NCBI GenBank assembly: GCA_026936335.1
Contig: JAPMXV010000025.1
Location: 124,001 to 188,000 of the forward strand
Direction: 5' to 3'
From: Mantamonas sphyraenae STR306
Lineage: Eukaryota; Protista; CRuMs
DNA length: 64,000 bases
Positions 1-64,000 of this stretch are shown piece by piece. The notes below the pieces were generated by a model. That model made no database searches and was not told where the DNA came from. It saw only the letters and a list, made by a program, of their open reading frames with translations. The translations under genes were made by a program, and so were the position numbers. The stretch's first letter is position 1, and every line of letters begins with the position of its first letter.

Positions 1-2
1 CT

Positions 3-443
3 CTGCACGTCAACTTGTTCCAGGTGGAGGTTCCTGCGCCATCCAACTCCTACTACAAGATTTTTCGGTTGCACATCCAGGGATACCATTTTGGCACCAC
101 TCAGACAATCGACATCATCGCCGCAAGGCAGAACATCGCTGCAGGACGGCCTGTGATCAGGAACAACGGAGACCTTGCGTCTCCAACGTGGGGATTTGAC
201 ACTGACAATCACTACTACCTTCAATGGACCAATGTGCCAAGCTGCATGGCATTTGGAATCTCCGTCAGCATGTCCTTCCCAATCCCAGAGTACGGCGTCA
301 CACAGCAGTTTCGCCCAAAGGCGGTATTGTTCTTCAACCATGGTGGCCAGACCTACGCATCCCCTGTACCTTCCAGGACGCAACCCCTTGGACCTGGAAA
401 TCAGCTCCCCACCGACCTGTACCCGTTCACCCGAGTCAATTGA
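3..443 (+). CDS. 3' end of a gene (open at the window edge); C-terminal domain homologous to that of the secreted protein at 6400-7993
   Basis: The frame is open from position 3 (LHVNLFQVEV...) to TGA at 441-443. FQVEV..YKIFRLHIQGY..TIDII..RPVIRN..C..FGISVS aligns by eye with YQIWT..VIFTIKVEGY..SISLL..NPSVKN..CQLGIRLE in the 6400-6899 exon. Confidence 0.7.
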   Translation: MHVNLFQVEVPAPSNSYYKIFRLHIQGYHFGTTQTIDIIAARQNIAAGRPVIRNNGDLASPTWGFDTDNHYYLQWTNVPSCMAFGISVSMSFPIPEYGVTQQFRPKAVLFFNHGGQTYASPVPSRTQPLGPGNQLPTDLYPFTRVN

Positions 444-604
444 CTCGTCGGGAGTGCACGTTCGTCTCGTCTCTCCAACGTGGCATGGAAAACACCTTCT
501 ACATCCATGTCGACGGACGCAAACACATATTGCGCAAGAAGGATCAACATTGGTACCTGGCAACCTCAGTTTTCGGTGAACGCTCCCTCCGTTCACTATC
601 TTCA

Positions 605-3600
605 TCACGCGCCAGCAATGTACCCGACCTGTCCACCCGCATCGCCAGCCCCGCCTCCCAGGTTGTTCATCTCCACCGTGCCGCCTTGGCGGTAGCTATT
701 GGAGTGGTCACGTGCCCCTTGCTTCACGCTCTTGTCCAGCGACGCCTCGTTCCAGGCAGCAATCTTGGACTTTGCCTTTTCGCGGGTCAGCACCATGACC
801 AGGCCAATGATGACCACAAAGAAGCCACCATTGAGCACAAAGATCACCGCGGTTGTGAACGTCGTCGACGTCTCGTCCGCATCCGCGCCCACAAGCAGCA
901 TCCCCGTTTGCAGGGTGCCCAGAACCACCATAAGGCTGGCAGTGGACAGGTACGTGAGCACCTGCACTCGGTATGGCTTCAGCCACTGCTCAACCACCAG
1001 CGACACCAGGATGATAAGCGAACCGACGTACAGCTGCACCAGGGGCTGATCGACAAAGGCCACCGTGCAGAACACCAGTGCGCTCTTGCGTGCAAGGATG
1101 ACAAAGTCGTACAGATAGCTGCTGGTGCGGTACGAGTCGTAGAAAAAGTGGTAGCCGTCCCACTTGTCTTGATCGTACAGGCGGCACTCGTCCCCGGTGA
1201 CCATGCGCTGGTTGCGAAGGATGCGCAGACGCACCAACACCATCAGAGGAAAGACCACAAGCTCCAGCACAGCCAGGACACCGATCCAGATTTGTTGGCT
1301 TTGGAAATCGGCGCTTTCGCAGTCCAGGCGCGTGTCCCAACGCACCACGTACGAGCTGCCAAAGTACGTACATCCCATAAGCAGCTGTGTGGTCATGCGC
1401 AACACCTGCAAATGCACAATAAAGACCATGATGCGGGCGATGGGCAACGAGCGCTTGCGGAACTGATCGACGATGTCCAGACTGCTCCAGCCCTCGCGCA
1501 CGCCCACGATCAGCAAACGCACAACAAACGCCACCATGAGCGTGGCAAATGGAAGGATCAGGTACGAAGCAAACTTGGAGACGAGAAGTGGGCGATCAAA
1601 CACGCAGTCCATCGGGGACGAGTTCCACACGCTCAGGTTGCTGGCATCTGCCACCTGATAAAACCCATCAATGGAGCTCGACCAGTCGACGTTGACCACA
1701 GCAAACACACTGAGTGCCTGTGTGTGATTGAGCGCAATCTTCACCACCAGCATCGGCGGCGTCTCCAGCAACCGCTGCCGGCCCTTACCTGTGCTCACCT
1801 CCGAGCTGGACATGTACACTTGCATGAACCAAATCAGCAGCACGAGCCAGATGAAGATGCCCACCACCAGCAAAGCAATGTCCACACCCACCTCGCCGCA
1901 ATTGTCGCACAATCCGCTCGATGACCGTCCATACCCGGGCTCACACTGGCTACACAGAACCGCTGTGTACCCCGTGTTACACGCGCCTCCCTCGCTGCAT
2001 GCGTTGACAGTTGCAGGGCACGGATACGCCTTGGTCGGGTCGATGTCGCTCGGAAAGTATCCGGCCTCTGTGCGCAGCGCAGTGCCGTCGCACACAAAGT
2101 GCTCCGGACACTTGCGGCATTCTCTGCGTTGCCACAGGTACTCTCTGTTTGCGCAGCGGCAGTCGATGGCTTCAAGTGCACCGCGTTCGTTGCGTGTCGT
2201 CCCAAACGGGCAAGCAGAGCACGTCAAGTTGTTTCCCTGGACCTGCTTGTACGTGTTCACCGGACACAGCACGCAGCGCACGTTCTCCCGATCAAAGAAG
2301 AAACCTGCATCGCATCCGCACCCACTCGTCAGCGCCAGATCACTGCCTCCAGACTGGGGACTGCTCGACGTGATTGCAGCCGCGCAGGGCAACGTTTCCA
2401 GCATTGCGTGATCGCACAGGCGTCGAGTCAGGGAAAAAACCAAACACAAGCGCATATCAGCAACCGATTCGTATCTCACCAAGCTGTTCTTTCCAATGAC
2501 GAACGAGGTGACTCCGTTGCTGCGCGTCGCAATCTCAACCGATTGCGCCGAGCGCGTCCCGTTCACGAGCAGCTCGGTGGGCACATTCGTTTGCGCAAGG
2601 ATCACCCTATTTTCACATGGGTCCTTCAGTTCAAAGTCGATGGCGGGCACGCCGTTCTGAAGACTCACGAGGCCCGACCAGATTCGCTGGTCCAACAGCA
2701 GCAGGCTGGCCTCTCCCGGTAACACCTGCACAAACACAGGCATCGAGGAGAGCAAACCACCCACGGAAATGTCCATGCGCACATTGGTTCCCTTTGGTGG
2801 GCGTTGCAACAGCGCCTGGTAGACCTCCTCGTTGGCGCTCAGCACAAGTGACTCGCTGCCCGGGACAAACACATAGGGCGACTGGACTTGCGCAGACACA
2901 ACAGGAGGCTGAAGCATGAGCGAAATGTTGCCTCTACCTCCTGTGGCATCGTTGAGCTGGATGGAAAAGAGCACAGGCGCCGCGGCTGCACACGTCGTGT
3001 TGGCAGTCGTCAATGACACCGATGCGGACACAGGCACACCAGGAGACACTTCAACAGTAAAATCTGTGTGAGTGACGCCCATTGTACTGGTGAATATGCG
3101 GAAGCAGTGCACACCTGGCTGGAGGGAAGTGACGGTGAGGTTGAACACCATGAGCGGTGCGTACGCAAGGCTGCTTAGAGGCGAGGCACCCGTGCTGCAA
3201 TTGCCCACGGAAACCAGCAAGCCGCCATCAATCCCTGCAGGCGACAATTCACCACTCGCATCCCTGCCCTCGACCTCAATGGGGTCTAGCCTGAGAAGTG
3301 CTTGGCTTGGGTACACAAATCGCCCACGTGATCGAATGTGCAAGGAGCGCACACGTCCTGCTGTGATCTCCAATGGCACAGATACGTTCAACAGTGGCTG
3401 GTTGGATGCATCCCGAAAGGTCACCGAGTAGTTTCCACGGGCAGGTGGGTTGGCCAACGAAACGTTCAGCCGATATCCCTGTGGGGTCACAACGGCCTGA
3501 AATGGTGCTGCAGACGTGACCAAGAACCCGTTGGCAGTAGATCGAATGACCACCTGAATCGTGGTGATGCTGCGCGAAGTGGGCCACTCGGCCGGGTTGC

Positions 3601-6400
3601 CGATTCGATCTCTCAAACCAAGCTCCACTGGAGGAAGAAGCATGGGCGAGTCACTGGGCACCCCGGCTTCCCACGATGCAGGAATAGTCGCATGAAGCGC
3701 AAAGGGCGCACCGGAAAGCACGGTAAAGTACGTCGTCGCTGCTGCCAATGCAGCTGACGCGTTGACGCGAATCGCGTACGTCCCTGCAGCCGGTGAGGAG
3801 AGGGAGCCACCCTGGAGCACCATGCTGGCTCCAGTGAGCGTCGTAGTAAGCACCGTGGTCCCGTTGACTGACATGACAATGGGGATGCTCGGGCCAGAGT
3901 AGTTTTGAACCACATTGCCGGCTTGGTCGCGCATCCTCAGCATGACGGCGGGCACCGCCATCAACGGCTCTGCATTCACAGAGGCATCCTGGACCTGCGC
4001 CTCAAGGGCCGTGGGAGTTCCAGGCTGGACCAGGAACCACAACGTCGATGTGGTTTCCACAATGGCCTTCATGGTGACCACCACGCTGTAGTTGCCAACC
4101 TTGAGTGGTGCCGCGAGAGGCAATGGGTTGGAGGCGGCCGCTCCGGTGGGGCCTGCGACGAATTCAACTTGCGACGCGCCATCCTGTGCGATTCTTGCCG
4201 TGAATGTTGTGCCAGCCGTGGCAACGATCTCACCGTACACGTTGAGGCTTTGAACACACACCTGTGGTCCCCACAGCGAACTGATGACGTTTGTGCCATT
4301 GCATAGATGTGCAGACATGTACATAGGCCGGGTCAGGAAAACGCCGCGAATCTGCACTTCGAGCAACCACGGCAAACCACCTCCCTGGTCAACCTGACCC
4401 ACCGAGGCTTCAGGAGGCACAGCAATGGACAGCGTGCGTGTATGCTGCTTCGCCGCATTCTGCACCAGTTGTACGCACAAGCCAACTGTGCCGTCGTCTC
4501 CCTGAATCGACACGCATTCTCGGCGTCCCTCGACCAGACTCGTCGTGGTGTCATTGGACAGCGTCATTTTCAGTGTGCTCGGCTGATGTGTGCACGGAGC
4601 CTGCCACGAGGTGATGACCTCTTGCACAAAGGCGTCCTCGGGGAGCGTCACGTTGACGTGCTGTCCCGAGGCGGTGGCATTCAGTTTCACGCCGCAGTAT
4701 CGCCCCTGGTTGGCGGTGGTGTACGAACAGCAAAAGTCTTGATCAGTGATCTCGCTTTGGCTGCCAACGACGCTCCATGTCGAGTGCTTGATTGTCACGT
4801 TGCTTTGAGCCAAGTTGGGCAGGTACGTGGCAACGAGCTGTTCTTCTCGCAGCCTCTTGCTGAGAAGGGGTTCGCTGTTGACGCGGCAGTCGCTGGACAC
4901 CGAGTTGATCAGCGTAAAGGCCAAACTGCCGTGAAATTGCTGCCCGTTCAGCGCCACCGCGAGCGTGGACGCACCCACAAGCGTGGTCACAGGACTCGTA
5001 CAGTTCAACTGGGTTCCGGACATCCAAAACCCTGGCGTGTACAGAAGCGTTGATGAAGAAACGTGCGTAAACCTGCACCGAATGTTTCCCGGCACGAAAC
5101 CGGAGCCGGTGATGGTCACCGGGAGTGACTGCTCTCCAGGGGCGAGTGTGGGGGATACAGAAGCAAGAGACGGTGGGTCGTACACAGAGAACTGGTCGGA
5201 GGATGACTCTGAGCCCTGAGCAAACACCAAAGCATGCGTTCCAGCGGTCAGCATCGGCGGGGTGGTGCACACCACCATCTCTGAGGAGGGCGATCCCTCA
5301 GGCGATGCAGATTTTCCTTGGAGGAGGCATGTGCCGAGTAGGTAGTCCAGACCAGTGCCGACGAGGGTGACCCTTGTTCCGCCTGTGGTTGGTCCCAGGG
5401 CCGGGAGCACACTGTGCACAACAGGGGATTCAACGCCCGAGGTAGCAATCGGGGCCACAGAAAGTGATGAAGAGGCCACCTCGATGGTTGTGTTTGATCC
5501 TTGCAGGTTCACGAGGGCCACGTGGGGTGCAACACTGGACGCATCGGGCTTGAGCACAATGGCGAGCAGTTGGTGCATCGAATGCGACCCTGAGAAAATA
5601 GAGAAGGAGTAGTTCTGTGGCAGACATCCGGGTGACAGCGACGAAGTGTGGTTCCACAAGCAGAAGCGTCGTTGAGGAGCATCCCGAAACCAGAGCAGCA
5701 ACGAGACTGTATCTGTGGTCATCGCCACAAAGGAGGATGGCGTGATGCCCATGGAACGAGTGTCCGTTCCACCGTCAATGTTCACCGACACAATGCGATC
5801 GTCGGCAACAAAGTGAAAGGTGTTTTGGGCGACCTCGCAGGCGCCAATGACGACTTTGGACACGTTTGCCCAGGCCGCAAGCATCGTGGTCGTGTTGCGC
5901 GTCAGCAGGGACAGCACGAACGTCCTGTTTGAAGTTAGATACAGAACAGCAGTCGTGTTTGAATTCCACGGCCGTGCACACAAAGGCGTGCCGTTGAGCG
6001 CAACCTGCCACGAAGTTGAGAGGGTACGTGATTTGCACGTCAGCGTGTTGTTCGCTGTGACCACGATACAATCCTGCGTTGCAAACGATGTGCCCAGGTC
6101 CACGTAGGGTGTGTCGATCGGACGCGTGTTGCCTGTGTACGCAGTTGCGTTCATCAAGGTTGCCCCAAAAGAACCGGTGGAAAAAGGGCGTGGGTGGATT
6201 CCAAGGAACGCCGCTCCCGAGCACATGCTTAACGACAGCAGGACCACAACACAAAAAACACACTGTGTGTGCAATGGAAATCGTATTTGAAGAGAAATGA
6301 TTGCGTGTCGAGGAAAAATGAATTGTGGCCGGTGGCGAGCAAGGTGGAAGCAAGGGTTCGAGTCAACAGTGTGGAGAACATTCATACTTACTTGTCTCAT
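605..6400 (-). CDS. Large cell-surface multi-pass protein: signal peptide, IPT/TIG and Ig-like domains, GCC2/GCC3-like Cys-rich repeats, ~9-TM TRP/Flc-Pkd2-like membrane domain; exons 6392-6400 and 605-6262
   Basis: 1931-codon ORF with IPT motifs (PVVHSVLPALGPTTGGTRVTLVG; PSLASVSPTLAPG), CxxCPxNTYK/CxxCPxG repeats and hydrophobic helices carrying the Y..F.IL.RK and L.PY motifs. Removing intron 6263-6391 gives a clean signal peptide, MRQCVFCVVVLLSLSMCSGA. Confidence 0.88.
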   Translation of the reverse strand: MRQVSMNVLHTVDSNPCFHLARHRPQFIFPRHAIISLQIRFPLHTQCVFCVVVLLSLSMCSGAAFLGIHPRPFSTGSFGATLMNATAYTGNTRPIDTPYVDLGTSFATQDCIVVTANNTLTCKSRTLSTSWQVALNGTPLCARPWNSNTTAVLYLTSNRTFVLSLLTRNTTTMLAAWANVSKVVIGACEVAQNTFHFVADDRIVSVNIDGGTDTRSMGITPSSFVAMTTDTVSLLLWFRDAPQRRFCLWNHTSSLSPGCLPQNYSFSIFSGSHSMHQLLAIVLKPDASSVAPHVALVNLQGSNTTIEVASSSLSVAPIATSGVESPVVHSVLPALGPTTGGTRVTLVGTGLDYLLGTCLLQGKSASPEGSPSSEMVVCTTPPMLTAGTHALVFAQGSESSSDQFSVYDPPSLASVSPTLAPGEQSLPVTITGSGFVPGNIRCRFTHVSSSTLLYTPGFWMSGTQLNCTSPVTTLVGASTLAVALNGQQFHGSLAFTLINSVSSDCRVNSEPLLSKRLREEQLVATYLPNLAQSNVTIKHSTWSVVGSQSEITDQDFCCSYTTANQGRYCGVKLNATASGQHVNVTLPEDAFVQEVITSWQAPCTHQPSTLKMTLSNDTTTSLVEGRRECVSIQGDDGTVGLCVQLVQNAAKQHTRTLSIAVPPEASVGQVDQGGGLPWLLEVQIRGVFLTRPMYMSAHLCNGTNVISSLWGPQVCVQSLNVYGEIVATAGTTFTARIAQDGASQVEFVAGPTGAAASNPLPLAAPLKVGNYSVVVTMKAIVETTSTLWFLVQPGTPTALEAQVQDASVNAEPLMAVPAVMLRMRDQAGNVVQNYSGPSIPIVMSVNGTTVLTTTLTGASMVLQGGSLSSPAAGTYAIRVNASAALAAATTYFTVLSGAPFALHATIPASWEAGVPSDSPMLLPPVELGLRDRIGNPAEWPTSRSITTIQVVIRSTANGFLVTSAAPFQAVVTPQGYRLNVSLANPPARGNYSVTFRDASNQPLLNVSVPLEITAGRVRSLHIRSRGRFVYPSQALLRLDPIEVEGRDASGELSPAGIDGGLLVSVGNCSTGASPLSSLAYAPLMVFNLTVTSLQPGVHCFRIFTSTMGVTHTDFTVEVSPGVPVSASVSLTTANTTCAAAAPVLFSIQLNDATGGRGNISLMLQPPVVSAQVQSPYVFVPGSESLVLSANEEVYQALLQRPPKGTNVRMDISVGGLLSSMPVFVQVLPGEASLLLLDQRIWSGLVSLQNGVPAIDFELKDPCENRVILAQTNVPTELLVNGTRSAQSVEIATRSNGVTSFVIGKNSLVRYESVADMRLCLVFSLTRRLCDHAMLETLPCAAAITSSSPQSGGSDLALTSGCGCDAGFFFDRENVRCVLCPVNTYKQVQGNNLTCSACPFGTTRNERGALEAIDCRCANREYLWQRRECRKCPEHFVCDGTALRTEAGYFPSDIDPTKAYPCPATVNACSEGGACNTGYTAVLCSQCEPGYGRSSSGLCDNCGEVGVDIALLVVGIFIWLVLLIWFMQVYMSSSEVSTGKGRQRLLETPPMLVVKIALNHTQALSVFAVVNVDWSSSIDGFYQVADASNLSVWNSSPMDCVFDRPLLVSKFASYLILPFATLMVAFVVRLLIVGVREGWSSLDIVDQFRKRSLPIARIMVFIVHLQVLRMTTQLLMGCTYFGSSYVVRWDTRLDCESADFQSQQIWIGVLAVLELVVFPLMVLVRLRILRNQRMVTGDECRLYDQDKWDGYHFFYDSYRTSSYLYDFVILARKSALVFCTVAFVDQPLVQLYVGSLIILVSLVVEQWLKPYRVQVLTYLSTASLMVVLGTLQTGMLLVGADADETSTTFTTAVIFVLNGGFFVVIIGLVMVLTREKAKSKIAAWNEASLDKSVKQGARDHSNSYRQGGTVEMNNLGGGAGDAGGQVGYIAGA
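6263..6391 (-). other. Predicted spliceosomal intron, 129 nt, phase 0, frame-preserving
   Basis: Donor CAA|GTAAGT, pyrimidine-rich body, acceptor CACACAG|TGT. Splicing joins MRQ to a hydrophobic signal core. Confidence 0.75.
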
Positions 6401-7993
6401 TAAGCAGCGTCATCTGAGATAATTCCTCCGCCTTGGTCACACCACCTGTACTGCCAGCACAAGATTGCGCTAAACGGTCGGGTCCGCGGCAGACCTGCCC
6501 AGGTGTAGTGGAATGTCGCCTCCAAGCGGATTCCAAGTTGGCATAGGGCGGAAAAGTTGAGCAGAACCAGTTTCTCCGGTGTGTTGCTGTACACAATGCC
6601 CAGACCCGTGACCGACGACCCCGGCACAAGGTTCTTGACGGACGGGTTCGCAGGGGTTGCCGAATTGGGATTCGTCCATGCAGAGTAGAGAAGCGATATA
6701 GACTCACTTGCGGTGACGATGTACCCTTCAACTTTGATTGTGAAGATGACGTTGTCGAGATGTTGCAAGCTCGTCCAGATCTGGTACGTGCACGTGCTAG
6801 CCGCATTCCAACGGGTATCGGAGGTGATGGAGAAGATCCCAGCGTTTGGGATGTGCATGCGGGGCTTGGTAATCGATGGTGGATCCCAAATGTACCGAGC
6901 TGCGGGGGGGGGGGGGGGGGTGGGGGTGGGTGAGAGAGTGAGTACGTACGCTTCCTGCGACCTACTGCATGACTATCGTACCTTGTTGTCGCATCTCGTG
7001 GTTCATATCAGATACACTGGGTGCCCAAAGTGGTTGTTGGTCCTCTATACGGCTGACATACGGAATGGCGAGGTAAATGTCAAACACGCCTGCTGCGTCA
7101 CCTTCCACCGCAAACTGCAGGGTTAAGCAGTCATGTTGGTCCTTGGGGCGTTCCCCTTGTGTCAAATGCTCGTTTGAAATGATTGTGTCGACGTAGCACC
7201 AGTCATCTGGGCATGGCGTCGAATTCGTGGCGGGCAGCCCGCTCAGTGGTCCCAGGCGCATGCCTCCACGTCCACGAACCTCTTTCACATAGTACGACAC
7301 TTTAAATCGCTTGTCCACCTCAATGGTGACTCCCGAAATCTGAACCCACTGTGTGGCGTTCTCCTTCAGTGCTTGTGCAGCCGCTGTGTACGACCCCGAA
7401 ATCTTGAGCAGATGGCCATACCGAGGAGGGTCGCCGTCCCTCAGTCCCCGTTGATTCATCCTAGGGCCTTTGTTGTATGCTCCAAACCACACGGGGCTGC
7501 TCTCTGTCGCCAGGTTGCACTGTGCACGTGGAATGGACCCTGCGGGGGAAGTGGCAGCCCATGGTCCCTCGAAACAGTGGGTGTATGGGTGCACAGGCGT
7601 AATAGAAATGGTACCAGGATTCAACGATGCTGTTCCTGGTGAACGGTAGTCACACTGAAAGTCTGTAGCTCCGGTCGATGGGCTGCGGTGAAACCACCCA
7701 GTGGAAAACCCCTCGGGCGTGGACTTTCTGGGATGGATGTCGCTCATGAGTGTATTGTGCAGGAGGTTGGGCGGCAGTGCGCCCACAGCCGCCTGCTCCT
7801 GGACCTGACGTCCTTGTGGCGCTTGTGGGAAGCGGAGAGTGCCCACGGATGCCTCCTGCGCAGACATCACGCCGTCATGGTGGATTGCTCCCTCTGCATC
7901 CATGTACACGCTCTGTGCACAGGCAATGCACACAGTCAACGCCATGGCTACGTACCACAGGCCCATGGAACACGGCACCGACATCGACGACAT
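6400..7993 (-). CDS. Secreted protein of unknown function (signal peptide, Cys-containing possibly carbohydrate-binding domain, C-terminal IF.I.VEGY domain); exons 6982-7993 and 6400-6899
   Basis: MSSMSVPCSMGLWYVAMALTVCIACAQS is signal-like. A phase-1 intron at 6900-6981 (CAAG|GTACGA ... C-run CGCAG|CT) joins ORF 6962-8470 in frame to ORF 6400-6858 (QQ-A-RYIWDPP..MHIP). The start could alternatively be at 7966. Confidence 0.75.
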
Positions 7994-9209
7994 GGTGTGC
8001 CGTTTTCGTCTCGTCTTGTGTTGGGCCACCCCCCTCACGCCCTTCAGGGGAACACCCCTCCAAAGAGAGAATGCGTGGTGGGTGTAGTTTGTTGCCATCA
8101 TAGAGCACTGTGCCCATGATTCCCGGTTCCTGTGGTTGCAGCGCCCCTGATTGGCCTGCAAGCTCTGTGGCGCGGGTTGCCCCTTCGGCCGGCCGACCCA
8201 TAGGCAGAGGGAATCACACATCGCCCATTGGTACGCGTGTGTGCACAGTTGAGACGTCAGTGTTTGCCTGTGCGCGATGAAGAAAGTCTCAGGAAAGCCG
8301 TGGCGATTCCAAAGTGCGCGGGAGGACCTTCCTGCGAGTCCTGCTCGCACCTGCACCCTGCGAGACCCCTGTGCACACACCGTGGAATCCATGGGGCACT
8401 GTGCGGAGTATGCCGGTTGCGCATGTGTGTTGAACAATGCGAACAAATGCTGCGATGGACAACACAACACGTGTCACGACGTGCGCGTGGAGAGGCAAAA
8501 AGGTGTTGTTTTTTCGCCCGTCGCCAGAGGCTCGTTTCCAAGCTCGCAGAGACATCAGCAGGGACGACACACGCAAGAGATCAACACAAGAAACAAAGGA
8601 GTGGAGTAAAACGTGAGTGAGAGGCCAGATGTGCGTGATCCAAGTCGACAGTGGATGTCTCTGACTCAATAGCCGGGCGCGCAGGAATACGGCGAGACAA
8701 CTTTTTGGACGTGCAACGATGGAAAGACTCGCAAACCGACACAGGGGATGCATCGAAGCAGGTGAGTGGACATGTGCGGTGGGAGGAGGGTGCGATCCAA
8801 TGGGTGAAAAGAGAGATGAAATCGGGTCGTGGTGTGCGGGGCACTGTGGTGTGGTACGGCCGGGATTGTGGCCAGAGTGCGGGCGGTTGCTGGATGCAAG
8901 CGAAGGCCCGATCAGCTGCCTTTCGGGAACCTGGGAACGCCTTGCGTGGGGAAAGCGTTCATCCAACGATGGAAACAATGGGAAGGAATCTCAGCACGGG
9001 CAGTTCTGCTGTTTCTGGATGGGAGGAGGAGGGTTGTTGCTGACACGGGGCTGATTCGCAGGGTGGGTGGCAGGCTACAGAGGCAGTGTAGGCAAGGGTG
9101 GGACAAACGGGCAGACGCACACGGGTCGGATGAGGATGGTTGTCATTGTCGTGCTCATGCTCGTGGCGTGCCAAGTGCCCGGGGCCGACGGGGCCTGGAC
9201 ATGGCAAGA
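6676..9209. repeat. Outer inverted repeat, left arm (~2.5 kb)
   Basis: Reverse complement of 22618-25146; the ORF track is mirrored (9067/22760, 8470/23357). I saw only a few substitutions, a 1-nt indel and a difference in G/C-run length. Confidence 0.97.
7994..9129. promoter_or_regulatory. Probable bidirectional promoter and 5'UTRs between head-to-head genes
   Basis: Lies between the starts at 7993 (-) and 9130 (+) and is duplicated at 22698-23833. The call is positional; I identified no motif. Confidence 0.5.
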
Positions 9210-12200
9210 AACCAGTCGAGGTCTCTACGGGGCGGAGCTGGATGCTGTGGGGGTTTCTGTCTCCCCCAACGGTGACATTTACACGACAGGGAGAGTAAGT
9301 TTTTCATTGGACGGCTCCAGTCTCGCTGGACTCAGTGGTGACTTTTACGCGACAAAGTGGTCTCCCAACGGCACCAGGATTTGGACACGTGTGTGGGGAA
9401 CCTCCGTTACTGAGTATGGGGCAGATATAGCAGCCACCCCCGATGGGGGGGCGGCAGTTCTTGGCAGAACCTGGGGAGGGTTGTACGGTGCTGCGAATGC
9501 TGGAATGGTGCTCATCAAGGTGGATTCGGAAGGAAGTGAGCAGTGGGCGTCTCCTATCGGCGATGTTTCGATGGCTACCGGTGGAGTAGCATCTCTCTCA
9601 GACGGTTCTATGGTGGTCGTAGGATCTGCTGGAGGGTCAACTCTTGGTCAGCCATTCGCTGGAGGATCGCGTGACATTCTTGTCGGGAAATGGTTTCCGA
9701 ACGGAACAATGGCTTGGGCGAGGATGTTTGGATCCACTGCAGCTGACGATGTGCATGGAGTGGTCGTATCCTCGGGCGGCGAGGTATTTGTTTCGGGTGA
9801 CACAGAGGGGGCGCTGCCAGGCCAAACGCTGCAAGGAGGCTCAGACATTTTTTTGACCAAGCTGAGTGCAAACGGGACCGTTGAATGGATTCGCCAAATG
9901 GGTGGAAGTGGGAATGATGCCGGGTATGCCGTCGCAGCAACAAGCGACGGAGGAGTGCTCCAAACCGCGTCCACCTCGCAAGCTCTATTCGGTCCCAGTG
10001 CATATGGTGGAGATGATGCGGTTTTGGTGAAATGGGCCTCTAATGGCACCATAGAGTGGTCTCACCAATGGGGAGGCTCGGCTGCGGACTTAGCACGTGG
10101 CGTAGTTGTGCAAGCCAATTCGACAATCTTCGTCGGAGGCATCACCTACAGCCAGTCTATCGACGGGGCTTCCTTACAAGGAAGTGCTCCCGATGTGTTT
10201 ATCAGCAAGTTCACGTCGGATGGTCGCTTAAACGGAACCTTCAGGCTGGATTCCCATTCAACCTTCAACTCCATGGCGGTTCTTGATACCAACCTAACCG
10301 TCGTGGGCTTCACTACGGCGAGACCATTTCTACGCGTGATAGATTCCCCTCCCCGCGCTGGCTTTCTTGTGAACGTGTCCCCCAACGGAACCATCGCATG
10401 GGAGCGCCTGCACCAAAGTCCAACGTGGACCCCTAGCGCATGCACGGACTCTCTGGTCATGGACAACGGTGACGTTATCGCGACAGGATACGCACAAGGA
10501 TCGATGGACAATGCCATTGCGGTTGACATGCCGCAGACTTGGTCGGCCAGCTATTCGGAGGGGTATGCCACGAGCACCTGGTCTCTTCCCGGGCTTGTGG
10601 ATCAAGACCTGAGGGGACTAGCTTCAGCAGTTACTTCCAGCGGAGGTGTGATCACTTTGGGACTGCGAGGGTACCGTGTGGGCTTCGTTGACGTAAGCGA
10701 GAAGCAATTGTACACGGTGATCCGCCTGGCGAACGGCACTGTCCTCGATCCCCTCTCCCTGGAAGAATGGAGCGGCACAGCATATGTGAACGCTGGCAGT
10801 GTATCCTCTTTAGGGGTAGTCGCTGTGGTTGGATACACGAGTTCAACTGTGGATGGGCAGTCCGCACCCGGGGTTTCCATGTTTGCGGCAGCGTGGGCAG
10901 CAAACGGCACCAAGATTTGGTCATCCGTTTGGGGTTCAACCCAATTTGATTACGCATACGGAGTCGTGGTGGGTGCAGATGGAGAGGTGTTTGTGGTTGG
11001 CCGATCAACGGGCTCTGTGGACGGAAATCCCTCACTCGGGGCCGGTGATGCAATTCTAAGCAAGTTTTCATCGACAGGAGCTCGATTGTGGACTTCTCAG
11101 TGGGGTACGGCACAGGAGGAGCGTGCATATGGAGTTGCACTTGGTCGCAATGGAACCATTCTGGTTTGTGGCGGGACCGCAGGAGCGATGGCGGGTGCGA
11201 ACGCAGGTGGAGACGATGTCTTTTTGAGCTCATTCTTCCCCAACGGCACCTTGGCTTGGACACTGCAATGGGGAACCTCCTCCACTGACTACGGTCACGA
11301 TATTGCAGTTGGGAGCACGGGACTTGTGCTGGTGGCCGGCCGTACACGAGGAAACATGCAGACGGGAGCCTCGACCGCGAATGAGGACGTCTTTCTTTCA
11401 GCAGCTTCAGGCAATGGCACTCTTTTGTGGACGAGACAATGGGGAACGCAACAACACGATATCGGGTACAGCGTGGCCGTGAACGCACGTGGTCGAGTTT
11501 CTGTGTGTGGAATTTCATCTGGCGCTTTCAATTCGACCCGATACTTCGATCGTGAGCAAACTGCATTTGTATCTGCTGTGGAAACCATGTGTGCCCCTGG
11601 TGGAATCGTGTTGCAGCAGCCTACGACTCTTGCTGACGCGGAGTGTACTTCGTGCCCCATTGGGACATACAACCCTTCGTATGCGTCCGAGGAGTGCCTC
11701 CCATGTCCCACGGGAACGTACAGTGGAGTGGTGGGCGCATCGACCTGCACTGCCTGCTCAGCAGGCAAGTTCGCCAACACGACTGGCAGCGAACAGTGCA
11801 CCACGTGCCCGGCTGGCCTTTACAGTGCAGAAGCTTCGCCGGTATGTGACCAATGCGGTATTGGCACATATGGCAACGACACGATGTGCACACCGTGCCC
11901 CGAGAACACGTTCAACAACCAGACGGGGCAAACTCACTCGTCCGCATGCCTGCCTTGTCCAAATGGCACGAGGAGCTCATCTGGACAGGGTAGCTGCATA
12001 TCGTGCCCTCCTGCCTATGAATATGGAAACGGAAGCTGCGTGGCCTGCCCAGCGCACGCAGTTCACCCGTCGACCTTGTGTTTCACGTGTACAGGTTTAC
12101 CAACACGGTGCATCCAGGTTTCACTGAGAGAAAATCAGTATGAGTGGTGTTCTATCCACAGTCCTATCGTTGTCGAAACAAATAGCACAGAGTGGGCGTC

Positions 12201-15200
12201 AAGCATTCGCGTGCAACTCGGAGATGCTCCGGCCGACAGCCAATCCACATCGAGCGGCTCCCTGCATGTCACGTCGGCGCTTCCCATGGGTACATACCCG
12301 TTGTTCGTGACGCTTGGAGAAGCGAGCATCACATTGACGCAGACACTGCGTGTTGCAAGCCCCGTGCTGCCACTGCTGGTCGCACCGAAAGATCTGACCG
12401 CCAGCCTACAGATCATCAACTGCACGGGTGCCAACACAACCAAGTTGAGAGTGCGGTGTGGTCAGACTGTCCTTCCCGTGTACGCCACGGGATCGGGCCT
12501 CGTGGCAGATTTTCCACCCATGGACACATGTGCGTACACGTGGAGCGATGACGGTGGACAAACGTTTCGCGGCTCTGGACAGGTCATTCGGACCCAAGCA
12601 CCGATTGTGGAGAGCGTGTGGCCCTCGTCGGCACCGCTGGAACTGTTGGACTCCATGTTGCTTCGCGGACGCTTTGACTCTGTCGCTTCAGAGGAACTGA
12701 GAGTTCAATTCAACACAAGCACTTGGACATCTGCTCTGCAACCTGCTGTTCTCATCGCGAACGACAGCCTGAAGGTGACGGTTCCAAAGGGGTTTCCATT
12801 TCAGCCTCCTGTGCAGACGCTGTCCGTCTCGGTACAGCTGGTTGCCCCCTATGTCCAGGCCACTGGTGCATCCATCACCGTGTACAACGCCTCGGTTGAC
12901 AGCGTGTTCCCACAGCAATCACCTGAGCGCACTTCCCGACAGGTGACGATTGCTGGAACCGGCTTCCTGAACGTGACGACGGCACGTGTGTCCTTTCTCG
13001 CTGGCCAGAGTGATTGTACATTCCTTTCGGATACTTTGATGGTGGTCACCACGCCATCCATGCCTGCCTCTGTTGTCCCGGTGTCCTTGAGTCTCAACGG
13101 CGTGCAGTACGAACAATCGGCAAGCCTGTTCCACTTTGTTAGACCTGTGGTGGCGTCGACCTCCCCGAAGGAGCTCCCGTCGGGACGTGTGGTGCAGTTG
13201 GTTGTGTCTGGGTCTGGCTTCATCCAGGACGGTGAATTGCAGGTGCGCATCGGTGGCACACTGGTGCCCAGCTCCCGTGGCAACGACACTTGGGTCAACG
13301 TCACCACACCCGCTCTCGCCGTCGGGTCCTACGACGTGTCGGTCAGCAACAATGGTGGCATCACATCGTACTCCTTGCTGGGCTCTTCTCTCACCGTGTA
13401 CCCCCCGTCCACGTTTACGGCACGCACACCTGGCGGCGTCAGCGGTGCTGGAGGCACACCCATGCGATTGGATGGATTCATTCCCACAGTGCAGGACACG
13501 CCAAGTGTGGCATTGGACGACGGGCTGGGTTGGCGCAGTGTGTCTGTTGTGGCCACGCGCTCTGGCACAGATCGCATCGAGTTTGTGGCGCCTGCGTACA
13601 CGGGAGGTCAGTCATTGCCGCTGCAAGCACGGGTGTTGTTTGCCAACAACGGACAGGACTACGCAGACACCGGGTTGACGGTGACTGTGTTTGGAGGGAT
13701 GGCAGTGACACAGCTGGTGCCAGACAACAAGGCGGCGGGAGTGAGCACAAACATCACTGTGGTGGGCAGCGGGTTTGCAGACACGGGGAGCGTGGTGGTG
13801 GTGGTGGGAGACACACGGTATGCAGGGACGTACGTGTCGGACACACAGGTGGAGTTTACATCGCCTGCGAACCAGGCAGCCGGAGTGTACAGCCCGATTG
13901 GGGTGTCACTGGACGGGGGCGTGACGGTGGTGCCAAGCACGGTGGCAAGTGTGTCACTGACGGTGACACCGCGCACCATCAGCTGTCCGGAAAACAGCGA
14001 GCCAGGATCGGCAGCAGCAAGCACGGGCGACTGCGTGTGCAAACAACGATACTACACTCCCACAGGCAAGAGTGGGGTCAAGTGTGAACCGTGTCCGGCC
14101 AATGCAGAGTGTGCAGGCGGGCTTGCTGCACCCGTGGCGAACCCAGGCTTCTACAGCACGGGAGTGGGGTTCAACTATCAGTTTACACGATGTGCAGTGT
14201 CGACAGCGTGTCTGGGAGGAGGTGACGGGACACTGTGTTCGGCTGGGTACGAAGGGCTGATGTGCGGTCAGTGTTCGGTGGGGTACTACCGGCTGGGAGA
14301 CACGTGTCAGCCATGCACAGAAGAGCAAGGGGGCACGCTGGTGCTGTTCTTTGCGCTGTTTGTGGCGTATCTGTGGTTTGTGAAGCGACAGGTACGCAAG
14401 ACAAGCCGAGGGGTAGTGACACTCGCAATCACTCATCTGCAGGTGATGGCCACGTTTGCAGAGTTCCGCCTGAGCTGGCCGCGGGACGTGCGGCGTGTGT
14501 TGAACGTGTTTTCGCTGACCAATGTGAACGTGGACACGGTGGCACCGGAGTGCACGCTGACGAGCACGTGGACGTACGAAGACCGGTTCTGGATGACGAT
14601 GCTTGTGCCTGTGGTGCTTGTGGCGGGTCTGTTGCTGCGTGTGCTGGTGCAATTCTTGCACCATCAGTTTGTGGTGCGGTACCGGACGGACATGAGTGCT
14701 CGGTTCCCGTCACTGGTTGGGTTTCCGGACGCATCGCGCAGCAAGATTGTGTACTTGGTGTCACTGGCGCGGTACAAGTTGTTCAGCAGCTTGCTGGTAG
14801 AGAGCGAGGCGGTGGATTCGGACACGTGGAGGCACCTTGTGAACGAGACGCTGTTCTCGCTTGGCCTGTTGTACATTCCGATGTCGTCGCGAGTGCTGGA
14901 GATGTTTGACTGCACCACACTGGCCAATGGCAAGGTGGTGCTGGACGCACTGCCGACGGAGGAGTGTTGGGGTGGGCCTGAGACGATGCACGCACGCATG
15001 GTGCCGGCGGGACTTGCGTTTGTGGCGCTGTATGTGGTGGGGGTGCCGCTGGTGTTCTTTGCCATCATGATGACGGCGCAGGATGTGGAGAAGCGACACG
15101 AGGATCGGTTTGAGCAGCGGTTCTCGTCGATCTACAACAAGTACGACGAGCGGTACTACTGGTTCGAGGCACTTGTGCTGCTGCGCAAGTTGGGAGTGGT

Positions 15201-16086
15201 GACGGTGAAGATCTTTGCGACGACTCTGCCGGCGGTGCAGGGAGTGGCGGGGATGATTGTTTTGGGGGGAGCGACGCTGGTGCAGTTTGCGAAACGGCCG
15301 TACAAGACGAGGGCGCAGAACACACTGGAGAGCACGATGTTTGTGCAGTCGCTGCTGCTGCTGGCCTTGGGCATGCTGTTTTACACCGGATCGCTCGGGA
15401 ACGACCTGCTAGTTGCCGTATGGGATGCCTTTGCCACCACAACTGCCGTTTCGGTGGTCGTGGTTGCCTTTGTGTTTCTCTGTGTTGAAGTGTACTTCTC
15501 TGCGATGGATAGAAGGATTGCACTGCTCAAGAATGATGCAAGCAAGGAGATGCTGGAAAGGTGGACGCATGAGTATCGAAAGGTTGTGCAGCCCGACTTT
15601 TACGCAAGCATGGACAAGGTTGCATTGCGTAGCCTCTCTGAAGACGAACTGCGCCTTCTGCTTCGTGCAGTGGACAAGGTGAACACCAGCATGGACGATC
15701 CGGTCACGATGCAAACTATTGCTTTCCACGAGGCGTGTGAACGCGTGATCAAACCCGCGCGAACCGTGGAGGTGCTTTCAAAGCTACTTGACGTGAGCAG
15801 TGATACCACGCAACGCAGATCGCTGCGAGACATCATTGTAAAGATCTCTGTGGGGGCTCGGCGCAAAAAGACCCACTCATCGAACATCAGCATGGACTTG
15901 GTGGACGCAAGAGAGCGGCAATCGCAACGGCTTTCCAAGGCCATCCCGAACGAAGATATTGAACTTCAAACACTGGCCTCACGGAGGGGGTCCGCTTTGA
16001 GTGGCATGGAACGAAGGGGCTCCGAATTGAGTGCGTTTCGAGCACGCAGGCTTGCGGAACAAAAATCCGCGGACGCGGAGGTGTGA
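9130..16086 (+). CDS. Receptor A: signal peptide, about two SBBP-type beta-propellers, Cys-rich repeats, several IPT/TIG domains, ~9-TM TRP/Flc-Pkd2-like domain, cytoplasmic tail
   Basis: Continuous ORF. ATG 9130 gives the signal MRMVVIVVLMLVACQVPGADG. Contains repeated W.RQWGT..D.AY.VA..G.V.V.G.T.G..G..D.FL.K blades, CxxCPxGTY repeats, IPT motifs and the YYWFEALVLLRKL and KRPYK motifs. Confidence 0.92.
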   Translation: MRMVVIVVLMLVACQVPGADGAWTWQETSRGLYGAELDAVGVSVSPNGDIYTTGRVSFSLDGSSLAGLSGDFYATKWSPNGTRIWTRVWGTSVTEYGADIAATPDGGAAVLGRTWGGLYGAANAGMVLIKVDSEGSEQWASPIGDVSMATGGVASLSDGSMVVVGSAGGSTLGQPFAGGSRDILVGKWFPNGTMAWARMFGSTAADDVHGVVVSSGGEVFVSGDTEGALPGQTLQGGSDIFLTKLSANGTVEWIRQMGGSGNDAGYAVAATSDGGVLQTASTSQALFGPSAYGGDDAVLVKWASNGTIEWSHQWGGSAADLARGVVVQANSTIFVGGITYSQSIDGASLQGSAPDVFISKFTSDGRLNGTFRLDSHSTFNSMAVLDTNLTVVGFTTARPFLRVIDSPPRAGFLVNVSPNGTIAWERLHQSPTWTPSACTDSLVMDNGDVIATGYAQGSMDNAIAVDMPQTWSASYSEGYATSTWSLPGLVDQDLRGLASAVTSSGGVITLGLRGYRVGFVDVSEKQLYTVIRLANGTVLDPLSLEEWSGTAYVNAGSVSSLGVVAVVGYTSSTVDGQSAPGVSMFAAAWAANGTKIWSSVWGSTQFDYAYGVVVGADGEVFVVGRSTGSVDGNPSLGAGDAILSKFSSTGARLWTSQWGTAQEERAYGVALGRNGTILVCGGTAGAMAGANAGGDDVFLSSFFPNGTLAWTLQWGTSSTDYGHDIAVGSTGLVLVAGRTRGNMQTGASTANEDVFLSAASGNGTLLWTRQWGTQQHDIGYSVAVNARGRVSVCGISSGAFNSTRYFDREQTAFVSAVETMCAPGGIVLQQPTTLADAECTSCPIGTYNPSYASEECLPCPTGTYSGVVGASTCTACSAGKFANTTGSEQCTTCPAGLYSAEASPVCDQCGIGTYGNDTMCTPCPENTFNNQTGQTHSSACLPCPNGTRSSSGQGSCISCPPAYEYGNGSCVACPAHAVHPSTLCFTCTGLPTRCIQVSLRENQYEWCSIHSPIVVETNSTEWASSIRVQLGDAPADSQSTSSGSLHVTSALPMGTYPLFVTLGEASITLTQTLRVASPVLPLLVAPKDLTASLQIINCTGANTTKLRVRCGQTVLPVYATGSGLVADFPPMDTCAYTWSDDGGQTFRGSGQVIRTQAPIVESVWPSSAPLELLDSMLLRGRFDSVASEELRVQFNTSTWTSALQPAVLIANDSLKVTVPKGFPFQPPVQTLSVSVQLVAPYVQATGASITVYNASVDSVFPQQSPERTSRQVTIAGTGFLNVTTARVSFLAGQSDCTFLSDTLMVVTTPSMPASVVPVSLSLNGVQYEQSASLFHFVRPVVASTSPKELPSGRVVQLVVSGSGFIQDGELQVRIGGTLVPSSRGNDTWVNVTTPALAVGSYDVSVSNNGGITSYSLLGSSLTVYPPSTFTARTPGGVSGAGGTPMRLDGFIPTVQDTPSVALDDGLGWRSVSVVATRSGTDRIEFVAPAYTGGQSLPLQARVLFANNGQDYADTGLTVTVFGGMAVTQLVPDNKAAGVSTNITVVGSGFADTGSVVVVVGDTRYAGTYVSDTQVEFTSPANQAAGVYSPIGVSLDGGVTVVPSTVASVSLTVTPRTISCPENSEPGSAAASTGDCVCKQRYYTPTGKSGVKCEPCPANAECAGGLAAPVANPGFYSTGVGFNYQFTRCAVSTACLGGGDGTLCSAGYEGLMCGQCSVGYYRLGDTCQPCTEEQGGTLVLFFALFVAYLWFVKRQVRKTSRGVVTLAITHLQVMATFAEFRLSWPRDVRRVLNVFSLTNVNVDTVAPECTLTSTWTYEDRFWMTMLVPVVLVAGLLLRVLVQFLHHQFVVRYRTDMSARFPSLVGFPDASRSKIVYLVSLARYKLFSSLLVESEAVDSDTWRHLVNETLFSLGLLYIPMSSRVLEMFDCTTLANGKVVLDALPTEECWGGPETMHARMVPAGLAFVALYVVGVPLVFFAIMMTAQDVEKRHEDRFEQRFSSIYNKYDERYYWFEALVLLRKLGVVTVKIFATTLPAVQGVAGMIVLGGATLVQFAKRPYKTRAQNTLESTMFVQSLLLLALGMLFYTGSLGNDLLVAVWDAFATTTAVSVVVVAFVFLCVEVYFSAMDRRIALLKNDASKEMLERWTHEYRKVVQPDFYASMDKVALRSLSEDELRLLLRAVDKVNTSMDDPVTMQTIAFHEACERVIKPARTVEVLSKLLDVSSDTTQRRSLRDIIVKISVGARRKKTHSSNISMDLVDARERQSQRLSKAIPNEDIELQTLASRRGSALSGMERRGSELSAFRARRLAEQKSADAEV
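13171..15403. repeat. Inner inverted repeat, left arm (~2.2 kb; IPT domains to TM8)
   Basis: Reverse complement of 16599-18830. Differences seen: about three substitutions and one G-run indel. Confidence 0.97.
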
Positions 16087-16113
16087 ATCCAATGCAGATT
16101 TTCTTTACAGACA

Positions 16114-19100
16114 TCAGGAAACGCGCACATTGGCATGCAACTTCCCACTCTCTTCACCCAGCCGGAGAAGAAACTTGATTGTTGCCTCTTGCACGTCGCT
16201 GGCAAGGCCTTCGTTCAAGCAGAAGGCGAGCCACCTTTTGCTCACCGATGGACCCATCACTCCCATGATGCTTTCGAAAAGAGCCTGAGTGAAAAGAGCA
16301 GAGTCGCTTGTATCTTCTGCACGCAAGGTCTTCACAGCGTGAATCGCTTGCAGCAGGGTTTCCTCATCGGTCGAGTCTGCCACCTGTTGCAAACGCATCA
16401 AGTAGTCTTGCCCAATCACAGGCGACATCTCAGACACAAGGGTGCGGACAACCCCGTGCTGGCGCCCATCGCGCTGGCTTGCCATCCAACTCTCGTTGAA
16501 TTTTGTGGTGAGATCGACAATGGACACGAACACGATGACACCCAGGATGGAGAGCGCCACAGCAAGTGTTGCGATCTCCCACACGGATGCCAGTAGGGCG
16601 TTCCCGAGCGATCCGGTGTAAAACAGCATGCCCAAGGCCAGCAGCAGCAGCGACTGCACAAACATCGTGCTCTCCAGTGTGTTCTGCGCCCTCGTCTTGT
16701 ACGGCCGTTTCGCAAACTGCACCAGCGTCGCTCCCCCAAAACAATCATCCCCGCCACTCCCTGCACCGCCGGCAGAGTCGTCGCAAAGATCTTCACCGTC
16801 ACCACTCCCAACTTGCGCAGCAGCACAAGTGCCTCGAACCAGTAGTACCGCTCGTCGTACTTGTTGTAGATCGACGAGAACCGCTGCTCAAACCGATCCT
16901 CGTGTCGCTTCTCCACATCCTGCGCCGTCATCATGATGGCAAAGAACACCAGCGGCACCCCCACCACATACAGCGCCACAAACGCAAGTCCCGCCGGCAC
17001 CATGCGTGCGTGCATCGTCTCAGGCCCACCCCAACACTCCTCCGTCGGCAGTGCGTCCAGCACCACCTTGCCATTGGCCAGTGTGGTGCAGTCAAACATC
17101 TCCAGCACTCGCGACGACATCGGAATGTACAACAGGCCAAGCGAGAACAGCGTCTCGTTCACAAGGTGCCTCCACGTGTCCGAATCCACCGCCTCGCTCT
17201 CTACCAGCAAGCTGCTGAACAACTTGTACCGCGCCAGTGACACCAAGTACACAATCTTGCTGCGCGATGCGTCCGGAAACCCAACCAGTGACGGGAACCG
17301 AGCACTCATGTCCGTCCGGTACCGCACCACAAACTGATGGTGCAAGAATTGCACCAGCACACGCAGCAACAGACCCGCCACAAGCACCACAGGCACAAGC
17401 ATCGTCATCCAGAACCGGTCTTCGTACGTCCACGTGCTCGTCAGCGTGCACTCCGGTGCCACCGTGTCCACGTTCACATTGGTCAGCGAAAACACGTTCA
17501 ACACACGCCGCACGTCCCGCGGCCAGCTCAGGCGGAACTCTGCAAACGTGGCCATCACCTGCAGATGAGTGATTGCGAGTGTCACTACCCCTCGGCTTGT
17601 CTTGCGTACCTGTCGCTTCACAAACCACAGATACGCCACAAACAGCGCAAAGAACAGCACCAGCGTGCCCCCTTGCTCTTCTGTGCATGGCTGACACGTG
17701 TCTCCCAGCCGGTAGTACCCCACCGAACACTGACCGCACATCAGCCCTTCGTACCCAGCCGAACACAGTGTCCCGTCACCTCCTCCCAGACACGCTGTCG
17801 ACACTGCACATCGTGTAAACTGATAGTTGAACCCCACTCCCGTGCTGTAGAAGCCTGGGTTCGCCACGGGTGCAGCAAGCCCGCCTGCACACTCTGCATT
17901 GGCCGGACACGGTTCACACTTGACCCCACCCTTGCCTGTGGGAGTGTAGTATCGTTGTTTGCACACGCAGTCGCCCGTGCTTGCTGCTGCCGATCCTGGC
18001 TCGCTGTTTTCCGGACAGCTGATGGTGCGCGGTGTCACCGTCAGTGACACACTTGCCACCGTGCTTGGCACCACCGTCACGCCCCCGTCCAGTGACACCC
18101 CAATCGGGCTGTACACTCCGGCTGCCTGGTTCGCAGGCGATGTAAACTCCACCTGTGTGTCCGACACGTACGTCCCTGCATACCGTGTGTCTCCCACCAC
18201 CACCACCACGCTCCCCGTGTCTGCAAACCCGCTGCCCACCACAGTGATGTTTGTGCTCACTCCCGCCGCCTTGTTGTCTGGCACCAGCTGTGTCACTGCC
18301 ATCCCTCCAAACACAGTCACCGTCAACCCGGTGTCTGCGTAGTCCTGTCCGTTGTTGGCAAACAACACCCGTGCTTGCAGCGGCAATGACTGACCTCCCG
18401 TGTACGCAGGCGCCACAAACTCGATGCGATCTGTGCCAGAGCGCGTGGCCACAACAGACCCACTGCGCCAACCCAGCCCGTCGTCCAATGCCACACTTGG
18501 CGTGTCCTGCACTGTGGGAATGAATCCATCCAATCGCATGGGTGTGCCTCCAGCACCGCTGACGCCGCCAGGTGTGCGTGCCGTAAACGTGGACGGGGGG
18601 TACACGGTGAGAGAAGAGCCCAGCAAGGAGTACGATGTGATGCCACCATTGTTGCTGACCGACACGTCGTAGGACCCGACGGCGAGAGCGGGTGTGGTGA
18701 CGTTGACCCAAGTGTCGTTGCCACGGGAGCTGGGCACCAGTGTGCCACCGATGCGCACCTGCAATTCACCGTCCTGGATGAAGCCAGACCCAGACACAAC
18801 CAACTGCACCACACGTCCTGACGGGAGCTCTCTCGGAAACAAGCTGTGCGCACGTGCCACGACGGAGCCCACTGCTTGTGGCGCGTTGACAAAGGTCACT
18901 CCATCAAATGATACGCTGATGGGAACCACGGGGTGTTGCAGCGACGGGGCTTGCAGACGAATGGTGCTGCTGGACAACACCCAACTCGGGATCGCCATGC
19001 TACCAAGCATCGCCTGGATACCTCGAGGCGGACCAAAGCCGCTTCCAATGAGCGTTATGTTGCGCGACACTCTCTCGGGCACCATTGTTGGCTGGACGGA

Positions 19101-22100
19101 GTTGATACGTGGCTGCAGGCTCACACGCAGCCACATGCGCCGTCCGACGGTGAAGCGGCGACCGTCCAGTGAGAACGAAACCACATACGCACCCGATGGC
19201 AAGGACGGCAGCGTGCAAGTTGCTCTTGTGTCACTCTGCACCGTGGCGTTGACAAGCTCCTTGCCAACCATACAAACCGCACTCTTGCCATCGATTGCGA
19301 CAAACCCCGTCCCGTGGATGGTGATGGTCACACCTGCTGAACCGTTAACAACATTGGGCTCGATGGCCACTGCGTCGTACGTTGTCCATGAAAACTCTGC
19401 CGTGCAGCTGGTGTTGAACACTGGAATGGACACGGTCGTGACGTTGGTTGGCACTCGGAAGCGCCACCACGATCCGTCAAACCTGAGCCCGCTTTGCTGG
19501 GCCTTGACGTCAAACGCCTGAGGGGGCGCCGTCTTGTTGAACCGGTATGTGGCAACCACACCGTCCAAGCCAGCTGGGATGGGCACTTGTCCCACGTCCC
19601 ACTCCACCCGTGGACACTCAACGCATACCGTCGTGTTTCCAATGACATTGGAGACGCCATACAGACAATTTGAGCATGACGTTTGGCCCGGAATGCTCTG
19701 TTGACCTGCGGGACACGGTTGGCAACTGTCGGCAGACGTCTGATTGGCCAGAGTGCCAAATGTGTTGGCTGGGCACAGAACGCACTGTTCGGGAGCAGTT
19801 GCATTCCCGTATGTTCCGGCTGGACATGGAGTGCACGTAGACGCACCGGCAAACGCATAGCTTCCGAGTTGGCAAGGTGAGCACGCAGTGGCTCCAGGGT
19901 TTGCGCTGTACGATCTGGCCGAACACTGCGTGCAGCTTGACGCTTGTGTTGCGTTGGAAAAGTAGCCCTTGGGGCAAATATCACACGTGGTGGACCCTTG
20001 GTGGCTAAACTGCCCTTCTGCACACGGAGAACATCCGAGGGAACCCGTGCTGTTCGAGAACGAACCTGCGGTGCAGTTTAGACAGGCTGAAGCACGCGAC
20101 ACGTTGCTGTGCTTGCCCATTGGACACAGTGTGCATGAACCAGCGTATTCGGCGTTGTACTCCCCAGGAGCACATGCAGCACACTCCACATCTGCAAATC
20201 CGCTGGGTGTTGAGGTCAACGTCGTCCCCGGACCGCATTTGGTTTCAAACGAAGACACAAAGGCCGTGCGTGAGCTTGTAAAGGACACATTGGCATTGAG
20301 CGATCCTTTGCTGTATCCACAAACAGCGACTCGGCCGCTGTACGCGACCGCTCCACCGTACGCATACTCGTCTGCGGATGAACCCCACTGTTTCGTCCAA
20401 ACCTTGACTCCGCTGGTGGTCCAGCGTGTAGCAAAGATGTCTGTGCCTCCAAAGGACGGGTTTCCATCCAAGGAACCGCCAGTGGTGCCGCCTGCAACCA
20501 CCGTATCGTTGTAAACAGCAACGAAGCTGCTCACATCGTTGAACCCGGTCCCCCATTGACGGTGCCACATGCGCACGCCGCTGCTCGACCAGGAAACGAG
20601 GAAAGCATCGTCGCCACCACTGCTGCTTTGCCCCCCGCCGCTGGATGCGGCCGCGAGGCCGGCGACGAAAACCGTTTCATCCGGAAGATGCGCAACAGAG
20701 AACGCGTAGTCCCATGAGTTCGATCCAAACTGTCTGCTCCACACTTTGACACCTTCGTGTGTCCACTTGGTGACAAACAGGTCGCTGTTACCCAGGAAGC
20801 TCTGACCATCCAAGGAAGCGTGCGTGTGTCCGACAACCCAGATAGCAGTATCGGATGCTGCTACAGACGTCCCTGCGTCCTCTGTGTTGGTCCCCCACAC
20901 TCGTGTCCACTGCTTGGTTCCGTTTCCTGACCACTTGGTCAGAAAAATGTCTCGGTCTGCGATGCCAGCCTGCCCATCCAATCCTCCCTGGACGTACCCG
21001 GTGACAAGAAGGTCTCCAGAGCCACTGACAACGCCGCCAACCACAGTCGGTGTGCCGCCCCCGATCCAAGCATCGAGAGTGGTAATGGCGACCGCGGTCC
21101 CGTTGCTCAGTCTCAACGTTGTGTACATGGGACCAGCCCCAACTCCAGCGTACAGCCCTGTGCGGGCAAACGAAGCGCACCCAAGGAGTCGAGTTGCACC
21201 CGAGGCCAACTGCTGCGCCGAAATCCAGGTGATCCCCTTGGAGGCCTGTTGCGACAACATCCAGGCACGGCTGCCAGAGGTCGGAGTCAGAGCTCCAACC
21301 CACGGAAAGGTACCCACAGTGTCGGCGTCGGTCCATACCATGGCACCCGTCCCGTCTCCTGCTACCAATGGATAGTCTGCGTCAGCAAAGGAAACAGAGT
21401 AAGCGGTGTTGTTCGACTGCTGGCTTGCACGCAGCAGACGCTCCTGTGACAAGGTACCCGAGCTAGAGTACGTATTCAAAGTGACGTCTTCACCTGTCTC
21501 TGCGTACGTGGTGTAACCAATCACAATTCCGTTGTCGCCCTGGCATGCAACATCAACGGCATTGCTCTCTGCCCCAGCTGCTCCCCAAAGTCGCGTCCAT
21601 GTTCGCGTCCCGTTTGCAGTTATCTGAATGACCATTTGATCTCTCGCACCAGTTCTCGGTTGCGAGTTTACACTTGAGCTCCATGTCTGCCCCACAGCCA
21701 GCCAGTTGCCATCGCCACACTGGCTGATACCAGTCCCGTAGTCGTTGCTACTGCCTCCCCACTGGCCACCCCACTCCATTGTTCCATTCAGATCAATACT
21801 GAACACAAACATATCGAAACCGCCGGACCCAGCACCAACAAGCGAGCCTGAGGTAGCTCCGATTGCCAGCACGTGCTCACCTGTGATGTCGATCTGTATG
21901 TCCTGGATCCAATCACCACTTGCACTTCCCCACTGTCTTCTCCACCGCTCCGTTCCATTTGGAAGGAATTGGAGGATGAAGGCGTCTTCCAATCCGGCGT
22001 GACTCTGACCGAGCGAACCCCAAGTGTGTCCACCCACGAATATGTGCCCCATAGGTGACACCGTCAACGAACTTGCTTGATCGGTACCGGAAGTTCCCCA

Positions 22101-22697
22101 TTGGCGGATCCATGCCACAGTCAAATTGGTGTGCACCTTCACCAGAACCGCATCTTGTGCTCCGAACGAGCTTTGTCCAAACGTACCAGCTGTGTTTCCA
22201 CAGACCACAATCGATCCATCAGGAAGACTTGACACCGAATAGAAAACGTCCGAGGCTGCTGTGCCAAGTTGTACCCCGTCATCCAAGCTGCCATTCTGGT
22301 GAACCCGTGCGATGAATCCATCGTAGCCTCCAAAATGAGTGCCAAACAGGGAACCCGATGCGTGTCCAGCGACCAAAATCTTCCCCTGAGAATCTAAAGC
22401 AACGCCATAAGCGGCATCGTCGCCCGAAGTTCCCCACATGCGGGTCCACAGGCGAGAACCATTCACGGCCCATTTCGTCACAAAGGCGTCTCCTTGCCCA
22501 TAGTTGATTTCTCCATCCAGGCTACCGTATGTCCTTCCAACAACGTAAGTATCACCTCCTGGTGACACGACGACTCCATAACCCCTTTCGGACTGGGCGG
22601 TGGCGCTCAAGGTCGGCTCTTGCCATGTCCAGGCCCCGTCGGCTCCGGGCACTTGGCACGCCACGAGCATGAGCACGACAATGACAACCATCTTCAT
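16114..22697 (-). CDS. Receptor B, paralogue of receptor A; apparent 1-nt frameshift at 16733-16737 (homopolymer, possibly a sequencing error)
   Basis: ORF 16416-22760 and ORF 16114-16722 join into one protein if C5 at 16733-16737 is really C6, as in the G6 at 15264-15269. Same architecture as A, with a diverged ectodomain and tail. Confidence 0.85.
16599..18830. repeat. Inner inverted repeat, right arm
   Basis: Mirrored ORFs (13290/18711, 14235/17766); the protein is near-identical from ELPSGRVVQ to FYTGSLGN. Confidence 0.97.
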
Positions 22698-25146
22698 CCG
22701 ACCCGTGTGCGTCTGCCCGTTTGTCCCACCCTTGCCTACACTGCCTCTGTAGCCTGCCACCCACCCTGCGAATCAGCCCCGTGTCAGCAACAACCCTCCT
22801 CCTCCCATCCAGAAACAGCAGAACTGCCCGTGCTGAGATTCCTTCCCATTGTTTCCATCGTTGGATGAACGCTTTCCCCACGCAAGGCGTTCCCAGGTTC
22901 CCGAAAGGCAGCTGATCGGGCCTTCGCTTGCATCCAGCAACCGCCCGCACTCTGGCCACAATCCCGGCCGTACCACACCACAGTGCCCCGCACACCACGA
23001 CCCGATTTCATCTCTCTTTTCACCCATTGGATCGCACCCTCCTCCCACCACACATGTCCACTCACCTGCTTCGATGCATCCCCTGTGTCGGTTTGCGAGT
23101 CTTTCCATCGTTGCACGTCCAAAAAGTTGTCTCGCCGTATTCCTGCGCGCCCGGCTATTGAGTCAGAGACATCCACTGTCGACTTGGATCACGCACATCT
23201 GGCCTCTCACTCACGTTTTACTCCACTCCTTTGTTTCTTGTGTTGATCTCTTGCGTGTGTCGTCCCTGCTGATGTCTCTGCGAGCTTGGAAACGAGCCTC
23301 TGGCGACGGGCGAAAAAACAACACCTTTTTGCCTCTCCACGCGCACGTCGTGACACGTGTTGTGTTGTCCATCGCAGCATTTGTTCGCATTGTTCAACAC
23401 ACATGCGCAACCGGCATACTCCGCACAGTGCCCCATGGATTCCACGGTGTGTGCACAGGGGTCTCGCAGGGTGCAGGTGCGAGCAGGACTCGCAGGAAGG
23501 TCCTCCCGCGCACTTTGGAATCGCCACGGCTTTCCTGAGACTTTCTTCATCGCGCACAGGCAAACACTGACGTCTCAACTGTGCACACACGCGTACCAAT
23601 GGGCGATGTGTGATTCCCTCTGCCTATGGGTCGGCCGGCCGAAGGGGCAACCCGCGCCACAGAGCTTGCAGGCCAATCAGGGGCGCTGCAACCACAGGAA
23701 CCGGGAATCATGGGCACAGTGCTCTATGATGGCAACAAACTACACCCACCACGCATTCTCTCTTTGGAGGGGTGTTCCCCTGAAGGGCGTGAGGGGGGTG
23801 GCCCAACACAAGACGAGACGAAAACGGCACACCATGTCGTCGATGTCGGTGCCGTGTTCCATGGGCCTGTGGTACGTAGCCATGGCGTTGACTGTGTGCA
23901 TTGCCTGTGCACAGAGCGTGTACATGGATGCAGAGGGAGCAATCCACCATGACGGCGTGATGTCTGCGCAGGAGGCATCCGTGGGCACTCTCCGCTTCCC
24001 ACAAGCGCCACAAGGACGTCAGGTCCAGGAGCAGGCGGCTGTGGGCGCACTGCCGCCCAACCTCCTGCACAATACACTCATGAGCGACATCCATCCCAGA
24101 AAGTCCACGCCCGAGGGGTTTTCCACTGGGTGGTTTCACCGCAGCCCATCGACCGGAGCTACAGACTTTCAGTGTGACTACCGTTCACCAGGAACAGCAT
24201 CGTTGAATCCTGGTACCATTTCTATTACGCCTGTGCACCCATACACCCACTGTTTCGAGGGACCATGGGCTGCCACTTCCCCCGCAGGGTCCATTCCACG
24301 TGCACAGTGCAACCTGGCGACAGAGAGCAGCCCCGTGTGGTTTGGAGCGTACAACAAAGGCCCTAGGATGAATCAACGGGGACTGAGGGACGGCGACCCT
24401 CCTCGGTATGGCCATCTGCTCAAGATTTCGGGGTCGTACACACCGGCTGCACAAGCACTGAAGGAGAACGCCACACAGTGGGTTCAGATCTCGGGAGTCA
24501 CCATTGAGGTGGACAAGCGATTTAAAGTGTCGTACTATGTGAAAGAGGTTCGTGGACGTGGAGGCATGCGCTGGGACCACTGAGCGGGCTGCCCGCCACG
24601 AATTCGACGCCATGCCCAGATGACTGGTGCTACGTCGACACAATCATTTCAAACGAGCATTTGACACAAGGGGAACGCCCCAAGGACCAACATGACTGCT
24701 TAACCCTGCAGTTTGCGGTGGAAGGTGACGCAGCAGGCGTGTTTGACATTTACCTCGCCATTCCGTATGTCAGCCGTATAGAGGACCAACAACCACTTTG
24801 GGCACCCAGTGTATCTGATATGAACCACGAGATGCGACAACAAGGTACGATAGTCATGCAGTAGGTCGCAGGAAGCGTACGTACTCACTCTCTCACCCAC
24901 CCCCCCCCCCCCCCCCCCGCAGCTCGGTACATTTGGGATCCACCATCGATTACCAAGCCCCGCATGCACATCCCAAACGCTGGGATCTTCTCCATCACCT
25001 CCGATACCCGTTGGAATGCGGCTAGCACGTGCACGTACCAGATCTGGACGAGCTTGCAACATCTCGACAACGTCATCTTCACAATCAAAGTTGAAGGGTA
25101 CATCGTCACCGCAAGTGAGTCTATATCGCTTCTCTACTCTGCATGG
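22618..25146. repeat. Outer inverted repeat, right arm
   Basis: Matches 6676-9209; identity ends after CTCTGCATGG at 25146. Confidence 0.97.
23834..25146 (+). pseudogene. 3'-truncated copy of the secreted-protein gene (intron 24845-24922; CC>C frameshift near 24571)
   Basis: Near-identical to 7993-6676 but lacks the last ~90 codons, which are replaced by G-rich kinase upstream sequence. One C is missing relative to GG at 7255-7256. Confidence 0.75.
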
Positions 25147-25393
25147 TCGAATTCCCGGTGTGAGGTGGGTGGGGGTGAATATGTGGTTTGCGAGAGATGT
25201 GGATGCGGGAAGTGGACCACCGGAACTTGGAAAGGTTTGTTTGGGGTGTGGAAACGGTGGTGGTGGTGACGATGGATGGGTGGGGTGGAGTGAGGTGGGG
25301 AAGGGCGGGGAAGGGTGGGGAAAGGGAAAGAGGAAAAGATGGGGGGACATCGGAGCGGGAGCTGACAAGTGGGGCAGAACTGGTTGATCGATC

Positions 25394-28300
25394 ATGAGCA
25401 CAACACAAGAAGTGGACTGGAAGACACTGCTGGCGAGTGGCGATGTGGAACGCATTGGGGTGGCATTGGCAGAGGCAGGAGAGGTGGGTTTGCGGGAGAG
25501 TCGAGAGGGAAAATTTGGTTGACGTGTGGGTGGAGAGGATGGTTGAGGAGTGAGGAAGGAGTGAATAGAGGCGATTGGGATTGGGGGAAGTGGGTGGGTG
25601 GGTGGGTGCGGGGGGTGATGGCTGACGCAGGTGGTGCAGGAATTGAACCTGGGAGGGAAGAGTCTTGGGGACGAACATGTGGCAGCCCTGGCAAAGGCAT
25701 TGGGAAGGAACAGCAGCTTGAAGAGGCTGTACCTCAACAGCAACAGCGTTGGAGCAGAAGGAGCAGCAGCACTGGCGCAGGCACTAACTGAGAACAGCAG
25801 CTTGCAGATACTGAGCCTCGACAGCAACAGCATCGGCGACAAAGGAGCAGCAGCACTGGCGCAAGCACTGAGTGAGAACAGCAGCTTGCAGAGACTGGAC
25901 CTCTACAACAACAGCATCGGCGCAGGAGGAGCAGCATCACTGGCGCAGGGACTGAGTGAGAACAGCAGCTTGCAGAGACTGAACCTCCGAAACAACAGCA
26001 TCGGAGCAGAAGGAGCAGCAGCACTGGCGCAGGCATTGAGTGAGAAAAGCAGCTTGCAGACACTGTTCCTCGACAACAACAGCATCAGGGCAGAAGGAGC
26101 AGCAGCACTGGCGCAGGCACTGAGTGAGAATGGCAGCTTGCAGGCACTGTACCTCAACAACAACAGCATCGGGGACAAAGGAGCAGCAGCACTGGCGCAG
26201 GCACTGAGTAAGAACGGCAGCTTGCAGACACTGGACCTCAGCAACAACGGCATCGGAGCAGAAGGAGCAGCAGCACTGGCCGCAGCACTGCAATCCAACC
26301 ACACCTGCTGGTACATGCCTGGTGTGTACGATGATGCAGTCAAGCAGCGTCTTTCTCGCAACAGGGAGCACGCTGATGCGTTCCTCGCCGCCGCCCGCTC
26401 TGCCGACACCGATGCCATGCAGGAGCAGCTGGATTGGGGTGTTCACATCGACACATGGCCTGACAATGCCAACACAGCCCTCACCATTGCAGTCAACAGC
26501 AACGACGTTGAACTGTGCGCATGGCTGATCGAGCGTGGTGCGAATCCACTCACTCGCCCGTTTGGCTACAATCCCAATGCGCTGGAGCTGGCCCCAAAAA
26601 AAGGCAACACGGCCATTCTGGAGCTGCTCTCTGCAGCAATCAACCCTGTTGACCGATCCTGGCCAGCGTACGCCACAGCAACAGCCAATGTGGAGCTTGT
26701 GACTGAGCTGGATGCCATGCTGACAGCACTGTCATCATCATCGTCTGGACACACGAGCGTGGCGGATGTTGTGTCTGTGCTGAACGACAGCGCAAAGACG
26801 ACACCAATGCGCGAGGCATCGTCTGTGCAGGAACACCTGGAGACTGTGATCGCAGACACTGAGGTGGCATCGACACACCATGCTGTGCTGGACACGGTGA
26901 AGGAGAGTGTGGACCAGGAGAACGCACGTGCACGCACACTCTTGGCTGCAGCTGCTCCACACGCTGCACAGGCACAGCAAACACTGTGGACAGCAGAGCA
27001 GGAAGAAGTGGAGAGGCTGGTGGCGACACACAAGCAAGCGGCGAGACAGCGACAGGCAGGGACGACGATGGAAGCCAAGACGAGTGCACGTGAAGTGGAA
27101 CTGCAGACGAGTGTGGAGCTGGTGGGAGTGTGTGCACAACGGGCAGAGAAGAGGATGGTAGTGCGGAGGGAGGTGTATGGAGCAGCAGGAGAGGTGTGGG
27201 AGGGAGTGTGGAAGGAAGCAGCAGCAGGTGAACCATCGTCGTCACCTGGAGGATGGATTGGAGAACGGGCAGAGGCACAACGGGAGCATGTGTTGACTCA
27301 GGCTGGGGTCACAAGGGAGGAGGGAAGACGGTATGCAGCTGGGCTGGAGCAACTGGAGGCCAACACAGGAGAGCTGGAGGCACGGAAGGAGGCACTGGGT
27401 GCAGAGGAGGAGAAGGAGCGGATGGCGAAGGAGACGCATGTGACAGAGATGGGACGAGAGATTGAAGAGCTGGAGAACAGACTGGCACAGCTGCGCAGGG
27501 ACAAGGCAGCTGAGGAGGTGGCATTGCGTGAGCTGCCTGCTGTGTACAGACAAGAACGCAGGCAGATCGAAGCAACACTGAAACAATGTGAGAACTGGTG
27601 CACACAGCTGCGCATGCTGTGTGAGCGTCAGGAGGGACTGACGCATGCGCTGGAGCAGCTGGCAGAGGCGAGCAAGGAGCATCTGGAAGAAACCGCTGAA
27701 GCAGTGGACCACACAGAGCAACAGCTGCAGACACACCACAGAGCAGAACAGACGATGACCAAAGAGGCAGCCGAGTTGGCATGTGGGTCGCTGGCAGGGG
27801 AACTTCAACGTCTGGAACGGTCGAAAGGACCGAAGCAGAAGCGTGTGCAGCAGGCAGAGGCAGACATGCTGCGGTACCTGGAGGAGGAGCTGACCGAAGA
27901 GTACAACCGAGCACGGGAGGAGCGGGAGCAGGCAGCAGCGGGTGTGAAGCAGGTGGAGGCGATGCAGACCGAGCGGCTGGAAACGCTGAATGCAGCCGAG
28001 GCACTGCTGGGCAAGGAGGCATCGAGTCTGGCGGCGGTGCTTGCAGGGGAGGACAGACGAGGTTCATCGAACAACTGGACACCGCCTGGGTCGCCACTGG
28101 GATCAGAAGTGGAGAGTAGCGGAGACGAGTCGCTGGAGATCCCGTGGTCGGATCTGTCGAAAGGGGAACTGCTGGGAGAGGGCGGGTTTGCGTTTGTGTA
28201 CAAGGGGATGCTGCGTGGAAGCACGCCAGTAGCCATCAAGATGATGAAGGTGCAGGTGATGGATGCTGAACACGCAGCAGCATTCAACCACGAGGTGCGG

Positions 28301-29500
28301 ACGATGAAGGGACTGAAGCACAGGAACATGATCACACTGCACGGAGTGTGCGTGGAACCGGAGCATGTGTGCATGGTGACGGAACTGTGTGAGCTTGGGT
28401 CGCTGCACAGGCTGCTGCACGAGAGAGGCGAGGGTGCGGAAGGGCTGTCTGAGGAGGCCAAGGTGCAGATTGCACGAGATGTGGCAGACGGAATGGCGTA
28501 CCTGCACGGATACAAACCACCGATCATGCACAGGGACCTGAAGCCAGAGAATGTGCTGCTGGACAGGCGTGGCGTGGCACGGATCAGCGACTTTGGGCTG
28601 AGCCGGGTAAAGGAGCACACCAAGACGAAAACCAAGTCAGGCGCCGGATCATGGCAGTACATGGCACCTGAGCTGTTGTTGGATGATGATGACACGGACA
28701 GCGACGAGGAGGAGGATGCAGGGGCGTCGTCCTCGAGCGTTTCCATGCGGACGTTTGACGAAAAGGTGGATGTGTTTGCGTTTGGGATGCTGTTGTGGGA
28801 GATGATGCATGAAGTGCAGCCGTACAGCGGAAAGGGAGGCTTCTCGATGGCCAAGTTGATCTACCGATGGGGGAAGAAGCCGGACAAGCGAGAGAAGATC
28901 GACACGAGCGTGTGTCCGGGATGGGCGACAAAGCTGATTGAGCAGTGCTGGGCGACGGATCCATCGCAACGGCCTCCGTTCACACAGATTGTGGCGACGC
29001 TGGACACGGTGGAGGTGATGAAGAAGGAGGAGATGCACTCGCAGGTGGAGATTGTGAGCATCCTGCACGAGATGCAGGGGACACAGGCACAGATCCTGGA
29101 CGCGATGCAGTTTGACCACGAGGCATGGCAGGCACAGGTGGCTGCACTGGATCCCAGGGCACAGGAGGAGATTGTCACTGCGCTGCGAGAGGTACAAAGC
29201 GACACGGAATCACTAAAGAGGAAGAGTGGCCAACAGAGCAAGGCGATCCGGTTCCTGGGAGAGCAGGTACCACAGTTGCGAGCGTGGCTGACAGAGGTGC
29301 AGACACGGGCAGAGGCACAAGGGCTGAACGCAGCAGATGTGGACATTGTGCGTGCGCAACTGGCTGCCATGGAGCAGGATGTGATGGAAGTGAAAGAGCG
29401 GGTGAGCAGTCAAGGAGCAGCGATGGTTGGAGTGCAAGCGAAGCTGGTGACGGTGGAGATTGGGATGGGGGAGAGTGGAGAGGATGATGAAGGAGTGTGA
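25394..29500 (+). CDS. LRR (RI-like, 28 aa)-ankyrin-coiled coil-TKL Ser/Thr kinase, copy 1; exons 25394-25483 and 25631-29500
   Basis: Exon 1 encodes MSTTQEVDWKTLLASGDVERIGVALAEAGE; donor GAG|GTGGGT, acceptor GCTGACGCAG|GTG, phase 0. Ankyrin motif NTALTIAV..N..ELCAWLIERGANP. Kinase motifs GEGGFA, VAIK, HRDLKPEN, DFG, YMAPE, DVFAFG. No signal peptide or TM segment. Confidence 0.92.
25631..26305 (+). repeat. 84-bp LRR tandem repeat, 7 units plus an N-terminal repeat
   Basis: LQxLxLxxNSIGxxGAAALAxALxxNxS period counted in the translation. Confidence 0.95.
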
Positions 29501-29894
29501 AGCCATGAAGGAAGGAGTCGGGTGTAGAGGACCATGTCTGACACGATGTGGAACGAGTGAACGAGTGTACGCACAAGGACTGGGTGATTGCAGGGAGGAC
29601 GCGGGGACCACAACCCCCGAGCAGGTGCAACGGAAGCATGTTGAACGAGAACTGGAGGCAGCAGCAATTGATTCTACCCAACATGGAAGAAACACGAGCA
29701 AACAAGGCAGCGTGTCTCTTCAACACATCCATACCAACCTCTTTGCGGACACCACCAACCACTCAACACAACTCCTCAACGACTGGGAACGGGGGTCTCT
29801 CCATTCGACTCTCACGTCATCACAAATCCCACACACACCAACCCCCAATCCTTGCCAGTCTTGTGTACCATCCAATCATCCCCTCATCCCCTCA

Positions 29895-31773
29895 TCACCT
29901 CCCTTGCGCATCCAAACCAAACGTCACCGGCGACGCCAACGTAACCACGCCATGGCGCATAAACGTACCATCGCGCAGGTCCAAGGCGCCCAGCATCTTT
30001 ACAGAGCCCAGAACCTCCCACGTGCCACTGAGCAGCGTCAATGTACCCACTTCCATGGATCCATGGACACGCAGAGTACCGCCCTGGCCGATGTGTACGG
30101 CATCGAAGCGAGCGCCAGTGTTGTGGACGCGCACTTCGCCACCCTGGGCCACGACGAGGTCGTCCAGGACGGCGTTGCTGAGCCACGTCACTGTGGACGA
30201 CGCCACACGCAGACGCAGACGCGACGTCTGTCCCTCCACATGCCATGCACCCACCGTCTGGAGCGGGTCCTGTGCCGACGGGTTGCCCCGCAGTGCACCG
30301 TGCTGCATGACTGTCATCTTGCTGTTCATCGTAGCGACACCATCCAGTGTCACGTTGGCTCCTGCCATCACACGCAGCTCGCATGCACCCGCGGTGCCGT
30401 TGACCGAGCCGTACAGCGAGGCCTCGCCGTAGAAGGACACGGTGGCGTTGCTGTCACACACCAGGTTGTGCACAGCCATGGAGCCAAAGGCATGCACATG
30501 GCTGCTCACACGGGCCTGGGACAGCGTGTGCATCGAGCCACCGAGATCGGCGCCTGTCAGCGTCGTCACACCGTTTCCACGCAGCCATGCGTTGGATGCC
30601 ATGTCCAGCACACCCGTCACCTGCACGTCGGTGTTCACTTGAAGCACACCACCCGCAGGCACGCGTGCATTCAGCACCTGTGTGCTCACACCGACGCTCA
30701 ACACGCCGTTGTTGCTTGTCAGGATGTTCACCACACGCAGCTGCGTCGTGTTTCCGCTCACTCCACCGCCTTCCGACAGTGTCACTGTGTTCATCCACAG
30801 TTGCGGGTCCTGTGCAACACCAGTGAACGCACCCTGCACCACACTGCCTGTGCCGTGCACGTGTGTGTCGCCTGCGAGAGCTGCGCCACGCACGATTTCC
30901 AGCACGCTTCCTGACAGCACGGTGACGTTGCCCCAGACAAGCGCACGGTCCACGCGTGCCACTGTGGCCTGCAAAAGCACCACCGAGGCATTTGCGGGAA
31001 CCAGCACACTGTCTGTGGCGTTGGGCACACGTTCGCCATCCCAGTTGGCGCTGACGTTCCAGTCGCCGCCGGCTGCGCCCACAAAGGTCAGCGTGGGCAC
31101 AAACGGCGCCACGGTGACGTTGAGCACTGCCTGGCGCGAGTAGGCTGGTCCAGCGCCGTGGTTGCCCAGGTCGTAGACACTGACGACGAGGGAATCGACA
31201 CCCGAGGACAGGCCAGGGACGCTTGCGTAGCGCAGGGTGGCCAGCTGGGCGTTGATGGAGCCCAAAGTGTCCACCACATCGATCTGCAGCTTGTCTGGAT
31301 GCGACACCGTCGACAGGCGTCCATGGGTGGCACTGATGACCAAACGCATGTTGCCATCGACCTGTGCGGCATCCACATCCGTCACAGAGATGCCTGCCAC
31401 GAGCACACTGTCCAAATAGTCCACAGTGAGCTCTGTGGGCATGCCAACAATGTGCACGGGGTCGTTCACGGCGGTGACGTTGACAGCGAGCACAAACACG
31501 GCCTGTGTGGCAGGGCCACCGGTGAAGCCGTTGTCGTTCACCACCACTGTCACGGTGTCGCCACCCACGTGATGCACAGGCGCATGGTACACGAGTGTTG
31601 TCAGCAACGCGTTGATCTGCGTCAGCGTGCCATTGTTCACCACCACGGATCCGTTGCCCGCGGCACCGGCTGCCAGCTCCACCGTGCCTAGCGTGGCACT
31701 CACGTTGAGGGTGAGCACGCCAGCCGCGGCATCGGGGTCTGCCACGCGCATAAAGGGCACGTGGAAGCTGCTG
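29895..31773 (-). pseudogene. 3' fragment (~625 codons) of the giant gene, lacking that gene's 5' end
   Basis: Near-identical to 52105-53983; the frame is intact but the gene's 5' portion is absent. Confidence 0.85.
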
Positions 31774-32300
31774 CCCTGGGCGTGGGTGAACCAGATGCCC
31801 TTGATGGAGAACAGGACGACAACACGTACGTCACACCCGAGGGAGAGATTGTACAGCGGTTCGACAAGAAGCGCACCGAGGTGCCCAAGTTTGTGTTTAT
31901 CCCAGACAAGACGCAGCCGCGGACCAACTGGCTGAACAGCATCACGGACAACAAATGCGGCCAGAGTCTGATCCTGGGCTCGACCATGGGCGCAGGGATC
32001 GGTCTGTCGATTGGGTTTGTGGGTGGCTTCCTTGCCGCACTGTTCTCTGGCCTTCCACGCTCAGAGATCCCTCGGTACACGGTGAAACGGGCGCTGCAGA
32101 GCGGCGGCTTCTTCACGTTTCTGCTGGCGACTGCGTTTGGCCTGCGCTGTGACACTCTGCCACACAACACAGCCACGATCTATTCTCTGTACAACGGCGT
32201 CGGGGGTGGCGTTGTGTCACGTCATGATGTACACACCAGTGTGTCGATTGTGACTTTGGAGGAGGAGGAGGAGGAGGGGGAGGGGGAGGCGACGATGTGA
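31761..32300 (+). pseudogene. Romo1/Mgr2-like (Tim17 superfamily) membrane protein ORF, apparently 5'-truncated
   Basis: KC...LG..MGAGIGL..G..GG.LAA...G......T.K..LQSGGFF.F.......LRC resembles the Romo1/Mgr2 pattern (C..K.MGF.MG..VG...QSGGTFGTFMAIG.GIRC). No upstream ATG in this copy; the first in-frame Met lies inside the domain. Confidence 0.7.
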
Positions 32301-32740
32301 TGATGATCAGGCGGGTGGTGGAGGGGGGTGCATGGGTGTGTTGGGTGCACACACGGTGGGAATGGGTGGAGTGGTGGGGGAAGGGTGGGATGGTGGGAGG
32401 ATGGGGAGGATTTGGGTGGGAGTCGGAGGGAAGTGGGTGGGGAAGGAGGGAGAGGGGCGAATGAATGGATGCTTGGGAATATGGTTGCGAGGTGGGTGGG
32501 GGCAGATTGGAAGGGGGGGGGGGTGGTTGGAGAGAGGTGGGGAGGTGGATGCGTGGAGGGGACCACCGGAACTTGGAAAGGAGACAAGGTTTGTTTTGAG
32601 TGTGTGTGTGTGTGGGAACGGTGGTGGTGGTGGCGATGGATGGGTGGGGTGGAGTGAGGTGGGGAAGAGCGGGGGAGGGGTGGAAGGGGAAAGAGGGAAA
32701 AGAAGGGGGGACATCGGAGCGGGAGCTGACACGTGGGACA
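32301..32740 (+). repeat. G-rich low-complexity spacer with many GGG runs (also ~25150-25377, 39783-40200, 47241-47670); probably includes a 5'UTR intron of the kinase
   Basis: Strong G/A skew. A conserved island GGACCACCGGAACTTGGAAAG is followed by a candidate donor AAG|GTTTGT and a candidate acceptor GCTGAC...CAG|AACTGG, 16 nt before the kinase ATG. Confidence 0.7.
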
Positions 32741-32757
32741 GAACTGGTTGATCGATC

Positions 32758-35700
32758 ATGAGCACAACACAAGAAGTGGACTGGAAGACACTGCTGGCGA
32801 GTGGCGATGTGGAACGCATTGGGGTGGCATTGGCAGAGGCAGGAGAGGTGGGTTTGCGGGAGAGACGAGAGGGAAAAATTGGTTGACGTGTGGGTGGAGA
32901 GGATGGTTGAGGAGTGAGGAAGGAGTGAATGGGGGCGATTGGGATTGGGTGGAAGTGGGTGGGTGGGTGGATGCGGGGGGTGATGGCTGACGCAGGTGGT
33001 GCAGGAATTGAAACTCAGCGGGAAGAGTCTTAGGGGCGAACGTGTGGCAGCCCTGGCAAAGGCATTGGGATGGAACAGCAGCTTGAAGAAACTGTACCTC
33101 AGGAGCAACAGCATCGGGGCAGGAGGAGCAGCATCACTGGCGCAGGCATTGAGTGAGAATGGCAGCTTGCAGATACTAAACCTCGACAACAACAGCATCG
33201 GGGACAAAGGAGCAGCAGCACTGGCGCACGCACTGAGTGAGAACAGCAGCTTGCAGAGACTGTACCTCAGCTTCAACAGCATCGGAGCAGAAGGAGCAGC
33301 AGCACTGGCACAGGCACTGAGTGCGAACAGCAGTTTGCAGAGACTGGACCTCAACAGAAACAGCATCGGGGCAGAAGGAGCAGCAGCACTGGCGCACGCA
33401 CTGAGTGAGAACAGCAGCTTGCAGACACTGGACCTCAGCAACAACCGCATCGGGGACAAAGGAGCAGCAGCACTGGCGCACGCACTGAGTGAGAACAGCA
33501 GCTTGCAGAGACTGTACCTCAGCTTCAACAGCATCGGAGCAGAAGGAGCAGCAGCACTGGCACAGGCACTGAGTGCGAACAGCAGTTTGCAGAGACTGGA
33601 CCTCAACAGAAACAGCATCGGGGCAGAAGGAGCAGCAGCATTGGCGCACGCACTGAGTGCGAACAGCACTTTGCAGAGACTGGACCTTGACAACAACAGC
33701 ATCGGGGACGATGGAGCAGCAGCACTGGCCGCAGCACTGGAGTCCAACCACACCTGCTGGTACATGCCTGGTGTACACGATGATGCAGTCAAGCAGAGTC
33801 TCTCTCGCAACAAGGAGCACGCTGATGCGTTCCTCGCCGCCGCCCGCTCTGCCGACACCGATGCCATGCAGGAGCAGCTGGAATGGGGTGTTCACATCGA
33901 CACATGGCCTGACAGTGGGAACACAGCCCTCACCATTGCCGTCAACAGCAACGACATTGAACTGTGCGCGTGGCTGATCGGACGTGGTGCGAATCCACTC
34001 ACTCGACCTGATGGCTACAATCCCAATGCCCTGCAGCTGGCCCAGAAAAACGGCAACAAGGCCATCCTGGAGCTGTTCTCCGCAGCAATCAATCCTGTTG
34101 ACCCATCCTGGCCAGCATACGCCACAGCAACAGCCAATGTGGAGCTTGTGACTGAGCTGGATGCCATGCTGACAGCACTGTCATCACCATCGTCTGGACA
34201 CACAAGCGTAGCGGATGTTGTGTCTGTGCTGAACGACAGCGCAAAGACGACACCGATGCGCGAGGCATCGTCTGTGCTGGAACACCTGGAGACTGTGACC
34301 GCAGACACTCAGGTGGCATCGACACACCATGCTGTGCTGGACACGGTGAAGGAGAGTGTGAACCAGGAGAACGCCCGCGCACGCACACTCCTGGCTGCAG
34401 CTGCTCCACACGCTGCACAAGCACAGCAGACACTGTGGAAAGCAGAGCAGGAAGAAGTGGAGAGACTGGTGGCGACACACAAGCAAGCGGCGAGACAGCG
34501 ACAGGCAGGAACGACGATGGAAGCCAAGACAAGTGCACGTGAAGTGGAACTGCAGACGAGTGTGGAGCTGGTGGGAGCGTGTGCACAACGGGCAGAGAAG
34601 AGGATGGCAGTGCGGAGGGAGGTGTATGGAGCAGCAGGAGGGGTGTGGGAGGGAGTGTGGAAGGAAGCAGCAGCAGGAGAACCATCGTCGTCACCTGGAG
34701 GATGGATTGCAGAACGGGCAGAGGCACAACGGGAGCAGGTGTTGACTCAGGCTGGGGTCGCAAGGGAGGAGGGAAGACGGTATGCAGCTGGGCTGGAGCA
34801 ACTGGAGGCCAACACAGGAGAGCTGGAGGCACGGAAGGAGGCACTGGGTGCAGAGGAGGAGGAGGTGCGGATGGCGAAGGAGACGCATGTGACAGAGATG
34901 GAACGAGAGATTGGAGAGCTGGAGACCAGACTGGCACAGCTGCGCAGGGACAAGGCAGCCGCGGAGGAAGCATTGCGTGAGCTGCCTTCTGTGTACAGAC
35001 AAGAGCGCAAGCAGATCGAAGCAACACTGAATCAATGTGAGAACTGGCGCACACAGCTGCGGATGCTCTGTGAGCGTCAGGAGGGACTGACGCATGCGCT
35101 GGAGAAGCTGGCAGAGGCGAGCAAGGAGCATCTGGAAGAAACCGCTGAAGCAGTGGACCACACGGAGCAACAGCTGCAGACACACCACAGAGCAGAACAG
35201 ACGATGACCAAAGAGGCAGCCGAGTTGGCATGTGGGTCGCTGGCAGGGGAACTTCAACGTCTGGAACGGTCGAAAGGACCGAAGCAGAAGCGTGTGCAGC
35301 AGGCAGAGGCAGACATGCTGCGGTACCTGGAGGAGGAGCTGACCGAAGAGTACAACCGAGCACGGGAGGAGCGGGAGCAGGCAGCAGCGGGTGTGAAGCA
35401 GGTGGAGGCGATGCAGACAGTGCGGCTGGAAACGCTGAATGCAGCCGAGGCACTGCTGGGCAAGGAGGCATCGAGTCTGGCGGCGGTGCTTGCAGGGGAG
35501 GACAGACGAGGGTCATCGAACAACTGGACACCGCCTGGGTCGCCACTGGGATCAGAAGTGGAGAGTAGCGGAGACGAGTCGCTGGAGATCCCGTGGTCGG
35601 ATCTGTCGAAAGGGGAACTGCTGGGAGAGGGCGGATTTGCGTTTGTGTACAAGGGGATGCTGCGTGGAAGCACGCCAGTAGCCATCAAGATGATGAAGGT

Positions 35701-36946
35701 GCAGGTGATGGATTCTGAACACGCAGCAGCATTCAACCACGAGGTGCGGACGATGAAGGGACTGAAGCACAGGAACATGATCACACTGCACGGAGTGTGC
35801 GTGGAACCGGAGCATGTGTGCATGGTGACGGAACTGTGTGAGCTTGGGTCGCTGCACAGGCTGCTGCACGAGAGGGGCGAGAGTGCGGAAGGGCTGTCTG
35901 AGGAGGCCAAGGTGCAGATTGCACGGGATGTGGCAGACGGAATGGCATACCTGCACGGATACAAACCACCGATCATGCACAGGGACCTGAAGCCAGAGAA
36001 TGTGCTGCTGGACAGGCGTGGCGTGGCACGGATCAGCGACTTTGGGCTGAGCCGGGTAAAGGAGCACACCAAGACGAAAACCAAGTCAGGGGCCGGCTCA
36101 TGGCAGTACATGGCACCTGAGCTGCTGTTGGATGATGATGACACGGACAGCGACGAGGAGGAGGATGCAGGAGCATCCCCGAGCGTTTCCATGCGGACGT
36201 TTGACGAAAAGGTGGATGTGTTTGCGTTTGGGATGCTGCTGTGGGAGATGATGCATGAAGTGCAGCCGTACAGCGGCAAGAAGAACTATGGCCACAGCAA
36301 GCACATAGCCAAGCTGATCCAAAAACCAGACAAGCGAGAGAAGATCGACACGAGCGTGTGTCCGGGATGGGCGACAAAGCTGATTGAGCAGTGCTGGGCA
36401 ACGGATCCATCGCAACGGCCTCCATTCACACAGATTGTGGCGACGCTGGACACGGTGGAGGTGATGAAGAAGGAAGAGATGCACTCGCAGGTGGAGATTG
36501 TGAGCATCCTGCACGAGATGCAGGGGACACAGGCACAGATCCTGGACGCGATGCAGTTTGACCACGAGGCATGGCAGGCACAGGTGGCTGCACTGGACCC
36601 CAGGGCACAGGAGGAGATTGTCACTGCGCTGCGAGCGGTACAAAGCGACACGGAATCACTAAAGAGGAGGAGTGGCCAACAGAGCAAGGCGATCCGGTTC
36701 CTGGGAGAGCAGGTACCGCAGTTGCGGACATGGCTGACAGAGGTGCAGACACGAGCAGAGGCACAAGGGCTGAACGCAGCCGATGTGGACATTGTGCGTG
36801 CGCAACTGGCTGCCATGGAGCAGGATGTGATGGAAGTGAAAGAGCGGGTGAGCAGTCAAGGAGCAGCGATGGTGGGAGTGCAAGCGAAGCTGGTGACGGT
36901 GGAGATTGGGATGGGTGAGAGCGGAGAGGATGATGAAGGAGTGTGA
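32758..36946 (+). CDS. LRR-ankyrin-coiled coil-TKL kinase, copy 2; exons 32758-32847 and 32996-36946
   Basis: As copy 1, with 8 LRR units and a divergent segment after helix F. Confidence 0.92.
32996..33754 (+). repeat. 84-bp LRR tandem repeat, 8 units plus an N-terminal repeat
   Basis: Counted in the translation; includes an internal duplication (33195-33388 = 33447-33640). Confidence 0.95.
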
Positions 36947-37376
36947 AGCCATGAAGGAAGGAGCCGGCTGTAGAGGACCACGTCCACTTCTTGTCACACA
37001 TGCCACTGGTTGGACTAGATGACACGATGTGGAACGAGTGAACGAGTGTACGCACAAGGACTGGGTGATTGCAGGGAGGACAGGGGATCCCCAACCCCCG
37101 AGCAGGGTGCAACGGAAGCATGTTGAACGAGAACTGGAGGCAGCAGCAATTGATTCTACCCAACATGGAAGAAACACGAGCAAACAAGGCAGCGTGTCCC
37201 TTCAACACATCCATCCCAACCTCTTTGCGGACACCACCAACCACCCAACACAACTCCTCAACGACTGGGAACGGGGGTCTCTCCATTCGACTCTCACGTC
37301 ATCACAAATCCCACACACACCAACCCCCAATCCTTGCCAGTCTTGTGTACCATCCAATCATCCCCTCATCCCCTCA

Positions 37377-39255
37377 TCACCTCCCTTGCGCATCCAAACC
37401 AAACGTCACCGGCGACGCCAACATAACCACGCCATGGCGCATAAACGTACCATCGCGCAGGTCCAGGGCGCCCAGCATCTTTACAGACCCCAGAACCTCC
37501 CAAGTGCCACTGAGCAGCGTCAACGTACCCACTTTCATGGATCCATGGACACGCAGAGTACCGCCCTGGCCGATGTGTACGGCATCGAAGCGAGCGCCGG
37601 TGTTGTGGACGCGCACTTCGCCACCCTGGGCCACGACGAGGTCGTCGAGGACGGCGTTGCTGAGCCACGTCACTGTGGACGACGCCACACGTAGACGCAG
37701 ACGCGACGTCTGTCCCTCCACATGCCATGCACCCACCGTCTGGAGCGGGTCCTGTGCCGACGGGTTGCCCCGCAGCGCACCGTGCTGCATGACTGTCATC
37801 TTGCTGTTCATCGTAGCAACGCCATCCAATGTCACGTTGGCTCCTGCCATCACACGCAGCTCGCATGCACCCGCGGTGCCGTTGACCGAGCCGTACAGCG
37901 AGGCCTCGCCGTAGAAGGACACGGTGGCGTTGCTGTCACACACCAGGTTGTGCACAGCCATGGAGCCAAAGGCATGCACATGGCTGCTCACACGGGCCTG
38001 GGACAGCGTGTGCATCGAGCCGCCGAGGTCGGCGCCTGTCAGCGTCGTCACACCGTTTCCACGCAGCCATGCGTTGGATGCCATGTCCAGCACACCCGTC
38101 ACCTGCACGTCGGTGTTCACCTGAAGCACACCGCCCGCAGGCACGCGTGCATTCAGCACCTGTGTGCTCACGCCGACGCTCAACACGCCGTTGTTGCTTG
38201 TCAGGATGTTCACCACACGCAGCTGCGTCGTGTTTCCGCTCACTCCACCGCCTTCCGACAGCGTCACTGTGTTCATCCACAGTTGCGGGTCCTGTGCAAC
38301 ACCAGTGAACGCACCCTGCACCACACTGCCTGTGCCGTGCACGTGTGTGTCGCCTGCGAGAGCTGCGCCACGCACGATTTCCAGCACGCTTCCTGACAGC
38401 ACGGTGACGTTGCCCCAGGCGAGCGCACGGTCCACGCGTGCCACTGTGGCCTGCGAAAGCACCACCGAGGCATTTACGGGAACCAGCACACTGTCTGTGG
38501 CGTTGGGCACACGCCCGGCATCCCAGTTGGCACTGACGTTCCAGTCGCCGCCGGCTGCGCCCACAAAGGTCAGCGTGGGCACAAACGGCGCCACGGTGAC
38601 GTTGAGCACCGCCTGGCGCGAGTAGGCTGGTCCAGCGCCGTGGTTGCCCAGGTCGTAGACACTCACCACGAGGGAATCGACACCCGAGGACAGACCAGGG
38701 ACGCTTGCGTAGCGCAGGGTGGCCAGCTGGGCGTTGATGGAGTCCAGAGTGCCCACCACATCGATCTGCAGCTTGTCTGGATGCGACACCGTCGACAGGC
38801 GTCCATGGGTGGCACTGATGACCAAACGCATGTTGCCATCGACCTGTGCGGCATCCACATCCGTCACAGAGATACCCGCCACGTGCACACTGTCCAAATA
38901 GTCCACAACGAGCTCTGTGGGCATGCCAACAATGTGCACGGGGTCGTTCACGGCGGTGACGTTGACAGCGAGCACAAACACGGCCTGTGTGGCAGGGCCA
39001 CCGGTGAAGCCGTTGTGGTTCACCACCACTGTCACGGTGTCGCCACCCACGTGATGCACAGGCGCATGGTACACGAGTGTTGTCAGCAGCGCGTTGATCT
39101 GCGTCAGCGTGCCGTTGTTCACCACCACGGATCCGTTGCCCGCGGCACCGGCTGCCAGCTCCACCGTGCCCAGCGTGGCACTCACGTTGAGGGTGAGCAC
39201 ACCAGCCGCGGCATCGGGGTCTGCCACGCGCATAAAGGGCACGTGGAAGCTGCTG
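37377..39255 (-). pseudogene. 3' fragment of the giant gene, copy 2
   Basis: Near-identical to 52105-53983. Confidence 0.85.
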
Positions 39256-39782
39256 CCCTGGGCGTGGGTGAACCAGATGCCTTTGATGGGGAACAGGACG
39301 ACAACACGTACGTCACACCCGAGGGAGAGATTGTACAGCGGTTCGACAAGAAGCGCACCGAGGTGCCCAAGTTTGTGTTTATCCCAGACAAGACGCAGCC
39401 GCGGACCAACTGGCTGAACAGCATCACGGACAACAAATGCGGCCAGAGTCTGATCCTGGGCTCGACCATGGGCGCAGGGATCGGTCTGTCGATTGGGTTT
39501 GTGGGTGGCTTCCTTGCCGCACTGTTCTCTGGCCTTCCACGCTCAGAGATCCCTCGGTACACGGTGAAACGGGCGCTGCAGAGCGGCGGCTTCTTCACGT
39601 TTCTGCTGGCGACTGCGTTTGGCCTGCGCTGTGACACTCTGCCACACAACACAGCCACGATCTATTCTCTGTACAACGGCGTCGGGGGTGGCGTTGTGTC
39701 ACGTCATGATGTACACACCAGTGTGTCGATTGTGACTTTGGAGGAGGAGGAGGAGGAGGGGGAGGGGGAGGCGACGATGTGA
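39243..39782 (+). pseudogene. Romo1/Mgr2-like ORF, copy 2
   Basis: Near-identical to 31761-32300; the frame stays open upstream to 38640 through antisense giant-gene sequence. Confidence 0.7.
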
Positions 39783-40219
39783 TGATGATCAGGCGGGTGG
39801 TGGAGGGGGGTGCATGGGTGTGTTGGGTGCACACACGGTGGGAATGGGGTGGAGTGGTGGGGGAAGGGTGGGATGTTGGGAGGATGGGGAGGAGTTGGGT
39901 GGGAGAGGAGGGAAGTGGGTGGGGAAGGAGGGAGAGGGGCGAATGAATGGATGCTTGGGAATATGGTTGCGAGGTGAGCGGATGGGGGGGGTGGAGAGAG
40001 GTGGGGAGGTGGATGCGAAGAGGGGACCACCGGAACTTGGAAAGGAGACAAGGTTTGTTTTGGAGGGTGTGTGTGTGGGAACGGTGATGGTGGTGGCGAT
40101 GGATGGGTGGGGTGGAGTGGGGCGGGAAGGGTGGGGAATGTGTGGAAGGGGAAAGAGGGAAAGACGGGGGGGACATCGGAGCGGGAGCTGACACGTGGGG
40201 CAGAACTGGTTGATCGATC

Positions 40220-43200
40220 ATGAGCACAACACAACAAGTGGACTGGAAGACACTGCTGGCGAGTGGCGATGTGGAACGCATTGGAGTGGCATTGGCAGAG
40301 GCAGGAGAGGTGGGTTTGCGGGAGAGACGAGAGGGAAAAATTGGTTGACGTGTGGGTGGAGAGGATGGGTGAGGAGTGAGGAAGGAGTGAATGGGGGCGA
40401 TTGGGATTGGGGGCAGTGGGTGGGTGGGTGGATGAAGGGGGTGATGGCTGACGCAGGTGGTGCAGGATTTGAACCTGGGAGGGGAGAGTCTTGGGGACAA
40501 ACATGTGGCAGCCCTGGCAAAGGCATTGGGAAGGAACAGCAGCTTGCAGGGACTGTACCTCCACAGCAACAGCGTTGGAGCAAAAGGAGCAGCAGCATTG
40601 GCGCAGGCACTGGGAATGAACAGCAGCTTGCAGAACCTGAACATCAACAGCAACAGCATCGGGGACAAAGGAGCAGCAGCACTGGCGCAAGCACTGAGTG
40701 AGAACGGCAGTTTGCAGAGACTGGACCTCTACAACAACAGCATCGGGGCAGCAGGAGCAGCAGCACTGGGGCAGGCACTGAGTGGGAACAACAGCTTGCA
40801 GAGGCTGGACCTCAGCAGCAACAGTATCGGTGACAAAGGAGCAGCAGCCCTGGCGAAGGCACTGGGTGAGAACAACGGCTTGCTGGCACTGGACCTCCGC
40901 AACAACAGCATGGGGGCAGGAGGAGCAGCAGCACTGGCGCAGGTACTAAGTGAGAATGGCAACTTGCAGTCGTTGTACCTTGACAACAACAGCATCGGGG
41001 CAGAAGGAGCAGCAGCATTGGCGCACGCACTGAGTGCGAACAGCAGCTTGCAGAGACTGGACCTCAACAGCAACAGCATCGGGGACAAAGGAGCAGCAGC
41101 TCTGGCACAGGGACTGAGTGAGAACAGCAGCCTGCAGACACTGGACCTCAGCAACAACAGCATCGGAGCAGCAGGAGCAGCAGCACTGGCCGCAGTACTG
41201 GAATCCAACCACACCTGCTGGTACATGTCTGGTGTAGGCGATGATGCAGTCAAGCAGTTTCTCTCGCGCAACAAGGAGCACGCAGATGCGTTCCTCGCCG
41301 CCGCCCGCTCTGCCGACACCGCTGCCATGCAGGAGCAGCTGGATTGGGGTGTTCACGTCGATGCCTGGCCTGACGTCGAGAACACAGCCGTCACCGTTGC
41401 AGCCAACAACAACGACATTGAGCTGTGCGCATGGCTGATCGAGCGTGGTGCAAATCCACTCACTCGCCCATATGGCTACAAACCCAATGCCTTGGAGCTG
41501 GCCCAGAAAAACGGCAACACGGCCATCCTGGAGCTGCTCTCTGCAGCAATCAATCCTGTTGACCCATCCTGGCCAGCATACGCCACAGCAACAGCCAATG
41601 TGGAGCTTGTGACTGAGCTGGATGCCATGCTGACAGCACTGTCATCACCATCGTCTGGACACACAAGCGTAGCGGATGTTGTGTCTGTGCTGAACGACAG
41701 CGCAAAGACGACACCGATGCGCGAGGCATCGTCTGTGCAGGAACACCTGGAGACAGTGCTTGCAGACACTGAGGTGGCATCGACACACCATGCTGTGCTG
41801 GACACGGTGAAGGAAAGTGTGGACCAGGAAAACGCACGCGCACGCACACTCTTGGCTGCAGCTGCTCCACATGCTGCACAGGCACAGCAGACACGGTGGA
41901 CAGCAGAGCAGGAAGATGTGGAGAGACTGGTGGCGACACACAAGCAAGCGGCGAGACAGCGACGGGCAGGAACGACGATTGAAGCCAAGACGAGTGCACG
42001 TGAAGTGGAACTGCAGACGAGTGTGGAGCTGGTGGGAGCGTGTGCACAACGGGCAGAGAAGAGGATGGCAGTGCGGAGGGAGGTGTATGGAGCAGCAGGA
42101 GAGGAGTGGGAGGGAGTGTGGAAGGAAGCAGCGGCAGGAGAACCATCGTCGTCACCTGGAGGATGGATTGCAGAACGGGCAGAGGCACAACGGGAGCATG
42201 TGTTGGCACAGGCTGGGGTCACAAGGGAGGAGGGAAGACGGTATGCAGCTGGGCTGGAGCAACTGGAGGCCAACACAGGAGAGCTGGTGGCACGGAAGGA
42301 GGCACTGGGTGCAGAGGAGGAGGAGGTGCGGATGGCGAAGGAGATGCGTGTGATGGAGATGGAACGAGAGATTGAAGAGCTGGAGACCAGACTGGCACAG
42401 CTGCGCAGGGATAAGGCAGCTGAGGAGGTGGCATTGCGTGAGCTGCCTGCTGTGTACAGACAAGAGCGCAAGCAGATCGAAGCAACACTGAAACATAGTA
42501 ATTGGTGGCACACACAGCTGTGCATGCTGTGTGTGCGTCAGGAGGGACTGACGCATGCGCTGGAGAAGCTGGCAGAGGCGAGCAAGGAGCATCTGGAAGA
42601 AACCGCTGAAGCAGTGGACCACACGGAGCAACAGCTGCAGACACACCACAGAGCAGAACTGACGATGACCAAAGAGGCAGCCGAGTTGGCATGTGGGTCG
42701 CTGGCAGGGGAACTTCACCGTCTGGAACGGTCGAAAGGACCGAAGCAGACGCGTGTGCAGCAGGCAGAGGCAGACATGCTGCGGTACCTGGAGGAGGAGC
42801 TGACCGAAGAGTACAACCGAGCACGGGAGGAGCGGGAGCAGGCAGCAGCGGGTGTGAAGCAGGTGGAGGCGATGCAGACAGTGCGGCTGGAAACGCTGAA
42901 TGCAGCCGAGGCACTGCTGGGCAAGGAGGCATCGAGTCTGGCGGCGGTGCTTGCAGGGGAGGACAGACGAGGGTCATCGAACAACTGGACACCGCCTGGG
43001 TCGCCACTGGGATCAGAAGTGGAGAGTAGCGGAGACGAGTCGCTGGAGATCCCGTGGTCGGATCTGTCGAAAGGGGAACTGCTGGGAGAGGGCGGGTTTG
43101 CGTTTGTGTACAAGGGGATGCTGCGTGGAAGCACGCCAGTAGCCATCAAGATGATGAAGGTGCAGGTGATGGATGCTGAACACGCAGCAGCATTCAACCA

Positions 43201-44410
43201 CGAGGTGCGGACGATGAAGGGACTGAAGCACAGGAACATGATCACACTGCACGGAGTGTGCGTGGAACCGGAGCATGTGTGCATGGTGACGGAACTGTGT
43301 GAGCTTGGGTCGCTGCACAAGCTGCTGCACGAGAGGGGCGAGGGTGCGGAAGGGCTGTCTGAGGAGGCCAAGGTGCAGATTGCACGAGATGTGGCAGACG
43401 GAATGGCGTACCTGCACGGATACAAACCACCGATCATGCACAGGGACCTGAAGCCAGAGAATGTGCTGCTGGACAGGCGTGGCGTGGCACGGATCAGCGA
43501 CTTTGGGCTGAGCCGGGTAAAGGAGCACACCAAGACGAAAACCAAGTCAGGCGCCGGATCATGGCAATACATGGCACCTGAGCTGTTGTTGGATGATGAT
43601 GACACGGACAGCGACGAGGAGGAGGATGCAGGGGCGTCGTCCTCGAGCGTTTCCATGCGGACGTTTGACGAAAAGGTGGATGTGTTTGCGTTTGGGATGC
43701 TGTTGTGGGAGATGATGCATGAAGTGCAGCCGTACAGCGGAAAGGGAGGCTTCTCGATGGCCAAGTTGATCTCCCGATGGGGGAAGAAGCCGGACAAGCG
43801 AGAGAAGATCGACACGAGCGTGTGTCCGGGATGGGCAACAAAGCTGATTGAGCAGTGCTGGGCGACGGATCCATCGCAACGGCCTCCGTTCACACAGATT
43901 GTGGCGACGCTGGACACGGTGGAGGTGATGAAGAAGGAGGAGATGCACTCGCAGGTGGAGATTGTGAGCATCCTGCACGAGATGCAGGGGACACAGGCAC
44001 AGATTCTGGACGCGATGCAGTTTGACCACGAGGCATGGCAGGCACAGGTGGCTGCACTGGACCCCAGGGCACAGGAGGAGATTGTCACTGCGCTGCGAGC
44101 GGTACAAAGCGACACGGAATCACTAAAGAGGCAGAGTGGCCAACAGAGCAAGGCGATCCGGTTCCTGGGAGAGCAGGTACCACAGTTGCGGACATGGATG
44201 ACAGAGGTGCAGACACGAGCAGAGGCACAAGGGCTGAACGCAGCCGATGTGGACATTGTGCGTGCGCAACTGGCTGCCATGGAGCAGGATGTGATGAAAG
44301 TGAAAGAGCGGGTGAGCAGTCAAGGAGCAGCGATGGTGGGAGTGCAAGCGAAGCTGGTGACGGTGGAGATTGGGATGGGGGAGAGCGGAGAGGATGATGA
44401 AGGAGTGTGA
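40220..44410 (+). CDS. LRR-ankyrin-coiled coil-TKL kinase, copy 3; exons 40220-40309 and 40457-44410
   Basis: As copy 1, with 8 LRR units. Confidence 0.92.
40457..41215 (+). repeat. 84-bp LRR tandem repeat, 8 units plus an N-terminal repeat
   Basis: Counted in the translation. Confidence 0.95.
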
Positions 44411-44840
44411 AGCCATGAAGGAAGGAGCCGGCTGTAGAGGACCACGTCCACTTCTTGTCACACATGCCACTGGTTGGACTAGATGACACGATGTGGAACG
44501 AGTGAACGAGTGTACGCACAAGGACTGGGTGATTGCAGGGAGGACAGGGGATCCCCAACCCCCGAGCAGGGTGCAACGGAAGCATGTTGAACGAGAACTG
44601 GAGGCAGCAGCAATTGATTCTACCCAACATGGAAGAAACACGAGCAAACAAGGCAGCGTGTCTCTTCAACACATCCATTCCAACCTCTTTGCGGACACCA
44701 CCAACCACTCAACACAACTCCTCAACGACTGGGAACGGGGGTCTCTCCATTCGACTCTCACGTCATCACAAATCCCACACACACCAACCCCCAATCCTTG
44801 CCAGTCTTGTGTACCACCACCTCATCCCCTCATCCACTCA

Positions 44841-46719
44841 TCACCTCCCTTGCGCATCCAAACCAAACGTCACCGGCGACGCCAACGTAACCACGCCATG
44901 GCGCATAAACGTACCATCGCGCAGGTCCAAGGCGCCCAGCATCTTTACAGAGCCCAGAACCTCCCACGTGCCACTGAGCAGCGTCAATGTACCCACTTCC
45001 ATGGATCCATGGACACGCAGAGTACCGCCCTGGCCGATGTGTACGGCATCGAAGCGAGCGCCAGTGTTGTGGACGCGCACTTCGCCACCCTGGGCCACGA
45101 CGAGGTCGTCCAGGACGGCGTTGCTGAGCCACGTCACTGTGGACGACGCCACACGCAGACGCAGACGCGACGTCTGTCCCTCCACATGCCATGCACCCAC
45201 CGTCTGGAGCGGGTCCTGTGCCGACGGGTTGCCCCGCAGTGCACCGTGCTGCATGACTGTCATCTTGCTGTTCATCGTAGCGACACCATCCAGTGTCACG
45301 TTGGCTCCTGCCATCACACGCAGCTCGCATGCACCCGCGGTGCCGTTGACCGAGCCGTACAGCGAGGCCTCGCCGTAGAAGGACACGGTGGCGTTGCTGT
45401 CACACACCAGGTTGTGCACAGCCATGGAGCCAAAGGCATGCACATGGCTGCTCACACGGGCCTGGGACAGCGTGTGCATCGAGCCACCGAGATCGGCGCC
45501 TGTCAGCGTCGTCACACCGTTTCCACGCAGCCATGCGTTGGATGCCATGTCCAGCACACCCGTCACCTGCACGTCGGTGTTCACTTGAAGCACACCACCC
45601 GCAGGCACGCGTGCATTCAGCACCTGTGTGCTCACACCGACGCTCAACACGCCGTTGTTGCTTGTCAGGATGTTCACCACACGCAGCTGCGTCGTGTTTC
45701 CGCTCACTCCACCGCCGTCCGACAGTGTCACTGTGTTCATCCACAGTTGCGGGTCCTGCGCAACACCAATGAACGCACCCTGCACCACACTGCCTGTGCC
45801 GTGCACGTGTGTGTCGCCTGCGAGAGCTGCGCCACGCACGATCTCCAGCACGCTTCCTGACAGCACGGTTACGTTGCCCCAGACGAGCGCACGGTCCACG
45901 CGTGCCACTGTGGCCTGCGAAAGCACCACCGAGGCATTCGAGGGAACCAGCACACTGTCTGTGGCGTTGGGCACACGCCCGGCATCCCAGTTGGCGCTGA
46001 CGTTCCAGTCGCCGCCGGCTGCGCCCACAAAGGTCAGCGTGGGCACAAACGGCGCCACGGTGACGTTGAGCACTGCCTGGCGCGAGTAGGCCGGTCCAGC
46101 GCCGTGGTTGCCCAGGTCGTAGACACTCACCACGAGGGGATCGACACCCGAGGACAGACCAGGGACGCTTGCGTAGCGCAGGGTGGCCAGCTGGGCGTTG
46201 ATGGAGCCGAGAGTGCCCACCACATCGATCTGCAGCTTGTCTGGATGCGACACCGTCGACAGGCGTCCATGGGTGGCACTGATGACCAAACGCATGTTGC
46301 CATCGACCTGTGCGGCATCCACATCCGTCACAGAGATGCCTGCCACGTGCACACTGTCCAAATAGTCCACAGTGAGCTCTGTGGGCATGCCAACAATGTG
46401 CACGGGGTCGTTCACGGCGGTGACGTTGACAGTGAGCACAAACACGGCCTGTGTGGCAGGGCCACCGGTGAAGCCGTTGTGGTTCACCACCACTGTCACG
46501 GTGTCGCCACCCACGTGATGCACAGGCGCATGGTACACGAGTGTTGTCAGCAACGCGTTGATCTGCGTCAGCGTGCCGTTGTTCACCACCACGGATCCGT
46601 TGCCCGCGGCACCGGCTGCCAGCTCCACCGTGCCCAGCGTGGCACTCACGTTGAGGGTGAGCACGCCAGCCGCGGCATCGGGGTCTGCCACGCGCATAAA
46701 GGGCACGTGGAAGCTGCTG
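44841..46719 (-). pseudogene. 3' fragment of the giant gene, copy 3
   Basis: Near-identical to 52105-53983. Confidence 0.85.
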
Positions 46720-47240
46720 CCCTCGGCGTGGGTGAACCAGGTGCCCTTGATGGAGAACAGGACGACAACACGTACGTCACACCCGAGGGAGAGATTGTAC
46801 AGCGGTTCGACAAGAAGCGCACCGAGGTGCCCAAGTTTGTGTTTATCCCAGACAAGACGCAGCCGCGGACCAACTGGCTGAACAGCATCACGGACAACAA
46901 ATGCGGCCAGAGTCTGATCCTGGGCTCGACCATGGGCGCAGGGATCGGTCTGTCGATTGGGTTTGTGGGTGGCTTCCTTGCCGCACTGTTCTCTGGCCTT
47001 CCACGCTCAGAGATCCCTCGGTACACGGTGAAACGGGCGCTGCAGAGCGGCGGCTTCTTCACGTTTCTGCTGGCGACTGCGTTTGGCCTGCGCTGTGACA
47101 CTCTGCCACACAACACAGCCACGATCTATTCTCTGTACAACGGCGTCGGGGGTGGCGTTGTGTCACGTCATGATGTACACACCAGTGTGTCGATTGTGAC
47201 TTTGGAGGAGGAGGGGGAGGAGGGGGAGGCGACGATGTGA
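46707..47240 (+). pseudogene. Romo1/Mgr2-like ORF, copy 3
   Basis: Near-identical to 31761-32300 with a shorter GAG run; the frame is open upstream to 46104. Confidence 0.7.
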
Positions 47241-47689
47241 TGATGATCAGGCGGGTGGTGGAGGGGGGTGCATGGGTGTGTTGGGTGCACACACGGTGGG
47301 AATGGGTGGAGTGGTGGGGGAAGGGTGGGATGGTGGGAGGACGGGGAGGATTCGGGTGGGAGAGGAGGAAGGGGTGGGGAAGGAGGGAGAGGGGACGAAT
47401 GAATGGATGCTTGGGAATATGGTTGCGAGGTGGGTGGGGGCAGATTGGAGGGGGGGGGGTGGTTGGAGAGAGGTGGGGAGGTGGATGCGTGGAGGGGACC
47501 ACCGGAACTTGGAAAGGAGACAAGGTTTGTTTTGGAGGGTGTGTGTGGGAACGGTGGTGGTGGTGGCGATGGATGGGTGGGGTGGAGTGAGGTGGGGAAG
47601 AGCGGGGGAGGGGTGGAAGGGGAAAGAGGAAAAGAAGGGGGGACATCGGAGCGGGAGCTGACACGTGGGACAGAACTGGTTGATCGATC

Positions 47690-50600
47690 ATGAGCACAAC
47701 ACGAAAAGTGGATTGGGAGGCACTGCTGGAGAGCGGCGATGTGGAACGCATTGGGGTGGCATTGGCAGAGGCAGGAAAGGTGGGTTTGCGGGAGAGACGA
47801 GAGGGAAAAATTGGTTGACGTGTGGGTGGAGAGGATGGTTGAGGATTGAGGAAGGAGTGAATGGGGGCGATTGGGATTGGGTGGAAGTGGGTGGGTGGGT
47901 GGATGCGGGGGGTGATGGCTGACGCAGGTGGTGCAGGAATTGAACCTGGGAGGGAAGAGTCTTGGGGACGAACGTGTGGCAGCCCTGGCAAAGGCATTGG
48001 GAAGGAACAGCAGCTTGAAGAGGCTGTACCTCCACAGCAACAGCGTTGGAGCAGAAGGAGCAGAAGCACTGGCGCAGGGACTGATTAAGAACAGCAGCTT
48101 GCAGACACTGTTCCTCAACAGCAACAGCATCGGCGACAAAGGAGCAGCAGCACTGGCGCAGGTACTGAGTGAGAATGGCAACTTGCAGTCGCTGTTCCTT
48201 GACTACAACAGCATCGGCGACAAAGGAGCAGCAGCACTGGCGCAGGGACTGAGTGAAAATGGCAACTTGCAGGCACTGTACCTCAGCAACAACAGCATCG
48301 GAGCAGAAGGAGCAGCAGCACTGGCGCAGGCACTGTGTGAGAACAGCAGCTTGCAGAGACTGGACCTTGACAAGAACGGCATCGGAGCAGATGGAGCAGC
48401 AGCACTGGCGCACGCACTGAGTGAGAACAGCAGCTTGCAGGGACTGTACCTTGACAACAACAGCATCGGAGCAGAAGGAGTCGCAGCACTGGCCGCAGCA
48501 CTGGAATCCAACCACACCTGCTGGTACATGCCTGGTGTAGACGATGATGCAGTCAAGCAGCGTCTCTCTCGCAACAAGGAGCACGCAGATGCGTTCCTCG
48601 CCGCCACCCGCTCTGCCGACACCGATGCCATGCAGGAGCAGCTGGATTGGGGTGTTCACGTCGATGCCTGGCCTGACAGACATAACACAGCCCTTACCTT
48701 TGCTGTGAACGACAACGACGTTGAACTGTGTGCATGGCTGATCGAGCGTGGTGCGAATCCACTCACTCGCCCAAATGGCACCAAACCCAATGCCCTGCAG
48801 CTGGCCCAGAAAAAAGTCAACACGGCCATCCTGGACCTGCTCTCCGCAGCAATCGATCCTGTTGACCCATCCTGGCCAGCATACGCCACAGCAACAGCCA
48901 ATGTGGAGCTTGTGACTGAGCTGGATGCCATGCTGACAGCACTGTCATCATCATCGTCTGGACACACGAGCGTGGCGGATGTTGTGTCTGTGCTGAACGA
49001 CAGCGCAAAGACGACACCAATGCGCGAGGCATCGTCTGTGCAGGAACACCTGGAGACTGTGATCGCAGACACTGAGGTGGCATCGACACACCATGCTGTG
49101 CTGGACACGGTGAAGGAGAGTGTGGACGAGGAGAACGCACGTGCACGCACACTCCTGGCTGCAGCTGCTCCACACGCTGCACAAGCACAGCAGACACGGT
49201 GGACAGCAGAACAGGAAGAAGTGGAGAGGCTGGTGGCGACACACAAGCAAGCGGCGAGACAGCGAAAGGCAGGGACGACGATTGAAGCCAAGACGAGTGC
49301 ACGGGAAGTGGAACTGCAGACGAGTGTGGAGCTGGTGGGAGCGTGTGCACAACGGGCAGAGAAGAGGATGGCAATGCGGAGGGAGGTGTATGGAGCAGCA
49401 GGAGAGGTGTGGGAGGGAGTGTGGAAGGAAGCAGCAGCAGGAGAACCATCGTCGTCACCTGGAGGATGGATTGCAGAACGGGCAGAGGCACAACGGGAGC
49501 ATGTGTTGGCACAGGCTGGGGTCACACGGGAGGAGGGAAGACGGTATGCAGCTGGGCTGGAGCAACTGGAGGCCAACACAGGAGAGCTGGAGGCACGGAA
49601 GGAGGCACTGGGTGCAGAGGAGGAGGAGGTGCGGATGGCGAAGGAGGCGCGTGTGACAGAGATGGAACGAGAGATTGAAGAGCTGGAGACCAGACTGGCA
49701 CAGCTGCGCAGGGACAAGGCTGCTGAGGAGGAGGCATTGCGTGAGCTGCCTGCTGTGTACAGACAAGAGCGCAAGCAGATCGAAGCAACACTGAAACAAT
49801 GTGAGAACTGGCGCACACAGCTGCGGATGCTGTGTGAGCGTCAGGAGGGACTCACACATGCGCTGGAGCAGCTGGCAGAGGCGAGCAAGGAGCATCTGGA
49901 AGAAACCGCTGAAGCAGTGGGCCACACAGAGCAACAGCTGCAGACACAACACAGAGCAGAACAGACGATGACCAAAGAGGCAGCCGAGTTGGCATGTGGG
50001 TCGCTGGCAGGGGAACTTCAACGTCTGGAACGGTCGAAAGGACCGAAGCAGAAGCGTGTGCAGCAGGCAGAGGCAGACATGCTGCGGTACCTGGAGGAGG
50101 AGCTGACCGAAGAGTACAACCGAGCACGGGAGGAGCGGGAGCAGGCAGCAGCGGGTGTGAAGCAGGTGGAGGCGATGCAGACCGAGCGGCTGGAAACGCT
50201 GAATGCAGCCGAGGCACTGCTGGGCAAGGAGGCATCGAGTCTGGCGGCGGTGCTTGCAGGGGAGGACAGACGAGGGTCATCGAACAACTGGACACCGCCT
50301 GGGTCGCCACTGGGATCAGAGGTGGAGAGTAGCGGAGACGAGTCGCTGGAGATCCCGTGGTCGGATCTGTCGAAAGGGGAACTGCTGGGAGAGGGCGGGT
50401 TTGCGTTTGTGTACAAGGGGATGCTGCGTGGAAGCACGCCAGTAGCCATCAAGATGATGAAGTTACAGGTGATGGATTCTGAACACGCAGCAGCATTCAA
50501 CCACGAGGTGCGGACGATGAAGGGACTGAAGCACAGGAACATGATCACACTGCACGGAGTGTGCGTGGAACCGGAGCATGTGTGCATGGTGACGGAACTG

Positions 50601-51713
50601 TGTGAGCTTGGGTCGCTGCACAGGCTGCTGCACGAGAGGGGCGAGGGTGCGGAAGGGCTGTCTGAGGAGGCCAAGGTGCAGATAGCACGAGATGTGGCAG
50701 ACGGGATGGCATACCTGCACGGATACAAACCACCGATCATGCACAGGGACCTGAAGCCAGAGAATGTGCTGCTGGACAGGCGTGGCGTGGCACGGATCAG
50801 CGACTTTGGGCTGAGCCGGGTAAAGGAGCACACCAAGACGAAAACCAAGTCAGGGGCCGGCTCATGGCAGTACATGGCCCCTGAGCTGCTGTTGGATGAT
50901 GATGACACGGACAGCGACGAGGAGGAGGATGCAGGGGCGTCGTCCTCGAGCGTTTCCATGCGGACGTTTGACGAAAAGGTGGATGTGTTTGCGTTTGGGA
51001 TGCTGTTGTGGGAGATGATGCATGAAGTGCAGCCGTACAGCGGAAAGGCAGGCTTCTCGATGGCCAAGTTGATCTCCCGATGGGGGAAGAAGCCGGACAA
51101 GCGAGAGAAGATCGACACGAGCGTGTGTCCGGGATGGGCGACAAAGCTGATTGAGCAGTGCTGGGCGACGGATCCATCGCAACGGCCTCCGTTCACACAG
51201 ATTGTGGCGACGCTGGACACGGTGGAGGTGATGAAGAAGGAAGAGATGCACTCGCAGGTGGAGATTGTGAGCATCCTGCACGAGATGCAAGGGACACAGG
51301 CACAGATCCTGGACGCGATGCAGTTTGACCACGAGGCATGGCAGGCACAGGTGGCTGCACTGGACCCGAGGGCGCAGGAGGAGATTGTCACTGCGCTGAA
51401 GCAGGTACAAAGCGACACGGAATCACTAAAGAGGAGGAGTGGCCAACAGAGCAAGGCGATCCGGTTCCTGGAAGAGCAGGTACCACAGTTGCGGACATGG
51501 CTGACAGAGGTGCAGACACGAGCAGAGGCACAAGGGCTGAACGCAGCAGATGTGGACATTGTGCGTGCGCAACTGGCTGCCATGGAGCAGGATGTGATGG
51601 AAGTGAAAGAGCGGGTGAGCAGTCAAGGAGCAGCGATGGTGGGAGTGCAAGCGAAGCTGGTGACGGTGGAGATTGGGATGGGGGAGAGTGGAGAGGATGA
51701 TGAAGGAGTGTGA
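47690..51713 (+). CDS. LRR-ankyrin-coiled coil-TKL kinase, copy 4; exons 47690-47779 and 47928-51713
   Basis: As copy 1, with 6 LRR units. Exon 1 (MSTTRKVDWEALLESGD...) keeps its frame and length despite substitutions, which supports the exon call. Confidence 0.92.
47928..48518 (+). repeat. 84-bp LRR tandem repeat, 6 units plus an N-terminal repeat
   Basis: Counted in the translation. ORF lengths of 1261, 1289 and 1317 aa differ in steps of 28. Confidence 0.95.
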
Positions 51714-52104
51714 AGCCATGAAGGAAGGAGTCGGGTGTAGAGGACCATGTCTGACACGATGTGTAACGAGTGAACGAGTGTACACACAAGGACTGGGTGA
51801 TTGCAGGGAGGACAGGGGATCCCAACCCCCGAGCAGGGTGCAAAAGCATGTTGAACGAGAACTGGAGGCAGCAGCAATTGATTCTACCCAACATGGAAGA
51901 AACACGAGCAAACAAGGCAGCGTGTCACTTCAACACATCCATTCCAACCTCTTTGCGGACACCACCAACCACTCAACACAACTCCTCAACGACTGGGAAC
52001 GGGGGTCTCTCCATTCGACTCTCACGTCATCACAAATCCCACACACACCAACCCCCAATCCTTGCCAGTCTTGTGTACCATCCACTCATCCACTCATCCA
52101 CTCA

Positions 52105-55100
52105 TCACCTCCCTTGCGCATCCAAACCAAACGTCACCGGCGACGCCAACGTAACCACGCCATGGCGCATAAACGTACCATCGCGCAGGTCCAAGGCGCC
52201 CAGCATCTTTACAGAGCCCAGAACCTCCCACGTGCCACTGAGCAGCGTCAATGTACCCACTTCCATGGATCCATGGACACGCAGAGTACCGCCCTGGCCG
52301 ATGTGTACGGCATCGAAGCGAGCGCCAGTGTTGTGGACGCGCACCTCGCCACCCTGGGCCACGACGAGGTCATCCAGGACGGCGTTGCTGAGCCACGTCA
52401 CTGTGGACGACGCCACACGCAGACGCAGACGCGACGTCTGTCCCTCCACATGCCATGCACCCACCGTCTGGAGCGGGTCCTGTGCCGACGGGTTGCCCCG
52501 CAGTGCACCGTGCTGCATGACTGTCATCTTGCTGTTCATCGTAGCAACGCCATCCAGTGTCACGTTGGCTCCTGCCATCACACGCAGCTCGCATGCACCC
52601 GCGGTGCCGTTGACCGAGCCGTACAGCGAGGCCTCGCCGTAGAAGGACACAGTGGCGTTGCTGTCACACACCAGGTTGTGCACAGCCATGGAGCCAAAGG
52701 CATGCACATGGCTGCTCACACGGGCCTGGGACAGCGTGTGCATCGAGCCACCGAGATCGGCGCCTGTCAGCGTCGTCACACCGTTTCCACGCAGCCATGC
52801 GTTGGTTGCCATGTCCAGCACACCCGTCACCTGCACGTCGGTGTTCACCTGAAGCACACCGCCCGCAGGCACGCGTGCATTCAGCACCTGTGTGCTCACA
52901 CCGACGCTCAACACGCCGTTGTTGCTTGTCAGGATGTTCACCACACGCAGCTGCGTCGTGTTTCCGCTCACTCCACCGCCTTCCGACAGTGTCACTGTGT
53001 TCATCCACAGTTGCGGGTCCTGCGCAACACCAGTGAACGCACCCTGCACCACGCTGCCTGTGCCGTGCACGTGTGTGTCGCCTGCGAGAGCTGCGCCACG
53101 CACGATCTCCAGCACGCTTCCTGACAGCACGGTTACGTTGCCCCAGGCGAGCGCACGGTCCACGCGTGCCACTGTGGCCTGCGAAAGCACCACCGAGGCA
53201 TTCGAGGGAACCAGCACACTGTCTGTGGCGTTGGGCACACGCCCGGCATCCCAGTTGGCGCTGACGTTCCAGTCGCCGCCGGCTGCGCCCACAAAGGTCA
53301 GCGTGGGCACAAACGGCGCCACGGTGACGTTGAGCACCGCCTGGCGCGAGTAGGCCGGTCCAGCGCCGTGGTTACCCAGGTCGTAGACGCTGACGACGAG
53401 GGGATCGACACCCGAGGACAGGCCAGGGACGCTTGCGTAGCGCAGGGTGGCCAGCTGGGCGTTGATGGAGCCCAGAGTGCCCACCACATCGATCTGCAGC
53501 TTGTCTGGATGCGACACCGTCGACAGGCGTCCATGGGTGGCACTGATGACCAAACGCATGTTGCCATCGACCTGTGCGGCATCCACATCCGTCACAGAGA
53601 TGCCTGCCACGTGCACACTGTCCAAATAGTCCACAGTGAGCTCTGTGGGCATGCCAACGATATGCACGGGGTCGTTCACGGCGGTGATGTTGACAGTGAG
53701 CACAAACACGGCCTGTGTGGCAGGGCCACCGGTGAAGCCGTTGTCGTTCACCACCACTGTCACGGTGTCGCCACCCACGTGATGCACAGGCGCATGGTAC
53801 ACGAGTGTTGTCAGCAACGCGTTGATCTGCGTCAGCGTGCCGTTGTTCACCACCACGGATCCGTTGCCCGCGGCACCGGCTGCCAGCTCCACCGTGCCCA
53901 GCGTGGCACTCACGTTGAGGGTGAGCACGCCAGCCGCGGCATCGGGGTCTGCCACGCGCATAAAGGGCACGTGGAAGCTGCTGTCCTCAGCCACGGTGAA
54001 CCAGGACGGCGGCAGGTGCACAAAGCGCACGGGATCGTTGCCCGAGTTGGGGATGGTCACGTTGAACACAAATGTACGTGTGGACACCTCACCGATGCCA
54101 CCTGCGCCGTTGTCGCTCACAACGACACGCACAATGTCCAATCCGGGCAGACTGCCTGCGAGGTACTCCATGCTGAGCAGTGCAGCGTTCACCTGCGCCA
54201 GCGTGCCGTTGAAGTTCAGCACGTGTGTGTCGTTTCCGCTCACCTGTGCGCCGGCAAAGGTCACGCCAGCAAACACACGCAGTGTACCCAGCGAGGCCTC
54301 GGCATGCACGCTCAGGTCGCCCAGCACCGCATCCACATCGGAGACGGAAATGCCAAACGGAAGCGCGCTCTCTTCGCTCACGTTGTACAGCCCCGAAGGC
54401 AGACCCGTGAGCACATGGACCGGATCGTTGACAAGTGTCACCACCACCGGCAGCGACGCAACACTGGCCACGCCGTCGTACTGGCGCATGCCAATGCGCA
54501 CCGTGTCCACCGCCACATTGGACTCGTTCCACTGCACGTAGCGCACACCAGCGCCGCCCATCCAGACGTTAAACTCGGCCTCGTGCGCCATGAAGCGCAG
54601 CGTGCTTGTCCCATTGCCTTCCATCATCTGGTTGGCTCCAGGCATCCACAGCGCATGCAACGTGCACGCTTCGCACGTCACATTCACCGCATACGGACGC
54701 GGCACGCCGTAAAAGATGCTCCTGTCAAGGTCGCTCGCCGTCGCCTTGATGGTGGCGTCCACACCTTCCAGCAACGTCAGCGATGTGCTCGGTTGCGTAA
54801 AGTTTACCACAGGGGCAAAGGTGGCGGTCTGCAACGCCAGCAGCACCATGTCCTCGCCACCGGCGTGCGGTGTGTCGATTCCCGGGAACGCGCCGTGCGT
54901 GGATCCTGACACGTAGACCAGGCCGTTGCAGCTGCGCACCACACCCTTGCTCCACTCCACAGTGGGTCCACCCAGCGTCAACGAGTCCATCAGGGTGCCC
55001 TCGCGCGTCAGGCGCCACAGGGCAAGATCATCTTGCGAGCGACCCGATGTGTACAACAGACCGTCGTCGCCCAACGCCACAGCCACACCGTGGCCCAGCT

Positions 55101-58100
55101 CGTTCGCTGCGCTCTGGTCCAGCACCGTCACCCACTTGGGCTTGCCATCCATGGCGCCCAGGCGCATCACAAAGCCGTCGTCACCGCCGTGGATCACCGG
55201 CCATGCGGTGACAGGCGCACCGGCCATCGATGCGGGCAGCGTCACGTTGCCGTTTGTCATGCCTGTGATCACCACGTCGTTGCTGGCTTCGTCGGTGAGG
55301 AACACCACGTCGTGCACCCAGTCGTATGTGCCGTAGCCGCCAAACACGTGCGACCACACCAGGTCGCCGTTGCTTCCGTTGAAACGTGCCACCCATGCGT
55401 CCTGCACGTTGCCCGGCTGCGAGCTGGTGCCAAACATGGCACCAATCAGGAAGCCACCTGCCACCACGTCACCATTCGGTGCCACACGCAGGCCGTGTCC
55501 TGCAACCGTGCCGTTGCCAGCATGGAGTTGCGACCACACAAGTTCACCCGACGCTGCGTGGAACTTGGATACCTCCAGGTTGCGGCTGTCGTCCCTGGCC
55601 ACCAGCAGGTACAGGTACTGGCCGTCGTCAGACAGCTCCACCAGGTTCCATGCCTCGCCCACCGACGAGCCCAACAGACGCGCCCACTCCACCTTGCCGT
55701 TCGTGTCGTCCAGCTTGGCCATGAGTGTGTCCGTGCCACCGCTGTTCACCAGCGAGCCGTAGTTGCCGATAAAGTTGGACGATACAAACACCGAGCCGCG
55801 GTTGTCAGGAACGGCGTAGTGGCCCCAAGAGCCGCCCGCGTTCACAAACTGGTTCTCCCACACCTGCACTCCGGATGCGTTGAACTTGCGCATCAGCGCA
55901 TCTGCTGCGTTCAGCGACGTGCCGCCAGCCGTGTACAACGACCCATCGTGGCCAAGGCGCAAGCGCTCCGTCCACTCGCCGTTGGACGTGCCCACACGGC
56001 GCCTAAACGGCTCCAATGGTGCACAGGGCACCGCCAGAGGCACAGTGTAGCGACGTGTTTCACCTGCTGCCAGACTCGAGGTGCTGCTCACAGTGTCCAC
56101 CACAAGGGCATCCACAGGGCCACCTGCACCCAGGGCCACCATGACATGCAGGTGAGACCACACGGCAGTCAATGCAGAGCCGTTCTGGGTCGCGCCCGTC
56201 AGACGCAGCGTCACACGCGTCGTGCCGTTGCCACTCACAGACACACCGGCCACGGCGTTGGCAGCAGGTGCAAGTGTGAGGACACACGCAGTGCACGACA
56301 CATCCACACCGTCACCAGGCAGCGAAACGCCGTGGATGCTGACGGGGAGTGTGACACCCACGTTCAGCACCTGGTCGGGGAACACCGACAGACGTGCGTC
56401 TGTCAGACCCACCACCGAAGGCGGCGAGCGGTAGCCTGTGCGCACTGCTGCAAACACGTCGTTGTTTCCAGACGCACTTGTGCCTGCAAACATACCATTG
56501 GTGGACTGGGTCATGCCCACCGAGGCCACATCGCCTGTGCATGTCACGGCGACATCCTGAACGGTGTCCAAGCCCGAACCACCCACCTGCTCCGTGCGCA
56601 GAAGCTGGCCACTGAACGCATCCATGTACAGGTATGCAATGTCCTGGCCACCCTGTGAAGACTGGCCGGGCAGTGCACCCTGGGTCACCGCAGCGACCAC
56701 GAGCACATTGTTGGACATCAGCGCAATGCTCATGGCCTGGTCCAGTGCAGCCGTGCCCACGCGTTGCTTCCACGCCACGTTGCCGTTGGCCACATGCACG
56801 GCGACCACAAACGCATCGGCGTTGCCAAGTGCATCCATGCCCAGGAACACACTCGAGTCGGTGGATCCGGACACCACAAACAGGTCCTGCACCACCACGG
56901 CGCGTCCAAGGGTCACCACATCGGCGCTGTCGCCACCGTATGTGCGAGTCCACACACGCGTGCCGTCGCTCTCGCGCAGGGCCATCACCAGGGCGTCGTT
57001 GCTTCCGCCCTGGTATGGCTGGCCATGCACCTCGGCCGTGGTGGATCCAGCCACCATCAGCGTGGTGCCATCCATGGTCAGAGACACACGTTCGGCCACG
57101 TCGTTGCCGCCTGCGCCATGCTGGCTTGTCCATTCCACGCTGCCGTTCGACACGCGCATCTTGAATGCAAGCACATCCATGCCGCCGTTGTTGGCGGCTC
57201 CGTTGACCGCACCCATTGCGTAGCCCACCACGTAGACATACTCCTGCGAGGTGCTCAATTGCATGCTGCTGGCCTCGTCGTTGCCACTGCTGCCCACCAG
57301 ACGGAACCACATCTGGGCACCCGTCGACGAGTAGCGCGCCACAAAGGCATCGCGTCCGCCGCCGTTGTACGTCTGACCAAACAGGGCGCCGCTGACATAG
57401 CCTGCCACCAACACACCGCCGTCCGACAGATACACCACGTCGTTGGCCACATCGGCGCCGGCGGTGCCAAACTGCACCTGCCAGCCGCCGCTGCCCTGGC
57501 TGTTCCACACGCGCACAAACGCATCGGCCGAGCCCGAATGGGCACCGGCCAGAGCGGCGTCCGAGTATCCGGCCATTGCCACATCGCCGTAGCGATCGAC
57601 AGCCACAGCCTGGGCCACCTCGTTCGATGCAGTGCCTTGGCGCACCAAAAAGGGCGTCACGTCACCGCACAGCACGTCGACATTCACCACGTACTCGCGC
57701 ACGTCGTTGGCGCCCGTGTTGCCCTCGTTGTTGAGCTTCAGCGTGATTGGTTCGTCTGCGTTGCTGCCGTTGAAGCGCACGTGCAGGCTACGCAGCCATG
57801 CTTGGACCTGCGTCACGTTGGCCGTCACCTCGGCCACTGTGGACATGCCCGTGCTGTTGGCCACCACCACCACCTCACTGCCGTTGACCAGCGTGGTCAC
57901 CGCAGGCATCCACATGGTGCACTCCACACACGACACCTGCAGATGCACACGTGGCACCTCCACACCAAACGTCAGCTGGGTCACATTGGCACTCAGGCGT
58001 TCGCCCAGCACCACTGTGTCGCCACTCGTCACCTCGAAACGTGTCGTGCTCAGTGCCACCTCGGGCGGCCTGTCCAGATCGCGCTTCACCACGAAAAAGT

Positions 58101-61100
58101 CGTAGCCGCCCGCGTTTGCCTCACCAAACACACCCGTCGTGTAGCCTGACAGCACCACCTCGCCTGCGCATGTCACGGCCAGCCCTTGCGCCACATCAGC
58201 GCCGCTCGTGCCAAACTGCTTCACCACAAGCACACTGCCGTTCTGCGCCGTGTCCAACACGGCGTACCACAGATCGTTGGATCCTGCGCTGACCTGGCCA
58301 TTCATCGTGCCCTGCGTGTAGCCGCCCACCACCAGGTGTCCACTGGGTGTCATCGACACGCCGTTGACGTACGTCGTGCTTGTCACCGTAGCCACAATCG
58401 ACGTCCACAGCTGCGCGCCCGTGTTTGCATCCAGCGCCACCACAAACGGCGCACCGTTGGTTGCCGTCTGTCCATTCAGGGTTGTGCTTCCTGTGCTGCC
58501 AGCCACAAAGGCCACGCCGTTGTGCACCAGCACCGGAATGTCATCCAGAGGTTCGGCTCCCGTGCCGCCAAACTGCACCGTCCACAATGGCAATCCGTCC
58601 GGGTTCACCTTGAGCACATACACGTCGTTCAGACCCGCGTTGCTTCCATACAGGGCACCACTTGTCCTACCGGTTGCATACGCGTTTGCATCCTCGTCCA
58701 CAGTCACACTGAACGTCGTTTCCGCGCCAGCCGTGCCCTGACGACGCACCCACTCGGGGATGCCGTTCACCGTGCCAAACTTGGCCAAGAAGCCATCCTG
58801 GCTACCGGCATTGCCTTCTCCACTCAGAGCGCCACTCGTGTAGCCTGCAACATACACGGCCTTTCCGTCAGCAGAGCCCCAGATGCTCTGCGGCACATCG
58901 CTGGATGTGGAACCAATCACACCTGTCCACAGACGCACGCCGTCCGACGCACGATACTTGTTCACAAACACATCGTTGCTGCCTGCAAACGCCTGGCCGT
59001 GGTACGACTGCTGCGTGAGACCCGTGACGTACACATAGCCACGCGAGTCGGCCCACACCTCGTACGGATCCTGCAGGCCCGCGTGGTTGTCCTGCACCAC
59101 CCACTGCTCCGCACCCGTCGAGTTGTACTTGATGAGAATCACATCGCGTGTGCCACCAAACGCCTTGCCCGGGAACGCCGCCGTGGCCATACCAGTCACA
59201 TACAGGTTCCCAAAGCCATCGCGTGCCATGCCACGCAGGTAGTCGCTGCTCGTCGTGCCGATCTGGTGGCTCCACGTCGGCTGCACGCCTGCACACGCAA
59301 GCACAGACATCACATGGTCGCGGCTGCTGTACAAATCGCTCACAGTCACGACCACTGCCTCATGCACAGCCGGATCCTGCGAAAAGGTTGCACTCAGCGT
59401 CTTCCACGCAGCCTCGAGCTGCATGCGGCTGCCCGTCACGGTCAAACTCGACCCGCCGGTACCATTCAGCACACACTGCGTGCACGACACCGTCATGTTC
59501 AGCACAGGGCTGTCTGGATCATCGATGCGCAGGGTGTGTGCCTGTCCAAACGCACTCTGCGTGGACGACACCGAACTGGGCAGGCCTCGCAGGATGGGCG
59601 GCGCATCCACCGCCAACGTGCGCACGTACGCGTCCCAACCACCGGCCAATGATTGGCCAGGCAGAGCCGTGGTGGTGTCACCAGCAGCAACGGCCAGGTT
59701 GTTGTCACCGCACAGCATGTGTGCCGTCTTGATCTTGTGGATACCCGGCAGCACCTCCATGTACTCGTAGCGCTTGTTTCCATCGGCATCCAGAAGGTAG
59801 TAGGCCATGTCTTCACTGTTGGGCGCAGAGAAACCGTCCATGCGGCTGGTAGACAATTCGCCCGCCAGAACAGTGCCATACTTGTTCACCACCACGGCGT
59901 GGGCGTAGTCATTGCTGGGTCCACCCAGGAGGCGGAGCCACGATGCAACGCCTGTCGTGGCGTTGATCTTGACCACAGCCATGTCGGCCGCTCCAGGTTG
60001 CACCTGGTCGCCCAACACACCTGTGCCTTGCGAGTAACCCGCTCCGTACACCATGCCGTTGCTGTAGTAGCCACGACTCAGCGAGTCATCAAGGTTCGAA
60101 CCTGCCAACCACGTCCACACCGTGTTGCCGTTGGTGTCCAACTTGGCAACGGCCATGTCGTATGCTCCAGCGTTGGTCTTGCCGCCAAAGGCGCCCTGCG
60201 AGTTGCCAAAGATGTACACATTGTCTTCCTCGTCGATTACCGACCAGTGCGAGTGCTCATGGTTGGCTGTACCGATCTGCCTCTGCCACACCTTGGCGCC
60301 GTCCGACGTGCGCAGCTTCATCACAGGCCAATCCATGCCACCCAGATTCGTTCCGGCGACATTGCCGTCGGTGTATCCGCTCACCACAATGGCCGAACCA
60401 TCCTTGGTCACCACCACGCCATGCAGCACATCGTTGCCCGTGCTACCATACATGACGGCCCACTGGCGCACACCATGCTGGTTCAACTTGACAATCAAAA
60501 AGTCATTCGAACCGACATACGAGCAGCCGGGGAAGGCAGCGGTTGCATATCCAACAGCGTACACGTTGAGATCGTTGTCTGTGGCAACTGCATGGACGAC
60601 GTCGTTTCCGGCGCCTCCCTGTTGCCACGTCCACAGCATCTCGCCCGTGCGGCTGTACTTGCGCACGTATGCGTCTGCACTGCCTGCATTGGCCGCACCC
60701 AGCGCACCATATGTGTGGGAACCAATGAGGATGCCACCTTCGCGATCCACGGTGACCGAGTAGCCGTTGTCGGTGCCACTGGTGCCGTACTGTGACAGAA
60801 AGTTGCGCATGCCGCTGTTGTCCAAACACACGAGCAGTGCCATGCGCTGGGTCACTGTGTTGACGCCATCAAACACACTCACCACAAGGGTGTCGTTGCT
60901 GGTCGTCGCAGTGTCCACATCCACGCGCATGGTCATCCACGCGGCCATCAAGTGGGCCACCTTGCCCTGCACAACCACGCGGTTGCTGCCCGTGCCGTTC
61001 ACATTGCAGCTTTCACACGACACAACCAGTTGCGTGGTGGCAAAGTCCTCAAAGTCTGCAATGGCCAGCGGATACCTACCCGCCGCCATGGACGCCTCGT

Positions 61101-64000
61101 CAAACGTCAGCGGCAAGCCGGTCACCGTGGGTGGCACGTCCACACTGGTCACACGCACGGCGGCATCATTGCCTCCATAAGCGGTCTGTCCTGCCATGGC
61201 GGAGGCGGCGTAGCCTGTAAACGCCACTCGGCTGTGGCAATCCGACTCTGCGTTGCGCGTTTGCGAGTTGGATGTCACATCGATCCACTGATGATGGTAC
61301 TGGAAGTTGCCTTGGGTGTCCCACACCCAGTACGCCATGTCCAAATTGGTGTTGGGACTTTCAAAGCCCGCGAGCGATCCACGCGTGTCGCCGCCGACCA
61401 CCACGAGACCGGTCGGCGTCACCGTCACTGCATGTGCCCAATCCTCGTTGTCCGTGCCCGCCAGGCGCACAAACAACTCTGTGCCATCTGTGGCGTTGTA
61501 TGCCACGACAAACACGTCCGTGGCACCGCCTGCGTACGGTTGGCCACTCACCGATGCACGGATGTGACCAGTGGCGTACAACACTCCGTTGCTCTGTTGA
61601 CCGCGGTAGAACGTATCCGACCCACTCGTACCAATCATGCGCGTCCACCTGTGGTTGCCATCCTTATCGTACGACAGCACGGCGGATTCCTCGCTGCCCT
61701 GGTACGGTTGGCCATGGATCGAACCCTGGCCGTAGCCTATCAAGTAGAGGTTGTCCATGGCATCGATGTCCATGTCAATGACATGGTCGCTGCCGGCGCT
61801 ACCGACTTGCCTGTACCACAGCACTGCGCCGTCGTGTGCGGTCATCTTCATGACCACGTAGTCGACTCCGCCTGCGTTGGCCGCACCCAGCGATCCGCCT
61901 GTGTAGCCCGCCATAAACACATGTGTGTTGTCCGTGCTCACGGCCACACCATGCAGCACGTCGTTGCCTGACGAACCCCACTGCTTCCTCCAAATCATGT
62001 TGCCATCGCGATCAAACTTGGCCGCTGCAAAGTCGTTGCTTCCCAACGCGGTGTCAAACAGAGCACCCGCGCTGTAACCACAGGCATATACGTTGGAGTG
62101 ATCGTCCACATCGATGTCATGCACCGACTCGCTTGTGGTGGTACCGTACTGGCGGCCCCACAGAAGGGTGCCCTGCGGCGAGAACTTGGCCACATACCAG
62201 TCATTTCCTCCTTGGATTGTTGCATACAGAGATCCGTACGTGTTGGCTCCGACCAATAGGTTGCCCTCGTGGTCCCACGTGCTAGAGTATGCGTCTTCGT
62301 TCGATCCCGTGCCAAACTGCAGCGTCCAATCGGCAGGTTTGACCGCGCTGCATCCGGTCACCGCCGTCTGCGCCGCCACCGTGTTGACTCCGTCAAACAC
62401 GCGTGCGTACAGTGTGTCGTTGCCCAAGCTCGTGTCAAAGGTAATGCTCATGCCCAACCAGGCGGCCATGAGCTGTGCCGAGTTGCCCTGCATCGTCTTG
62501 CTCTGCAATCCGGTGCCGTTCACGTTGCAGTTGCCACACGACACCGTCAGTTGCATGGTGCCGTAGTTTTCATAGTCGCTGATCGTCAGCGGGTAGTTGC
62601 TGGTCACAAACGTCTCTGTGTTGGCCATGGTTGCAGGCATGCCCGTCACCGTGGGCGGCACGTCCACGTCCATCAGCCAGCCCATGGGGTCCCAGCTTCC
62701 ACTCGCCGTGTTTCCAGGCAATGCCACGTTTGCACGTCCCGTAAAGAACACTTGGTTGTGACACGTGGACGTTGCATCCGTGAAAAAGGTTGTGCCGTAC
62801 AGCGACAGCTGACGTGCAAACTGCAGCGTGCCCGTGTCTGCGTCCAGCACAAACACAGCAGCGTCGTTACCATTGCCTCCAGCTTGGTTTCCGAGTGAAA
62901 CGTCACCGCCCGAGTCGCCACCCGCAGCCACAAGGCCGTTCGGAAGCGAGGAGATGGCCTGTATGTTGTCGGTCTTGTCCGTACCAACCATCCTTACCCA
63001 TGCAGTGTCACCAGTGGTCCTGTTGACCATCACCACAAAGCCATCACGGCCGCCCAGTGACGCCTGGCCTGCAAACGGGTTGCTGTCGGTGTACCCCGCA
63101 ACAGCCAAGCGGCCTCCAGGCACGAGCGTAACCTTGTATCCCTGCTCGTCGCTGGCACCACCCCACAGCCTTGTGTACTGGTGGTTGCCATCCTTGTCAT
63201 ACTTGACAAGGACCACATCGTAGCTTCCTCCGGCAAACGTTTGGCCGTTCAGCGCTCCCGTGACCCTGCCCACGCCGTACACAAATTCGTTCTCGTCCAC
63301 AACACCGTTCCAAAAGATGTCCGAGGCGCTCACTCCCAATTGGCGTTGCCACACGGTGGCACCGTCCGATGCCTTGTACTTGCCCAGATACATGTCCTCT
63401 GAACCGGCGTTGGCACCGCCAATTGTTCCCGAGGAGTACCCAAACACGTACATGTGCTCATCGTCGGGCGACATGCCCACTCCATGCAGCACTTCGTTTG
63501 CGGCCGTGCCCATCTGGCGAGTCCACACCCACTGGCCGGTCGGGCTCACCTTTCCCATCAGGAAATCGTTGCTTCCCGCATGAGCGAAACCCGGGAACGC
63601 CCCGTTGGTGTATCCAACCCAATAAATGTTGCCAGCGGCGTCTGTGGTCACCTCGTGGATGATCTCTGTGCCCGTACCACCCCTCTGGATGGTCCACGCC
63701 ACCTGCGTGCCTGTCGGATCGTACTTGCGAATGTAAATGTCCCAATTGCCAGCATTGCCCGTGGCAAGAGCTCCTGTAGTGTGCGCCGCAATGATCAGGT
63801 TGCCTTCGCGATCCACTGTGTTGGAGTATGCACGGTCGTCCGAGCTTGTGCCAAACTGAATGTAGCGCGGCTCGGGCTTGGGCAGGAAACACGAAATGAT
63901 CAACGACGAGTCACTGACCGTGTTGAAGCCATCGTTGACACTGACTGTCAGCGAGTCGTTGGCGTAGTCGTTGGAAAACACCACGCTGATGGTCGACCAG
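52105..64000 (-). CDS. Giant extracellular adhesin-like protein (5' end outside the window): at least 6 SBBP-type propellers alternating with CxxC cadherin/Ig-like linkers, three NDP cadherin-like domains and a C-terminal beta-rich region
   Basis: More than 3960 open codons up to the window edge (WSTISVVFS..). Repeated Q.GT...D.A..V..D..GN.YV.G.T.G..AG..D..V.K blades, linkers beginning VD.PP, the motif TFVGAAGGDWNVSANW..RVP, and many N-x-S/T sequons. Confidence 0.92.
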   Translation of the reverse strand, partial: WSTISVVFSNDYANDSLTVSVNDGFNTVSDSSLIISCFLPKPEPRYIQFGTSSDDRAYSNTVDREGNLIIAAHTTGALATGNAGNWDIYIRKYDPTGTQVAWTIQRGGTGTEIIHEVTTDAAGNIYWVGYTNGAFPGFAHAGSNDFLMGKVSPTGQWVWTRQMGTAANEVLHGVGMSPDDEHMYVFGYSSGTIGGANAGSEDMYLGKYKASDGATVWQRQLGVSASDIFWNGVVDENEFVYGVGRVTGALNGQTFAGGSYDVVLVKYDKDGNHQYTRLWGGASDEQGYKVTLVPGGRLAVAGYTDSNPFAGQASLGGRDGFVVMVNRTTGDTAWVRMVGTDKTDNIQAISSLPNGLVAAGGDSGGDVSLGNQAGGNGNDAAVFVLDADTGTLQFARQLSLYGTTFFTDATSTCHNQVFFTGRANVALPGNTASGSWDPMGWLMDVDVPPTVTGMPATMANTETFVTSNYPLTISDYENYGTMQLTVSCGNCNVNGTGLQSKTMQGNSAQLMAAWLGMSITFDTSLGNDTLYARVFDGVNTVAAQTAVTGCSAVKPADWTLQFGTGSNEDAYSSTWDHEGNLLVGANTYGSLYATIQGGNDWYVAKFSPQGTLLWGRQYGTTTSESVHDIDVDDHSNVYACGYSAGALFDTALGSNDFAAAKFDRDGNMIWRKQWGSSGNDVLHGVAVSTDNTHVFMAGYTGGSLGAANAGGVDYVVMKMTAHDGAVLWYRQVGSAGSDHVIDMDIDAMDNLYLIGYGQGSIHGQPYQGSEESAVLSYDKDGNHRWTRMIGTSGSDTFYRGQQSNGVLYATGHIRASVSGQPYAGGATDVFVVAYNATDGTELFVRLAGTDNEDWAHAVTVTPTGLVVVGGDTRGSLAGFESPNTNLDMAYWVWDTQGNFQYHHQWIDVTSNSQTRNAESDCHSRVAFTGYAASAMAGQTAYGGNDAAVRVTSVDVPPTVTGLPLTFDEASMAAGRYPLAIADFEDFATTQLVVSCESCNVNGTGSNRVVVQGKVAHLMAAWMTMRVDVDTATTSNDTLVVSVFDGVNTVTQRMALLVCLDNSGMRNFLSQYGTSGTDNGYSVTVDREGGILIGSHTYGALGAANAGSADAYVRKYSRTGEMLWTWQQGGAGNDVVHAVATDNDLNVYAVGYATAAFPGCSYVGSNDFLIVKLNQHGVRQWAVMYGSTGNDVLHGVVVTKDGSAIVVSGYTDGNVAGTNLGGMDWPVMKLRTSDGAKVWQRQIGTANHEHSHWSVIDEEDNVYIFGNSQGAFGGKTNAGAYDMAVAKLDTNGNTVWTWLAGSNLDDSLSRGYYSNGMVYGAGYSQGTGVLGDQVQPGAADMAVVKINATTGVASWLRLLGGPSNDYAHAVVVNKYGTVLAGELSTSRMDGFSAPNSEDMAYYLLDADGNKRYEYMEVLPGIHKIKTAHMLCGDNNLAVAAGDTTTALPGQSLAGGWDAYVRTLAVDAPPILRGLPSSVSSTQSAFGQAHTLRIDDPDSPVLNMTVSCTQCVLNGTGGSSLTVTGSRMQLEAAWKTLSATFSQDPAVHEAVVVTVSDLYSSRDHVMSVLACAGVQPTWSHQIGTTSSDYLRGMARDGFGNLYVTGMATAAFPGKAFGGTRDVILIKYNSTGAEQWVVQDNHAGLQDPYEVWADSRGYVYVTGLTQQSYHGQAFAGSNDVFVNKYRASDGVRLWTGVIGSTSSDVPQSIWGSADGKAVYVAGYTSGALSGEGNAGSQDGFLAKFGTVNGIPEWVRRQGTAGAETTFSVTVDEDANAYATGRTSGALYGSNAGLNDVYVLKVNPDGLPLWTVQFGGTGAEPLDDIPVLVHNGVAFVAGSTGSTTLNGQTATNGAPFVVALDANTGAQLWTSIVATVTSTTYVNGVSMTPSGHLVVGGYTQGTMNGQVSAGSNDLWYAVLDTAQNGSVLVVKQFGTSGADVAQGLAVTCAGEVVLSGYTTGVFGEANAGGYDFFVVKRDLDRPPEVALSTTRFEVTSGDTVVLGERLSANVTQLTFGVEVPRVHLQVSCVECTMWMPAVTTLVNGSEVVVVANSTGMSTVAEVTANVTQVQAWLRSLHVRFNGSNADEPITLKLNNEGNTGANDVREYVVNVDVLCGDVTPFLVRQGTASNEVAQAVAVDRYGDVAMAGYSDAALAGAHSGSADAFVRVWNSQGSGGWQVQFGTAGADVANDVVYLSDGGVLVAGYVSGALFGQTYNGGGRDAFVARYSSTGAQMWFRLVGSSGNDEASSMQLSTSQEYVYVVGYAMGAVNGAANNGGMDVLAFKMRVSNGSVEWTSQHGAGGNDVAERVSLTMDGTTLMVAGSTTAEVHGQPYQGGSNDALVMALRESDGTRVWTRTYGGDSADVVTLGRAVVVQDLFVVSGSTDSSVFLGMDALGNADAFVVAVHVANGNVAWKQRVGTAALDQAMSIALMSNNVLVVAAVTQGALPGQSSQGGQDIAYLYMDAFSGQLLRTEQVGGSGLDTVQDVAVTCTGDVASVGMTQSTNGMFAGTSASGNNDVFAAVRTGYRSPPSVVGLTDARLSVFPDQVLNVGVTLPVSIHGVSLPGDGVDVSCTACVLTLAPAANAVAGVSVSGNGTTRVTLRLTGATQNGSALTAVWSHLHVMVALGAGGPVDALVVDTVSSTSSLAAGETRRYTVPLAVPCAPLEPFRRRVGTSNGEWTERLRLGHDGSLYTAGGTSLNAADALMRKFNASGVQVWENQFVNAGGSWGHYAVPDNRGSVFVSSNFIGNYGSLVNSGGTDTLMAKLDDTNGKVEWARLLGSSVGEAWNLVELSDDGQYLYLLVARDDSRNLEVSKFHAASGELVWSQLHAGNGTVAGHGLRVAPNGDVVAGGFLIGAMFGTSSQPGNVQDAWVARFNGSNGDLVWSHVFGGYGTYDWVHDVVFLTDEASNDVVITGMTNGNVTLPASMAGAPVTAWPVIHGGDDGFVMRLGAMDGKPKWVTVLDQSAANELGHGVAVALGDDGLLYTSGRSQDDLALWRLTREGTLMDSLTLGGPTVEWSKGVVRSCNGLVYVSGSTHGAFPGIDTPHAGGEDMVLLALQTATFAPVVNFTQPSTSLTLLEGVDATIKATASDLDRSIFYGVPRPYAVNVTCEACTLHALWMPGANQMMEGNGTSTLRFMAHEAEFNVWMGGAGVRYVQWNESNVAVDTVRIGMRQYDGVASVASLPVVVTLVNDPVHVLTGLPSGLYNVSEESALPFGISVSDVDAVLGDLSVHAEASLGTLRVFAGVTFAGAQVSGNDTHVLNFNGTLAQVNAALLSMEYLAGSLPGLDIVRVVVSDNGAGGIGEVSTRTFVFNVTIPNSGNDPVRFVHLPPSWFTVAEDSSFHVPFMRVADPDAAAGVLTLNVSATLGTVELAAGAAGNGSVVVNNGTLTQINALLTTLVYHAPVHHVGGDTVTVVVNDNGFTGGPATQAVFVLTVNITAVNDPVHIVGMPTELTVDYLDSVHVAGISVTDVDAAQVDGNMRLVISATHGRLSTVSHPDKLQIDVVGTLGSINAQLATLRYASVPGLSSGVDPLVVSVYDLGNHGAGPAYSRQAVLNVTVAPFVPTLTFVGAAGGDWNVSANWDAGRVPNATDSVLVPSNASVVLSQATVARVDRALAWGNVTVLSGSVLEIVRGAALAGDTHVHGTGSVVQGAFTGVAQDPQLWMNTVTLSEGGGVSGNTTQLRVVNILTSNNGVLSVGVSTQVLNARVPAGGVLQVNTDVQVTGVLDMATNAWLRGNGVTTLTGADLGGSMHTLSQARVSSHVHAFGSMAVHNLVCDSNATVSFYGEASLYGSVNGTAGACELRVMAGANVTLDGVATMNSKMTVMQHGALRGNPSAQDPLQTVGAWHVEGQTSRLRLRVASSTVTWLSNAVLDDLVVAQGGEVRVHNTGARFDAVHIGQGGTLRVHGSMEVGTLTLLSGTWEVLGSVKMLGALDLRDGTFMRHGVVTLASPVTFGLDAQGR

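Follow-up and report, generated by a model that had tools for sequence, protein, structure and literature searches.

The 64,000-nt stretch of the Mantamonas sphyraenae STR306 nuclear genome analysed here (the window; positions are counted from its first nucleotide) contains an imperfect palindrome of 18.5 kb, built around two convergent, tail-to-tail receptor genes, A and B. Mantamonas is a small marine protist and a deep-branching eukaryote (CRuMs). Receptor gene A occupies 9130-16086 on the plus strand, in a frame that is open from 9067 and has its first Met at 9130. Receptor gene B occupies 16114-22697 on the minus strand, with its Met at 22697 and a frame that is shifted as assembled. Receptor A comprises, in order, a signal peptide, SBBP-type β-propeller repeats, ephrin-receptor-like Cys repeats and IPT/TIG domains, followed by a DUF7630-like region, a multi-pass TRP-like membrane module and, at the end, a type alpha cytosolic tail. 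Matches to TIG (87.8 and 95 bits, cut-off 20.9) and Ephrin_rec_like (43.2 and 40.9 bits, cut-off 23.1) lie above the Pfam gathering cut-offs, and those to TRP (PF06011; 23.3 bits, cut-off 28.5) and DUF7630 (24.7-24.9 bits, cut-off 27) lie below them; the C-terminal 650 aa have Atlas neighbors with the TRP and DUF7630 families at scores of 0.92-0.94. A sequence search against the PDB returned no match, and the AlphaFold model is poor (pLDDT 54.5). Both A and B are predicted to be giant receptor- or channel-like membrane proteins, each with the propeller, the Cys repeats, IPT/TIG domains, the TRP-like module and a tail.

An earlier, sequence-only reading had divided this locus into nested inverted blocks, alternately near-identical and diverged, and self-comparison recovered all four essentially where it had placed them. 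The outer arms (6667-9209 and its mirror, 22618-25155) share 99.5% reverse-complement identity over 2543 nt, differing by 8 substitutions and by two indels, one of 4 nt at 6918-6921 and one of 1 nt at 7255/24571, and they occur in the genome as these two copies only. Each carries the 3' flank and full coding region of a neighbor gene, a divergent intergenic (promoter) region of ~740 nt and the start of the receptor as far as the signal peptide motif AWTWQE, after which identity ends as had been claimed. The left copy of the neighbor gene (6965-8392, minus strand) is an open frame of 476 aa, divergent from receptor A and with no Pfam match. The right copy (23435-24861, plus strand) has lost 1 nt at 24571, where the left copy has GG and the right has G, and its frame is broken there, a frameshift the earlier reading had not recorded. 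The gene's paralogs (35-41% identity) are all found just upstream on this contig, contig 25, to which the family is confined.

Inside the outer arms lie the variable ectodomains, that of A (9210-13164, plus strand; propeller, Cys repeats and a membrane-proximal module of type X1) and that of B (18837-22617, minus strand; membrane-proximal module of type X2). The two blocks give no blastn match to each other, are 33% identical as protein and stand at the random level at third-codon positions. Next come the inner arms, the constant block of A (13165-15425, plus strand) and its near-identical mirror in B (16577-18836, minus strand), which contain three IPT/TIG domains, the DUF7630-like region and every transmembrane (TM) helix except the last. 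The preceding IPT/TIG domain ends ~10 residues before the boundary between ectodomain and constant block. Up to 15403 the inner arms differ solely at 13169, 13170, 13182, 13541 and 14071 and in the length of one G run, by a 1-nt indel (G6 at 15264-15269 versus G5 at 16733-16737), with 3 substitutions between the constant blocks of A and B. Seven mismatches follow at 15404-15420, beyond which the arms are unalignable; the proposed edge at GSLGN (aa 2108-2112) does fall in the loop preceding the last predicted TM helix. Chance cannot account for repeats this long (2.2-2.5 kb) at >99% identity.

The spacer between the inner arms (15426-16576, 1151 nt) holds the last TM helix and tail of both receptors: first the last TM helix of A with tail alpha (to 16086), then 27 nt (16087-16113), then the last TM helix of B with tail beta (16114-16598, minus strand). 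Two features here were absent from the earlier reading. The stop codons of A and B are 27 nt apart, and gene B as assembled has a frameshift at the C5/G5 run at 16733-16737. The assembled open frame of B stops at 16416 in Arg-rich, out-of-frame sequence; the other frame encodes the last TM helix and the type beta tail, to a TGA at 16114-16116.

The published genome is a diploid FALCON assembly (PMC10492846), and two haplotypes or a PacBio fold-back read could in principle have been joined as a false palindrome. Short-read evidence came from k=31-type contigs of four runs, which are too short to span the 2.2-kb repeat. In runs X1 and X2, arm contigs have depths of 54.1 and 38.7, twice those of the spacer and unique ectodomain ends (28.8-31.6 and 20.1-22). 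The unique modules have half the depth of a contig from C3 that represents a single-copy paralog (53.6 and 39.3), a ratio that also fits two divergent alleles with common constant parts. Separate alleles, however, cannot yield a contig joining both tails, and a single Illumina-type 1255-nt contig (15374-16628), present in both runs with zero differences, reads tail alpha, 27 nt and reverse-complement tail beta, with arm sequence at both ends. Contigs of 4060 nt and 3886 nt further link outer arm, ectodomain and inner arm. A fold-back would give a perfect palindrome, without diverged modules, and the layout recurs at a paralogous locus on contig 15. The arms are therefore present in two copies, the tails join convergently and the palindrome is real; we regard an assembly artefact as extremely improbable. 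The present orientation of the spacer is taken from the published PacBio assembly.

The contig-15 locus is a paralogous convergent pair, C15-L and C15-R, with inner arms of 2093 nt at 98.7% identity (27 accumulated substitutions), a spacer of 1150 nt and no outer arms. Its arms start ~117 nt (~39 codons) further in and end 51-73 nt (17-24 codons) earlier than those of the palindrome, and the arm edge is graded. Within the two loci the constant blocks are 99.8% and 97% identical, compared to 66% between loci. The X modules pair differently, with 32% identity for A/C15-R and B/C15-L against 19-22% in other pairs, and the tails differently again (29% for A/C15-L and 26% for B/C15-R, against 16-22%). 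IQ-TREE quartets of the four genes (1000 bootstraps) gave the same three groupings: by locus for the constant block, (A,B)|(C15-L,C15-R), at 100%; (A,C15-R)|(B,C15-L) for the membrane-proximal X module, at 100%; and (A,C15-L)|(B,C15-R) for the tail, at 99.5%, with the variable-module trees resting on proteins 26-33% identical and saturated DNA; propeller repeats can misalign. In whole-genome HMMER searches, tail alpha was confined to A and C15-L, and tail beta to B and C15-R; X1 had its best match in C15-R and X2 in C15-L. The N-terminal part of the propeller clusters by locus and the rest of the ectodomain does not.

The contig-15 pair thus carries the reciprocal combinations, and between them the two loci contain all four pairings of ectodomain and tail. 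This agrees with the prediction of the sequence-only reading that crossing over between the inner arms swaps the tails in frame, and the conflicting module trees imply at least one constant-block crossover. Parsimony across the four genes points to a past inversion of the spacer; two successive nonreciprocal tail replacements, or pairs that were put together independently, may be alternatives.

We therefore propose, and consider probable, that the locus is shaped by long-term concerted evolution through ordinary homologous recombination, with rare inversion of the spacer. In this model, two convergent, anciently duplicated genes would have had two of their blocks held at 99.5-99.9% identity by repeated intrachromosomal gene conversion, performed by the ordinary homologous-recombination machinery of the cell: the 5' block (neighbor gene, promoter and signal peptide) and the constant block, which runs from the three IPTs to the penultimate TM helix. 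Conversion tracts would end where homology ends, leaving the ectodomain and the last-TM-plus-tail modules to drift or diversify to silent-site saturation. With these blocks inverted and in frame, occasional resolution as a crossover would invert the 1.15-kb spacer and exchange the last TM helix and cytosolic tail between A and B; at least one such exchange would postdate the duplication of the pair to the second locus. We infer that conversion is still continuing and that the re-association of modules arose by spacer inversion; the variable modules presumably set ligand specificity and signaling output. Of the earlier interpretation, patchy concerted evolution that spares ectodomain and tail is retained, since the constant blocks group by locus and the neighboring modules are saturated.

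An alternative hypothesis is that there is neither a continuing process nor inversion, each identical block being one recent, isolated conversion or segmental replacement, and the differing combinations of the two loci being due to pairs assembled independently or to ancient exon-shuffling-like events within tandem arrays. The outer block does look like a single, fairly recent event, as outer arms are found at the palindrome locus only, with a neighbor-gene family restricted to its contig, and the locus-wise clustering of the propeller N terminus alone among ectodomain parts shows that several unrelated events took place. At both loci, however, the constant block is homogenized within almost equal limits, and the spacers measure 1151 and 1150 nt. 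Judged by four-fold sites, the block is also younger than its adjoining modules, whether compared within a locus or across the two: identity is 20-39% for the propeller, X and tail modules in every pair (random expectation 26%), compared to 56% for the constant block between loci and 96-100% within them (96% between C15-L and C15-R). Isolated events would have to strike one module repeatedly and independently; a recurrent process is more parsimonious, and we consider this explanation unlikely. Like the convergent pairs, tandem, directly oriented paralog pairs are patchy: the C31 pair is 98.2% identical over 4.7 kb and then 76%, and the C55 pair has two blocks at ~99%.

Bacterial shufflons and invertases (Rci/sfx of plasmid R64; Gin, Cin, Pin and Hin) switch tail fibers or hsdS using short crossover sites (about 19-26 bp) and a site-specific recombinase encoded adjacent to the invertible segments, with high-frequency clonal switching. 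The palindrome resembles them in outcome, in that inversion places one or another C-terminal coding segment after an unchanging N-terminal part, but its host is eukaryotic and neither an adjacent recombinase nor short sites were found. Pfam revealed no recombinase, integrase or transposase domain in the receptor genes, the neighbor gene or the larger flanking ORFs of the window, in line with the earlier reading, and in place of short crossover sites the arms offer 2.26 and 2.54 kb of coding homology. Together with arm ends that are displaced between loci and homogenization in tandem pairs, this makes general homologous recombination sufficient. The shufflon-like part of the earlier interpretation is not supported, and a recombinase-driven, shufflon-type switch is rejected on the lack of a recombinase in the ORFs scanned and of short sites, and on boundaries that vary between loci. 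Nor did a genome-wide arm search find the further ectodomain cassettes that had been envisaged on the same constant block; no other arm copy exceeded 73% identity, so the block has no extra silent cassettes.

A switch could still operate without a recombinase, if the 1.15-kb spacer, and perhaps the whole 13.4-kb segment between the outer arms, inverted often within a clone or on cue, so that one lineage expressed all four combinations. The geometry is suitable (in-frame, inverted 2.2-kb arms, a short spacer and two tail types), the architecture has been kept at two loci despite saturated neighboring modules, suggesting maintenance, every combination is found in the genome, and eukaryotes offer a precedent that needs no dedicated recombinase (PMC5720833). 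Were it true, the locus would be a eukaryotic nuclear, recombinase-independent analog of a shufflon acting on a surface receptor, its palindromic layout maintained at two loci by selection for the ability to invert. We nevertheless think this very unlikely: arm ends are not conserved between loci, tandem pairs show the same patchwork where inversion is impossible, 27 substitutions between the contig-15 arms mean that exchange there is not frequent, and the analogous region of yeast chromosome XIV is reported to keep a stable orientation on laboratory timescales (PMC9731477).

That yeast system is close to the combination of conversion and rare inversion that we favor. On Saccharomyces chromosome XIV, an inverted repeat is continually homogenized, which drives re-inversion time and again (Salzberg et al. 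2022, PMC9731477). The flip/flop likewise involves an inverted repeat of paralogous genes that is homogenized within the genome and older than its identity implies, and homogenization is coupled to re-inversion of the DNA between the arms with no dedicated recombinase (PMC9731477). The yeast arms are whole genes around a 24-kb block of 15 other genes, so that inversion alters gene order only (PMC9731477), whereas here the arms lie inside two convergent coding sequences and inversion of 1.15 kb of coding DNA would create in-frame chimeras with a different last TM helix and tail. Orientation polymorphism is demonstrated in yeast (PMC9731477); the orientation described here is known from one published PacBio assembly. 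Primate X/Y palindromes are similar in having arms kept >99% identical by intrachromosomal conversion around a unique spacer, and in a structure kept across long divergence (PMC8327919, PMC8981503). Their arms, however, are tens to hundreds of kb long and uniformly identical (PMC8327919, PMC8981503), whereas here a saturated module of 3.8-3.9 kb interrupts each arm (identical, diverged, identical) and the spacer is coding. Human polymorphic inversions share nonallelic homologous recombination between inverted duplicates, recurrence and concerted evolution of the repeats, but differ in organism and scale and have breakpoints that generally do not recombine protein modules in frame (PMC3961182). 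The mating-type flip/flop of Ogataea polymorpha is also a eukaryotic nuclear inversion through homologous recombination between inverted repeats of roughly 2 kb (PMC5720833). There, inversion is induced and regulated and moves genes into centromeric silencing (PMC5720833), whereas here coding sequences would be remade.

When inverted repeats are homogenized and the DNA between them inverts, the familiar outcome is structural polymorphism; the recombining of protein modules is not a well-known one. At this locus, one crossover would exchange a membrane-anchoring last helix and cytosolic tail between receptors with unrelated ectodomains, and with the reciprocal products at the second locus this makes a concrete, testable case of domains shuffled by ordinary homologous recombination. 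The locus also shows that a single module can stay constant for very long, within and even between loci, while its neighbors in the gene saturate.

GC3 of the constant block is 72-73% in A and B versus 54-65%, and it is not raised in C15-R, making any footprint of GC-biased conversion inconsistent. Assembly frameshifts occur in gene B, in the right neighbor copy and in C15-L; each pair may thus include a decaying member, in which case any functional reading would lose weight. Short-read polishing fails in identical arms, where the frameshifts sit, so a read-level check should precede any pseudogene call. In the left flank, outside the palindrome, a gene at 605-6400 (minus strand) encodes a third, more distant member of the superfamily, with TIG, Ephrin_rec_like, DUF7630-like and TRP-like regions.

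The two nested inverted repeats proposed in the sequence-only reading were confirmed by repeat search, self-BLAST and base-by-base alignment. The outer arms (6667-9209 and, inverted, 25155-22618; 2543 nt) are 99.5% identical, differing by 8 substitutions, a 4-nt indel (6918-6921) and a 1-nt indel (7255/24571). The longer indel, GGGT, is in the 3' flanking sequence of the left neighbour-gene copy. Each outer arm contains this neighbour gene in full (divergently transcribed, 476 aa, with a product lacking any Pfam match), the intergenic region and the receptor signal peptide as far as AWTWQE. The inner arms (13165-15425 and, inverted, 18836-16577) carry the constant block, from three IPT/TIG domains to the penultimate transmembrane (TM) helix. 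Up to 15403, they are mismatched only at 13169, 13170, 13182, 13541 and 14071, plus one base in a G run that reads G6 in gene A (15264-15269) and G5 in gene B (16733-16737). Seven mismatches then fall within 15404-15420, beyond which the alignment is lost. No DNA similarity between 9210-13164 and 18837-22617 was detectable by self-BLAST, and the two segments are about 33% identical as protein. The 1151-nt center (15426-16576) is likewise diverged.

Receptor genes A (9067/9130-16086, + strand) and B (22760/22697 downwards, - strand) are long open frames that run toward this center. Pfam searches identified SBBP β-propeller repeats, several IPT/TIG domains and Cys repeats of ephrin-receptor-like, NCD3G and TNFR-like types; DUF7630 and the TRP membrane module (PF06011) were matched below threshold. 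Language-model neighbors of the C-terminal 650 residues were protist proteins with the same families. A PDB sequence search with the membrane module returned no match, and AlphaFold2 modeling of the module from a seven-paralog alignment gave a mean pLDDT of 54.5. Residues 1367-2339 of A retrieved only four distant homologous proteins (20-30% identity), with A's own protein not among the matches. By hydropathy scan and low-confidence model helices, the boundary between constant block and tail (GSLGN, aa 2108-2112) lies in the loop preceding the last TM helix. The stop codon of A (16084-16086) and that of the homologous frame in B (16114-16116) are only 27 nt apart (16087-16113), so the 3' untranslated region of each gene must run antisense through the tail-coding region of the other. 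Contigs of a probable RNA run cover both tails.

The reality of the palindrome was evaluated with k-mer contigs of sequencing runs. The FALCON assembly of M. sphyraenae comprises 25.06 Mb in 78 primary contigs (59% GC, mostly mono-exonic genes) from a diploid organism, and the four runs for the species are PacBio RSII, Nextera paired-end, Nextera mate-pair and poly-A TruSeq RNA (PMC10492846). Logan k-mer contigs from four runs of one study, a number in keeping with the four listed for the species, were examined over 13001-19000, where no contig spans an arm. Run X3 probably represents the RNA library, given the TruSeq adapter that terminates one of its contigs; the run labels X1 to X3 are distinct from the ectodomain types X1 and X2 discussed below. 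Contig depth in runs X1 and X2 was 54.1 and 38.7 in the arm, 28.8 and 22 at the end of ectodomain A, 31.6 and 20.1 in the spacer, and 30.9 and 21.2 at the end of ectodomain B. A 4060-nt contig links the outer arm to the inner arm across ectodomain A, as does one of 3886 nt across ectodomain B. A 1255-nt contig (15374-16628) contains tail α, the 27 nt and tail β with zero differences, and runs back into the arm on either side. The sole solution of this k-mer graph is a single molecule with each arm present twice and all else once. A fold-back artifact would not yield such a graph, and neither would a false join of two divergent alleles, which was rejected since the 1255-nt contig links both tails. 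The graph is symmetric and uninformative on spacer orientation, for which the assembled state rests on the long-read assembly. A 6301-nt contig touching the same stretch derives from a single-copy paralog on contig 3 (~190-196 kb); its depth (53.6 in run X1, 39.3 in run X2) equals that of the arms. Measured against this paralog, the one calibrating contig in the two DNA runs, the unique modules of the palindrome are at half depth. This points to one copy of the palindrome per diploid genome, the locus being either hemizygous or faced by a homolog too different to share k-mers.

Two frames within the arms are broken as assembled. Gene B is out of frame past the G run (16733-16737) and ends at 16416 in Arg-rich sequence rather than at 16114; the tail homologous to that of A can be read only in another frame. 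In the right copy of the neighbour gene, the frame is broken by a 1-nt deletion at 24571 (GG to G, compared to 7255). Short reads that map to several places cannot correct a PacBio consensus inside near-identical repeats, and the arm indels may therefore be residual assembly errors. The G-run difference in B may be such an unpolished homopolymer error or a real inactivating mutation. The extra base is present in a run X3 contig placed on the side of B, but the closest site specific to B is 135 nt away from the G run, which exceeds the k-mer length, and this contig therefore does not prove that B is intact. Depth of the contigs across the G run is lowered (46.7 compared to 54-57 in run X1; 22.4 compared to 38.7 in run X2), which hints that two versions of the run are present in the DNA.

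The sequence-only reading had proposed searching the genome with the arms for further ectodomain cassettes attached to the same constant block. Besides A and B, the genome-wide search yielded no further constant-block copies at high identity, and so no such cassettes. It did reveal a second convergent pair on contig 15, with 73% identity to the constant block: genes L (+) and R (-), at G000:C15:301800-315250 of the M. sphyraenae assembly. These contain an inverted repeat of 2093 nt (98.7% identical, with 27 substitutions and one indel) around a spacer of 1150 nt, and their stop codons are about 35 nt apart. The signal peptide of L ends in AWTWQE, as in the contig 25 pair. No outer inverted repeat was found at this locus, even with 7-nt words. 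In the assembly, R is intact (2257 aa) and L is frameshifted twice, near C15:304060 and at C15:306196. At several of the 27 arm differences, the broken gene has A and the intact gene G. For broken frames, the protein pieces on either side of a frameshift were searched separately; the pieces of L were joined with X for one alignment only. The possibility that contig 15 is an allelic haplotype of contig 25 was rejected, as silent sites are saturated between them and contig 15 lacks the neighbour-gene family.

To compare the histories of the modules, the four genes were split, and pairwise identities and a bootstrapped quartet were obtained for each module. The constant block groups the genes by locus (A-B 99.8%, L-R 97%, other pairs 66%; quartet (A,B)|(L,R), bootstrap 100%), as does the propeller (A-B 33%, L-R 30%, others 26-29%; bootstrap 98.9%). 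The membrane-proximal ectodomain (aa ~997-1366 of A) instead supports (A,R)|(B,L) at 100%, with A-R and B-L both at 32% and other pairs at 19-22%. The last TM helix and tail support a third arrangement, (A,L)|(B,R), at 99.5% (A-L 29%, B-R 26%, others 16-22%). In 200-column windows, grouping is by locus over aa 49-600; A then pairs with R, at first weakly (from about aa 600) and, from aa 975, at 100%. Whole-genome HMMER searches agreed as an independent line of evidence: tail α was confined to A and L, and tail β to B and R. The best match of ectodomain module X1 was in R (143 bits; next 47), and that of module X2 in L (169 bits; next 57). Taken together, quartets and HMMER matches assign all four ectodomain-tail combinations: X1-α to A, X2-β to B, X2-α to L and X1-β to R. 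Such a distribution would need a reciprocal exchange between the X module and the tail, that is, inside the constant block. A single crossover there, which in an inverted pair is an inversion of the spacer, would be the most economical history. The earlier proposal that crossing over between the inner arms swaps the tails thus gains historical support from the reciprocal combinations on contig 15.

At four-fold degenerate sites, every gene pair is 20-39% identical in the propeller, X and tail modules, where 26% is expected by chance from composition. The convergent layout, the two X types and the two tail types are therefore very old. In the constant block, the same measure is 56% between loci (window positions 13834-15387 compared to contig 15) and 96% between L and R, and A differs from B by three substitutions. 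The constant block has been homogenized very recently within each pair and, between loci, more recently than the variable modules arose; exchange of the block appears to have occurred between chromosomes and not only inside pairs. With constant blocks near-identical within pairs and variable modules saturated, the concerted evolution initially proposed is supported. In a test for a footprint of GC-biased conversion, A and B showed elevated GC3 in the constant block, whereas R did not.

The analogy to a shufflon is not supported. As stated from the sequence, no recombinase was evident: the window ORFs scanned contained no recombinase domain. The arms are long stretches of coding homology rather than short sites. 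Compared to the window, the arms at contig 15 are shorter by about 117 nt on the 5' side and by 51-73 nt on the 3' side, and their 5' edge is graded, not sharp. Patchy homogenization is seen in tandem direct pairs of this receptor family as well. The pair at G000:C31:265900-278000 is 98.2% identical over the 3' 4.7 kb and then 76% in the 5'/N-terminal part, and the pair at C55:328700-339250 has two blocks of about 99% with a diverged gap between them (a third, at C58:348800-360100, is uniform at 94% throughout). General homologous recombination suffices to account for arms, shifted limits and tandem patchwork alike, making a dedicated switch unneeded. Within another family member (3234 aa), an 858-nt unit is present in about four tandem copies at >99% identity (C72:104289-107479), each matching the IPT/TIG-bearing proximal part of receptor A, which suggests a very recent internal expansion.

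The closest described case is the flip/flop region of Saccharomyces chromosome XIV, in which continual homogenization of an inverted repeat of paralogous genes re-creates both orientations over evolution, with orientation nonetheless stable under laboratory conditions (PMC9731477). Human inversions mediated by inverted repeats (PMC3961182) and the palindromes of sex chromosomes (PMC8327919, PMC8981503) are of the same kind. In contrast to all of these, the Mantamonas repeats form internal segments of two convergent coding sequences, and inversion of the spacer would therefore yield in-frame chimeras.

Directly left of the palindrome is a third, distant member of the superfamily (605-6400, - strand; 1931 aa), with TIG, Ephrin_rec_like, DUF7630-like and TRP-like regions, abutted by an ORF at 6400-6858. 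The right flank holds an array of four LRR-ankyrin-TKL kinase genes (25631-51713, + strand; roughly 1260-1320 aa). Interleaved with this array on the - strand are three open frames of 621 aa, one of which was scanned and gave a weak match to a G8 domain.

Follow-up and report, generated by a model that had tools for sequence, protein, structure and literature searches.

A tandem array of LRR-ankyrin-kinase genes with a positively selected repeat surface in Mantamonas sphyraenae: candidate immune receptors of a protist

Layout of the array and architecture of its genes

We analysed a window of 64,000 nucleotides from one strain of Mantamonas sphyraenae, a marine CRuMs flagellate that belongs to a deep-branching lineage near the base of Amorphea, which split off before the separation of animals, fungi and amoebozoans. 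The genome assembly comprises 25.06 Mb in 78 contigs. The plus strand of the window carries four stop-free open reading frames (25631–29500, 32996–36946, 40457–44410 and 47928–51713), each preceded by a 30-codon exon with an ATG (starts at 25394, 32758, 40220 and 47690) and by a predicted intron of 147–148 nt, whose splice sites we placed from an in-frame GT..AG that is conserved in four of four copies. The four genes share one architecture, in which LRRs, a cap, ankyrin repeats, a stretch of long helices, a Raf-like kinase and a helical tail follow one another. In copy 1, exon 1 (25394–25483, without a signal peptide) and the predicted intron (25484–25630, 147 nt) are followed by an N-terminal capping repeat (25631–25708), seven RI-type LRR units of 84 bp (25709–26296), an LRR C-cap with ankyrin repeats (26297–26641), a long-helix, coiled-coil-like region of ~460 amino acids (26660–28046), a Raf/CTR1-like TKL kinase identified by Pfam, fold and motifs (28133–29005, with the alphaG block at 28832–28879), and the helical C-terminal tail (29006–29500), all on the plus strand. 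On the same strand follow copy 2 (32758–36946; exon 1 at 32758–32847, predicted intron at 32848–32995, eight LRR units at 33074–33745), copy 3 (40220–44410; exon 1 at 40220–40309, predicted intron at 40310–40456, eight LRR units at 40535–41206), and copy 4 (47690–51713; exon 1 at 47690–47779, predicted intron at 47780–47927, six LRR units at 48006–48509). Tandem Repeats Finder reported 84-bp arrays of 6.9, 8.2, 7.9 and 5.9 copies in copies 1–4, and cutting these into 28-amino-acid units yielded 7, 8, 8 and 6, i.e., exactly the 29 units in four intact paralogues that a preliminary description of this DNA had counted. That count of four holds for the window, but the contig carries six array copies, two further ones being located upstream.

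The duplicated whole-gene unit measures 7.47 kb. Between copies 1 and 2 it contains a co-duplicated 3′ piece (~1.9 kb) of a large minus-strand gene (29895–31794), which is fused at an array junction (31777–31809) to a co-duplicated, 5′-truncated Romo1/Mgr2 gene on the plus strand (31806–32300). Equivalent junctions are present at ~39260–39290 and ~46725–46755, plus one upstream of the window, and further 5′-truncated Romo1/Mgr2 copies at ~39288–39782 and 46752–47240. The 3′ pieces derive from a large SBBP (beta-propeller-repeat) gene that stands unbroken as the downstream flank of the array (52105–63984, minus strand), while a Romo1/Mgr2 copy with an intact flank marks the upstream end, at contig position ~105.8 kb.

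Such an array could in principle represent haplotypes or errors of fewer loci that were joined in tandem by the assembly: The M. sphyraenae genome is diploid, and no short-read-style contig of the public runs spans a whole gene unit. However, in this diploid we found six versions that differ by 2.8–5.3% and in LRR content, with four distinct junction sequences and with intact flanking genes at the array ends only, in an assembly that has 112x PacBio data behind it. Contigs from the public runs cover the junction, one of them bridging it. Furthermore, the depth of Romo1 per assembled copy (21.5 and 27.4) was close to that of LRR sequence specific to copy 2 (22.6 and 26.3), and the Illumina depth over the gene body was above, not below, the assembly prediction, although this comparison has no single-copy control and hence is silent on whether the six copies share one chromosome. 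The tandem array is real, and its origin in the assembly process is extremely improbable.

The Pfam matches in the genes are LRR_6, Ank and PK_Tyr_Ser-Thr. As had been proposed at the outset, none of the four genes gave a Pfam match to NACHT, NB-ARC, Roc or COR, and the P-loop motif GxxxxGK[ST] is absent from all copies; NACHT-like matches are present elsewhere in the M. sphyraenae genome, outside these genes. The proposed cytosolic location is supported as well, since the 19-residue hydropathy of exon 2 peaks at 1.1, without a transmembrane stretch, and exon 1 is not hydrophobic, which leaves the genes without the signal peptide and transmembrane segment of LRR receptor-like kinases from plants and oomycetes. 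The stretch from ankyrin to kinase is predicted to consist of long helices throughout, without Roc-COR, in a low-confidence model that is too uncertain for a fold match. In the kinase, the Gly loop, VAIK lysine, alphaC glutamate, HRD, DFG and APE are present in four of four copies; it is of the RD type with an acidic insert, and its closest solved relatives are CTR1 (E 3e-52), MLK/ZAK and BRAF, at a fold Z of ~30. Judged by these motifs, the kinase is catalytically intact and a Raf/MLK-like TKL. Its core, previously described as near-invariant, is so outside the alphaG block (pN 0.004, pS 0.055), but the 16-codon alphaG block is entirely different in copy 2 (36278–36325, plus strand). The strongest purifying selection was found in the helical C-terminal tail (pN/pS 0.17).

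Selection and unit shuffling in the LRR sensor

In the predicted model (pLDDT 95), the LRRs form an RI/NOD2-type arc, capped by the ankyrin repeats, with positions 6–8 of the repeat on parallel beta-strands and with the NOD2 LRR as the closest solved structure. Its concave positions are 6, 8, 10 and 11. Between units, the GAAALA.AL helix shows 89% DNA identity, matching the high similarity noted earlier for this helix and its DNA, and the four concave codons agree at 63% of nucleotides and 26% of amino acids. Over their whole length, units share on average 70% of their amino acids and 82% of their nucleotides by our own metric, to be set against >85% amino acid identity over 100 amino acids in the fungal-NLR definition. 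The preliminary description had placed the variation at the x sites of LxxLxLxxN; it is indeed enriched there, but the concave sites, 14% of all positions, account for just 36% of the amino acid differences between units, and positions 16/17, 24, 25, 27 and 28 are likewise variable. The variable codons are mostly NNC. We counted 24 distinct concave tetrapeptides among the 29 array units and 72 distinct concave faces among 92 LRR units of ten genes. Beyond the LRR, the cap strand and the ankyrin finger tips are the most variable sites, with the most states found at the finger tips.

Positive selection acts on the concave LRR sites. Their pN/pS is 2.7, and maximum likelihood gave an omega of ~2.7–3.0 at positions 6, 8, 10 and 11 with a shared synonymous rate (2dlnL 23–31), compared to 0.15 for the framework. 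dN/dS hence exceeds 1 on the face that had been suspected, and variation is not spread evenly across the repeat. In this array, the non-concave site 17 also exceeds 1, and sites 25, 27 and 28 do so more weakly. In an independent subfamily (C73), omega reached 7.6 (2dlnL 59), and the significant sites were positions 6, 8, 10 and 11 only, while C2/C34 units displayed an omega of just 1.4.

A signal of this kind might alternatively reflect relaxed constraint combined with concerted evolution, where slippage and conversion homogenise the units, exposed sites drift, and codon bias, recombination or hypermutation mimics selection. Synonymous sites are strongly biased toward C-ending codons, recombination is detected among the units, and giving the concave sites a separate synonymous rate yielded an omega of 1.8–3.0 with p ranging from 0.21 to 0.008 by model, i.e., a weak result under one of them. 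However, across 360 neutral simulations, which included conversion, unit replacement and codon bias, the statistic never exceeded 1.51, compared with 2.05 in the data. In the independent subfamily, the four concave positions again stand apart from the other exposed sites, which hardly vary (pN 0.44 vs 0.06), the near-invariant GGA/GCA codons of the helix exclude adenine-directed mutagenesis, and no stop codon interrupts the examined part of any of the ten kinase-bearing copies analysed. Relaxed constraint is thus largely refuted already, and we consider it highly improbable.

New versions are shown to arise via unequal crossing-over and gene conversion, which act on 84-bp units, on 7.47-kb gene units and on output modules. 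In a PHI-type recombination test, 0 of 5000 permutations reached the observed value, identical LRR units recur in different genes and at different positions, and the nearest neighbours of the units form a mosaic pattern. Recently duplicated blocks of units share 98–100% DNA identity, and the LRR of copy 2 carries a recent internal duplication of 252 bp. Diversification by shuffling of 84-bp units, as first postulated from the sequence, is borne out by these data. Copy 3 and the upstream copy at contig position ~107 kb have identical LRR units and an identical cap-ankyrin part. We also considered a DGR-like target, which we rejected because the helix GGA/GCA adenines are almost invariant, all units vary and no template repeat is evident, and a somatic assembly of the lamprey VLR type, which we rejected because each copy is already a complete gene in the assembly.

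A shared LRR-ankyrin front end and its relatives

The LRR-ankyrin front end occurs genome-wide, with at least 148 cap-ankyrin matches, of which a minority, loci L001–L030, was read for architecture. Its tails include the kinase, a Roc-like GTPase (L024), a U-box, a short helical tail and others. In an Hsp70-ankyrin gene, the kinase and tail share 93% DNA identity with those of the array, at a protein identity of only 38% in the cap-ankyrin part; one family locus lacks the kinase, and another the helices. The initially proposed family of sensor-coiled-coil-kinase receptors fits the genes described here but is too narrow a frame, because the sensor is common to a large family with other outputs. 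Other family members carry an "F-box-like" tail that gave no Pfam F-box match even at E 0.1, so its likeness to an F-box is by eye only.

With exon 2 alone as the query, homologue searches, which are limited in reach, returned no protein that matched the full architecture. The N-terminal 480 amino acids matched LRRs only (coral NLRC3-like, Mortierella, a Salpingoeca Roco and others), and the kinase with its tail matched only generic kinases at ≤39% identity; no Dictyostelium protein was among the matches listed for these two queries. When a cap-ankyrin-helical query was compared with 1.84 billion representatives, the best stretches were confined to the ankyrin part and the residues directly behind it. 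For the helical region, the searches found no relatives outside this genome and the Atlas was blank, while a junction query retrieved generic ankyrin/LRR clusters from the Atlas. Unrelated fusions of RI-type LRRs to kinases exist in metagenomes (P0078, P0031 and P0033). We found no published work on Mantamonas immunity or on these genes.

According to the accessible part of its published description, Dictyostelium LrrkA is a cytosolic kinase of 1288 amino acids with seven LRRs and no Roc, which couples folate sensing to intracellular bacterial killing (PMC7003747). The likeness of the array genes to LrrkA and LrrkB is one of domain types: cytosolic, ~1290 amino acids, seven LRRs and a kinase, with neither Roc-COR nor a transmembrane segment, which by architecture places them in the LrrkA class, although that same part of the account mentions neither ankyrin nor a tandem expansion nor hypervariable LRRs (PMC7003747). 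The earlier remark that the architecture was not recognised as a characterised family accordingly stands insofar as no full match was found, but cytosolic LRR kinases without Roc-COR have been published. LRRK1/LRRK2 and other Roco kinases similarly combine LRR, ankyrin and TKL kinase in one cytosolic chain, whereas the Mantamonas genes have no Roc-COR, place the LRR before the ankyrin repeats and show fast repeat turnover; M. sphyraenae itself has a Roc-like relative with the same LRR-ankyrin front end (L024). With the LRRs of animal NLRC3/NOD2, which are expanded in corals, the genes share the 28-amino-acid RI-like repeat (50–60% identity to coral NLRC3-like), but the likeness is limited to the repeat, as the Mantamonas genes lack NACHT.

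In Podospora, the HET-D/E/R genes exhibit concerted evolution within and between genes, variation in repeat number, combinatorial effector domains and, in each repeat, some four sites of the binding face that are positively selected; variable finger tips are reported for fungal NLR ankyrins (PMC4986451). The array shares with fungal NLRs the concerted evolution, varying unit number, selected face positions and combinatorial outputs. However, fungal WD/ANK/TPR NLRs have a NACHT/NB-ARC core, C-terminal repeats and no LRRs, whereas the Mantamonas genes have an N-terminal LRR and ankyrin sensor, a C-terminal effector and no nucleotide-binding core; of what defines an NLR (STAND), they possess a repeat sensor that forms a superstructure and diversifies on its binding face, and lack the NACHT/NB-ARC core. 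The brown-algal LRR-ROC-COR proteins are likewise immune-receptor candidates from outside the animals and land plants, whose LRRs are shuffled and under diversifying selection, but each of their LRRs has its own exon, with alternative splicing and a Roc-COR output (PMC11378527), whereas the Mantamonas units all lie in one exon, are 28-amino-acid RI-type repeats, and precede an ankyrin part, a long-helix region and a Raf-like kinase. Tetrahymena LRR genes with 90-bp exons, some of them fused to kinase domains and with a proposed role in defence, also form a large lineage-specific protist family shaped by unequal crossing-over, yet they have an exon per repeat and an association with retrotransposons (PMC6564038), and the Mantamonas repeat and architecture differ. 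By analogy, the array would work like fungal NLR repeats and brown-algal LRR-ROCOs, yet it belongs to neither family. The mechanism of diversification has published precedents in fungi, brown algae and ciliates, with immune roles that are likewise putative in the algae and ciliates. Novelty is below what the preliminary description implied, because LrrkA-type kinases and shuffled, selected sensors (brown-algal ROCO, fungal NLRs and Tetrahymena) have been published.

A putative role in non-self recognition

With a confidence slightly better than even, we infer from the sequences that the array genes encode cytosolic sensor-kinases of a lineage-specific defence family that recognises non-self. 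A foreign protein, be it viral, of an intracellular bacterium or an effector delivered by prey, would bind the LRR-ankyrin face, and binding would release autoinhibition or cluster the receptors through the coiled-coil-like helices. The kinases could then dimerise and trans-phosphorylate, like Raf-family kinases, with no nucleotide switch (NACHT or Roc) between sensor and kinase, and the activated kinase would phosphorylate a substrate docked at alphaG. Because other genes of the genome join the sensor to a U-box, a short helical tail or a Roc-like GTPase, recognition could feed into signalling or perhaps into ubiquitination. Many plant pattern-recognition kinases are not of the RD type, and the RD type of the Mantamonas kinase was counted against the defence reading. 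The M. sphyraenae genome yielded no viral packaging ATPase, and thus no pointer to an antagonist.

The genes might instead be sensors of prey or food, i.e., LrrkA-like kinases that read molecules of phagocytosed prey and tune feeding, motility or killing, with a diversity that tracks the prey. LrrkA, which links folate sensing to intracellular killing (PMC7003747), provides a precedent, and Mantamonas is cultured xenically with bacteria (PMC10492846). However, LrrkA has one close look-alike, LrrkB, and the accessible part of its description reports no shuffled or hypervariable LRR, whereas an omega of 3–8 and a high copy turnover better match an arms race; the U-box and other tails on the sensor suggest an action on the bound target. 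We consider a role in prey sensing rather unlikely. Less likely still is a role in self/non-self discrimination or intragenomic conflict, where the receptors would act in allorecognition like fungal het NLRs, or in surveillance of selfish elements, and would track polymorphic endogenous ligands. It finds a parallel in the concerted evolution of HET-D/E/R with four selected positions per repeat (PMC4986451). Large polymorphic genes resembling surface receptors interrupt and flank the array, and the Hsp70-like domain that one gene joins to this kinase could act as a guard of host proteins, but no linked ligand gene that co-varies with the LRRs was identified. We know of no description of cell fusion in Mantamonas, which likewise counts against such a role.

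Returning to the defence reading, its broader form is tentative and, in our view, somewhat doubtful: Mantamonas may possess a large NOD-independent intracellular immune repertoire, built on a shuffled LRR-ankyrin chassis of >100 genes with interchangeable outputs (Raf-like kinase, U-box, Roc-like GTPase and short helical tail), in which alleles would exchange the substrate-docking alphaG helix and host proteins such as Hsp70 would serve as captured decoys. If true, a free-living protist would have arrived at NLR-like innate immunity independently; to our knowledge, little has been established on how such protists sense viruses or bacteria inside their cells. Were the sensor to activate the kinase directly, repeat-based cytosolic surveillance could do without both a STAND ATPase and a Roc switch, which would support the view that NLR-like systems were invented several times, independently, from one set of parts. 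What the locus provides is an arms-race signature, measured on a defined surface in an early-diverging lineage, and the 92 LRR units, with 72 concave faces in ten genes, are defined baits for ligand finding.

Layout of the array and its gene models

In the FALCON assembly of M. sphyraenae SRT-306 (25.06 Mb, 25,061,354 bases in 78 contigs; GC 59%; diploid; 112x PacBio; PMC10492846), the window holds four LRR-ankyrin-helices-kinase genes on the + strand (copies 1 to 4, at 25394-29500, 32758-36946, 40220-44410 and 47690-51713), with open frames of 1289, 1316, 1317 and 1261 aa. The preliminary description had reported four intact paralogues with 7, 8, 8 and 6 LRR units, and these are present, each gene carrying exactly that number of 84-bp units. 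Upstream of each frame lie a conserved 30-codon ATG exon and then a 147-148-nt intron with in-frame GT..AG borders; the predicted splice joins exon 1 to exon 2, and exon 2 alone served as query for the protein searches. From the N-terminus, each protein consists of an N-cap, the LRR units, a C-cap, ankyrin repeats, a long-helix region of ~460 aa, the kinase and a helical tail of 160 aa. The LRR structure model (pLDDT 95) matches NOD2, NLRP and ribonuclease-inhibitor repeats, and the kinase is Raf/CTR1-like with every catalytic motif present. A P-loop, NACHT, NB-ARC, Roc-COR, signal peptide and transmembrane helix were looked for in copies 1 to 4 and none was found, in agreement with the earlier proposal of a receptor lacking NACHT/NB-ARC or Roc-COR. 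In the public run X3, exon 1 and the coding region have depth, whereas most of the intron and of the intergenic stretch has none; this run also contains a Romo1 contig extended at its 5' end by 191 letters. Because this coverage pattern resembles the genome study's RNA run, it suggests that the family is transcribed, the signal being one that is not assignable to a single copy and lists no intron joint.

A genome search located two further copies on the same contig (C25, at 107 kb and 115 kb), so that the proposed four-gene tandem array was borne out and extends to six copies. The repeating unit of ~7.47 kb combines a 5'-truncated Romo1/Mgr2 and an LRR-kinase gene with the final 1.9 kb of the large minus-strand gene. 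A Romo1 copy with intact flank precedes the first of the six copies, the large minus-strand gene is unbroken beyond the last, and the four internal junctions have one common breakpoint and differing sequences. As read from the sequence, a single tandem duplication followed by unequal crossing-over leaves just such an arrangement. The array is now split by a ~31-kb block bearing TIG/TRP-type genes. Downstream of the LRR, the six copies diverge by 2.8-5.3%, and the nearest neighbor of each shifts along the gene, so gene conversion is ongoing. That the array was wrongly assembled from fewer loci is highly improbable: short-read depth per assembled copy is equal for Romo1 (21.5, 27.4) and the copy-2-specific LRR sequence (22.6, 26.3), the gene body has more depth than expected from the assembly, and the junction is covered by public-run contigs and bridged by one, all of which make over-assembly unlikely, although the depth comparison has no single-copy control and is thus no proof that a single chromosome carries the six copies. 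The truncated Romo1/Mgr2 copies (31806-32300, 39288-39782 and 46752-47240) are near-identical and keep their frame, and an upstream ATG within the junction may supply their start. The 3' end of Romo1 contains a GGA-rich sequence of 35 bp (32255-32290) that has many matches near contig ends and is probably a simple subtelomeric repeat.

Shuffling of and selection on the repeat surface

The repeat surface is variable, generated by recombination and under positive selection, and it is coupled to a conserved kinase with intact motifs. Clonal descent of the LRR units was rejected in a PHI-type test (0/5000 permutations), copy 2 contains an internal three-unit duplication (u3 is identical to u6; u4 and u7 are 2 nt apart), one upstream copy has a three-unit repeat of its own, and some identical units occur in different genes. 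Unit number ranges from 4 to 19 among the ten paralogous genes. Diversification by shuffling of 84-bp units, as initially suggested, is thereby supported.

Numbering each unit as N1-S-S-L4-x5-x6-L7-x8-L9-x10-x11-N12, we found pN 0.42 and pS 0.16 at the concave sites 6, 8, 10 and 11, predicted to face the ligand (ratio 2.7; bootstrap over units 1.8-5.4), against 0.03 and 0.21 at framework sites and 0.23 and 0.23 at other exposed sites. The early claim of variation at the concave sites holds insofar as these are diversifying; its concentration there was overstated, as they account for only 36% of differences. A fixed-sites codon model gave the concave class an omega of 2.7-3.0 (2dlnL 23-31 versus omega 1, two codon-frequency models), the framework 0.15 and other sites about 1.3-1.5. 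With its own synonymous rate, the concave class had omega 1.8-3.0 (p 0.21 to 0.008), the significance being model-dependent because four codons offer few synonymous sites. In forward simulations combining neutral concave sites with gene conversion, unit replacement and codon bias, none of 360 reached the observed statistic of 2.05 (maximum 1.51), which was recovered at omega 3. A separate subfamily on contig C73, with another unit consensus, yielded omega 7.6 (2dlnL 59), its significant sites being exactly positions 6, 8, 10 and 11. The older units on C2/C34 gave omega 1.4, and site 17, in the loop after the strand, is likewise selected in the window array (omega 2.7).

Beyond the LRR, the most variable residues among the ten paralogues are 230 and 233 on the cap strand and 279, 280 and 311 at ankyrin finger tips; six finger-tip codons, picked post hoc from the alignment, have pN 0.40 versus pS 0.21. 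The predicted binding face probably extends beyond the LRR to include the ankyrins. In line with its earlier description as near-invariant, the kinase core is near-frozen (pN 0.004), the exception being a block of 16 codons covering the alphaF-alphaG loop and alphaG. This block occurs in two main types, copy 2 having that of C2/C34. In Raf kinases, alphaG is the substrate-docking surface, and the swapped block therefore means that output specificity may be exchanged as well.

Related genes and known systems

At least 148 places in the genome match the cap-ankyrin piece, many of them clustered or near contig ends, and tails were tallied for the loci read, a subset of these. Ten genes combine LRR-cap-ankyrin with helices, kinase and tail; one on C58 has kinase and tail without helices, and three on C73 a shorter kinase form. 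An older relative on C43 (280772-285007; 40-47% identical) has LRR, ankyrin, long helices and tail without kinase, the kinase having been either gained by insertion or lost. Other genes carry a second LRR and a Roc-like P-loop GTPase (L024, C77), a U-box (L029, C76) or, among L026, L028 and L030, a short helical tail that is F-box-like by eye yet has no Pfam match. A gene on C9 (152309-156682) joins an Hsp70-like domain to a degenerate LRR, ankyrins, kinase and tail; its kinase and tail share 93% DNA identity with copy 1 versus 38% protein identity for its distant ankyrin module, the mark of a module swapped in recently, and the product may be an integrated decoy or a chaperone-based sensor. 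Four NACHT-family Pfam matches above cut-off lie elsewhere in the genome (C73:155028, C44:221175, C49:460613 and C67:47975), for a profile that also matched unrelated ATPases in controls.

Fungal NLR repeat domains undergo concerted evolution with about four selected sites per repeat and combinatorial effectors (PMC4986451), and brown-algal LRR-ROCOs have shuffled LRRs under diversifying selection (PMC11378527). The array works like the former in repeat evolution and is likewise shuffled and selected as in the latter, but is a member of neither, because NACHT/NB-ARC and Roc-COR are absent. By architecture, the array genes can be grouped with Dictyostelium LrrkA (PMC7003747) in a loosely defined set of cytosolic LRR kinases that lack Roc-COR. 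A shuffled LRR family was already known from a protist, Tetrahymena (PMC6564038). Within the limits of the homologue searches, no database protein had the LRR-ankyrin-helices-kinase-helices order, and no relative of the long-helix region was found outside this genome.

Candidate function and flanking genes

The evolutionary interpretation of the array, selection and shuffling, is supported, and an immune role is a plausible candidate function. We somewhat favor a mechanism in which the LRR-ankyrin surface would bind foreign proteins within the cytosol; binding would relieve autoinhibition or cluster the chains via the long helices, whereupon the Raf-like kinases would dimerize and phosphorylate one another in trans, with signaling through an alphaG-docked substrate. 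The same surface might instead sense prey, which we consider unlikely, or serve self/non-self recognition or an internal conflict, which is less likely still; that its variation reflects relaxed drift is very unlikely. Literature searches found no paper on Mantamonas immunity, and a text search of the genome paper (PMC10492846) for kinase or leucine gave no match.

The block interrupting the six-copy array includes a tail-to-tail pair of large TIG/Ephrin-receptor-like/TRP-like genes (9067-16086, +; 16416-22760, -) at 6667-25156. Its inverted arms (6667-9209 with 22618-25156, and 13171-15425 with 16577-18830) are 99.5% identical, with diverged parts between them, and a third relative lies at 605-6400 (-). 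On the downstream flank, the large SBBP propeller-repeat gene (52105-63984, -) has an open frame of 3959 aa, and a paralogue of its 3' end, 97% identical, lies on C67.
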